Assembly (NCBI GenBank): GCA_024679065.1
Contig: JAGIQG010000009.1
Coordinates: 81,158,001-81,222,000, forward strand
Direction: 5' to 3'
DNA: 64,000 bases
Origin: Sphyrna mokarran
Taxonomy: Eukaryota
The notes under the pieces are model-generated. The model saw nothing but the letters and a program-made list of their open reading frames with translations. It ran no database searches and was not told the origin of the DNA. A program made the translations under genes and the position numbers. Numbering within the stretch: position 1 is the first letter of the stretch; each line of letters opens with the position of its first letter. This document shows, one piece after another, positions 1-64,000 of this stretch.

Positions 1-236
1 GTCAGACTGCTTACTTTGTCATTGATTGACAGTCCAAGCAACCAATCAGGACAATCACTTGGTGAAATGCAGCCAATCAGCTGATGGGGAGGTGGGACAT
101 TTCCAAAGCACTCACCAGACATATACTGAATATTCTTAATGTTTATTACCTTTTACACATTGACATTGACAGAAAAAAGACTTGAATAAACAGCCCAGCC
201 AGAGGAAGCTGGAGAAATTCACAGGGAAAATGGAGG

Positions 237-242
237 TTTATT
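237..242 (-). terminator. Poly(A) signal AATAAA of cluster 1 light-chain transcript (second candidate at 142-147)
   Basis: TTTATT on + strand ~380 nt past the stop codon; conserved in the other units at 30139-30144 and 60145-60150. Confidence 0.7.
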
Positions 243-621
243 AAAACACTTGTGGAGATTTTCTCAATAGCATGAGATTCCTGTCCTTTTAAACAGTAAC
301 TAAAGCTTCAATTGTAACTGCAGGGTGAGCAGGAAGGAGGTCTGGTTCACTGAAGCAGATACTTCAGAGGGTCACATTATATTTGTACAGCTGACGGTCT
401 TCAGCACTCCCAATAAAGGAGCAGCACGGGGTTAATAGAGAGTAAAGCTCCCTCTACAATATCCCAACAATGTTCTTTAACCCCTGACCCTCAGAAGTGT
501 TTCAGACCCAGTCACAGGAAGGAAAAGAATTGTAATTCAATGCTGACAGTGATCTTTACCCTTCCAGCTCACCTCTGTTCTATTACAAGTTGTGTCTCCT
601 CTGTGGACTGTTTCTAACAAT

Positions 622-950
622 CTAGGCACATTCTGAACTCCTGACACTCTTGCTGAGGGGAGAGGAGAGGCTCACGTGGGTGAGGGCACAAGAGAAGCGA
701 GCGTTGGACTCCCAGTCGGAGCCAGAGAGGGTCAGCAGGCTGCTGACGCTGTAGGTGTTGTCTGAAGCTCGCAGGTAGTTGCTGGTCTGAATCCCGTTGG
801 AAATGGCTGCACCGTCCTTCTTCCACTTCACCTCCACCTCATCGGGATAGAAGTGATCGGCAAGGCACACCAGGGTGGCAGTGCCCTTGGTCTTGACCTC
901 CTCCGGGGAGGGGGGCAGCAGGGTCAGCGTGGGTTGTGAATTCTCACGGG
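622..950 (-). CDS. IGKC: Ig light chain constant exon, kappa/NS4 type, cluster 1
   Basis: Polypyrimidine tract and ttccag acceptor at 951, phase 1. Reads (T)RENSQPTLTLLPPSPEEVKTKGTATLVCLADHFYPDEVEVKWKKDG...YSVSSLLTL...W...FSCALTH...SSECA*. C1-set Cys/Trp/Cys and a penultimate interchain Cys are present. Confidence 0.96.
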
Positions 951-2769
951 CTGGAACAGAAGAGAAGGAATTTTAATCACTGCCATTTTCAGCCTTTCAA
1001 CATCCCGAATATTAACTGGGATCAAATCAGTGTCAATGATTTGATGTTGCAGAATTCTGAAAATCCATTCGAGGGGAATGTTTTTAACCAGTCCAGAACA
1101 ATCCCAACAAGAGAAGGGTCAGTTTTAGCAGTTTTACAGAATGAAACTCAGCATGTGGAAGGTGTATCAGTGAGAGAGCATTTGGGTAATAATGATCATA
1201 ATAGATTTAGAGTAGCTCCGGAAAGGGGGAAAGATCGATCAAGAGTAAACTTTTTAAATGGGAAAAGGCCAATTTCTCTAAACTGGAATTTGCCAAAATG
1301 GAAAGGAAACAGTGACTTGAAGGTAAATCAGTGTCAGAGCAGTGGGAGGATATTCGAGCTGGAGATAGAGTCCAGGACATATATGTTCATCAAGCAATAG
1401 TGTGGGACATTGCAAAGAGAATAACTAAGGATTAAATAGGGCTGATTAGAGAGCAAAAAGGTAACTTGTGTGTGGAAGGACAAAGTTTACATTGTGGTTC
1501 AGGAGAGGAGGGATTGTGAAAGAATTAATGGGATAATGATAGTGAGCGAGGAGATATTAATGTGTTTATCACCATTTAAAATGGAGAAATTCCCAGGGCC
1601 GGGTGAAATATATCCCAGGATGTGAAGGGAAGAACAGGAAGAAATAACAGAGACTCTGACCATTATTTTCCAATCCTCTCTGTGTACAGGTGTGGTATGG
1701 GTGGACTGGAGGATGGAGCACACTTTTTCAAACTAAAAGCTGATGGATTCCGAGGGAAAGTGGCACATTCGAATTCAAATTACTTCCGTGTCTGAGGGTA
1801 AAGGTTTTGATTTGAAGCTGGTTAAATCATTTTGCAATCTTACCGAAACTGTAAACAAGATTAGTACAAATTCAGCACTGAAATGGTTAATACTGAGAGT
1901 ATTTAAAGACACGGTGTCCCTTTAAGAGACTGTTAACCAATCAGGAAGCTGGAACTATTGCTCAGTCTGTCTGGGGGAAACAGGTTGAGCATCAACAAAC
2001 CTCAGATCACACACAGATCAGGAGAACTTTATCCCAGAACATTGGAGCAGACTTAGATCAACACACTTCACACAGGATTCCCATTGGCTGGTGTAGAAGC
2101 TTCTAGATTTCATTTCAAACCTGACTGCCCAGGACGGGGCTGAGGTCAAGGGTGAGGCTACAATTAGTCTCAGTGTCCAGGGGTCAGACAGGGTCACTGC
2201 TCCGAATGACCCCATGAACTCTGCAGGATGTGAGTATGTGGATAATGGGTGAGGATCAGGATCAGGAATCTTCAACCTCACAGACAGAATTACATTTCTA
2301 TAGCACCTGTCACCACCTCAGAATGTCCCAATGTGTTTTACAGCTCATTGGGCACAGCAAGATCCCAGGGAGCAGAGTGAGAAAGAACAGATAAGCAGAC
2401 TTGAGGCGATATTGTCTGAGGGATGAATATTGACCAGTTCACCGGGGTGAACTCCCCTGCTCTTCTTCCAATAGCACCATGGGATCTTTTACACCCCCTG
2501 AGAGGGCAGATATCAGATTGTCTCATCTGAAAGACGGGAGGCCTGTAGTTTAGAGGGGGGATATGACAGGTACTGGTCCTTTCCCCATGAAGATTTTGGA
2601 AATGGATGGGGAAAGTGGGAGGTGAACGAGAGAAACATCTTTCTTGCTACTGAAACTCTTGCTATCTGCTCAGTCACATCCAATAAACACACAGACACAT
2701 CAGACAAACATCAGTCTGTTTCTGTGGATTCTCTGCTGCTTTCAGTTCAATGAAGAGTGCAGGAGGACA

Positions 2770-3595
2770 TGCCAGGAGTAACAACAGACAGACTGAAAAA
2801 TGAGGTGTCAACCTGGTGAAGCTACAACACAGAGACTGTGTGCCAAACAGCAGAAGCAGCAAGTGATAGACAGAGTTAAACCATCCCACAACCAGTGGAT
2901 CAGATCTAAGCTCTGCAGTCCTGCCACATCCAGCCGTGAATGGTGGTGGACAATTAAACAACTCACTGGGGGAGGAGGCACCACAAATATTCCCATCCTC
3001 AATGATGGAGGAACCCAGTACATCAGTACAAAAGATAAGGCTGAAGCATTTGCAGGAATCTTCAGCCAGAAGTTCCGAGTGGATAATCCATCTCGACCTT
3101 CCCCGGAGATCCTCAAGACTTGTGCTCCAGAACTTCCCGTGTCCCTAACCAAGCTGTTCCTGTACATCTGCAACACTGGCATTAACACAACATTGTGATA
3201 AATTATCCGGTTATGAACTGTGCACAAAAAACAGAAAAAATCCAATCTACACAATAACCACCCCATCAGTCTACCCTCGATCATCAGCAATGTGATCTGA
3301 ACATATCCAGAGCGATACCAAGCAGCACTTACTCAGCAATAATCTGCTCACTGACACTCAGTTTGTGTTCCACCAGGGTCACTCAGCTCCTGATCTCATT
3401 ACAGTCTTGGTTCAAACATGGACTAAAGAGCTGAACACCAGAGGTGAGGTGAGAGAGACTGTCCTTAACATCAAGGCAGCATTTCAGCAAGTGTGGCATC
3501 AAGGAGCCCTCACAAAACTGGAGCCAATGGGAATCAGGGGAAAACTCTCCACTGGTTGGAGTTGTACCCAGCACAAAGGAAGATGGTTGTTGTTT
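2770..3595 (+). mobile_element. Degenerate non-LTR retrotransposon fragments in J-C intron (also ~32740-33570 and ~62675-63500)
   Basis: Broken RT-type peptides (IRSKLCSPATSSREWWWTIK; FHQGHSAPDLITVLVQTW...AFQQVWHQG). Confidence 0.75.
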
Positions 3596-4617
3596 GGGGT
3601 TTAACTCTACAATCTATATTAATGAGCTGGATGAAGGGAATGAGAGGAATGTGACTAAACTTGCTGATGATAAAATGAAAAATAGAAATGCATGTTGTGA
3701 GGAGGATACAGAGTCTGAAAAGGGATAGAGATAGGTTCAGTGAGTGGGGAAACATCGACAGATGGAGAATAATGTGGGAAAATGTCAGGTTGTCTACATT
3801 GGCAGGAAAATAGAGCAGAATACTTGTAAACTGGAGAAATTCTATCGAGTGATCTGGGGTCTTTGCATCCAGGAACAGCGAAAAATTCAGACGACAAATG
3901 GAATGTTGCTCTTCATTCCAATGAGGATGAGTATAAAAGGAGGGATGTTTTGCTACTGCACATTGGGAAAATCACACTGAGAATATTGTGGACACTTAGG
4001 GTCTCCTTACTGAAGGAAAGATATAGTAGAATTGGAAAGAGTTCAGAGATGGTTCACTGGGCTGATTCCACCGAGTAAGGGATTGTCTTATGAGGAAAGC
4101 TTGAGCAGGTTGGGCCGATACTCATTGAAGTAGAACTTATTCCATCACCTCAGCACCATCTTCACCAGGGCAATTAGGGATGGGTGATAAATACTAGTCT
4201 GCAGAGAATCACAGGAAATAGGATCAGGAATAGGCCATTTGGCCCTTTGAGTCTGTTCCACTATTCATCATGGTCATGGCTGATCATCCAATCAGTAGTC
4301 AGATCCTCCCTTCCTCAACAAATCCTTTCATCCTATTCACCTCAAGAGATAAATCTAACTCCTTCTTGAAAATGTACAATATTGTTGCTTTAAATGCTTT
4401 CTGTGATAGTGAATTCCACAGGTTTACCTCTCACCGGGTGAAGGGATTTCTCCTCATCTCAGTCCTAAAAGGGTTTACCCCATATTCTCAGACTATAATA
4501 CCTCAAACTGAATGCTTCCAGCATTGGGAACATGCTTCCTATATCTATCCTGACTAGTCCTGTTGGAATTTTATAGGTTTTTATGTGATCTCCTCTCATT
4601 CTTCTGAATTGCAGTGT

Positions 4618-4920
4618 GGGCAGCACGGTGACACAGTGGTTAGCACTGCTGCCTCACAGTGCCAGGGACCCAGGTTCAATTACCGGGTTGGTCATTATCT
4701 GGGTAGAGTTTGCACATTCTCCCCATATCTGCATGGGTTTCCTCCAGGTTGTCTGGTTTCCTCCCACAGTCCAAAAGGTGTGCAGCTTTGTTTAATTGTC
4801 CAAGCTAAATTCTCCCTCAGTATACTTGAAGAGGTGCCAGAAAGTGGCCATGTTAGGATTTTCACAGTGACTTCATTGCAGTGTGAATGTAAGGCTACTT
4901 GTAACTAATAAATAAACTTC
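4618..4920 (+). mobile_element. tRNA-derived SINE (HE1/V-SINE-like); orthologous copy ~37501-37790
   Basis: tRNA-like head ggcagcacggtgacacagtggttagcactgctgcctcac with B-box-like ggttcaat, central gagtttgcacattctcccc core, and A-rich tail. Confidence 0.8.
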
Positions 4921-5585
4921 TAAAAAAAAAATCTTAACCAACGCAATCTCTCCTCCTACATTAATTCCACTATCATGGAATTTGTTCTGGTAATCTTTTC
5001 CTGCACTCTTTCTGTCACAAAAAACATCCTTCCTCAGAAAAGGAGATAAAACTGTACACATTATTCCCAGTGTGATCTCACCAAGGCTCTGTATAACTGC
5101 AGAAAGACAGAATTACAAGGGACATGGATAGGGTAGATATGAGGAAACTTTTCCCCTTAATCACAGAGGCAGCAGATTCTGAGGGAATTGAGGGAAATCT
5201 TTTCACCCAGAGGGTGCTGAGAATCTGGAACTCACTGCCTGAAAGGATGGTGGAGGTGGGAACCTTCACAACATCTAAGAAGCATTTAGATGAGCACTTG
5301 AAATTCCAAAGCAAACAAAGCAACGGGCCAAATGCTGGAAAATGGGATTAGAATAGATAGATGCTTAATGGCCGGCACAGACATAGACAATAGAATCTCC
5401 AAAGTGCAGATGGAGACCATTCGGCCCATCGAGTCTGCATCAACCGTAACCCCATAAACCCCATGTATTTACCTCACTATTCCCCCTAACCTGTTCGAAT
5501 TTTATAAGTCTCCATGAGTTTCTTCCTCATTCCTCTGAACTCCAGTGAATATAAGTCTTAACCAACTCAATCTCTCCTCATACAT

Positions 5586-8500
5586 AAGAACGTAAGAAAC
5601 ATAAGAAATAGGAGCAGGAGCAGGCCATCCAGCCCCTCGAGCCTGCCCCGTCATTCAATAAAATCATGGCTGATCTGTAGTGATTCAGTACCACTTTACT
5701 GCTTTTCCCCTGTAACCCTTAATTCCTCTGTCAATCAAAAACCTATCCACTCTTGACTTGAACATATTCAGTGAGGAAGCCTCCAAAACCTCATCAGGCA
5801 GAGAATTCCAAAGATTCATAGAACATAGAACATAGAACATAGAACATTACAGCACAGGACAGGCCCTTCGGCCCTCGATGTTGTGCCGACCAAAATAAAA
5901 AGCAATGCCCCTCCAAACTAAACCATTCCCTTCTCTTCCATATACTTATCAACTAACCTCTTAAACGCCACCAAACTTGGCGCATCTACAACTGCTGCAG
6001 GCAGGGCATTCCACTCCCGAACCACCCTTTGGGTAAAGAACCTACCTCTGATATCCGTCCTATAACTACCACCCCTTAATTTAAAGCTGTTTCCCCTCGT
6101 GCTAGCTTTCCCCATCCTAGGAAAAAGGCTATCACTGTCCACCCTATCTAAACCTCTAATCATCTTATATGCTTCAATAAGATCCCCTCTTAGCCGCCTC
6201 CTTTCTAACGAAAACAACCTCAAATCCTTCAGCCTCTCTTCATAGGACCTGCCCTCCATACCAGGCAACATCCTGGTAAACCTCCTCTGTACCCTCTCCA
6301 ATGCCTCCACATCTTTCTTATAATGTGGGGACCAGAACTGCACACAATACTCCAAGTGCGGCCGCACTAGAGTTTTGTACAGTTGCAACATGACGTTGCG
6401 GCTCCGAAATTCAATCCCCCTACCAATAAAAGCTAAGACTCCATATGCCTTCTTAACAACCTTATCGACTTGACTGCCTACTTTCAGGGATCTATGCACA
6501 AATACACCAAGATCCCTCTGTTCATCAACACTATTAAGAATCCTACCATTAGCCCTATACTCTACACATTTATTATTCCTGCCAAAGTGCATTACCTCAC
6601 ACTTTTCCACATTAAACTCCATTTGCCACCTCTCAGCCCAGCTCTGCAACTTGTCCAAGTCTCTCTGCAAACTATAACACCCCTCTTCACTATCTACCAC
6701 TCCACCGACTTTAGTGTCATCTGCAAATTTACTAATCCATCCTTCAATACCCTCATCCAGATCATTTATAAAAATTACAAACAGCAGGGGCCCCAAAACA
6801 GACCCCTGAGGTACACCACTTGTCACCGAACTCCACGATGAATATCTCCCATCAACCACCACCCTCTGTCTTCTATCTGCTAGCCAATTCCTAATCCAAT
6901 TAGCTAAATCACCCTCTATCCCATACATCTGCATTTTCTGCAGAAGTCTTCCATGGGCCACCTTATCAAACGCCTTACTAAAGTCCATATATACCACATC
7001 AACCGCCTTACCCCCATCCACCTCTTTGGTCACTTTTTCAAAAAACTCAATGAGGTTAGTAAGGCACGACCTACCCTTCACAAAACCATGCTGACTATCC
7101 CCAATCAATTCATTCCTCTCTAAATAACTATAAATCCTATCCCTAATTATTCTCTCCAATACTTTGCCCACCACAGAAGTAAGACTCACTGGCCTATAAT
7201 TCCCTGGAAGGTCTCTCTTCCCCTTCTTGAACAATGGGACCACATTCGCTATCCTCCAGTCCTCCGGAACCACACCCGTAACCAACGACGACCTGAAGAT
7301 CAGAGCCAGAGGCTCTGCAATCTCCTCTCTTGCCTCCCAGAGAATCCTAGGGTAAATCCCGTCCGGCCCAGGGGACTTATCCAACTTCAAACCCTCGAGA
7401 ATTTCTAGCACATCCTCCCTATCTACTACAATACTTCCCAATTTGCAACCCTGTACCTCAGTGCTCTCCATAACTACATTTACATCACCCTGCGTGAATA
7501 CCGAAGAGAAATATTTATTCAGTGCCTCTCCAATCTCTTCAGGCTCCACGTACAACTTCCCACTGCTGTCTATGACTGGCCCTAATCTTGCCCTAACCAA
7601 TCTTCTATTCTTAACATATCGAAAGAAAGCTTTAGGATTCTCCTTAATCCTATCAGCCAACATCTTCTCGTGTCCCCTCTTAGCTCTCCTCAATTCACTT
7701 TTTAGCTCCTTCCTGGCTAATCTATAGCTATCCATTGCACTAACTGAGCCTTCAAGCCTCATCCTGACATAAGCCTCCTTTTTCTTTTTAACCAGCAAAT
7801 CAACTTTTTTCGTACACGAAGGTTCTCTTACTCGACCATTTCCTCCTTGCCTGACAGGGACATACTTATCAAGGACTCGCAGCAGCTGCTCCTTGAATAA
7901 GCTCCACATTTCAGATGTTCCCAGTCCCTGTAGTTTCCTAGTCCAATCTATGCACCAACCTTTGTGTGAAGAAACTCCTCTGCAACTCTGATCTGAACCA
8001 CTCCCCACACCGCCCTAATCTTGGCGCTGTGCCCTCTACTCCTGCTATCTTTGCTAAGCAAGAAGAGTCTCTCAACCTCTACCCTATCCATCCCCTTCAT
8101 TATCTTATATGTCTCTATAAGATCCCCTCTCAGCCTTCTAAACTCCAAAGAGTACAAACCAAGCCTATTCAGTCTCTCCTCATATTCCAACGCTCTCATC
8201 TCCGGTATCAGCCTAATAAACCTTCTCTGCATCCCCTCCAAGGCCAATATATCCCTCCTCGAATGTGGCGACCACAACTGCACACAGTACTCCAGCTGCA
8301 GCCTCACCAGTGCCCTATACAGCTGCAACAGAATCTCCCTACTTTTATATTCTATCCCCTTGGCTATAAAGGCCAACATTGCATTTGCCTTCTTAATCAC
8401 CTGCTGCACCTGTATACTGTGTTTTTGCGATTCGTGCACAAGGACCCCCCCCGGTACCTCTGCATCATCGCATGCTGCAGCTTTTTGTCATTCAAATAAT

Positions 8501-8837
8501 AATCTTTCCTACCATTATTTTTACCAAAGTGGATAACCTCACACTTGCTAATATTATACTCCATCTGCCAGCTCCTCGCCCACTCACTCAACCTATCCCG
8601 ATCTCTCTGCAGGCTTTCCACATCCTCTACACAATTTGCTTCTCCACTCATCGTGTCATCAGCAAATTTCGTCACCCTGCACCCAAAACCTTCCTCCAGA
8701 TCATCTATGTAAATGGTAAATAGTTGAGGCCCCAGCACCGAATCCTGTGGCATTCCACTAGTCACCAGCTGCCAATCAGAATAACATCCATTAATCTCTA
8801 CAATAGCACCCATTAATACCTACATTAATACTCATTA
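5586..8837 (-). mobile_element. 5'-truncated CR1 LINE, cluster-1-specific, split by a nested younger CR1
   Basis: RT fragments (GMPQDSVLGP, KFADD, LEYCVQ) at 7957-8813 and 3' end at 5586-5818. ATACAT duplicated at 5580-5585 and 8838-8843; empty site in cluster 2 at ~38440. Confidence 0.85.
5819..7956 (-). mobile_element. Young 5'-truncated CR1 LINE with uninterrupted RT-containing ORF2 portion
   Basis: ORF 5918-~7950 with KSPGPDG, NYRPVSL, QHGF, DFSKAFD, GVPQGSVLGP and FADD motifs; (TATGTTC)n 3' tail. Confidence 0.95.
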
Positions 8838-10748
8838 ATACATCAGTCCCATTATAACAGGAATCTATTTGGCATACATTCTCTGCACTTCCTCTGGAAC
8901 AAAAATATCCTTCCTGAGATAGGGAGACCAAAACTGTGCACAATATTCCCAGTGCTGTCTCACCAAAGCCCTGTATAACTGCAGCAGATCAGAATTATGA
9001 AGACATAGAACAGATACGAAGGAACTTTTCCCCTTTTAGCAGTAGATTCAAAAACCAGGGAGCATAAATTTAATTTCAGAAGCAGAAGATTTTGAGGGAT
9101 TGAAGGAAAAACCTTTTCGCTCAGAGGGTGTTGGGAATCTGGAACTCACTGCCTGAAAGTGTGGTGGAGGCAGGAACCCTCACAACACTTAAGAAGCATT
9201 TAGATGAGCATTTGAATTTGCAAAGCATACAAGGCTACGGATCAAGCGTTTAGAATAGTTAGGAATAGAATAGTTCGGAGCTTGATGGCTGTCAGAGACA
9301 GGATGGGCTGAAGGGCCTCTTTCTGGGCTGTAAATGTCTATGACACTCTGACTGAGCCAAGATGGCCGAGAATGTAAAGTGACCAACTTCTGGAAAATTC
9401 CAATGTGGATTATATTTGACAGACCAGACTCGAGAGAAGATGGAAAATCTCACCTGAAAGGTGTCAGGGGCTTCTTCAAACAGAAAATAGAAATGCAGAT
9501 AGAAAAAATGCCAAAGACTAAATTTTATTCTCCTGTTGTTACGAGACAATGGAGTCTGATTGTCACATCTCAGCAGACATCCAAAACCCATCTCCTGTTG
9601 AGTTATATCCCAGAATGTGGAAATGGTCTGAGTTCAAAGTAAACTGACTCTGGGGTGAAGGACATGTTTATTATATTTCAGGAAACAACAGGGAAATGGG
9701 TTAAAAATCCAACTGTATACCTGAGCTGTGTGTACTGGTGCTGGGGTGACAGAATGTGAGTTGAGACATTTTTCGGGTTCTCCAGTTTCCTCTCACAATC
9801 CAAAGATCTGCAGGTTCGATGGATTGGCCATGCTAAATTATTCCCAGTGTGTTTCCTCATATCTACCCTATCTCTGTCTCTCGTAATTCTGTCGATGGAC
9901 TGAATATCCTCCTCCTGCACTGTAGGGATTCAATGGCTAATAAAAAACTACACGGACTGTGTAAAGTTTCCACGGGTGAAGGGATCCATTTTAAATGAAC
10001 CCTGTTGTGACCAATCGAGGGCGGGATTCCAGCTGATTATTCCTCACCCAGAGGAAAACAAAATTGGGATCCAGTTCAGGAAGTTAACAAATGAGGGATC
10101 CTGTCTGAGGACTGGTCACAACATGTACACAGCAAGATCCCACACACAGCAATGAGAACAATCAGCATTTCCAGTGATGTTGGATCCGGGATAAATGTCG
10201 GATTGAACTCATCCCAAAGAGAAAGTAACAAAAGCCTGGAACACTGAAGCCACTGGATTGTGAGCCCTGCTGTGGCTGTTTGTCATCAGAACTTCAGCAA
10301 GAGATAAGCAGGGAGTGGAGAGAGCAGAGTGAAAGCTGGGGCAGGTGGCACCTCGGTGTCTCACTGTGCTGCTGCTGTGATCAGTGATATCAGAGAGTGA
10401 GACAGAGAGTTCAACTTCACATCAAACTCTGCCTGTGTGTGTCACACTGAGACCATCAGGAGTCTAGAGAGTGATTTCACTCCATGCTGCAGGAATGTGA
10501 ACACAGTCTGTCAACGTCCAGATCTCCTCCACACGGTGGGTAAAAGCTGCTTACTGAAATCTTGCTGCTTAAAGGGGGGGAATGGAAGGAAAGAAATACA
10601 GCTGGACTCCCTGTTCTACATAATGTTCTTCAATCAGACATTTCATTGACTGTAACTTCCTCACTAACACCTTCAACTATTCAGTATTTGTGTTTGAGAA
10701 AGTTTCAGCATTGAAAGGGTTAATAACGGAGGATTGGGCTTTACTTAC

Positions 10749-10783
10749 TCAGTCTGAGTTTGGTTCCTTTACCGAACGTAAGA
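10749..10783 (-). CDS. IGKJ: Ig light chain J segment, cluster 1 (LTFGKGTKLRL)
   Basis: FGxG motif; A|gtaagt phase-1 donor at 10749 matches the C exon phase; directly flanked by a 23-RSS. Confidence 0.96.
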
Positions 10784-10822
10784 CACACTGACAGCTTCCA
10801 GTGCAGGAGCTGTACGAAAACC
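10784..10822 (+). other. 23-bp-spacer recombination signal sequence of J, cluster 1
   Basis: CACACTG (10784-10790) + 23 bp + ACGAAAACC (10814-10822); one mismatch each to CACAGTG and ACAAAAACC. Confidence 0.93.
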
Positions 10823-11110
10823 TCTGTCTCTGACTCACTCACTCACTCATCTCTTTTTCACTTACTCTTTCTCTGTCACACTTTCTTTCTCACTCTTTCT
10901 CTCTCTCTGTTCTCTCGATGTATCTGTGTTTTACTGAGAGAGTTGAAAATTTTAATTTGAGATGAAAATCTTTCAGCTGCTCTTCATATGTGAACATGGA
11001 GAATAAGAGGGAAACTCAAGGCCTTCAGTGAGCGGTGGACACCACAGGGACTGGAGTGTGTAGTGGACAGTGCAAATAATTTGTTCAGTTTCCTTTCTTG
11101 TGTTTCTTAG

Positions 11111-12600
11111 ATATTATATAAAACTGTGGGATGTGTCAGTACAGGAGGTGGGACTGTGTGTCCATTATTATATATTATATAAAACTGTGGGATGTGTCAG
11201 TACAGGAGGTGGGACTGTGTATCCATTATTATATATTATATAAAACTGTGGGATGTGTCAGTACAGGAGGTGGGACTGTGTGTCCATTATTATATATTAT
11301 ATAAAACTGTGGGATGTGTCAGTACAGGAGGTGGGACTGTGTATCCATTATTATATATTATATAAAACTGTGGGATGTGTCAGTACAGGAGGTGGGACTG
11401 TGTGTCCATTATTATATATTATATAAAACTGTGGGATGTGTCAGTACAGGAGGTGGGACTGTGTGTCCATTATTATATATTATATAAAACTGTGGGATGT
11501 GTCAGTACAGGAGGTGGGACTGTGTATCCATTATTATATATTATATAAAACTGTGGGATGTGTCAGTACAGGAGGTGGGACTGTGTATCCATTATTATAT
11601 ATTATATAAAACTGTGGGATGTGTCAGTACAGGAGGTGGGACTGTGTGTCCATTATTATATATTATATAAAACTGTGGGATGTGTCAGTACAGGAGGTGG
11701 TACTGTGTATCCATTATTATATATTATATAAAACTGTGGGATGTGTCCATTATTATATATTATATAAAACTGTGGGATGTGTCAGTACAGGAGGTGGGAC
11801 TGTGTGTCCATTATTATATATTATATAAAACTGTGGGATGTGTCAGTACAGGAGGTGGGACTGTGTGTCCATTATTATATATTATATAAAACTGTGGGAT
11901 GTGTCAGTACAGGAGGTGGGACTGTGTATCCATTATTATATATTATATAAAACTGTGGGATGTGTCAGTACAGGAGGTGGGACTGTGTGTCCATTATTAT
12001 ATATTATATAAAACTGTGGGATGTGTCAGTACAGGAGGTGGGACTGTGTGTCCATTATTATATATTATATAAAACTGTGGGATGTGTCAGTACAGGAGGT
12101 GGGACTGTGTATCCATTATTATATATTATATAAAACTGTGGGATGTGTCAGTACAGGAGGTGGGACTGTGTGTCCATTATTATATATTATATAAAACTGT
12201 GGGATGTGTCAGTACAGGAGGTGGGACTGTGTGTCCATTATTATATATTATATAAAACTGTGGGATGTGTCAGTACAGGAGGTGGGACTGTGTGTCCATT
12301 ATTATATATTATATAAAACTGTGGGATGTGTCAGTACAGGAGGTGGGACTGTGTGTCCATTATTATATATTATATAAAACTGTGGGATGTGTCAGTACAG
12401 GAGGTGGGACTGTGTGTCCATTATTATATATTATATAAAACTGTGGGATGTGTCAGTACAGGAGGTGGGACTGTGTGTCCATTATTATATATTATATAAA
12501 ACTGTGGGATGTGTCAGTACAGGAGGTGGGACTGTGTGTCCATTATTATATATTATATAAAATTGTGGGATGTGTCAGTACAGGAGGTGGTGCTGTGTGT
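11111..12600. repeat. 61-bp minisatellite (~25 copies, one internally shortened) in the V-J interval, cluster 1
   Basis: Unit ccattattatatattatataaaactgtgggatgtgtcagtacaggaggtgggactgtgt(g/a)t; period 61 (e.g. 11162 to 11223). Confidence 0.97.
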
Positions 12601-12605
12601 GTTGG

Positions 12606-12633
12606 GGTTTTTGTAAGGCTCTGTATCACTGTG
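12606..12633 (-). other. 12-bp-spacer RSS of V, cluster 1
   Basis: Perfect consensus CACAGTG-atacagagcctt-ACAAAAACC on the minus strand. Confidence 0.98.
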
Positions 12634-12934
12634 TAGGGCCAGCTCTCACTTTGCTGACAGTAATAATCAGCGACATCCTCATTCTGAACATTGCTGATTG
12701 TCAAAGTGAATCTTGTATTGGAAATTTCATTGCCGCTGAATCGGTCGGATACTCCTGTGAAGCGGCTTACAGCATTGTAGATCAGCAGAGCCGGTTTCTG
12801 TCCTTCCCGCTGCTGGAACCATTCAACATCTCTACTCGCATCCTGACTGGCCGTACAGGTGATGGTGGCGGTCTGGCCCAGGCTCACTGACAGCACTGGG
12901 GGAGTCTGGGTCATGATGATCTCTCCATTGATAC
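12634..12934 (-). CDS. IGKV: Ig kappa-type V exon, cluster 1
   Basis: cctcag acceptor. Reads [100 protein letters not shown]. Conserved Cys, Trp and YYC; open frame. Confidence 0.97.
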
Positions 12935-13116
12935 CTGAGGGGTAATAGAGAAACAGAGTGAAGTCAGAACTGTCACAGAAAGAGGCTGTAAAATGAGATA
13001 TTGTTGGAGACACTGACTGTTCCTCTCCTTTCAACATTTTCCCTTCAATCACAAGTCAGGAGAATTGGATTGAAATGGAGAGCAGGAAAATATTCAAGGT
13101 GGAAGGAGATTAGTAC

Positions 13117-13165
13117 CTGCGATGCAGAATGCCAGAGGCCAGAGCAGCTGGATGGCTGAAATCAT
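13117..13165 (-). CDS. IGKV: Leader (signal peptide) exon of V, cluster 1: MISAIQLLWPLAFCIAG
   Basis: accATG start, 49-nt hydrophobic exon, G|gtacta donor in phase with the V exon. Confidence 0.92.
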
Positions 13166-13225
13166 GGTGTGTGCTCGTGTCCCTGTGCCTGGTTACTGAT
13201 AAACTCTCCCTTCACTGGGCTCTGC

Positions 13226-13322
13226 TTTATAAAGCTGCAGCCTGTGAGAGTCTCACTGCCTGTTCCTCAGTTTGTAAATGTTCTGACCCAGAGAAACCAC
13301 GTCAGCATCTTTCACTTCCTCT
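13226..13322 (-). promoter_or_regulatory. V promoter: TATA (13226-13233), TGACGTGG CRE/ATF-type site (13297-13304), Ets-IRF composite GGAAGTGAAA (13310-13319)
   Basis: Motifs lie 60-155 bp upstream of the ATG and all are conserved in the cluster 2 promoter. Binding is inferred from motif match only. Confidence 0.65.
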
Positions 13323-13685
13323 TCTTCTCTCTCTATCCCTCAGTCTCTGTCCCTGAGTCTCTGTCCCTCAGTCTCTGTTCCTTCGTCTCTGTCTTTCACT
13401 CCCTCAATATCTCTCCCTCACTCGCTGTCTCTCTCTGTCTCTTTCTCTCGATATCTGTCCCTCAATCTCTGTCTCTCTCATTCTATTGATATCACTCCCT
13501 CAATTCTTATCTCTTTCACTCTCTGTGTAACTCTCCATTTGTCTCTCTTTCTATCCACCACACTGTCGCTATCTCCCTTTCTTTTCATTCCTGTCTCACT
13601 CTCTTTGTTTACTCTCTCATTCACTCTTTCTCTCTTCTCATTCTTCCACCCTCTATTTCTCTCAGTTTTTCCTTCACTTTATCTC
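13323..13685. repeat. CT-rich low-complexity tract upstream of V promoter (counterpart ~42165-42563)
   Basis: Degenerate (CT)n/(TCTG)n polypyrimidine run. Confidence 0.8.
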
Positions 13686-15665
13686 ATAGAGTCATAGAGG
13701 TTTACAGCAAGGAAACAGGCCCTTCAACCCAACTTGTCCATGCTGCCCTTTTTTTAAAATCCCTCACCCCAATTGCTGCATTTGGCCCATATCCCTCTGT
13801 ACGCATCTTATCCACATCACTGCCTAAATGCTTTTTAAAAGATAAAATTATGCTCACCTCCACTACTACCTCTGGCAAATTGTTCCAGACAATCACCACC
13901 CTCTGTGTGAAAATATTGCACATTTGTACACTTTTGTATCTCTCATCTCTCACCTTAAACCTATGCCATCTAGTGTTAGACTCCCCTATCTCTGGAAAAA
14001 AATATCGAATATCTGGTTGATCTATACCCCTCATTATTTTATAGAGCTCTGTAAGATCACCCCTCACCCTTCTAATGCTCCAGGGAAAAAAGTCCAGCCT
14101 CTCCTTATAACCCAAACCATCAAGTCCTGATAGCTTCACAGTAAATCTTTTCTGCACTCTTTCTCGTTTAATAATATCTTTTCTATAATAAGGTGACCAG
14201 AATTATATACAGTATTCCAAATGTGCCCTTACTAATGTCCTGTATGACGTCAACAAGTCCTGATTCCAGAATCCAATGTTCTAATCAATAAAACCAAGCA
14301 TGCAGAATGCCTTCTCCAGCACTCTGTCTGCCCGTGACTCCACTTTCAAGGTGCTATGAACCTGTACCCCTCAATCTCTTTGTTCTGTAACTCTTCCCAA
14401 TGCCCTACCATGAACTGAGTAAGTCCTGCCCTGGTTCAATTTACCAAAATGCATCACCTTGCATTAATCTAAATTAAACTCCAGTTGCCATTCATCAGCC
14501 CACTGGCCTAATTCCAGTTGCAATTGGAAATAACTTTTTTCACTGTCCACTATGCCATCAATCTTCGTGTCATTTGCAAACTTACTAACCATAACTCCTA
14601 TATTCTCATTCAAATCATTAATATCAAGCACAAATCACAGTGGACGCAGCATCGATCCCTATGCACACCACTCATTCTCTTTGTTCCTCAGTATTCACAT
14701 CTCACTCTGCCTGAGAAGAGGCGCCATCCTCCTGGTATCCACTCTGTCAGTCCCCTCACAATGTGATATGTTTCAATAAGATCACCTCTCATTCTTCTAA
14801 ACTCCAATGGGTTCAGGCCCAACCTGTTCAACTTTTCTTGAAATGATATCCCCCCTTCCAGGAATGTTTCAAGTGAATCTTCTCTGAACTCCTTCGAATG
14901 CAATGAAATCCTTCTTCAAATAAAGAAATCTAAACTGTACTCAGTATTCCAGATGTGGTCTCACCAAGACTCCGTACAGCTGTGGTAAAACTTCCCTATT
15001 TTTATATTCCATTCTCCTTGTAATAAACACCAACATTCCATTTGTCTTCCTAATCACTTGCTGTAGCTGCAGACTAACTTGTTGTGATTCATGTCCCAGG
15101 ACAGCCAGATCCCTCTGTAGCACCGAGTTGTGCAATCTCTCACCATTTCAATAGTTTACTGCTTTTCTATTCTTCCTGCCAAAGTGGACACTTTCACATT
15201 TACCCAGGGTGTTTAGCCACTCACTTCCCCTGTCTCTATCTGTTTGAAGACTTTCTACTTTGTCTTGATAACTTTCTTTCCCCATCTATCTTAGTGTCAT
15301 TGGGTCATTAGTTCAATTCAATCCTTTCATCCAAGTCATTGATATAGATTGTGAATAGTTGTGGTCCCAACACTGATTGTTTAAGAACTCCCCTAATTAC
15401 AGCTTATCCCAACCCTAAAATAAACATTTATCCCCTCTCTCTGGTCTCTGTTAACTAACCAATCCTCTATCAATGCTAATATGTTACCCACACACCATCT
15501 TCTTACCCACACACCATCACATCTTGTGTAGTAATGTTTAATGTGGCAATTTATTAGATACCTTTTCGAATTCCCTGTCACAGGTACAAGTTGACGTGAC
15601 CTCTGCAAAGATGGACAATGAGATATGTAAAACAGAAAGAAACTGCTTCATATTGCTGATGATGT
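13686..15665 (-). mobile_element. Old fragmented CR1 LINE pieces upstream of V (counterpart ~42565-44550)
   Basis: Broken RGDL/YKIM, RPHLEY and DDTKIGG motifs. Confidence 0.75.
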
Positions 15666-15671
15666 CCATGT

Positions 15672-16440
15672 CCCATTGGAGCCTCCAATAGGGACCAGTA
15701 AACATGGGCCTCCTTCCCACTGGAGCCTCCAATAGGGACCAGTAAACATGGGCCTCCTTCCCACTGGAGCCTCCAATAGGGACCAGTAAACATGGGCCTC
15801 CTTCCCACTGGAGCCTCCAATAGGGACCAGTAAACATGGGCCTCCTTCCCACTGGAGCCTCCAATAGGGACCAGTAAACATGGGCCTCCTTCCCACTGGA
15901 ACCTCCAATAGGGACCAGTAAACATGGGCCTCCTTCCCACTGGAGCCTCCAATAGGGACCAGTAAACATGGGCCTCCTTCCCACTGGAGCCTCCAATAGG
16001 GACCAGTAAACATGGGCCTCCTTCCCACTGGAGCCTCCAATAGGGACCAGTAAACATGGGCCTCCTTCCCACTGGAGCCTCCAATAGGGACCAGTAAACA
16101 TGGGCCTCCTTCCCACTGGAGCCTCCAATAGGGACCAGTAAACATGGGCCTCCTTCCCACTGGAGCCTCCAGTAGGGACCAGTAAACATGGGCCTCCTTC
16201 CCACTGGAGTCTCTAATAGGAACCAGTAAACATGGGCCTCCTTCCCACTGGATCCTCCAATAGGGACCAGTAAACATGGGCCTCCTTCCCACTGGAATCT
16301 CCAATAGGGACCAGTAAACATGGGCCTCCTTCCCACTGGAACCTCAGTAGGGACCAGTAAACATGGGCCTCCTTCCCACTGGAACCTCAGTAGGGACCAG
16401 TAAACATGGGCCTCCTTCCCACTGGAACCTCAGTAGGGAT
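15672..16440. repeat. 44-bp minisatellite (~17 copies)
   Basis: Unit cccactggagcctccaatagggaccagtaaacatgggcctcctt; accounts for the repetitive ORFs at 15538-16336. Confidence 0.96.
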
Positions 16441-17009
16441 CAAAAAGATTTACTGCATTTCAAGAGGCCCTTCGGCCCAAATTATCCATGTCGCCTCAGT
16501 GATCTATCACCCCTGACCTCACTGTCTTCCAATACCCTCCATGGCCTCACTCCTCCCTACCCCTGTGTCCTGCTCCAGATTCACATTTCCCCCTCACCTT
16601 CCATCTGCTGATTCTGCTCCCTGGCCCATCGCTGCTTCCTTCATCCCACCGTTGACAGCAGAGTCTTCAAACATCCAGGTCCTGCTCTCTGCCCTCCGAC
16701 CCTTAATCCCTCCCCCTCTCCAAATCTTTTTCCCCAACAAACTCCATCCTTTCACCCAAGCCTTTGATCTCTCTTCCTAAACTACCCCCAGCTCCTCCCC
16801 CATTCCTCTTATGTTGCTCTGTGAAACATAATGGGCTATGTTGTACACTAAGGTGCTATATAAATTTAGGTTCTGTGTGGGTTTTGGTTGGGGATAGAAT
16901 TAGACACAGTGGTGAAGGATCTTGCAGTCAAATATCCTGCTGACAGGATCCAGACTTCAACACACAGAATGGGACATTGTGTAAAGTAAGAATTATTAAA
17001 AATGTATTC

Positions 17010-17918
17010 ATTGACGGGATGTGGGTGTCACTGGCTGTCCCAACATTTATTGCCCATCCCTAATTGTCCTTGAGAAGGTGATGATGAACTGCCTTCTTGA
17101 ACCACTGCAATCCATGAGGTGTACACACACCCACAGTGCTGTTAGGGAGGGATTTCCAGGATTCTGACCCAGTGACAGTGCATGAACAGAGATGTATTTC
17201 CATTTCAGAATGGCATGTGGCTTGGAGGGGAATGTCCTGGTGATGTTGATCCCAGGGATCTGCTACACTTGTCTTTCCAGATGATAGTGGTCATGGTATT
17301 CGAAGGTGCTGCCTCAAGAACCTTGTTGAGTTCATGCAGGGCATCTTATAGATGGCACACACTGCTGCCACTGTTCGACAGTGGTGGAGGGATTTAATGT
17401 TTGTGAATGGGGTGCCAATCGAGTGAGGCTGATTTGTTCTGGATGATGTTGAGCTTTTTGAGTGTTGCTGGAGCTCTACTCATCCAGACAAGTGGAGAGT
17501 ATTCCATCACATTCCAGACTTGTGCCTTGTAGATGGTGGAGAGGCTTTGGAGAGTCAGGATGTGAGTTACTCGCTGCAGGATTCCTATCCATTGACCTTC
17601 TCTTGTAGCTACAGTATTTATAGGCTGGTCCAGTTCAGTTTCTGGTCAATCATAACCAACAGGATTTTACAGTGGGGGATTCAGCAATGGTAATGACATT
17701 GAATGTCAAGGGGAGATGTTAAAATTCTCTCTTGTTGGGGATGGTGATTCCGTGGTACTGATGTGGCATGAATGTTACTGCTTCAATATCTGAGGAGTTG
17801 TGAATGGTGCTGAGCATTGTGCAATCATCAGTGAACATCCCACTTCTGAAGGTCATTACTGAAGCAGCTGAAGATGGTTGTGTCTCAGACACGACCCTGA
17901 GGAATTCCTGCAGTGATG
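17010..17918 (-). mobile_element. Degenerate non-LTR retrotransposon 3' part (counterpart ~45520-46430)
   Basis: Remnants of GVPQG/IFSCF and STIYKAQV..MEYSPL motifs followed by a 3' UTR. Confidence 0.7.
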
Positions 17919-18034
17919 TCCCAGGATAACTCCCTCCTGACTGTATCCCACTGTGCCTTCTGTGCTGGGAGATTGGAGGTAGTGAACACGGTTCACCATT
18001 TTCTCCCGTCTCAGTAACAAACATCCAGCTGCTC
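17919..18034. repeat. 116-bp block, exact inverted copy of 29048-29163; also at 46432-46547 and 58592-58707
   Basis: Base-by-base comparison shows identity in all four copies. Confidence 0.95.
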
Positions 18035-20710
18035 TGAGCTCCTTCTTTCACTTCCTCTGTCGGTTACGTTTCAATCTTCCGATCTGACAGTCTTTGCAGT
18101 TATTTTTGACACTGGGGATTTGTGCTGTGGTCTGAATCTCTAACAATAACTGTCCAATCAGTGAAAAGAACAACAGCTCAGAGCAGTCAGGACTGAGGAG
18201 CCAGGCTCACTGGGAAACACATTGGGAAGATCAAAGCCATGGTCTTCAGCTCCCAATACAAACTCCATCCCTCCCCCTTTGAAGTGTCTGACACTGAACC
18301 ACACGGTCCACAGCCATGGTGTCCTATTTGACCCTGAGATGACTTTCCCACCACATCATTCACTCCATCACTAAGAACACCTATGTCCACCTTGGTAACA
18401 TCTCCCGTGTGCCCCCTGCCTCACATCATCTTCTGGTGAAAATCTCATCCATGTCTTTGTTACCCTCTGAACGTTACTATTCCAATGCTGTCCTGGTCGA
18501 CCTCACACCTACCACCCTCTGTAATCATCAGCTCATCCAGAACTCTGCTTCCTGGATCTGAACTCACACCAAATCCTGTTCACCCGTCACTCTCTGTTCT
18601 CACTGACTTACACTGACCCCCGGTCCAGCAATGCCCTGATTTTAACATTCTCATTCTGCCTATCAAATCCCTCCCTATCCTGTACCCTCCCTGTCTCTGT
18701 AACCTCCTCCAAGCTGCCTACTTTAGTGTGCTCAGTAATCTTGGATATGTGACTCTCTATTCCTTCATCCAGGTCATTGAGCAATATAGTGAAAAGCTGA
18801 GGCTTCAGCACAGATCCCTGGGGACATCACTATTCACAGCTTGCTGATTGGAAAACACACACACATTATCCCTACTCTCTGTCTCCTATCTCTGAACCAA
18901 TTCCTTATCAATGGCAAAGGCTTTCTTCAAATTCCAAACACTTTCATTTTTATTCACAGCCTCTCGTGAGGCACTTTCCCAAATGTCTTCTCGAAATGCA
19001 TGGAAATAAGATCCAGAGATATTCCCTTATTGAGCACATTAGTGACTCATTAACAAATGTAAGCAGCTGAGTTGAATATGTCTGAATCTTTTAAAATTCG
19101 TGTTGACACTTTCTGATCAGTTCCTGTTTCTCACTCATTCTGTCTCTAATAAAATATTCCAGTCACTTTCCCACAATACACATTAAACCGAGTTCTCAGC
19201 TGTGAATGACTCGAGTAAAACAGCTAGTACAGACATGAGGGGCTGAATGGTCTCCTGTGTTTTAGATCTATCTGACTCCTTGACTGAAACATCTGGATTG
19301 GAATAGGAGATGGGCTGGAGGTTAAAGAATGAGTTGAAGGTAAACAGAGTGTTATTAGTGGGTCATGTCCAATATATATTTTGTCCATTACTTCCTCGAA
19401 AAGATGGAGTCAAATTTTCTGAAAAACTAAGTGCCCATTGCGGCTGGAAAACAGGACATTTTCCCACCATTTTCTGGGCACATTTACTCAGTTGAAATGC
19501 CGGCACTCGGTATTTCACAAAATCTGCCAGGGATTTACACCAATGGATGGGGTTAATCCCACCCGTGAGGCCAGGATCAACACTCCCTCATCCCTGCCTT
19601 GCGATATCTTCCCCAATCTAATTCCCCACTCCCCTGATCACAGGCCCTGACCCCCCGAACCCCATCTCACTTTCCCGAATCGACTGGCCTCCCAACCTCC
19701 CCCCAATCACCGGCCCCGTCTCCCCATGGACAACCCCATCCCTCTTTGCACAGTTGCCAGCCCCTGATGTCTTCCACAACTCTCCCTCCAATCACCGATA
19801 CCAACCCCCACCCCTACTCCCCTTCCCCAACCGAATGCCTTCCCAATGGCTCCCACCCCCTCATCCCCCCAATTCTCGGCCCCCTCGCCGATCGCCGGCT
19901 TCCCAATGGCTTCCTCAATTAGAAAGTTCCTGCTGAACTCAGCAACAATTCTGCATTGCCCACCCACCCCCCACCACCCTGAGCTTTTAAACAAACATCA
20001 GCGATGGAATTGTGGAGAGACACAGAAAGAAACTTTAGTAAAAGTCAAAACAGCTTTCCCGTCATCGTCATTGCTTGTGCACTTTGACCCGAAGCAAACC
20101 ATTCGGAATCATTTGTGGCCTCGCCGTACTTTGTGGGGGATGAACACACAGTAGATGGACAGTTGGGAGTGAGGTTCAGTCAGATATAGAAGGAAAAGTT
20201 GGTGAGTCCAGCAGGCAGAGAAGACTTGGGCTTGATAAGGCACACGGGAGGATTGGAAGGCTAAACAGCATCTATTTTAATACAAGGAGCCTGTCTGGTC
20301 AGGCAGATGAACTTAAAGAGTTGGTCAGCACGGGGAAATATGAGATTGTTGTAATCACTGAGACATGGTTGAAAGAAGGACCAGACTGGAATCTCGACAT
20401 TCCAGGATATAGAAGTTCAAGGTGTGATTGGGGGACATGTAGGAGAGGATGTAAGAGATTAAAGAGACCATCACTGCAATAATGAGGCAGGATATGTTGG
20501 AACGCTCTTCAAAAGAGGACATAGGGGTGGAGCTGAGAAATATAAATAGCAATCATTGTATGGGATTATGGCACAGCCCTCCCAACACTCAGAGGGAGAT
20601 AGAGGAGCAGATATGTAGGCAAATCATAGAGAGAGGTGTGAGAGGAATAGGGCTATAGTCGTCGGGGATTTCAACCTCACCAATATTAATAGAATCACCT
20701 CAGTGTGAAA

Positions 20711-21018
20711 GGGCTGGCACGGTGGCACAGTGGTTAACGCTGCTGCCTCACAATGCCAGGGACCCAGGGTCACTGTCTGTGTGGAGTTTGTATGTTCTCC
20801 CCGTGTTTGCGTGAGTTTCCTCTGAGTGCTCTGGTTTCCTCCCACAGTCCAACGATGTGCAGGTTAGACTGATTGGCCATGCTAAATTGCTCCTTAGTGT
20901 CAGCATGACTAACAAGGTAAATACATGGGATCATGGGGACAGGGCTGGGTGGGATTGTTGTTGGTATGGGATCGATGGGTTGAATAGCCTAGTTCTGCAC
21001 TGTCGGGATTCTATGATT
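20711..21018 (+). mobile_element. tRNA-derived SINE (HE1-like); orthologue from ~51640
   Basis: ggcacggtggcacagtggtt head, conserved core, and ...ctgcactgtcgggattctatga tail. Confidence 0.8.
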
Positions 21019-21159
21019 AGACAGGATGGAATTTGTAAAGTGAGTCCAGAGAGCTCTTTGTGTCAGTACGCCAACCTAATCCTCGGGAATGAAGTTGGGC
21101 AAGTTGTTGGAGTGTCAGTGGTGAGCATTTTGGGGATGGGGATGGTGGACAGAGCAATG

Positions 21160-21960
21160 AAACCTGGAATTTAATACTGATAAGTGTGAGATGATGCATT
21201 TGGGAGATTTAATAAGGATAGGATTTACACAATGAACAGTTGGTACCGAGGGAGTATTGAGGAGAAAAGGGACCTTGGTATAAAGTTCATGGATCTCTGA
21301 AGGTGGCAGCACAGGGAGATAGTGTGGTGAAGAAGGCAATCGGAATGCTTGCCTTCATTAGCCGGGGGAATTCGAATATGGGAGGGGGAAGGATTTGATA
21401 CAACTTTATAAAACATTGGTTAGGACGTGGGTGAAATGTGCGCAGTTCTGGTCACCACACTATCGGAAGGATGTGATTGCACTGGTGAGGGTGCAGGGGA
21501 GAATCACCAGGATGTTGCCTGGGATGGAAACTTTCAGCTGTGAGGAGAGACTGGATAGACTGGGATTGTTTTCCCTGGAGCAGAGGAGGCTGACAGAGGA
21601 TCTCATAGAGGTTTACAAAATTATGAGAGGTATAGATAGGGTAGGTTGTAAGAGACTTTTCTCCATGGCAACGGATTCCAAGAGCACATGGCATAGGTTT
21701 AAGGTGAGGGAGAAGTGGTTTAGAGAAGATTTGAGAAAGAATTTTTGACCTAGAGAATGGTGGAAATATGGAATGTGCTGCCTGAGAGAGTGGTGGAGGC
21801 AGGAACTCTCGGTACATTTAAGAAGCATCTGGACAAGCTCGTCAATCACCAAGGCATAGGAATTATGGACCAAGCACTGATAAAAGAAATTAATATAGAT
21901 TGGTATTGGGTAGTCAGCACAGATATAAGGGCCTGTTTCTGTGCTGTGTGACTCTATGAC
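21160..21960 (+). mobile_element. CR1 LINE 3' fragment
   Basis: QLYKTLVR..CAQFWSPHYRKD..GLFSLEQRRL..DLIEVYKIM. Confidence 0.8.
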
Positions 21961-23288
21961 GCTAAATGGAGTTGGAGCAATTCTATCCCATAGAATGGCA
22001 GATCGGACGGAAAGACCAAATTCATTTGCATTGAGAACTTTGTTAAATGTTGACAAAATATATTCACAAATTGACATAGAAAGCTCAACAGTTATCCACA
22101 CAGTGAAAAATTTCACCAATATGTCTATAAGCGGCATTTCACCATCGTGTCAGACCATAAGCCATTGTTGGGACTTTTCCAGGACATTAAGCCAGTGCCA
22201 CCTATTGCCTCTGCCAGGGTGCAGAAATGGGCATTGCTGCTGGCACTAAAGAGCTAAACCTTCCAGCACAGGCCTGGAATAATCATCTCAAATACAGATG
22301 CATTGAGCCGCCTGCCGCTACCACAGACCATACCATCACCGCCTGTTCCACAGGAGATCGTATTGGCTCTGCATTATTTGGACACCTTGCCTGTCTCAGC
22401 AGCCCACATTCAGATGTGGACACATAGGGAGCTGGTGTTAGCAAAGGGCAAGAAAATAGTACTGACCGGGTGGCACTTTGACAAGGCAGAGCAAATGAAG
22501 CTGTATTTACATTGCAGGGACCAGATACCCTGTGAAGAGGGGGTGCTATTGTAGGGTGTCAGTTTCATGGTATTATCCCTTGTGCAATGGCCACTGCTCC
22601 AAAAGTTACATGAGACCCAAATTGGCCAGAGGAGAACTAAAGTGTTGGCCAGTAGTTATGTCTAGTGGCCTGGCATTGATAGAGACATTGAATAAATGGT
22701 TGGGCAGTATGAGAGTTGTCCGACTCAGCAAGTGTTACTTCCATCAGTGAACATGCTCCCTTGGTCACGGCTTCGTGTAGGTTTTGGACAGATGTTCCTG
22801 GTGTTAGTCGATGCTCATTCCAAGTGACTGGACGATCAGTTCATGAGATCCATCACATCCTCCATTTACCATCGATAAACTGAGGCAGATCTTTGTGATC
22901 CATGGTCTTCCTGAAGTGTTGCTATCAGACAATGGAGCAGCATTTACGCTGATGAATTTCAGACTTTGGTCAATTCTAATGAGATTTGTCATGTCAGACC
23001 AGCCCCCGACCATCCTGCCTCGAATGGGTCGGTGGAGTGAGCCATGCTGATGTTCAAGGCTCCATGTGAAGCAGGTTCATGGGCCGCTGCCATTGCAATT
23101 GGCCAGTTATTTGCTGTCCGACAACACTACACCTCACACCATCACTGGGGTCATGTTGGGGTCACACCCGCAGAATTGTTAATGGGTTGGTGCCCGTGTA
23201 CCTGTTTAGATTTAGTGTTCCCAAATTTGTCGGGGAGGATGGAGGCTCAGCGAGCCTCTCAGAAAGAATATCATGACTGTCAGAAAGA

Positions 23289-24229
23289 ACATAGAACATA
23301 AAACAATACAGCACAAACAGGCCCTTCAGCCCATGAGTTGTGCCGATCACATCTACCAATCCACAGACCTATCTATAACCCCCTATCCTATTCTTTTCCA
23401 TATATTCATCCAGAAGTCTCTTAAAAGACCCCAGTGAGTTTGCCTCAACAACCTCCGACGGCAGTCAGTTCCATTCACTCACCACCCTCTGAGTGAAAAA
23501 CCTACCCCTGACATCTCCTTTGTATTTGCTTCCCTGCACCTTAAATCTGTGTCCTCTCGTAGTGACCATTTCAGCTCGGGGAAATAGTCTCTGAGAGTCC
23601 ACCCTATCTATCCCTCTCAACATTTTATAAACCTCTATCAGGTCGCCTCTCAACCTACGTCTCTCCAGTGAGAAGAGTCCCAGCTCCCTCAACCTATCTT
23701 CATAAGGCCTGCCTCCCAATCCAGGCAGCATCCTTGTAAATCTCCTCTGAACTCTCTCAATAGCCTCTACATCCTTCCTATAATGAGGCAACCAGAACTG
23801 TGCACAATACTCCAACTGGGGTCTGACAAGAGTCTTATAGAGCTGCATCATTACCTCCTGACTCCTAAACTCTATTCCTCGATTAATGAAGGCCAGTACA
23901 CCGTACGCCTTCTTGACCACTTCCTCCACCTGCGAGGCCGATTTAAGAGTCCTATAGACCCGGACCCCGAGATCCTTCTGCTCTACAACACAGCTAAGAC
24001 TCCTACCCCTTATATTGTACTCCTTCATCCCATTATTCCTGCCAAAATGGACCACTACACATTTATCTACGTTGAAGTCCATCTGCTACTTCTCCGCCCA
24101 GTCTTGCATCCTGTCCATGTCCCGCTGCAACTTTTGGCATCCCTCCAGACCATCCACAACACCACTGATCTTTGTATCATCGGCGAACTTGCTAACCCAT
24201 CCCTCCACTTCCTCATCCAGGTCATTTAT
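23289..24229 (-). mobile_element. CR1 LINE 3' fragment inserted in the Gypsy remnant, first unit only
   Basis: ORFs 23465-24082 and SKFADDTK; gaacatagaac tail; absent at the equivalent site ~54020. Confidence 0.88.
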
Positions 24230-24769
24230 GAAAGGGGACAGATTGTTTAATGATGGCGATCTCATGTTGAGTGGGAATTTGGATGGTGGACCCAGTTGTG
24301 GAGAAGACAGGACCAGTCTCATATTTGGGGGAGACATAGGGCTGTGGAGTTAAGGAACATATTGGTTCCCTACGCAAGAGAGTAAAGCAAGCTCCAGGAG
24401 ATGAGCAATTGGGCCCCGTAACCAGTTTGTGTGTACCAGCCTCTGAACAAGACAATTCCATGTCCATCGTGTGGCCAAGGCAGCGTCTGGCTTGGGTGGG
24501 TGAGGCAGAGAAAAGGGGCTGCCCAAGGCCAAGTTCCAGAGATGGTTAGCACATCCATCCCATCAGTGGATCCTGTATCGATGGCTGTTGAAGTGCCCCT
24601 GATAGAGTTGCAGCGTTCCGCAAGGTTCCAGAAATCTCTGGACCAGCTGACATTATGAACTGTCTTTCCCTGGTGTCCCTCCTGTAATATTGTTGTCTCT
24701 CTGCCTGTGTGTTAACTGTTGTACTTTTTGTTTGATCACAGGGAGTCCAAGATGTTCCAGGAGAAGGAG

Positions 24770-25032
24770 TGTGTGAGCCTGGCCCCTTTAAGGGGCAATC
24801 CTTCACAGGCCACATGACCAGACCAGAGCCAATGGACTGTGAGGATGTGAACCTGGGCCAATCGGGAGTGAGGATGATCATTCCTGGGACTGGAGGCTTC
24901 AGTTGGAGTTAGGATGTTGTTGGTAATAGATCTGTCTGCTTGTGTTGTTAAACCCTTCATTGGAAATACTTCTTCTCATCAATAAAGCCTTTAGTGAGTT
25001 ATTTCCAAATCCAGTCTCCTCCACTTATTACA
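24770..25032 (+). mobile_element. Probable 3' LTR of the Gypsy element (second copy 54547-54809)
   Basis: Preceded by polypurine tract aggagaaggag; TG...CA ends; internal AATAAA at ~24981. Confidence 0.6.
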
Positions 25033-25669
25033 ATCAGCATCTCTATCACTTTGGATAGCAACAGTCTCTCATAACATCAAATACACACACTAACTATTCA
25101 ACTCCAACAGTTTCACCAGCTGCTGTCACCCTCCATACTTCCCTCCATTTATTCTGCATTCTCACCATCTCCCCTCCATTTCTCACTGAATCCTCCACTT
25201 TCCTGCTCTTTCCTCTGACCAGGTTCACCTGCCCCCTTCCCCTTGGGATTGTTCGATTGCTTTGTTCCAGAAACTTTCTGGTTGTGGTCAGGCTTCTCTC
25301 CACTGCAACCCGAGACATTCGGTCTGGGCTAGTGTCGATGTTTAACATTCTGTCCCACCTTGGACTGAATACATAACCAGTGAGGGTCCGACCCACACGA
25401 TGAGAGTTTGTCACCGTAAAGGAGTCAGGGATCCCGAATGCTGCCATATAACCTGTGTGTGATAATTATTCACTGGATTTAGCTGAGAGTTACATAATAT
25501 TGGATGTTGTTTTGGAACAAAGGGAAATCTCAATGTTCAGGAAACAGAGGTGATTGAGAAGAAAGGGGTAGCTTCATGTAATAGTGTGTGTGTCTCGCCG
25601 TCAGTTCATGTATATAGTTAAATGCATTGTCGTGTATTATCGAGTTTGTGTGTTTTGTTTTCTTTCTAC

Positions 25670-26553
25670 ATGTTGTAGATAGTCTGCAGGGATGCCTGAA
25701 GTTGCAGTGAGACATAGATAGGATGCAAGACTGGGCGGAGAAGTGGCAGATGGACTTCAACGTGGATAAATGTGTCGTGGTCCATTTTGGCAGGACCAAT
25801 GGAATGAAGGAGTATAATATCAATGGTAGGAGTCTTGGCAGTGTTGAGGAGCAGAAGGATCTTGAGGTCTGGATCCATAGGACTGTTAAATCTGCCCCGC
25901 ATGTGGAGGATGTGGTCAAGAAGGCATATGGTGTACTGGCCTTCATTAATAGAGGAATTGAGTTCAGGAGTCAGTAGGTAATATTGCAACTTTATAAGAC
26001 CCTTGTTAGACCCCATTTGGAGTATTGTGTGCAGTTCTGGTCGCCTCACTAAGGGAAAGATGTGGAAGTTATTGAGAGGGTGCAGAGGAGATTTACAAGG
26101 ATGTTGCCTGGATTGGGGGGTATGACTTATGAAGATAGATTGAGAGAGCTCGGTCTCTTTTCCCTGGAGAGACGAAGTTTGACAGGCGACCTGATAGAGG
26201 TTTATAAGATGTTGAAAGGAATAGATAGAATGGATTCTTGGAGGCTATTTCCCAGGGATGAAACGGTCGCTACGAGAGGACACAGGTTTAAGGTGCGAGG
26301 GGTAAGTACAGGGGTGAGTTTAGAGGTAAGTTTTTCACTCAGTGGGTGGTGAGTGAATGGAATCGGTTGCCATCAGTGGTGGTAGAGGTGAACTCGCTGG
26401 GGTCTTTTAAGAGACTTCTGGATGTGTACATGGGATTTAATGGGATTGGGAGTTATAGATAATTCTGTGGCCTGGTAAGTATAAATATGATCGGCACAAG
26501 TTATGGGCCGAAGGGCCTGTTTGTGCTGTAGTGATCTATGTTCTATGTTCTAT
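25670..26553 (+). mobile_element. CR1 LINE 3' fragment shared by both units (55447-56283)
   Basis: MQDWAEKWQMDFN...RRFTRMLPG; ctatgtt tail. Confidence 0.88.
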
Positions 26554-27096
26554 GAATGAATATTCTGTATTAATTATTCACACAAAGACTGGACTATTTC
26601 TCCCTGGTTCACACACTTTTCTCACACGATACTAACGTGAAAATCTACACCACTAAGAACCAGTGTTCCATGTTCCCATTCTGAGCTTTGAGATCCTTTC
26701 ACATTTAACATCAGTGTGGGTCTTAACACCTCAAACAACATTCTATTTTCTCAAAAGTAACTCTGGAAATTGTTGCTGGGATTTTAAAATGATTCCAGAT
26801 CCGAATAGTTTTATTGTTGAGCTGCCTTCTTTAATCCCTGCTACAAATTGCATCCATTAAACTTTTGGATTTATATTTTGGGAAGAGACAAACACATTTT
26901 AAACTCTTCTTTCAGCACAGAAGCTTTCAGCATTTGGATTTGTGTCAATTGTTCTCAAACCTTCCATAATAAACGTTTCCTGTTGAGAACATTTTCAGGA
27001 CCCAAACCTGAGCCTTTAAACTTTGTAAGAATTATAATTTCCACGATCAAAATTGTAACTCCCTCTTCCTGATGCGTGTGGCTTTGTATCCAGATC

Positions 27097-27760
27097 ATTG
27101 CTTGCAGGCAATCAAGTCGATAAGGTTGTTAAGAAGGCATATGGAGTCTTAGCTTTTATTGGTAGGGGGATTGAATTTCGGAGCCGCAACGTCATGTTGC
27201 AACTGTACAAAACTCTGGTGCGGTCGCACTTGGAGTATTGTGTGCAGTTCTGGTCCCCACATCATAAGAAAGATGTGGAGGCATTGGAGAGGGTACAGAG
27301 GAGGTTTACCAGGATGTTGCCTGGTATGGAGGGCAGGTCCTATGAAGAGAGGTTGAAGGATTTGAGGTTGTTTTCGTTAGAAAGGAGGCGGCTAAGAGGG
27401 GATCTTATTGAAGCATATAAGATGATTAGAGGTTTAGATAGGGTGGACAGTGATAGCCTTTTTCCTAGGATGGAGAAAGCTAGCACGAGGGGACACAGCT
27501 TTAAATTAAGGGTGATAGTTATAGGACGGATATCAGAGGTAGGTTCTTTACCCAAAGGGTGGTTAGGGAGTGGAATGCCCTGCCTGCGGCAGTTGTAGAT
27601 GCGCCAAGTTTGGTGGCGTTTAAGAGGTTAGTTGATAAGTTTATGGAAGAGAAGGGAATGGTTTAGTTTGGAGGGTCATTGCTTTTTTCATAATTGGTCG
27701 GCGCAACATCGAAGGCCGAAGGGCCTGTTCTGCGCTGTAGTGTTCTATGTTCTATGTTCT
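27097..27760 (+). mobile_element. Young CR1 3' fragment, first unit only
   Basis: Near-identical to the 3' part of the 5819-7956 element; empty site agatcaaaagtccc at ~56821. Confidence 0.9.
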
Positions 27761-27929
27761 AAAAGTCCCACATGTTTATTAACACATACTCTTTATCTTC
27801 GATAACATCTTTGTATCTCAAAGGTCGCTTGCTGAAAGGTCAGATTCTTATTGAACAGTGTGTCCATATCAGATCTCCTGTCCCCAAGTAGAAAATAACA
27901 GTGGTCCTGAAGGGGTTAAATCATTTTCC

Positions 27930-28248
27930 ACAGAATCCCTAACGTGCAGAAGGAGTCCATTTGGCCCATCGAATCTACACCATCAACAATCCCATCCCAC
28001 GTCCTATCCCTACGACCCCACACATTTACATCACTAATCTCTCTAACCTCCACATCCTGGGACATTAAGGGGCAATTTAGCATGGCCAATCAACCTGACC
28101 CACACATCTTTGACTGTGGATGGAATCCGGAGCACCCAAAGAAAATCCACGCAGACACGGGGAGAATGTGCAAATTCCACAGTGATCCAAACCGGGAATC
28201 AACCAGGTCCTGGGAGTTGTTAGACAACAGTGTTAATCACTGTGCCAT
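27930..28248 (-). mobile_element. tRNA-derived SINE (HE1-like); orthologue ~56995-57315
   Basis: Reverse complement of the SINE core (cacgcagacacggggagaatgtgcaaa) and head. Confidence 0.75.
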
Positions 28249-29602
28249 TTGGTTCTATACCATGACCATGGTGTGGGAATAAAAATCTTCTTAAAGTTGC
28301 TGGCAATGTTGTTCCATTTGTGATTCTCTGGAAATAAAAACACAAGGTCCATTCTGCTCGAGGGGGGAATGGATTCAGCAATCTGAAAGTTTAAGTTGTT
28401 GTTGCAAAGAGTTCACTCTGGGCCCGATCTTACCAATCGGAGCTGAAGGGCCGGATCCGGATGAAAAACGGACCCGAGCCTTGAATTGTCAGTGCAGTGA
28501 GCTCATCCGCTTATATATATTTTGAAATATTTTCCCAAAGATTGTCAGATTGGAAGATTGAAATGTAACCAACAGAGGAAGTGAAAGAAGCAGCCGAATA
28601 TTTGTTACTGAGACGGGAACAATTATCTGAACAACATTAAACTTTCAGACTCAAAAGAAATAAAAACACTAGCAGTGGAGGGGGTGGGAGGAATCTTGGA
28701 GACTGACACCGACAGGAACAATCTAAACAGCTGAAACTCCCATTTCCTCAGTCCCTGCCCGTCACTGCTCAGGAACTCCCCGAGGGAAACCCTCTCGCTC
28801 TGACACTCTCTCTCTCTCTCTCTCTTTCTCGCTGCCTCTCTCTCTGCTTCTGTCTTTCTCTCCTCTCTCTCACTTTCCCTCCTGGATGAAAGCTTAAATA
28901 ACTTGCTGCAAATTAATTCATTTTCATCTTTCTAATTATTTGAAAAATTCACTGAGTGACATTTTGAGTCGCCAATCTAAATTTTTCCCTCTCACTCACT
29001 ACACCTGACACCAGGAAATGGTCAATACTGTTTTACTGTACCAGTTCGAGCAGCTGGATGTTTGTTACTGAGACGGGAGAAAATGGTGAACCGTGTTCAC
29101 TACCTCCAATCTCCCAGCACAGAAGGCACAGTGGGATACAGTCAGGAGGGAGTTATCCTGGGAATCCTCAACAACATTCCAGACTCCATGTAGTCTCTCG
29201 GTACCATGTCAAACACGGACAAGGAAACCTCCTCTGGTTACCACATACTGTCCCCCCCTCAGCTGATGAACCAGTTCTCCTCCATGTTGAACACCACTGG
29301 GAGGAAGCACTGAGGGTGGGAAGGACACAGAATGTACTCTGGGTGGGGTATTCAATATCCATCACCAAGAGTTACTTGTTGATACAATGGGAGTAGTGAG
29401 ACCGTGTGAGAGGGGAAGGTCAAGGGGAATGTGGTGAATATGGGATGGAGAATTGTGATTGTGATGGTTTAATCCCAGCAACTTTCAGTTTCTTTTCTGT
29501 TTTCAATCTTGTCACTCAAAAGATTCCAGATCAAACTCATCATTTTCAAATGATTGATCATTGGATTTGAATCCAATCTTCTGCTGATGTGTCATTGATG
29601 AT

Positions 29603-29910
29603 GATGTGGAGGTGTCGGCGTTGGACTGGGGTAAACACAGTAAGAAATCTCACACCACCAGGTTAAAGTCCAACAGGTTTATTTAGTAGCACAAACCACT
29701 CGCTTTCGGAGCACTGACCCTTCATCAGGTGAGTGGGAATTCTGTTCACAAATAGGGGCATTTAAACACAAAATTGTAAATTATGTTTATATCTTTATAT
29801 GCCCTGTTTGTGAACAGAATTCCCACTCACCTGATGAAGGGTCAGTGCTCCGAAAGCGAGTGGTTTGTGCTACTAAATAAACCTGTTGGACTTTAACCTG
29901 GTGTCATACT
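29603..29910. mobile_element. Palindromic Penelope-like (inverted pseudo-LTR) non-autonomous element with degenerate hammerhead cores
   Basis: 97-bp perfect inverted arms 29656-29752 and 29807-29903, each containing CTGATGA...GAAA. The family assignment is an inference. Confidence 0.7.
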
Positions 29911-30529
29911 GCTTCGTGTGTCATTGATTGACAGTCCAAGCAACCAATCAGGACAATCACTTGGTGAAATGCAGCCAATCAGCTGATGGGGAGGTGGGAC
30001 ATTTCCAAAGCACTCACCAGACATATACTGAATATTCTTAATGTTTATTACCTTTTACACATTGACATTGACAGAAAAAAGACTTGAATAAAAAGCCCAG
30101 CCAGAGGAAGCTGGAGAAATTCACAGGGAGAATGGAGGTTTATTAAAACACTTGTGGAGATTTTCTCAATAACATGAGAATCTTGTCCCTTTAAACAGTG
30201 ACTAAAGCTTCAATTCTAACTGCAGGGTGAGCAGGAAGGAGGTCTGGTTTACTGAAGCAGATACTTCAGAGGGTCACATTATTTCTGTACAGCTGACAGT
30301 CTTCAGCACTCCCAATAAAGGCACAGCACAGGGTTAATAGAGAGTAAAGCTCCCTCTACAATATCCCAACAATGTTCTTTAACCCCTGACCCTCAGAAGT
30401 GTCTCAGACCCAGACCCAGTCCCAGGAAGGAAGAGAATTGTAATTCATTGCTGACAGTGACCTTTACCCTTCCAGCTCACCCCTGTTCTATTCCAAGTTG
30501 TGTCTCCTCTGTGGACTGTCTCTAACACT

Positions 30530-30858
30530 CTAGGCACATTCTGAACTCCTGATGCTCTTGCTGAGGGGAGAGGAGAGGCTCACGTGGGTGAGGGCACAAG
30601 AGAAGCGAGCGTTGGACTCCCAGTCGGAGCCAGAGAGGGTCAGCAGGCTGCTGACGCTGTAGGTGTTGTCCGAAGCTCGCAGGTAGTTGCTGGTCTGAAT
30701 CCCGTTGGAAATGGCTGCACCGTCCTTCTTCCACTTCACCTCCACCTCATCGGGATAGAAGTGATCGGCAAGGCACACCAGGGTGGCAGTGCCCTTGGTC
30801 TTGACCTCCTCCGAGGAGGGGGGCAGCAGGGTCAGCGTGGGTTGTGAATTCTCACGGG
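30530..30858 (-). CDS. IGKC: Ig light chain constant exon, cluster 2
   Basis: Same 329-nt exon with intact acceptor; ends SIRSSECA*. Confidence 0.96.
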
Positions 30859-33800
30859 CTGGAAGAGAAGAGAAGGAATTTTAATCACTGCCATTTTCAG
30901 ACTTTCAACATCTCGAATATTAACTGGGATTAAATCAGTGTCAATGTTTGAATGTTGCAGAATTCTGAAAATCCATTCGAGGGGAACGTTTTTAACCAGT
31001 ACGGAACAATCCCAACAAGAGAAGGGGCAATTTTAGCAGTTTTAGAGAATGAAACTCAGCATGTGGAAGGTGTATCAGTGAGAGAGCATTTGGGTAATAA
31101 TGATGATAATAGATTTAGAGTAGCTCCGGAAAAGGGGAAAGATCGATCAAGAGTAAACGTTTTAAATGGGAAAAGGCCAATTTCACTAAACTGGAATTTG
31201 CCAAAATGGAAAGGAAACAGTGACTTGAAGGTAAATCAGTGTCAGAGCAGTGGGAGGATATTCGAGCTGGAGATAGAGTTCAGGACATATATGTTCATCA
31301 AGCAATAGTGTGGGACATTGCAAAGAGAATAACTAAGGATTAAATAGGGCTGATTAGAGAGCAAAAAGGTAACTTGTGTGTGGAAAGAGAAGACGTATAG
31401 CTGGTTCTTAATGAATAATTTACATCAAATATCATAAGTGGGAGAGGCAATGTTGACATTGTAGGTTCAAGAGGGGAGGGATTGTGAAATAATTCATGGG
31501 ATAATGATAGTGAGCGAGGAGATATTAATGTATTTATCATCTTTTAAAATGGAGAAATTCCCAGGGCCGGGTGAAATATATCCCAGGATGCGAAGAGAAG
31601 AACAGGAAGAAATAGCAGAGACTCTGACCAATATTTCCAATCCTCTCTGGGTATAGGTGTTAGTGTAGGTGGACTGGTGGATGGAGAATGCTTTTTAAAA
31701 TTAAAAGCTGGTGGGATCCAAGGGAAAGTGGCACATTGGACTTCAAATTCGTTTAATGTCTAAGGGTAAAGGTTTGATTTGAAGCTGGTTGAATCATTTT
31801 GCAATGTTACTGAAACATTTGTAAAGACAGTTACTACAAATTCAGCACTGAAATGGTTAATAGTGAGAGTATTTAAAGACACAGTGTCCCTTTAAGAGAC
31901 TGTTAACCAATCAGGAAGCTGGAACTATTGCTCAGTCTGTCTGGGGGAAACAGGTTGAGCATCAACAAACCTCAGATCACACACAGATCAGGAGAACTTT
32001 ATCCCAGAACATTGGAGCAGACTTGGATCAACACACTTCACACAGGATTCCCATTGGCTGGTGTGGAAACTTCTAGATTTCATTTCAAACCTTACTGCCC
32101 AGCACAGGGCTGAGGTCAAGGGTGAGACTAGAATTAGTCTCAGTGTCCAGGGGTCAGACAGGGTCAGTGCTCCGAATGACTCCATGAACTCTGGAGGATG
32201 TGAGTATGTGGAGAATGGGAGAGAGTCAGGATCAGGAATCTTCAATCTCAAAGACAGAATTACGTTTCTATAGCACCTGTCACCACACCACAATGTCCCA
32301 ATGTGTATTACAGCTCATTGTGCACAGCAAGATCCCAGGGAGCAGAGTGAGAAAGAACAGATAAGCAGATTTGTAGTGATATTGATTGAGGGATGAATAT
32401 TGACCAGTTCACCGGGGTGAACTCCCCTGCTCTTCTTCCAATAGTACCATGGGATCTTTTACACCCTCTGAGAGGGCAGATATCAGATTGTCTCATCTGA
32501 AAGATGGGAGGCCTGTAGTTTAGAGGGGGGGGATATGACAGGTACTGGCCCTTTCCCCATGAAGATTTTGGAAGTGGATGGGGAAAGTGGGAGGTGAACT
32601 AGAGAAACATCTTTGTTGCTGCTGAAACTCTTGCTATCTGCTCAGTCATACCTAATAAACACACAGACACATCAGACAAACATCAGTCTGTTTCTGTGGA
32701 TTCTCTGCTGCTTTCAGTTCAATGAAGAGTGCAGGAGGACATGCCAGGAGCAACAACAGACAGACTGAAAAATGAGGTGTTAACCTGGTGAAGCTACAAC
32801 ACAGAGACTGTGTGCCAAACAGCAGGAGCAGCAAGTGATAGACAGAGTTAAACCATCCCACAACCAATGGATCAGATCTAAGCTCTGCAGTCCTGCCACA
32901 TCCAGCCGTGAATGGTGGTGGACAATTAAACAACTCACTGGAGGAGGAGGCACCACATATATTCCCATCCTCAATGATGGAGGAACCCAGCACATCAGTA
33001 CAAAAGATAAGGCTGAAGCATTTGCAGGAATCTTCAGGCAGAAGTTCTGAGTGGATGATCCATCTCGACCTTCCCCGGAGGCCCTGAAGACTTGTACTCC
33101 AGAACTTCCTGTGTCCCTAACCAAGCTGTTCCAGTACATCTACAACACTGGCATCAACACAACATTGTAACAAATTACCCGGTTATGCACTGTGCACAAA
33201 AAACAGGACAAATCCAATCTACACAATAACCACCCCATCAGTCTACTCTCAATCATCAGCAATGTGATCTGAACATATCCAGAGCGATACCAAGCAGCAC
33301 TTACTCAGCAATAATCTGCTCACTGACACTCAGTTTGTGTTCAACAGGATCACTCAGCTCCTGATCTCATTACAGTCTTGGTTCAAACATGGACAAAAGA
33401 GCTGAACTCCAGAGGTGAGGTGAGAGAGACTGTCCTTAACATCAAGGCAGCATTTCAGCAAGTGTGGCATCAAGGAGCCCTCACAAAACTGGAGCCAATG
33501 GGAATCAGGGGAAAACTCTCCACTGGTTGGAGTTGTACCCGGCATAAAGGAAGATGGTTGTTGTTTGGGGTTTAACTCTACAATCTATATTAATGAGCTG
33601 GATGAAGGGAATGAGAGGAATGTGACTAAACTTGCTGATGATAAAATGAAAAATAGAAATGCATGTTGTGAGGAGGATACAGAGTCTGAAAAGGAATAGA
33701 GATAGGTTCAGTGAGTGGGGAAACATCGACAGATGGGGAATAATGTGGGAAAATGTGAGATTGTCCACTTTGGCAGGAGAATAGAGCAGAATACTAGTTA

Positions 33801-34114
33801 ACTGGAGAAATTCTATCGAGTGATCTGGGTGTCTTTGCATCCAGGAACAGCAAAAAATTAAGAAGGCGAATGGAATGTTGCTCTTCATTCCAATGAGGAT
33901 GAGTATAAAAGGAGGGATGTTTTGCTACAGCACATTGGGAAAATCACACTGAGAATATTGTGGACACTTAGGGTCTCCTTACTTAAGGAAAGATATAGTA
34001 GAATTGGAAAGAGTTCAGAGATGGTTCACTGGGCTGATTCCACCGAATAAGGGATTGTCTTATGAGGAAAGCTTGAGCAGGTTGGGCCAATACTCATTGG
34101 AGTAGAACTTATTC

Positions 34115-37022
34115 TGTGATTTGTAAAACAGAGCGGCGTACGGGTCGGGTGGGGCATGGTTTGAAATGCGTATACTTTAATGCAAGGAGTATTCGCAATA
34201 AGGGGGAGGAACTTGCAGCTTGGACCAGTACCTGGACCTTCGATGTTGTGGCCATTTCAGAGACTTGGGTAGAGCAGGGACAGGAATGGATGATGCAGGT
34301 TCCAGGGTACAAATGCTTTAGCCGGAGTAGAGAAGGAGGTAGAAGAGGGGGAGAAGTGGCATTATTAGTCAAAGACTGTATCACAATGACAGAAAAGAAG
34401 TTTGATGAGGACTTGTCTGTTGAGGTAGTATGGGCTGAGATTAGAAACAGGAGAGGAGAGGTCACCCTGTTGGGAGTCTTTTACAGAACTCCTAATAGTT
34501 CTAGAGAGGTTGAGGAAAGGATTGCGAAGTCAATTCTGATTAGGAGTGAAAGTAGTAGGGTAATTGTGATGGGGGACTTTAACTTTGCTAATATTGATTG
34601 GAATAGCTATAGCTCTAGCTAGTTAGAGGGGTCAGTTTTCGTACAGAGTGTGCAGGAAGGTTTTTTGACTCAGGATGTAGATAGGCCAACTAGAGGTGAG
34701 GCTACATTGGATTTGGTGCTGGGCAATGAGCCAGACCAGGTGTTAGGCTTGGAAGTTAATGAACATTTTGATGATAGTGACCACAATTCGGTTAAGTTCA
34801 CCTTAGTGATGGATAGGGATAGGCATGAAGCTGGGGGCAGTAGTTATAGCTGGGGGAAGGGTAATTATGAGGCCATCAGGAGAGAATTAGGGTGCATAGA
34901 TTGGAATAGGAAACTACAGGGACTGGGAACATCTGGAATGTGGAGCTTATTCAAGGAGCAGCTGCTGCGAGTCCTTGATAAGTATGTCCCTGTCAGGCAA
35001 GGAGGAAATGGTCGAGTAAGGGAACCTTGGTGTACAAAAAAAGTTGATTCGCTGGTTAAAAGGAAAAAGGAGGCTTATGTCAGGATGAGGCTTGAAGGCT
35101 AAGTTAGTGCAATGGATAGCTATAGATTAGCCAGGAAGGAGCTAAAAAGTGAATTGAGGAGAGCTAAGAGGGGACACGAGAAGATGTTGGCTGATAGGAT
35201 TAAGGAGAATCCTAAAGCTTTCTTTCGATATGTGAAGAATAGAAGATTGGTTAGGGCAAGATTAGGGCCAGTCATAGACAGCAGTGGGAAGTTGTGCGTG
35301 GAGACTGAAGAGATTGGTGAGGCACTGAATAAATATTTCTCTTCGGTATTCACGCAGAGTGCTGGAAATGTAGCTGTGGAGAGCACTGAGGCACAGGGTT
35401 GCAAATTGGGGAGTATTGTAGTAGATAGGGAGGATGTGTTAGAAATTCTCGAGGGTTTGAAGGTGGATAAGTCCCCTGGGCCGGACGGGATTTACCCTAG
35501 GATTCTCTGGGAGGCAAGAGAGGAGATTGCAGAGCCTCTGGCTCTGATCTTCAGGTCCTCGTTGGTTATGGGTGTGGTTCCGGAGGACTGGAGGATAGCG
35601 AATGTGGTCCCATTGTTCAAGAAGGGAAAGAGAGACCTTCCAGGGAATTATAGGCCAGTGAGTCTTACTTCTGTTGTGGGCAAAGTATTGGAGAGAATTA
35701 TTAGGGATAGGATTTATAGTTATTTAGAGAGAAATGAATTGATTGTGGATAGTCAGCATGGTTTTGTGAAGGGTAGGTCGTGCCTTACTAACCTCACTGA
35801 GTTTTTTGAAAAAGTGACTAAAGAGGTGGATGGGGGTAAGGCGGTTGATGTGGTATATATGGACTTTAGTAAGGCGTTTGATAAGGTGCCCCATGGAAGA
35901 CTTCTGCAGAAAATGCAGATGTATGGGATAGAGGGTGATTTAGCTAATTGGGTTAGGAATTGGCTAGCAGATAGAAGACCGAGGGTGGTGGTTGATGGGA
36001 GATATTCATCTTGGAGTTCGGTGACAAGTGGTGTACCTCAGGGGTCTGTTTTGGGGCCCCTGCTGTTTGTAATTTTTATAAATGATCTGGATGAGGGTAT
36101 TAAGGGATGGATCAGTAAATTTGCAGATGACACTAAAGTCGGTGGAGTGGTAGATAGTGAAGAGGGGTGCTATAGTTTGCAGAGAGACTTGGACAAGTTG
36201 CAGAGCTGGGCCGAGAGGTGGCAAATGGAGTTTAATGTGGAAAAGTGTGAGGTAATTCACTTTGGCAGGAATAAGAAATGTGTAGAGTATGGGGCTAATG
36301 GTAGGACTCTCAATAGTGTTGATGAACAGAGGGATCTTGGTGTATATGTTAATAGATCCCTGAAAGTTGGCAATCAAGTCGATAAGGTTGTTAAGAAGAC
36401 ATATGGAGTCTTAGCTTTTATTGGTAGGGGGATTGAATTTCGGAGCCGCAACGTCATGTTGCAAATGTACAAAACTCTAGTGCGGCCGCACTTGGAGTAT
36501 TGTGTGCAGTTCTGGTCCCCGCATTATAAGAAAGATGTGGAGGCATTGGAGAGGGTACAGAGGAGGTTTACCAGGATGTTGCCTGGTATGGACGGCAGGT
36601 CTTATGAGGAGAGGCTGAGGGATTTGAGGTTGTTTTCGTTAGAAAGGATGAGGCTAAGAGGGGACCTGATCGAAACATATAAGATGATTAGAGGTTTAGA
36701 TAGGGTGGACAGTGATAGCCTTTTTCCTAGGATGGAGAAAGCTAGCACGAGGGGAAACAGCTTTAAATTAAGGGGTATGAGTTATAGGACGGATATCAGA
36801 GGTAGGTTCTTTACTCAAAGAGTGATTAGGGAGTGGAATGCCCTGCCTGCAGCTGTTGTAGATGCGCCAAGTTTGGTGGCGGTTAAGAGGTTAGTTGATA
36901 AGTATATGGAAGAGAAGGGAATGGTTTAGTTTGGAGGGGCATTGTTTTTTATTTTTGGTCGGCACAACATCGAAGGCCAAAGGGCCTGTTCTGTGCTGTA
37001 ATGTTCTATGTTCTATGTTCTA
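34115..37022 (+). mobile_element. CR1 LINE with near-complete ORF2 (APE endonuclease + RT), two in-frame stops; cluster-2-specific
   Basis: YFNARS, SETW, GDFN, LDL and SDH endonuclease motifs, then RT. ORFs 34116-34622, 34650-35102 and 35112-36929 share one frame. TTATTC TSD at 34109-34114 and 37023-37028; empty site at ~4138. Confidence 0.95.
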
Positions 37023-40000
37023 TTATTCCATCACCTCAGCACCATCTTCACCAGGGCAATTAGGGATGGGTGATAAATACTGGTCTGCAGAGAATCACAG
37101 GAAATAGGAACAGGAATAGGCCATTTGGCCCTTTGAGACTGTTCCACTATTCATCATGGTCATGGCTGATCATCCAATCAGTAGTCAGTTCCTGCCCTCT
37201 CCAACAAATCCTTTCATCCTATTCACCCCAAGAGATAAATCTAACTCCTTCTTGGAAATGTACAATATTTTGTCCTCAATTGCTTTCTGTGATAGTGAAT
37301 TCCACAGGTTTCCCCCTCTCTGGGTGAAGGAATTTCTCTTGATCTCAGTCCTAAAAGGTTTACCCCATATTCTCAGACTATGGTGCCTCAAACTGGACGC
37401 TGCCAGCATTTGGAACATACTTCCTGCATTTATCCTGACTGGTCCTATTGGAATTTTATAAGTTTATATGTGAACCTCTTCATTCTTCTGGACTGCAGTT
37501 GGGGCAGGTGCAGTGACGCAGTGGTTGGCACTGCTGCCTCACAGTGCCAGGGAGCCAGGTTCAATTTCCAACTTGGCTCACTGTCTGTGTGGAGTTTGCA
37601 CATTCTCCCCATGTCTGTGTGGATTTCCTCCCACAATCCAAAAGTTGTGCAGCTTAGGTGAATTGGCCAAGTTAAATTCTCCCTCAGAATACTTGAAGAG
37701 GTGTGGGAATGTGGCCACGTGGGAATTTTCACAGTGACTTCATTGCAGTGTGAATGTATGTCAACTTGTGGCTAATAAAAAAACTTTAAAAAAGTCTTAA
37801 CCAATGCAATCTCTCTTCCTACATCAAATCCACTATTGCATAAATCATTCCAACAAACATTTGCTGCAATTCTTCTATCGCAAAAACACCTTTCTCAGAT
37901 AAGGAGATAAAACTGTACACATTATTCCCAGTGTCATCTCACCAAGGCCCTGTACAACTGCAGAAAGACAGAATTACAAGGGACAGGGATAGGGGAGATA
38001 TGAGGAAACTTTTCCCCTTAATCACAGAGGCAGCAGATTCTGAGGGAATTGAGGGAAATCTTTTCGCCCAGAGGGTGCTGGGAATCTGGAACTCACTGCC
38101 TGAAAGGATGGTGGAGGTGGGAACCTTCACAACATTTAAGAAGCATTTAGATGAGCACTTGAAATTCCAAAGCAAACAAAGCAACGGACCAAATGCTGGA
38201 AAATGGGATTCGAATCGATAGATGCTTAATGGCCGGCACAGACATGGACAATAGAATCTCTAAAGTGCAGACGGAGACCATTCAGCCCATCGAGTCTGCA
38301 TCAACTCTTACCCCATAAACCCCATGTATTTACCTCACTATTCCCCCTAACCTGTTCAAATTTTATAAGTCTCCATGAATTGTTTCCTCATTCCTCTGAA
38401 CTCCAATGAATATAAGTCTTAACCACTTAATCTCTCCTCATACATCAGTCCCATTATAACAGGAATCAGTCTGGGATACCTTCTCTGCACTCCCTGTAGA
38501 GCAAAAATATCTTTCCTGAGACAGGGAGACAAAACTGTGCACAATATTCCCAGTGCTGTCTCACCAAAGCCCTGTATAACTGCAGCAGTCAGAATTATGA
38601 AGACACAGAGCAGATATGAAGGAATTTTTCCCCTGTTAGCAGTAGATTCAAAAACCAGGGAGCATAAATTTAATTTCAGAAGCAGAAGATTTTGAAGAAT
38701 TGGAGGAAAAACCTTTTCACTCAGAGAGTGTTGGGAATCTGGAACTCACTGCCTGGAAGGGTGGTGGAGGCAGGAACCCTCACAACATTTCAAAGAACAA
38801 AGTACAAGAAACAAAACAGCACGGGAAACAGGCTCTTCGGTCCAACGAGCCAATGCTGCCAGCCTGATGTTCCCACCTCTACCCGTGATCCCTGTCTATG
38901 TTTATAGATCTATGAATTAAAAACCAAATTTGAGACAATTTTGGGAGAATTTGTTTTGCCAATTAGCCGAAGAGCACATCGTTGGGATGTGGGAGGAAAC
39001 CGGAGCACCCGGAGAAAACCCATGCAAGCGGGGAGAATGCGCAAACTCCCACAGACACAGGCCCAAATCGATATATCTGCACAGCACAGCGATAGTCACT
39101 GAGTTGTCGTGTTGCCCATCAAGTGGTCCAGATCAAGCGTACACTAACGACGTGAAGCACTAGGATACTCTCGAAAAAAAATCCAAGAGCAGCCCTCTTA
39201 CGACCCATCACGTGTATGCCCCTCGTTAGACAACAAGGTGGACCAAAGCACCTGTAGGATAAAAACCCATGCTTTGCCAAGTGAAAAATAATTCCATCCT
39301 TGACAATGGCCTCCTGAGGTTTTCCTGCCTTTCAGAAACATTGAGATGAGAATTTGAAATTCCAAAGCATACAAGGCTACGGATCAAGTGCTGGAAAATG
39401 TGATTAGAATAGTTAGGAGCTTGATGGCCAGCAGAGACAGGATGGGCTGAAGGGGTTCTTTCTGTGCTGTAAATTTCTATGGCATTCTGACTGAGCTAAA
39501 ATGGCCGAGAATGTAACATTACCATTTTCTGGAAAATTCTGATGTGCATAGAACATAGAACATTACAGCGCAGTACAGGCCCTTGATATTGTGTTGACCA
39601 GTGTAACCAATGTAATGACTCTCTAACCTAAACTATTCTAATATTACTCATTTGCCTATCCAATGACCATTTAAATGCCCTTAAAGTTGGCGAATCCACA
39701 ACTGCTGCAGGCAGAACATTCCACGCCTTTATTGCCCTCTGAGTAATTGCAAAAATCTGCAGGTTAGATGGAGTGGCCATGCTAAATTGCTCGTAGTGTG
39801 TTCTTTAGGTGGGTTAGCAATGGTGAATGTGCAGGGTTACAGGGAGCCTGGGTAAGAAGCTCTTTTGGAGAATTGGGTGAAAAGATTTCCCTCACGTCTC
39901 TCAAAATCTGCTGCCTCGGTGATTAACAGGAAAAGTTTCCTCGTATCTCCCCTATCTCTGTCTCTTGTAATTCTGTCGATGGACTGAATATCCTCCTCCT

Positions 40001-40831
40001 GCACTGTCGGGATTCAATGGCTAATAAAAAAACTACACAGACTGTGTAAGATTTCCACCGTGAAGGGATCCATTTTAAATGATCCCTGTTGTGACCAATC
40101 GAGGGCGGGATTCCAGCTGATTATTCCTCACCCAGAGGAAAACAAAACTGGGATCCTGTTGAGGAAGTTAACAAATGAGGCACCCTGTCTGAGGACTGGT
40201 CACAACATGTACACAGCAAGATCCTACACACAGCAATGAGAACAATCAGCATTTCCAGTGATGTTGGATCCGGGATAAATATCGGATTGAACTCATCCCA
40301 AAGAGAAAGTAACAAAAGCCTGGAGCACTGAAGCCACTGGATTGTGAGCCCTGCTGTGGCTGTTTGTCATCAGAACTTCAGCAAGAGATATGCAGGGAGT
40401 GGAGAGAGCAGAGTGAAAGCTGGGGCAGGTGGCACCTCGGTGTCTCACTGTGCTGCTGCTGTGATCAGTGATATCAGAGAGTGAGACAGAGAGTTCAACT
40501 TCACATCAAACTCTGCCTGTGTGTGTCACACTGAGACCGACAGGAGTCTAGAGAGTGATTTCACTCCATGCTGCAGGAATGTGAACACAGTCTGCAAACG
40601 TCCAGATCTCCTCCACACGGTGGGTAAAAGCCGCTTACCGAAATCTTGCTGTTTAAAGGGGGGATTGGAAGGAAAGAAATACAGCTGGACTCCCTGTTCT
40701 ACACAATGTTCTTCAATCAACCATTTCATTGACTGTAACTTCCACACTAACACCTTCAACTATTCAGTATTTGTGTTTGAGAAAGGTTCAGCATTGAAAG
40801 GGTTAATAACGGAGGATTGGGCTTTACTTAC

Positions 40832-40866
40832 TCAGTCTGAGTTTGGTTCCTTTAGCAAACGTAAGA
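40832..40866 (-). CDS. IGKJ: Ig light chain J segment, cluster 2 (LTFAKGTKLRL)
   Basis: Orthologous to J1 with intact donor; FGKG changed to FAKG. Confidence 0.95.
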
Positions 40867-40905
40867 CACACTGACAGCTTCCAGTGCAGGAGCTGTGCAA
40901 AAACC
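40867..40905 (+). other. 23-RSS of J, cluster 2
   Basis: CACACTG + 23 bp + GCAAAAACC. Confidence 0.93.
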
Positions 40906-41131
40906 TCTATCTCTGACTCACTCACTCACTCATCTCTTTCTCTCTCACTCTTTCTCTCTCCCTGTTTCTCTCTCTCTGTTTCTCTCTCTCTGTTACTCTC
41001 AATATCCCTGTGTTTTATTGGGAGTGTTGAGGATTCTAATTTGAGATGAGAAATCTTTCAGCTGCTCTTCACATGTGAACATGGAGAATAAGGGAGAAAC
41101 ACGAGGCCTTCAGCGAGCGGTGGCTACCACA

Positions 41132-41442
41132 GTGTGTCCATTATTATATATTATACAAAACAGTGGGATGTGTCAGTACAGGAGGTGGGACTGTGTGTCC
41201 ATTATTATATATTATATAAAACAGTGGGATGTGTCAGTACAGGAGGTGGGACTGCATATCCATTATTATATATTATATAAAACTGTGGGATGTTTCAGTA
41301 CAGGAGGTGAGACTGTGTGTCCATTATTATATGTTATATAAAACTGTGGGATGTGTCAGTACAGGAGGTGGGACTGTGTGTCCAATATTCTATAGTATAT
41401 AAAACTGTGGGATGTTTCAGTACAGGAGGTGGTGCTGTGTGT
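41132..41442. repeat. 61-bp minisatellite (~5 diverged copies) in V-J interval, cluster 2
   Basis: Same unit as 11111-12600. Confidence 0.95.
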
Positions 41443-41447
41443 GTTGG

Positions 41448-41475
41448 GGTTTTTGTAAGGCTCTGTATCACTGTG
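41448..41475 (-). other. 12-RSS of V, cluster 2
   Basis: Perfect CACAGTG-12-ACAAAAACC, identical to cluster 1. Confidence 0.98.
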
Positions 41476-41773
41476 TAGGGAGCGCTGTTACTTTGCTGAC
41501 AGTAATAATCAGCGACATCCTCATTCTGAACATTGCTGATTGTCAGGGTGAATCTTGTCCCAGATCCACTGCCGCTGAATCGGTCGGATACTCCTGATGC
41601 AGTACTTGATGCATCATAGATCAGCAGAGCCGGTTTCTGTCCTTCTCGCTGTTGATACCATTGCACATAGCTGCTAACAGATTGACTGGCCGTACAGGTG
41701 ATGGTGGCGGTCTGGCCCAGGCTCACTGACAGCACCGGGGGAGTCTGGGTCATGATGATCTCTCCATTGATAC
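41476..41773 (-). CDS. IGKV: Ig kappa-type V exon, cluster 2
   Basis: [99 protein letters not shown]. Confidence 0.97.
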
Positions 41774-41959
41774 CTGAGGGGTAATAGAGAAACAGAGTGA
41801 AGTCAGAACTGTCACAGAAAGAGGCTGTACAATGAGGTATTGTTGGAGACACTGACTGTTCCTCTCCTTTCAACATTTTCCCTTCAATCACAAGTCAGGA
41901 GAATTGGATTGAAATAGAGAGCAGGAAAATATTGAAGGTGGAAAGAGAGAGATTAGTAC

Positions 41960-42008
41960 CTGCGATGCAGAATGCCAGAGGCCAGAGCAGCTGGATGACT
42001 GAAATCAT
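41960..42008 (-). CDS. IGKV: Leader exon of V, cluster 2: MISVIQLLWPLAFCIAG
   Basis: 49-nt exon with ATG and GT donor. Confidence 0.92.
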
Positions 42009-42068
42009 GGTGTGTGCTCGTGTCCCTGTGCCTGGTTACTGATAAACTCTCCCTTCACTGGGCTCTTC

Positions 42069-42165
42069 TTTATAAAGCTGCAGCCTGTGAGAGTCTCACT
42101 GCCTGTTCCTCAGTTTGTCAATGGTCTGACCCAGACAAACCACGTCAGCACCTTTCACTTCCTCT
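42069..42165 (-). promoter_or_regulatory. V promoter, cluster 2: TATA 42069-42076, TGACGTGG 42140-42147, GGAAGTGAAA 42153-42162
   Basis: Same motifs and spacing as cluster 1. Confidence 0.65.
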
Positions 42166-44557
42166 TCTTCTCTCTCTGTCCCTCAGAAACTTTCCCTCAG
42201 AATCTATCCCTCAGACTCTGTCCCTCACTCTTTTGAGATCTCTCTCAGTTGCCGTTTGTCTCTCTTTCTCTATCTCTCTCTCTCTCTATATTTGTCTCTC
42301 TCTCTCTCATTCTCAGTCTTTCTCTCTCGATATCTGTCCCTCAGTCTCTGTCTCCCTCACTCTATCACTCCCTCAATTGCTGTCTCTTTCAATCTCTGAG
42401 TAACTCTTCATTTGTCTCTCTTTCTATCCACCACACTCTTGCTGTCTCACTTTTTTGTCCTTCCTGTCTCACACTCTTTGTTTACCCTCTCAATGAGTCT
42501 TTCTTTCTCTCTTCTCATTCTCCCTCCCTCTATTCCTCTCAGTTCCTCCCTCACTTTATCTCATAAAGTTATAGAGTCCGAGAGGTTTACAGCAAAGAAA
42601 CAGGCCCTTCAGCCCAACATGTCCAGGCTGGCACTTTTTTTAAACCCGTAACCATAATTGCCCACGTTTGGCCCATATCCCTCTATACCCATCTTACCCA
42701 TGGAACTGTCTAAATGCATTTTAAAAGACAAAATTGTACCTGTCTCTATTACTATCTCTGGCAGGTTGTTCCAGACACTCACCACCCTCAGTGTGAAAAA
42801 ATTGCCCTTTTGTGCAGTTTTGTATCTCTCCCCTGTCTTCTTAAACTTATGTCCTCTAGTTACTCTGCTACTTTTGGGAAAAGATATTGAATATCTGGCT
42901 GATCTATGCCCCTCTTTATTTTATAGACGTCTGTAAGATCACCCCTCAGCCTTCTATGCTCCAGAGAAAAAATTCCAGCCTCTCCTTATAACCTAAACCA
43001 TCAAGTCCCGGTACTATCCGAGATAAATCTTTTCAGCACTCATTCTAATTTAATAAAATCCTTTCTATAACAGGGTGACCAAAACTATATACAGTATTCA
43101 AAGTGTGGCCTTACTAATGTCTTCTATAAGTTCAATAAAATGTCTCGATTTCAGTATTCAATGTTCTAACCAATGAAACCAAGCATGCCGAGTACCTTCT
43201 TCACCACTCTGTCCACCTGTGACTCCATTTTCAAGGAGCTATGAACATTTTTCGATTTTTTTGTTCTGTTAATCTCCTCAATGCCCAAACATTAACTGAG
43301 TAAGTCCTGCCCCTGTTCACTCTACCAAAATATATCATCTCGCATTTATCTAAATTAAACACCAGTTGTCATTCGTCAGCCCACTGGCCCAATTCAGGTT
43401 GCAATTGGAGATAACTTTCTGCATGGTCCACTATGCCACCAATCTTGGTGTCATCTGTAAAACGACTAACCATATCTTCTATATTCTCATCCAAATCATT
43501 GATATAAATGACAAATAACAATGGACCCTTCATCGATCCCTGTGGCACATCACTCATTCTCTTTGTTCCTCTGTACTCACATCTCACTCTGTCCCAGAAG
43601 AGGCAGCATCCTCCTGGGATCCACTCTGTCAGTCCCCTCACAATCTGATATGTTTCAATAAGATCACCTCTCATTCTTCTAAACTCCAATGGGTTCAGGC
43701 CCCATCTTTCCAACTTTTCTTCAAATGATAACCCCTCAACCCAGAAATGTGTTGTGTGAATCTTCTCTAAAGTGCTTCTAACACAATGAAATCCTTTTTC
43801 AAATAAGGAGAGCTAAACTGTACACAGTATTCCAGATGTGGTCTCACTGAGACCCTGTACAACTGCAATAAAATTCCCTATTTTTATATTCCATTCTCCT
43901 TGTAATAAACACCAACAGTCCATTTGTCTTCCAAATCACTTGCTGTAGCTGCAGACTAACTTGTTGTGATTCATGTCCCAGGACAGCCAGATCCCTCTGT
44001 AGCACCGAGTTGTGCAATCTCTCTCCATTTCTATAGTTTACTGCTTTTCTATTCTTCCCGTTAAAATGGACACCTTCACATATACACAGGTTGAACTCCA
44101 CATGTTTAGCCACTCATTTCTCCTGCCTCTACCCTTTATAGATTCTCTACCTCATCTTGATAACTTACTTTTCCCACCTATCTCAGTGTCATTGGAACAT
44201 TAGTTTAAGTCATTCCCTTCATCCAAGTTATTGATATGGATTGTGAATAGTTGTGGTCCCAGTACTAACTGTTCCAGACTTCCACTAATCACAGCTTCCC
44301 AACCCCAAATCAATCATTTATCCCTCTCTCTCATTTTTGTGAGCTAACCAATCCTCTATCTTTGCTAATATGTTACTCACACACCATCATATCTTGTGTA
44401 GTAACATTTGATGTGGTAATTTATCAAATACCTTTTCGAATTCCCTATACATCATGGCTATAAGTTCCCCTTTATCCATTTTGTGACCTCCACAAAGAAG
44501 ACAATGACATTTGTATAACAGAAAGAAACTGCTCCACATCGACCATGATGTCCATGT

Positions 44558-44706
44558 CCCACTGGAGCCTCCAATAGGGTCCAGTAAACATGGGCCTCCT
44601 TCCCACTGGAGCCTCCAATAGGATCCAGTAAACATGGGCCTCCTTCCCACTGGAGCCTCCAATAGGGACCTGTAAACATGGGCCTCCTTCCCACTGGAGT
44701 CTCCAG
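44558..44706. repeat. 44-bp minisatellite (~3 copies)
   Basis: Same unit as 15672-16440. Confidence 0.93.
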
Positions 44707-44954
44707 CAGCTGAACTTCAAACTCCACATCCTCTCCATCACGTTGACCTTTTATTTCCACAGCATTGTCCGTCTCGACACTACATCATTCCCTCATGTAG
44801 AGTAACCCTTATCCCTGCATGTCCCACCTACTCACTCTGTTATTCCAATATCCCCTCCCAGCTCCCCTCATCCACACTCCATAAACCTCATCTTGTCCCA
44901 AATGCAGTAGATCCAGAGTCTATCTCAGACCAAGTGTCGTTCCAACACCACCCC

Positions 44955-45058
44955 CACCTCACTGATCTATCATCCCTGACCTCACTGATCTATCACCCGT
45001 GATCTCAGTGATCAATCACTCCTGAGCTCATTTATCTTTCACCCCTGACCTCACTGCC
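44955..45058. repeat. Degenerate ~23-bp tandem repeat (~4 copies)
   Basis: cctcactgatctatcacccctga-like unit. Confidence 0.7.
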
Positions 45059-48000
45059 CTCTAATTCTCTCCATGGCCTCACTCCCCCCTATCATGCTCC
45101 AGATTCACATTTCTCCCTCACCTTCCATCTACCGACTCTGCTCCCTGGCCCATCACTGCTTCCTTCATCCCACCATTGACAGCAGAGTCTTGAAACACCC
45201 AGGCCTTGCTCTCTGTCTTCCCACCCTTCATCCGTCCCTCTCTTGAAATCTTTCTCCTCATCAAACTCCATTCTTTCACCCAAGCCTTTGATCTCTCTTC
45301 CGAAACTACCCCCAGCCACTCCTCCATTCCTCTTATGCTGCTCTGTGAAACATAATGGGTTTTGTTATATACTAAGGTGCTATATAAATTCAGGTTCTGT
45401 GTAGATTTTGATTGGGGACAGTGGTGAAGGCTTTTGCAGTCAAATATCCTGCTGACAGGATCCAGACTTCAACACACAGAATGGGACATTGTGTAAAGTA
45501 GGAATTATTAAAAATGTATTCATTGACGGGATGTGGGTGTCACTGGCTGTCCCAACATTTATTGCCCATCCCTAATTGTCCTTGAGAAGGTGGTGATGAA
45601 CTGCCTTCTTGAAATGCTGCAGTCCATGAGGTGTACACACACCCACAGTACTGTTAGGGAGGGATTTCCAGGATTCTGACCCAGTGACAGTGCATGAACA
45701 GAGATGTATTTCCATTTCAGAATGGCATGTGGCTTGGAGGGGAATGTCCTGGTGATGTTGATCCCAGGGATCTGCTACACTTGTCTTTCCAGATGATAGT
45801 GGTCATGGGTTTCAAAGGTGCTGCCACAGGAACCTTGGTGAGTTCATGCAAGGCATCTTATAGATGGCACACACTGCTGCCACTGTTCGACAGCGGTGGA
45901 GGGATTTAATGTTTGTGAATGGGGTGCCAATCAAGTGGTGCTGCTTTGTTCTGGATGATGTTGAGCTTTTTGAGTGTTGCTGGAGCTCTACTCATCCAGA
46001 CAAGTGGAGAGTATTTCATCACACTCCAGACCTGTGCCTTGTAGATGGTGGAGAGGCTTTGGAGAGTCAGGATGTGAGTTACTCGCTGCAGGATTCCTAT
46101 CCACTGACCTTCTCTTGTAGCCACTCTATTTATGGGCTGGTCCAGTTCAGTTTCTGGTCAATCACAACCAACAGGATTTTACAGTGGGGGATTCAGCGAT
46201 GGTAATGACATTGAATGTCAAGGGGAGATGTTAAAATTCTCTCATGTTGGGGATGGTGATTCCGTGGTACTGATGTGGCATGAATGTTACTGCTTCAATA
46301 TCTGAGGAGTTGTGAATGGTGCTGAGCATTGTGCAATCATCAGTGAACATCCCCACTTCTGAAGGTCATTACTGAAGCAGCTGAAGATGGTTGTGTCTCA
46401 GACACGACCCTGAGGATCTCCTGCAGTGATGTCCCAGGATAACTCCCTCCTGACTGTATCCCACTGTGCCTTCTGTGCTGGGAGATTGGAGGTAGTGAAC
46501 ACGGTTCACCATTTTCTCCCGTCTCAGTAACAAACATCCAGCTGCTCTGAGCTCCTTCTTTCACTTCCTCTGTCGGTTACGTTTCAATCTTCCGATCTGA
46601 CAGTCTTTGCAGTTATTTTTGACACTGGGGATTTGTGCTGTGGTCTGAATCTCTAACAATAACTATCCAATCAGTGAAAAGAACAACAGCTCAGAGCAGT
46701 CAGGACTGAGGAGCCAGGCTCACTGGGAAACACATTGGGAAGATCAAAGACATGGTCTTCAGCTCCCGATACAAACTCCATCCCTCCCGCTGAGCACTGT
46801 CTGCTGCTCAACCACACTCTCTGCAACATTGGCCTCAACTTGGACCCTGATCTGACTCCCCACAAAGTTTACTCTGCTCGCTCTTTCCTTGGTCCAAACT
46901 GGATGTTTTCACACTCTCCACATTGAATTCCATCTGCCTTTGTCTTCAAACCCCATCACAAACTCTGTTCCCTCAACACTGATTCCATCCCTTCCCCTTT
47001 GAAGTGTCTGACACTGAACCACACAGTCCACAGCCATGGTGTCCTATTTGACCCTGAGATGACTTTCCCACCACATCATCCACTCCATCACTAAGAACAC
47101 CTATTTCCACCTCGGCAACACCTCTCGAGTGCTCCTGCCTCACATCATCTTCTGCTAAAAATCTCATTCGTATCTTTGTTACCCTCTGAATATTACTATT
47201 CCAATGCTGTCCTGGTCAACCTCACACCTACCACCCTCTGTAATCATCAGCTCATCCAGAACTCTGCTTCCTGGATCTGAACTCACACCAAATCCTGTTC
47301 ACCCGTCACTCTCTGTTCTCACTGACCTACACTGACCCCCGGTCCAGCAATGCCCTGATTTTAACATTCTCATTCTGCCTCTCAAATCTCTCCCTATCCT
47401 GCACCCTCCCTATCTCTGTAACCTCCTCCAAGCTGCCTCATTTAGTGTACTCAGTAATCTTGGATATCTGACTCTATTTTTTCGTCCAAGTCATTGACAA
47501 ATATAGTGAAAAACTGTGGCTTCAGCACAGATCCCTGGAGACATCACTATTCACAGCTTGCTGATTGGAAAACACCCACACTATCCCTACTCTCTGTCTC
47601 CTGTCTCCGAACCACTTCCTTATTCGTGGCAAAAGCGTTCTTCAAATTCCACATGCTTCCATTTTTATTCACAGCCTCTCATGTGCAACTTTCCCAAATA
47701 TCTTCTGGAAATACAAAGAAATAGCATCCAGAACAATTTTCACCAGCTTAGTTGAACATGTCTCACTGTTTTAAAATTCGTGTTGACTCTTTCTGACCAG
47801 TTCCTGTTTCTCATTCATTCTGTCTCTAATAAAACATTTCAGTCAGTTTCTCACAACACACATTAAACTGAGCTGTTAGCTGTGAATGACTCTAGTAAAA
47901 CAGCTAATACAGACATGAGGGGCTGAATGGTCTCCTCCTGTGTTTTAGATCTATCTGACTCCTTGACTGAAACATCTGGATTGGAACAGGAGATGGGCTG

Positions 48001-49155
48001 GAGGTTAAATAATGAATTGAAGACAGAGTGTTATTAGTGGGTCATGTCCAATGTATATTTTGTCCATTACTTCCTCGAAAAGATGGAGTCAAATTTTCTG
48101 AAAAACTAAGTGCCCATTGCGGCAGGAAAACAGGACATTTTCCCACCATTTTCTGGGCACATTTACTCAGTTGAAATTCCAGCACTCGATATTTCACAAA
48201 ATCTGCCAGGGATTTACACCAGTGGATGGAGTTAATCCCAACCGTGAGGCCAGGATCAACACTCCCTCATCCCTGCCTTGCGAAATCATCCCCAATCTAA
48301 TTCCCCACTCCCCCGATCACAGGCCCTGACCCCCCCAACCCAATCTCACTTTCCCAAATCGACTGGCCTCCCAACCTCCCCCCCAATCACCGGCCCCGAC
48401 TCCCCACGCACAACCCCATCCCTCTTTGCACAGTTGCCAGCCCCTGATGCCTTCCACAACTCTCCCTCCAATCAACAATACCAACCCCCACCCCTACTCC
48501 CCTTCCCCAACCGAATGCCTTCCCAATGGCTCCCACCCCCTCATCCCCCCAGTTGTCGGTCCCCTCCCCGATCGCCGGCTTCCCAATGGTTTCCTCAATT
48601 AGAAAGTTCCTGCTGAACTCAGCAACAATTCTGCACCCCACCCCCATCCCCCACCATCCTGAGCTTTCAAACAAACATCAGCGATGGAGTTGTGGAGAGA
48701 CACAGAAAGAAACTTTAGTAAAAGTCAAACCAGCTTTCCTGTCATCGTCATTGCTTGTGCACTTTGACCCGAAGCAAACCATTCGGAATCATTTGTGGCC
48801 TCGCCGTACTTTGTGGGGGATGAACACACAGTCGATGGACAGTTGGGAGTGAGGTTCAGTCAGATATAGAAGGAAAAGTCGGTGAATCCAGCAGGCAGAG
48901 AAGACTTGGGCTTGATAAGGCACATGGGAAGATTGGAAGGCTAAACAGCATCCATTTTAATACAAGGAGCCTGTCTGATCAGGCAGGTGAACTTAGAGAT
49001 TTGGGGAAATATGAGATTGTTGTAATCACTGAGATATGGTTGAAAGAAAGGCAGGACTGGAATCTCGACATTCCAGAGTATAGAAGTTCCAGGCATGATG
49101 GTGGTGGAGATGTTAGAGAGTATGTAAGAGATTAAAGAGACTATCACTGCAATAA

Positions 49156-49790
49156 TAGAACATAGAACATAGAACACTACAGCACAAATAGGCTCTTCAG
49201 CCCGCATATTGTGCTGATCATATCTGTACCTACCAGGCCATAGAACTATGTGTAACTCCAAATCCCATTAACTCCCATGTACTCACCCAGAAGTCTCTTA
49301 AAAGAGCCCAGTGAGTTCGCCCCTACCACCGCTGACGACAGCCGATTCCATTCACTCACCACCCTCTGAGTGCAAAACTTACCTCTAACATCTTCTCTGT
49401 ACTTGCCCCCCAGCACCTTAAACCTGTGTCCTCCCGTAGCGACCATTTCAGCCCTGGGAAATAGCCTCCGAGAATCCACTCTATCTATTCCTCTCAACAT
49501 CTTATAAACCTCTATCAAGTTGCCTCTCAACCTTCATCTCTCCAGGGAGAAGAGACTTAGCTCTCTCAACCTGTCTTCATAAGGCATGCCCCCCAATCCA
49601 GGCAACATCCTTGTAAATCTCCTCTGCACCCTCTCAATAGCTTCCACAATCTTCTTACAGTGAGCCGACCAGAACTGCACACAATATTCCAAACGGGGTC
49701 TGACAAGGGTCTTATAAAGTTGCAGCATTACTTCTCGACTCCTAAACTCAATTCCTCTATTAATGAAGGCCAGTACACCATATGCCTCCT
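49156..49790 (-). mobile_element. CR1 3' fragment, second unit only
   Basis: AYGVLAFINRG...FSLER; gaacatagaac tail; empty site at ~20480. Confidence 0.88.
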
Positions 49791-50323
49791 TGTATAATGA
49801 GGCACGATATGTTGGAACGCTCTTCAAATATGGCCATATGGGTGCAGCTGAGAAATATAAAGAGCAATCATTGTATGGGATTATAGCACAGCCCTCCCAA
49901 CACTCAGCGGGAGATAGAGGAGCAGACAATCCGGAGGATTGGAGGATTGCGGATGTGGTCCCTATTTTCAAGAAAGGGAACAGGGATAGTCCTGGAAATT
50001 ACCGACCGGTGAGTCTGACCTCAGTAGTTGGTAAGCTGATGGAGAGGCTTCTGAGGGACAAGATTTACGAGCATTTGGAGAAGTTTAGGTTGATTAGAAA
50101 TAGTCAGCATGGTTTTGTAAAAGGCAGGTCATGCTTACGAGCTTAATTGAGTTCTTCGAAAATGTGACTGAACACATTGATGAAGGAAGAGCAGTGGACG
50201 TGGTGTACATGGACTTCAGCAAGGCATTTGACAAGGTCCCCCATGCAAGACTTCTTGAGAAGGTGAGAGGCCATGGGATCCAAGGGGCTTTGGCCTTCTG
50301 GATCCAGAACTGGCTTGCCTGCA

Positions 50324-50483
50324 TTCTAATCAGCAATCTCTGACTGTCTGTGTGGATATGAGTGCCTCTGCAGATCAGAACACTGCATTTGCCTGACGAA
50401 GGTGCATAGCATCGAAAGCTCGCGAATTTACTACCAAATAAATTGGTTGGATTTAAAATCGGTGTTGTAAAACCTTACTGAGT
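50324..50483 (+). mobile_element. Short Penelope-like insertion with 9-bp TSD
   Basis: TTGCCTGCA at 50315-50323 and 50484-50492; removing the insert restores CR1 WLACRRQRVVVDG; 3' part resembles the arms at 29656-29903. Confidence 0.8.
50387..50427 (+). ncRNA. Minimal type-I hammerhead ribozyme motif
   Basis: AUUUGC-CUGACGA-A-GGUGC-AUA-GCAUC-GAAA-GCUC-GCGAAU: stem I, conserved core, stem II, palindromic AGCU stem III, and UC cleavage site. Confidence 0.72.
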
Positions 50484-52866
50484 TTGCCTGCAGAAGGCAG
50501 AGGGTGGTTGTAGATGGCTCTTTTTCTGCATGGAGGTCGGTTACCAGTGGAGTGCCCCAGGGATCTGTTCTAGGACCCTTGCTGTTTGTCATTTTCATAA
50601 ATGACCTGGATGAGGAGGTGCAGGGATGGGTGAGTAAGTTTGCTGATGACACGAAGGTCGGTGGTGTAGTGGATGGTCTGGAGGCATGTCAAAAGTTGCA
50701 GCAGGACATCGACAGGATGCAAGACTGGGCGGAGAAGTGGCAGATGGACTTCAACGCAGATAAATGTGTTGTGGTCCACTTTGGCAGATCCAACGGGATG
50801 AATGAGTACACTATCAAAGGTAGGAGTCTTAGCTGTGTGGAAGAGTAGAGGGATCTTGGGGTCCGGGTCCATAAGACTCTCAAATCGGCCTCCCAGGTGG
50901 AGGATGTGGTTAAGAAAGCTTACGGTGTACTGGCCTTCATTCATCGAGGGATTGAGTTCAGGAGTCAGGAGGTAATACTGCAGCTTTATAGGACCCTTGT
51001 CAGACCACACTTGGAGTACTGTGCGCAGTTCTGGTCGCCTCACTATAGGAAGGACGTGGAAGCTATTGAAAGGGTGCAGAGGAGATTTACAAGGATGTTG
51101 CCTGGATTGGGAGGCATGCCTTATGAAGACAGGTTGAGGGAGCTGGGGCTGTTCTCCCTGGAGAGACGAAGGTTGAGAGGCGACCTGATAGAGGTTTACA
51201 AGATGTTGAGAGGAATAGATAGGGTGGACTCTCAGAGACTATTTCCCAGGGCTGAAATGGTCGCGACGAGAGGGCACAGATTTAAGGTGCAGGGAAGCAA
51301 GTACAGAGGGGATGCAAGGGGAAAGTTTTTCACTCAGAGGGTGGTGAGTGAATGGAATCGGCTGCCGTTGGTGGTGGTCGAGGCGAACTCGCTGGGGTCT
51401 TTTAAAAGACTTCTGGATGAGTATATGGGATCCAATGGGATTGGTGGTTATAGATAGGTCTATGGCTGGGTAGGTTTTGATGTGTTCGGCACAACTTGTG
51501 GGCCGAAGGGCCTGTTTGTGCTGTAGTGTTCTATGTTCTATATGTAGGCAAATCACAGAGAGAGGTGTGAGAGGAATAGGGCTATAGTAGTCGGGGATTT
51601 CAACCTCTCCAATATTCATAGAATCACCTCAGTGTGAAAGGGCTGGCACGGTGGCACAGTGGTTAACGCTGCTGCCTCACAACGCCAGGGACCCAGGGTC
51701 AATTCCAGCATCGGGTCACTGTCTGTGTGGAGTTTGCATGTTCTCCCCATGTTTGTGTGAGTTTCCTCAGGGTGCTCTGGTTTCCTCCCACAGTCCAATG
51801 ATGTGCAGGTAGACTGATTGGCCATGCTAAATTGCTCCTTAGTGTCAGAGTGACTAACAAGATAAATACAAAGAACAAAGAATAAAACAGCATGGGAAAC
51901 AGGCCCTTCGATCCAACGAGCCTGCGCCGCCACTTCGATGGTCCCACTTCTCCCCGTGATCCCTGTCATCCCTGTTTCTGTTGGACCAATTCTGTCCCAT
52001 AGAATGGCAGATGGGATGGAGAGGCCAAATTCATTTTCTTCGAGGACTTTGTTAAATGTTAACAAAATGTACTCACAAATTGACATAGAAAGCCCAGCAA
52101 TTATCCACACAATGAAAAATTTCACCAATATGCCTATGGGCAGCATTTCACCATCGTGTCAGACCATAAGCCATTGTTGGGACTTTTCCAGGACATTAAG
52201 CCAGTGCCATCTATTGCCTCTGCCAGGGTGCAGAGATGGGCATTGCTGCTGGCACTAAAGAGCTAAACCTTCCAGCACAGGCCGGGAACACAGATCTCAA
52301 ATGCAGATGCATTGAGCCGCCTGCCGCTACCACAGACTATACCATCACCGCCTGTTCCACGGGAGATAGTATTGACTCTGCATTATTTGGACACCCTGCC
52401 TGTCTCAGCAGCCCACATTCAGATGTGGCCAGATAGGGAGCTGATGTTAGCAAAGAGCAAGAAAATGGTACTGACTGGGCAGCACTTTGACAAGGCAGAG
52501 CAAGTGAAGTTGTATTTACATTGCAGGGACCAGATACCCTGTGAAGAGAGGGTGCTATTGTGGGGGAGGTCTGTGTCAACATACAACCCCCTGGACAGGG
52601 CCACTGCTCCAAGAGTTACATGATACCCATCCTAGCCACAGCAGAATGAAAGTGTTGGCCAGAAGTTATGGTATTAACAGAGACATTGAACAAATGGTTG
52701 GGCAGTGTGAGAGTTGTCCGACTCAGCAAGTGTTACCTCCATCAGTGAACATGCTCCCTTGGTCATGACTTCATGTAGGTTTTGGACAGATGTTCCTGAT
52801 GTTGGTCGATGCCCATTCCGAGTGACTGGATGATCAGCTCACGAGACCCATCACATCCTCCATTTA

Positions 52867-53623
52867 GAACATAGAACATAGAACATTACAGTGCAGAACA
52901 GGCCCTTCGGCCTTCGATGTTGCGCCGACCAATTATGAAAAAAAAAGCAATGACCCTCCAAACTAAACCATTCCCTTCTCTTCCATAAACTTAACAACTA
53001 ACCTCGTAAACACCACCAAACTTGGTGCATCTACAACTGCCGCAGGCAGGGCATTCCACTCCCTAACCACCTTCTGGGTAAAGAACCTACCTCTGATATC
53101 CATCCTATAACTACCACCCCTTAATTTAAAGCTGTGTCCCCTCGTGCTAGCTTTCTCCATCCTAGGAAAAAGGCTATCACTGTCCACCCTATCTAAACAT
53201 CTAATCATCTTATATGTTTCAATAAGATCCCCTCTTTGCCGCCTCCTTTCCAACGAAAACAACCTCAAATCCCTCAGCCTCTCCTCATAACACATGCCCT
53301 CCATACCAGGCAACATCCTGGCAAACCTCCTCTGCACCCTCTCCAATACCTCCACATCTTTCTTAAAATGTGGGGACCAGAACTGCACACAATACTCCAA
53401 GTGCGGCCGCACTACAGTTTTATACAGTTGCAACATGACGTTGCGGCTCCGAAATTCAATCCCCCTACCAATAAAAGCTAAGACTCCGTATGCCTTCTTA
53501 ACAACCTTATCTACTTGACTGCCTACTTTCAGGGATCTATGCACATATACACCAAGATCCCTCTGTTCCTCAACACTATTAAGAATCCTACCACTAGACT
53601 TATACTCTACACATTTATTATTT
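52867..53623 (-). mobile_element. Young CR1 3' fragment inserted in Gypsy integrase remnant, second unit only
   Basis: ORF 52963-53544; ATTTA on both sides; empty site at ~22865. Confidence 0.9.
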
Positions 53624-56600
53624 ATTTACCATCGATAAACTGAGGCAGATCTTTGTGATCCATGGTTTTCCTGAAATGTTGCTATCAGACAACAGAGCAG
53701 CATTCAATCTGATGAATCTCAGACTTTGATCAAGTCTAATGATATTTGTCATGTCAGGCCAGCCCCCGACCATTCTGCCTCGAATAGGTTGGTGGAGCGA
53801 GCCATGCTGATGTTCAAGGCTCCATGTGAAGCAGGTTCATGGGCCGCTGCCACTGTGAGCGGCCAGTTATTTGCTGTCCTATAACACTGCACCTCACACC
53901 ATCACTGGGGTCATGCCGGGGTCACACCCGCAGAGTTGTTAATGGGTCGGCACCTGTGTACCTGTTTAGATTTATTGTTCCCAAATTTGTTGGTGGGGGG
54001 TGGGGTGTGACTCTCAGAAAGGGGACAGATTGTTTCATGATGGCAACCTCATGTTGAGAGGGAATTTGGATGGTGGACCCAGTTGTGGAGAAGACAGGAC
54101 CAGTCTCATATTTGGGGGAGACACAGGGTTGTGGAGTTAAGGAACATGTTGATTACCTACGCAAGAGACCAGAGCAAGCTCCAGGAGATGAGCAATTGGG
54201 ATCCGTAACCAGTTTGTGTGTACCAGCTTCTGAACAAGACAATTCCATGTCCATCGTGTGGCCAAGGCAGCGTCTGGCTTGGGTGGGTGAGGCAGAGAAA
54301 AGGGGCCTAGCTCCAGAGATGGTTAGCACATCCACCCCATCAGTGGATCCTGTATCGATGGCTGCTGAAGTGCCCCTGATAGAGTTGCAGCGTTCCGCAA
54401 GATTCCAGAAATCTCTGGACCAGCTGACATTATGAACTGTCTTTCCCTGGTGTCCCTCCTGTAATATTGTTGTTTCTCTGCCTGTGTGTTAACTGTTGTA
54501 CTTTTTGTTTGATCACAGGGAGTCCAAGATGTTCCAGGGGAAGGAGTGTGTGAGCCTGGCCCCTTTAAGGGGCAATCCTTCACAGACCACATGACCAGAC
54601 CGGAGCCAATGGACTGTGAGGATGTGAACCTGGGCCAATCGGGAGTGAGGGTGATCATTCCTGGGACTGGAGGCTTCAGTTGGAGTCAGGATGTTGTTGG
54701 TAATAGATCTGTCTGCTTGTGTTGTTAAACCCTTCATTGGAAATACTTCTTCTCATCAATAAAGCCTTTAGTGAGTTATTTCCAAATCCACTCTCCTCCA
54801 CTTATTACAATCAGCATCTCTACCACTTTGGATAGCAACAGTCTCTCATAACATCAAATACACACACTAACTATTCAACTCGAACAGTTTCACCAGCTGC
54901 TGTCACCCTCCCTACTTCCCTCCATTTATTCTGCATTCTCACCATCTCCCCTCCATTTCTCACTGAATCCTCCACTTTCCTGCTCTTTCCTCTGTCCAGG
55001 TTCACCTGCCCCGTTCCCCTTGGGATTGTTCGATTGCTTTGTTCCAGAAACTTTCTGGTTGTGATCAGGGTTCTCTCCACTGCAACCCGAGACATTCGGT
55101 CTGGGCTCGTGTCGATGTTTAACATTCTGTCCCACCTTGGATTGAACACATAACCAGTGAGGGTCCGACCCACACGATGAGAGTTTGTCACCGTAAAGGA
55201 GTCAGGGATCCTGAATGCTGCCATATAACCTGTGTGTGATAATTATTCACTGGTTTGAGCTCAGAGTTACATAATATTGGATGTTGTTTTGGAACAAAGG
55301 GAAATCTCAATGTTCAGGAAACACAAGTGATTGAGAAGAAAGGGGTAGCTTCATGTAATAGTGTGTGTGTCCAGCCCTCAGTTCATGTATATAGTTAAAT
55401 GCATTGTTGTGTATTATAGAGTTTGTGTGTTTTGTTTTCTTTCTACATGTTGTGGATAGTCTGGAGGGATGTCTGAAGTTGCAGTGAGACATAGATAGGA
55501 TGCAAGACTGGGCAGAGAAGTGGCAGATTTTTTCAACGCGGATAAATGTGTGGTGGTCCATTTTGGCAGGACCAATGGAATGAAGGAGTATAATATCAAG
55601 GGTAGGAGTCTTGGCAGTGTTGAAGAGCAGAAGTATCTTGGGGTCCGGGTCCATAGGTCTGTTAAATCTGCCCCGCAAGTGGAGGATGTGGTCAAGAAGG
55701 CACATGGTGTACTGGCCTTCATTAATAGAGGAATTGAATTTAGGAGTCAGGAGGAAATGCTGCAACTTTATAAGACCCTTGTTAGACCCCACTTGGAGTA
55801 TTGTGTGCAGTTCTGGTCACCTCACTACAGGAAGGATGTGGAAGTTATTGAGAGGGTGCAGAGGATATTTACAAGGATGTTGCCTGGATTGGGGGGCATG
55901 CCTTATGAAGATAGGTTGAGAGGAGACCTGATAGAGGTTTATAAGATGTTGAAAGGAATAGATAGAGTGGATTCTTGGATGCTATTTCCCAGGGCTGAAA
56001 TGGTCGCTACGAGAGGACACAGGTTTAATGTGCTGGGGGGCAAGTATAGAGGAGATGTTAGAGGTAAGTTTTTCACTCAGAGGTTGATGAGTGAATGGAA
56101 TCGGTTCCTGTCAATGGTGGTAGAGGCGAACTCGCTGGGGTCTTTTAAGAGACTTCTGGATGAGTACATGGGATTTAATGTGATTGGGAGTTCCAGATAG
56201 TTCTATGGCCTGGGAAGTATCGATATGATCAGCACAACTTATGGGCCGAAGGGCCTGTTTGTGCTGTAGTGTTCTATGATCTAGGAATGAATATTCTGTA
56301 TTAATTATTCACACAAAGACTGGACTATTTCTCCCTGGTTCGCACACTTTTCTCACAGGATACTAAAGTGAAAATCTACACCACTAAGAACCAGTGTTCC
56401 ATGTTCCCATTCTGAGCTTTGAGATCCTTTCACATTTAACATCAGTGTGGGTCTTAACACCTCAAACAACATTCTATTCTCTCAAAAGTAACTCTGGAGA
56501 TTGTTGCTGGTGATTTTAAAATGATTCCAGATCCGTATAATTTTATTGTTGAGCCACCTTCTTTAACCTGCTACAAATTGCATCCATTAAACTTTTGGGT

Positions 56601-58924
56601 TTATATTTTGTGAAGAGACAAACACATTTTAAACTCTTCTTTCAGCACAGAAGCTTTCAGCATTTGGATTTGTGTCAATTGTTGTCAAAGCTTTAAAAAG
56701 AAACATTTCCTGTTGAGAACATTATCAGGACCCAAACCTGAACCTTTAACTTTGTAAGAATTATAATTTTCACGATCAAAATTGAAGCTCCCTCTTCCTG
56801 ATGTGTGTAGCTTTGTATCCAGATCAAAAGTCCCACATGTTTATTAACACATATTCTTTATCTTAGATAACATCTTTGTATCTCAAAGGTCACTTGCTGA
56901 AAGGTCAGATTCTTATTGATCTGTGTGTCCATATCAGATCTCCTATCCCCAAGTAGAAAATAACAGTGCTCCTGAAGGGGTTAAATCATTTTCCACAGAA
57001 TCCCTATCGTGCAGAAGGAGTCCATTTGGCCCATCGAATCTATACCATCAACAATCCCGTCCCATGTCCTATCCCTACAACCCCACACATTTACCTCACT
57101 AATCTCTCGAACCTCCACATCCTGGGACACTAAGGGGCAATTTAGCATGGCCAATAAACCTAACCCACATATCTTTGACTGGGGAAGGAATCCGGAGCAC
57201 CCAAAGTAAATCTATGCAGACACGGGGAGAATGTGCAAATCCCACAGTGATCCAAACAGGGAATCAAGCCCAGCTCCTTGGAGCTGTTATACAGCAGTGT
57301 TAACCACTGTGCCACTTGGTTCTAAACCATGACCATGGTGTGGGAGTAAAAATCTTCTTAATGTTGCTGGCAATGTTGTTCCATTTGTGATTCTCTGAAA
57401 ATAAAAACACAAGGTGCATTCTGCTCGAGGGGGGGAATGGATTCAGCAATCTGAAAGTTTAAGCTGTCGTTACAAAGAGTTCACTCTAGGCCCGATCTTA
57501 CCAATTGGAGCGAAAGGGCCGGATCCAGGAATAATACCGATCCGAGCCCGGAATTGTCACTGCAGCGAGCCCATATGCTTCTTATATATATTTTGAAATA
57601 ATGTAGCATTTTCTTTGTGCTGCCTAATTATCTGTGGGAAAGATAATTAAACTACAGTGTGCCAGTGAGCAATTAGTGAGCTGTTTGCCCCTGTAACCAT
57701 GAGCCAGGTGCTCAAATGTTCAGTCATGTGGTGAACTTGGAAGAATTGTCCCCATGGTGGAACTTGGTTGGAAATAAGATTCAAGGAGATTATTAAATCT
57801 GGGAAATGAACCATAGTGAAAAGAAGTTTGTATTGGCAACTCTTCTCTCACATTCCATGGCAGATGTGTCCCTCCTTATGAATGTGATTTGCACGGACAA
57901 CGTTGGGTGCAGCTAATCTGCCTCTGGAGCAGCCTTGGATCCTTTCGTTCTTCTTTTCATCTGAACATTGCACAGAATTAGAAGAATTCCCTTTGGGAAA
58001 TAATGTCAAAATTATAATGGCAAGAACTAAAAACCCAACAGTCAAAAATTTGGGAAAATATTTCAAAATATGGATGGGGGATATATATTTTGAAATATTT
58101 TCCCAAAGACTGTCAGATTGGAAGATTGAAACGTAACCAACAGAGGAAGTGAAAGAAGCAGCCGAATATTTGTTACTGAGACGGGAACAATTATCTGAAC
58201 AACATTAAACTTTCAGACTCAAAACAAATAAAAACACTAGCAGTGGAGGGGGTGGGAGGAATCTTGGAGACTGACACCGACAGGAACAATCTAAACAGCT
58301 GAAACTCCCATTTCCTCAGTCCCTGCCCGTCACTGCTCAGGAACTCCCCGAGGGGAACCCTCTCGCTCTGACACTCTCTCTCTCTTGCTGCTTCTGTCTT
58401 TCTCTCCTCTCTCTCTCTCTCTCTCCTGGATGAAAGCTTTAACAACTTGCAGCAAATTAATTCATTTCCATCTTTCTAATTATTTGAAAAATTCACTGAG
58501 TGACATTTTGAGTCCCCAATCTAAATTTTTCCCTCTCACTCACTGCACCTGACACCAGGAAATGGTCAATACTGTTTTACTGTACCAGTTCGAGCAGCTG
58601 GATGTTTGTTACTGAGACGGGAGAAAATGGTGAACCGTGTTCACTACCTCCAATCTCCCAGCACAGAAGGCACAGTGGGATACAGTCAGGAGGGAGTTAT
58701 CCTGGGAATCCTCAACAACATTCCAGACTCCATGTAGTCTCTCGTTACCATGTCAAACACAGACAAGGAAACCTCCTCTGGTTACCACATACCGTCCCCA
58801 CCTCTGCTGATGAATCAGTTCTCCTCCATGTTGAACACCATTTGGAGGAAGCACTGAGGGTGGGAAGGACACAGAATGTACTCTGGGTGGGGTATTCAAT
58901 ATCCATCATCAAGAGTTACTCCTT

Positions 58925-59385
58925 GTGGTTCACCAGGATGTTTCCTGGTATGGAGCGTCTTAGCTGTGAGGAGAGATTGGGTAAATTGGGGTTGTTCTCC
59001 CTGGAAAGATGGAGAATGAGGGGAGATCCAATCGAGGTGTACAATATTATGAAGGATATAGATAAGGTGAACAGCGGAAAGCTTTTTCCAAGGCCGGAGG
59101 TGACGATCGCGATGGGTCACAGGCTGAAGGTGAGAGGAACGGGGAATAACTCAGATATCAGAGGGACGTTTTTTACACAGGCGGAGGTGGGGGCCTGGAA
59201 TGCACTAACAAATAGGGCGGTGGAAGCGGACATGCTGGGATTGTTTAAGACTTACCTGGATCGTCACATGAGCAGACTGGGAATGGAGGGATACAAACAA
59301 ATGGTCTAGTTGGACCAATGAGAGCACAGGCCTGGAGGCCAAAGGGCCTGTTTCCGATGCAGTGTTGTTTTTTTGTTCTTTGTAT
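58925..59385 (+). mobile_element. CR1 3' fragment, second unit only
   Basis: FTRMFPG..ERL..LGLFSLER..RGD; absent at ~29375. Confidence 0.82.
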
Positions 59386-59609
59386 TTGAAACTATGGGAG
59401 TAGTGAGACCGTGTGAGAGGGGAAGGTCAAGCGGGAGGTGGTGAATGTGGGGTGGAGAATTGTAATTGTGATGGTTTAATCCCAGCAACTTTCAGTTTCT
59501 TTTCTGTTTTCAATCTTGTCACTCAAGAAATTCCAGATCAAACTGATCATTTTCAAATGGTTGATCATTGGATTTGAATCCAATCTTCTGCTGATGTGTC
59601 ATTGATGAT

Positions 59610-59915
59610 GATGTGGAGATGTCGGCGTTGGACTGGGGTAAACACAGTAAGAAATCTCACACCACCAGGTTAAAGTCCAACAGGTTTATTTAGTAGCACA
59701 AACCACTCGCTTTCGGAGCACTGACGCTTCATCAGGTGAGTGGGAATTCTGCTCACAAAGAGGGCATTTAAACACAAAATTGTAAATTATGTTCATATCT
59801 TTATATGCCCTGTTTGTGAATAGAATTCCCTCTCACCTGATGAAGGGTCAGTGCTCCGAAAGCGAGTGGTTTGTGCTACTAAATAAACCTGTTGGACTTT
59901 AACCTGGTGTCATAC
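59610..59915. mobile_element. Second copy of the palindromic Penelope-like element
   Basis: Arms span 59663-59909, with 4 mismatches between arms. Confidence 0.7.
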
Positions 59916-60528
59916 TGCTTCGTGTGTCATTGATTGACAGTCCAAGCAACCAATCAGGACAATCACTTGGTGAAAGGCAGCCAATCAGCTGATGGGGAGG
60001 TGGGACATTTCCAAAGCACTCACCAGACATATACTGAATATTCTTAATGTTTATTACCTTTTACACATTGACAGTGACAGAAAAAAGACTTGAATAAACA
60101 GCCCAGCCAGAGGAAGCTGGAGAAATTCACAGGGAGAATGGAGGTTTATTAAAACACTTGTGGAGATTTTCTCAATAACATGAGAATCCTGTCCCTTTAA
60201 ACAGTGACTGAAGCTTCAATTGTAACTGCAGGGTGAGCAGGAAGGAGGTCTGGTTTACTGAAGCAGATACTTAAGAGGGTCACATTATTTCTGTACAGCT
60301 GACAGTCTCCAGCACTCCCAATAAAGGAACAGCACGGGGTTAATAGAGAGTAAAGCTCCCTCTACAATATCCCAACAATGTTCTTTAATCCCTGACCCTC
60401 AGAAGTGTCTCAGACCCAGTCCCAGGAAGGAAGAGAATTGTAATTCAATGCTGACAGTGACCTTTACCCTCCCAGCTCACCCCTGTTCTATCCAAGTTGT
60501 GTCTCCTCTGTGGACTGTCTCTAACACT

Positions 60529-60857
60529 CTAGGCACATTCTGAACTCCTGACACTCTTGCTGAGGGGAGAGGAGAGGCTCACGTGGGTGAGGGCACAGGA
60601 GAAGCGAGCGTTGGACTCCCAGTCGGAGCCAGAGAGGGTCAGCAGGCTGCTGACGCTGTAGGTGTTGTCCGAAGCTCGCAGGTAGTTGCTGGTCTGAATC
60701 CCGTTGGAAATGGCTGCACCGTCCTTCTTCCACTTCACCTCCACCTCATCGGGATAGAAGTGATCGGCAAGGCACACCAGGGTGGCAGTGCCCTTGGTCT
60801 TGACCTCCTCCGGGGAGGGGGGCAGCAGGGTCAGCGTGGGTTGTGAATTCTCACGGG
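60529..60857 (-). CDS. IGKC: Ig light chain constant exon, cluster 3 (V and J outside window)
   Basis: 329-nt exon with tttcag acceptor; the ORF-track portion is identical in protein to cluster 1 C. Confidence 0.96.
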
Positions 60858-63800
60858 CTGAAAGAGAAGAGAAGGAATTTTAATCACTGTCATTTTCAGA
60901 CTTTCAACATCCCGAATATTAACTGGGATCAAATCAGTGTCAATGATTTGATGTTGCAGAATTCTGAAAATCCATTCCAGGGGAACGTTTTTAACCAGTC
61001 CGGAACAATCCCAACAAGAGAAGGGTCAATTTTAGCAGTTTTAGGGAATGAAACTCAGCATGTGGAAGGTGTATCAGTGAGAGAGCATTTGGGTAATAAT
61101 GATCATAATAGATTTAGAGTAGCTCCGGAAAAGGGGAAAGATCGATCAAGAGTAAACGTTTTAAATGGGAAAAGGCCAATTTCACTAAACTGGAATTTGC
61201 CAAAATGGAAAGGAAACAGTGACTTGAAGGTAAATCAGTGTCAGAGCAGTGGGAGGATATTCGAGCTGGAGATAGAGTTCAGGACATATATGTTCATCAA
61301 GCAATAGTGTGGGACATTGCAAAGAGAATAACTAAGGATTAAATAGGGCTGATTAGAGATCGAAAAGGTAACTTGTGTGTGGAAGGACAAAGTTGACATT
61401 GTGGTTCAGGAGAGGAGGGATTGTGAAAGAATTATTGGGATAATGATAGTGAGCGAGGAGGTATTAATGTGTTTATCACCATTTAAAATGGAGAAATTCC
61501 CAGGGCCGGGTGAAATGTATCCCAGGAAGTGAAAGGAAGAACAGGAAGAAATAACAGAGACTCTGACCATTATTTTCCAATCCTCTCTGTGTACAGGTGT
61601 GGTATGGGTGGACTGGAGGATGGATCACACTTTTTCAAACTAAAAGCTGATGGAATCCGAGGGAAAGTGGCACATTCGAATTCAAATTATTTCCGTGTCT
61701 GAGGGTAAAGGTTTTGATTTGAAGCCGGTTAAATCATTTTGCAATCTTACTGAAACTGTAAACAAGATTAGTACAAATTCAGCGCTGAAATGGTTAATAC
61801 TGAGAGTATTTAAAGACACGGTGTCCCTTTAAGAGACTGTTAACCAATCAGGAAGCTGGAACTATTGCTCAGTCTGTCTGGGGGAAACAGGTTGAGCATC
61901 AACAAACCTCAGATCACACACAGATCAGGAGAACTTTATCCCAGAACATTGGAGCAGACTTGGATCAACACACCACTCAGGATTCCCATTGGCTGGTGTA
62001 GAAACTTCTAGATTTCATTTCAAACCTTACTGTCCAGCACTGGGCTGAGGTCAAGGGTGAGGCCAGAATTAGTCTCAGTGTCCAGGGGTCAGACAGGGTC
62101 ACTACTCCGAATGACCTCATGAACTCTGGAGGATGTGACTATGTGGAGAATGGGTGAGGATCAGGATTAGGAATCTTCAACCTCACAGACAGAATTACAT
62201 TTCTATAGCACCTGTCACCACCTCAGAATGTCCTAATGTGTTTTACAGCTCATTGTGCACAGCAAGATCCCAGGGAGCAGAGTGAGAAAGAACAGATAAG
62301 AAGACATGAGGCGATATTGTCTGAGGGATGAATATTGACCAGTTCACCGGAGTGAACTCCCCTGCTCTTCTTCCAATAGCACCATGGGATCTTTTACACC
62401 CGCTGAGAGGGCAGATATCAGATTGTCTCATCTGAAAGATGGGAGGTCTGTAGTTTAGAGGGGGGATATGACAGGTGCTGGCCCTTTCCCCATGAAGATT
62501 TTGGAAGTGGATGGGGAAAGTGGGAGGTGAACTAGAGAAACATCTTTGTTGCTGCTGAAACTCTTGCTATCTGCTCAGTCATACCTAATAAACACACAGA
62601 CACATCAGACAAACATCAGTCTGTTTCTGTGGATTCTCTGCTGCTTTCAGTTCAATGAAGAGTGCAGGAGGACATGCCAGGAGCAACAACAGACAGACTG
62701 AAAAATGAGGTGTTACCTTGGTGAAGCTACAACACAGAGACTGTGTGCCAAACAGCAGAAGCAGCAAGTGATAGACAGAGTTAAACCATCCCACAACCAG
62801 TGGATCAGATCTAAGCTCTGCAGTCCTGTCACATCCAGCCATGAATGGTGGTGGACAATTAAACAACTCACTGGAGGAGGAGGCACCACAAATATTCCCA
62901 TCCTCAATGATGGAGGAACCCAGCACATCAGTACAAAAGATAAGGCTGAAGCATTTGCAGAATCTTCAGCCAGAAGTGCCGAGTGGATGATCCATCTCGA
63001 CCTTCCCCGGAGATCCTGAAGACTTGTGATCCAGAACTTCCCGTGTCCCTAACCAAGCTGTCCCTGTACATCTACAACACTGGCATCAACACAACATTGT
63101 GATAAATTACCCGGTTATGAACTGTGCACAAAAAACAGGACAAATCCAATCTACACAATAACCACCCCATCAGTCTACTCTCGATCATCAGCAATGTGAT
63201 CTGAACATATCCAGAGCGATACCAAGCAGCACTTACTCAGCAATAATCTGCTCACTGACACTCAGTTTGTGTTCTACCAGGGTCACTCAGCTCCTGATCT
63301 CATTACAGTCTTGGTTCAAACATGGACAAAAGAGCTGAACTCCAGAGGTGAGGTGAGAGAGACTGTCCTTAACATCAAGGCAGCATTTCAGCAAGTGTGG
63401 CATCAAGGAGCCCTCACAAAACTGGAGCCAATGGGAATCAGGGGAAAACTCTCCACTGGTTGGAGTTGTACCCGGCACAAAGGAAGATGGTTGTTGTTTG
63501 GGGTTTAACTCTACAATCTATATTAATGAGCTGGATGAAGGGAATGAGAGGAATGTCACTAAACTTGCTGATGATAAAATGAAAAATAGAAATGCATGTT
63601 GTGAGGAGGATACAGAGTCTGAAAAGGGATAGAGATAGGTTCAGTGAGTGGGGAAACATCGACAGATGGAGAATAATGTGGGAAAACGAGGTTGTCCACT
63701 TTGGCAGGAAAATAGAGCAGAATACTAGTAAACTGGAGAAATTCTATCCAGTGATCTGGATGTTTTTGCATCCAGGAACAGGAAAAAAATTAGGAAGGCA

Positions 63801-64000
63801 CTTGGAATGTTGCTGTTCATTCCAATGAGGATGAGTATAAAAGGAGGGATGTTTTACTACAGCACATTGGGAAAATCACACTGAGAATATTGTGGATACT
63901 TAGGGTCTCCTTACTTAAGGAAAGATATAGTGGAGTTGGAAAGAGTTCAGAGATGGTTCACTGGGCTGATTCCACCGAGTAAGGGATTGTCTTATGAGGA

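Follow-up and report, generated by a model that had tools for sequence, protein, structure and literature searches.

Rearrangement in sharks is generally considered to stay inside each immunoglobulin (Ig) cluster, one reason being the long distances between clusters. Nurse shark IgM clusters are reported to be 120 to >200 kb from one another and 82 to >200 kb from those of IgW (PMC5192425), and stingray IgNAR clusters occur in same-orientation runs of five and seven, with periods of 141–207 kb over 10 intervals (PMC12227049, table S1). Horn shark IgH segments have been described as joining within clusters, not between them (PMC2191167), of 97 IgH joins in nurse shark one at most may have left the minilocus (PMC2435157), and distance has been named as one reason why sharks are without inter-cluster joins (PMC3014032). 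The same source describes zebrafish IgL joins between clusters as much as 81 kb apart, and joining of shark IgH V to TCR-delta D segments is reported in a linked complex (PMC12227049). A literature search of titles and abstract openings returned no published value for the spacing of shark kappa clusters, and the accessible text of PMC7677710 holds nothing on IgL clusters.

Here, we describe 64,000 nt of the Sphyrna mokarran genome (assembly GCA_024679065.1, contig JAGIQG010000009.1, positions 81,158,001–81,222,000 of the forward strand), referred to below as the window. Head-to-tail runs of clusters are already known; what may be new here is the 30-kb period, a novelty that we put forward tentatively for kappa.

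Layout of the kappa array

Two complete, unjoined V-J-C kappa (NS4/type III) clusters lie in the window together with a third C exon. Every segment is read from the minus strand, and the order is C3, V2-J2-C2, V1-J1-C1; the V and J segments of cluster 3 lie beyond the 64 kb covered and are predicted near 71 kb. Measured between the ends of the C stop codons (622, 30530 and 60529), the period is 29,908 bp for one interval and 29,999 bp for the next; along the array V, J and C follow one another in turn, with one of each per complete unit. The array is a head-to-tail tandem series in which shark kappa V-J-C miniloci recur about every 30 kb. As this period is approximately five times shorter than the published heavy-chain periods of sharks and rays, it weakens the argument that the clusters are too far apart for inter-cluster joining. 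The annotated features are as follows.

622..950, minus strand: C-kappa exon of cluster 1, open frame, C1-set domain
10749..10783, minus strand: J1 segment (LTFGKGTKLRL) with GTAAGT donor
10784..10822, plus strand: J1 23-RSS (CACACTG-23-ACGAAAACC)
11107..12600, no strand assigned: 61-bp minisatellite in the V1-J1 gap, about 24 copies
12606..12633, minus strand: V1 12-RSS, perfect consensus (CACAGTG-12-ACAAAAACC)
12634..12934, minus strand: V1 exon with divergent loops (DASRDVE / NAVSRFT / NEISNT / QQSESWP)
13117..13165, minus strand: V1 leader exon, with a TATA-like box at 13225–13233
13166..30529, no strand assigned: spacer between clusters 1 and 2, including the C2 3′ UTR; LINE-rich, colinear with 42009–60528
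30530..30858, minus strand: C-kappa exon of cluster 2, with P-to-S and V-to-I changes relative to C1 and C3
40832..40866, minus strand: J2 segment (LTFAKGTKLRL), non-canonical FAKG
40867..40905, plus strand: J2 23-RSS (CACACTG-23-GCAAAAACC)
41132..41442, no strand assigned: 61-bp minisatellite, 5 copies
41448..41475, minus strand: V2 12-RSS, perfect consensus (CACAGTG-12-ACAAAAACC)
41476..41773, minus strand: V2 exon of the common loop type (SVSSY / DASST / SGSGT)
41960..42008, minus strand: V2 leader exon, then a leader intron of 186 nt
60529..60857, minus strand: C-kappa exon of cluster 3

The leaders, V, J and C segments all have open frames, and their GT/AG splice sites are in phase. The 12-RSSs of V1 and V2 match the consensus perfectly, and the 23-RSSs of J1 and J2 carry one heptamer and one nonamer mismatch each. 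RSS-like sites with two mismatches or fewer number four in the window, against 0.075 expected from 40 shuffles, and the window scan returned no further strong RSS beyond those of V1, V2, J1 and J2. The gap between V and J is 609 bp in cluster 2 and 1,850 bp in cluster 1, the latter widened by the minisatellite inserted there, and 30,692 bp separate V2 from J1. The two J-C introns are roughly 9.8 and 10.0 kb long. Two nucleotides, amounting to one residue (G versus A), separate J1 from J2, and the C domains of the three clusters differ pairwise at zero to two residues (exons 98.8–99.4% identical).

Much of this layout had been anticipated by a first-pass annotation of the same DNA, and its positional claims were recovered: the three C exons in one orientation at their coordinates and periods, now all placed on the minus strand; clusters that are split and carry intact 12/23 RSSs; a V2 12-RSS facing the J1 23-RSS in deletional orientation at some 31 kb, measured as the 30,692 bp given above; and V2 CDRs reading SVSSY and DASST, as they do in the translation.

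What the sequence provides is the geometry of the array rather than its function, and activity of the two complete clusters is best treated as a candidate function. Neither leader has a consensus octamer within 600 bp; the best promoter match carries two mismatches, and the one exact octamer in the window, at 22024, lies away from the promoters. Among 20 RNA entries listed for positions 9800–13400, none shared half of the sequence words, a result that is neutral as to expression. A scan with a CTCF-like consensus revealed no excess between the clusters (13 matches against 12.1 expected). A search for an RS/KDE-like 23-RSS 3′ of C gave a single three-mismatch site at 30058, weaker in units 1 and 3; with 0.7 such sites expected, this count is within chance.

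Duplication and divergence of the units

A colinear alignment of 21,816 bp, spacers included, joins units 1 and 2 at 91.8% identity, and unit 3 shares 95–96% identity with the opening 4.1 kb of the other units. Because the units are colinear paralogues even in their spacers, the tandem layout is probably genuine, although the exact order of the units could still be wrong. The J-C introns are 89–96% alike over several kilobases, non-coding divergence between units reaches 6.6% of 15,708 columns in 13 chosen blocks, the C-to-V spacer is present twice, colinear but diverged, and the LINE insertions differ independently from unit to unit. This divergence and the differing LINE insertions indicate that the units are paralogues produced by tandem duplication and not haplotype copies. 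Mis-assembly, in which dispersed clusters or haplotype copies were joined into a false array, might be suspected wherever repeat-rich paralogues carry such nearly identical C exons, but it would have to account for the diverged blocks with their independent insertions and for two diverged copies of a colinear spacer in a window free of N. In several other sharks, too, kappa gene models lie together on one long contig, some with neighbouring accession numbers, which hints that kappa linkage is general among sharks, although contig sharing gives no distances. We regard a false array as hardly credible.

The array may have grown by unequal crossing-over, with germline homogenization acting patchwise across it whilst the V loops were kept diverse. 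Three-way divergence over the 4.1 kb is patchy (max-chi2 permutation p=0.0025, 181 sites). A separate framework-versus-spacer test (3/150 against 6.6%, p=0.019) was rejected as an indication of gene conversion, as it omitted FR2 (5/45) and purifying selection would explain it too.

The two V exons also differ in an uneven manner. Between V1 and V2, 33 of 90 nt differ in CDR1, CDR2, the DE loop and CDR3, whereas FR2 shows 5 differences in 45 nt and the remaining frameworks only 3 in 150. The best database match of V1 is a bamboo shark protein, P0034 (82%), with which it has in common DVEW, NA, a seven-residue DE loop and QQSESWP. The seven-residue loop occurred in 4 of 37 pattern-matched proteins, namely V1, P0034, P0010 and P0031 (the last a model without part of FR3). 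V1 is identical to V2 at 63/64 framework and 15/31 loop positions, and to P0034 at 57/64 and 22/31. In a 30-row tree, from which five rows missed by the pattern were dropped and three fetched proteins were left out, V1 and P0034 grouped at 91/91, below the starred level. V1 thus reads as a set of old loops shared with carpet sharks, including QQSESWP and a DE loop longer by one residue, on a framework near-identical to that of V2. The old loop type would have been retained while frameworks and flanks were homogenized within the array, convergence being less likely. Clade III of nurse shark NS4 is described as having a ‘divergent FR3’ (PMC2193156), and the V1 loop type may correspond to it.

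Joining within and between clusters

The reading that we favour, and consider probable, is that these are ordinary autonomous miniloci with V-J joining within the cluster. RAG would likely pair the V of a cluster with the J of that cluster through a short deletion, making each cluster an autonomous unit. The perfect-RSS V belonging to each J is 17–50 times closer than the next V; J-bound RAG would reach its own strong V-RSS after 0.6–1.9 kb, far sooner than the next V at a distance of 31 kb, and the join would consume both RSSs, so that diversity would arise from cluster choice, junctions and hypermutation rather than from V-by-J combinations. In mouse Igk, RAG is reported not to scan past the nearest upstream V where V-RSSs are strong (PMC13190342). 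Nothing in the mechanism forbids joins between clusters, but they are likely rare. Counting against this reading, the intra-cluster shark joins cited above are those of IgH, with clusters at least 82–120 kb apart, and not of kappa at 30 kb; the cross-cluster joins of zebrafish and the shark IgH V to TCR-delta D joins likewise argue against strictly autonomous clusters.

The first-pass annotation had instead envisaged a mini-translocon, in which adjacent V2-J1 joins would be routine and add combinatorial diversity or delete a failed cluster. The geometric part of this proposal stands: compatible 12/23 RSSs, tightly spaced at 30.7 kb, permit a deletional V2-J1 join, which would moreover swap the non-canonical FAKG of J2 for the FGKG of J1. 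A translocon layout or function finds no such support, since the array is without the arrangement of many V, several J and one C. In return for the loss of J2, C2 and V1, the gain would be one J residue and zero to two C residues, and FAKG itself also appears in 2 of the 24 shark kappa J motifs listed, which are gene models. With J1 and J2 one residue apart and the C domains so alike, cross-joining would add almost no diversity, contrary to that claim, and routine V2-J1 joining is very improbable. The suggested deletion of a failed cluster also falls away. When all joins among the three clusters were enumerated, V2-J1 was found to excise J2, C2 and V1, all unrearranged, and to be open only while V2 and J1 are both unused; as an adjacent V2-J1 join cannot replace a VJ, it was discarded as an editing join.

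Editing would require V3-J1 after V2-J2, the sole join among the three clusters that removes an existing VJ. Following a failed or self-reactive V2J2, V3-J1 joining would delete V2J2-C2 and supply a new light chain across about 61 kb if the period holds, the position of V3, outside the window, being extrapolated. Such a span is less than the 81 kb between zebrafish clusters, a CTCF-like barrier between the clusters was not found in our scan, and distance had been one stated reason against joins of this kind in sharks (PMC3014032). However, V1, with its perfect RSS only 1.85 kb from J1, would outcompete V3, and deletion is needless for a non-productive VJ, as another cluster can serve. Leapfrog editing is unlikely on this balance, as is the wider proposition that V(n+2)-J(n) joins over about 60 kb form a real deletional editing route and make the array an intermediate between cluster and translocon. 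There is a slim chance that a switch-like recombination that depends on AID and acts in the 10-kb J-C introns, themselves alike over several kilobases, places a finished V2J2 onto C1, producing chimeric V/C transcripts without RAG. Recombination of this type has been reported between nurse shark IgH clusters >120 kb apart (PMC4279169). Its effect here would be nearly silent, as C1, C2 and C3 differ by so few residues, and it is compatible with autonomous miniloci rather than a true alternative to them.

Cluster-specific SNPs (two in J, and 16–28 substitutions per pair in C and the 3′ UTR) make the question of inter-cluster joining and editing directly testable. The FGKG J segment, earlier proposed as a marker of inter-cluster joins, does distinguish J1 from the FAKG of J2, but only in part reliably: the J2 marker sits in TGCT, a WRCH motif (AID hotspot), so one mutation would be enough for hypermutation to turn FAKG into FGKG. 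In shark TCR-alpha, such motifs are reported to carry G:C mutations at 4.3 times the frequency found elsewhere (PMC5931798). A finished V switched to the C of another cluster by an AID-linked route would mimic V/C chimeras. Nurse shark is reported to have about 50–70 kappa genes, and there are probably further clusters that resemble that of V2. At a period of 30 kb, a kappa array takes away the distance argument for cluster autonomy. If cross-joins are absent, proximity or locus-restricted accessibility, and not distance, would keep clusters autonomous; if they are present, they would bear on the origin of translocons from clusters. Were leapfrog joining to occur, tight packing would offer sharks a route to deletional editing.

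Comparison with described antigen-receptor loci

The array belongs to the cartilaginous-fish kappa (NS4/type III) multicluster IgL family and is not a translocon. Its V and C sequences are closest to shark kappa chains: of 376 candidate proteins, C1 matched 30 at 78–90% identity, every one of them a shark protein and the majority named kappa, and PDB searches gave generic antibody chains only, among the matches listed. The RSS layout is of the kappa type (V 12, J 23), and V and J lie close together, as in cartilaginous fish, where they may be split or germline-joined; here both clusters are split, with gaps of 609 and 1,850 bp. The clusters of nurse shark NS4 and horn shark type III are of this same kappa type; their spacing is not given in the accessible part of the source (PMC2193156), compared with the 30 kb measured here, and the array differs from them in its minisatellite-widened V1-J1 gap and in that a consensus octamer was not found near the leaders.

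The IgH, IgNAR and IgW miniclusters of elasmobranchs resemble the array in forming linked, same-orientation runs (PMC5192425, PMC2435157, PMC12227049 table S1), but with periods of 141–207 or 82 to >200 kb as against 30 kb. Zebrafish multicluster IgL likewise comprises closely linked V-J-C clusters with RSSs compatible across clusters (PMC3014032). There, V is often inverted, and inter-cluster joins are inversional and conserve segments, whereas every join in the shark array would delete; the teleost feature of a V opposite in polarity to J-C is absent from the array, whose segments share the minus strand throughout.

The mammalian Ig-kappa translocon shares the 12/23 polarity and strong V-RSSs (PMC13190342). 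It has many V segments, tandem J segments, one C, and Cer/Sis and RS/KDE elements, whereas each J of the array has its own V and C, and no clear element of this kind was found in the window, the site at 30058 being within chance. The array interleaves V, J and C where the translocon places many V segments ahead of several J and a single C, and it offers no spare downstream J with which an adjacent V could replace a rearranged VJ, V2-J1 being unable to do so. The two-cluster Ig-lambda locus of the mouse has several J-C pairs per cluster, unlike the array, and is similar to it in that its clusters share one polarity and deletional leapfrog joins are possible. With leapfrogging between these same-polarity clusters reported as extremely rare (PMC3014032), mouse Ig-lambda is, by analogy, the best functional model for what the shark kappa array may do.

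Variable-region loops, J motif and a divergent patch

Within the tandem kappa array, one coding segment each of clusters 1 and 2 is noted here.

12634-12934, minus strand: V1 exon, carrying the old loop set (sequence comparison)
40832-40866, minus strand: J2 segment, with FAKG in place of FGKG (translated sequence)

The V1 loops (a 7-residue DE loop, DVEW and QQSESWP) recur as the same set in bamboo, epaulette and zebra shark models, and V1 matches the adjacent V2 at 63 of 64 framework positions. Because the loop set is shared with these models and the framework is nearly identical to that of V2, the sequences suggest that V1 retained its loops while its framework became homogenised. Private differences over approximately 400 aligned columns numbered 34 in unit 2, 2 in unit 1 and 6 in unit 3 (1601-2000 versus the unit-2 counterpart near 31570-31970); gene conversion by a paralogue less closely related may have produced the unit-2 patch. 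The base altered in J2 falls inside a WRCH hotspot for AID. Two of 24 listed J motifs likewise read FAKG, and both come from gene models of the basking shark.

Repeats and insertions between the segments

5825-8014, minus strand: young LINE copy, one J-C intron (Pfam RVT_1)
34077-37023, plus strand: young LINE copy, other J-C intron (Pfam RVT_1)
11107-12600: 61-bp minisatellite between V and J, unit 1, about 24 copies
41132-41442: same minisatellite, unit 2, 5 copies
15671-16439: 44-bp G+C-rich tandem repeat, unit 1, 17.5 copies
44557-44705: same repeat, unit 2, 3.4 copies

The LINE copies, which we take to be CR1-like, are 96% alike, and differ in insertion site and orientation; their RT frame matches 18.9 kb of the window. 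The 61-bp minisatellite could affect V1-J1 joining efficiency or vary among individuals. Most of its unit-1 copies contain a weak 23-RSS-like site (4 mismatches). The 44-bp repeat lies about 2.5 kb upstream of the leader of both V1 and V2.

Candidate signals flanking the clusters

30058-30096, plus strand: 23-RSS-like site, C 3'UTR (paralogues at 156 and 60064)

This site adjoins a poly(A) signal, is oriented as a J-RSS and occupies a KDE-like position; its occurrence lies within the range expected by chance. Whereas an octamer is described for nurse shark NS4 genes (PMC2193156), no consensus octamer was found within 600 bp upstream of the V1 or V2 leader (13166-13765 and 42009-42608).
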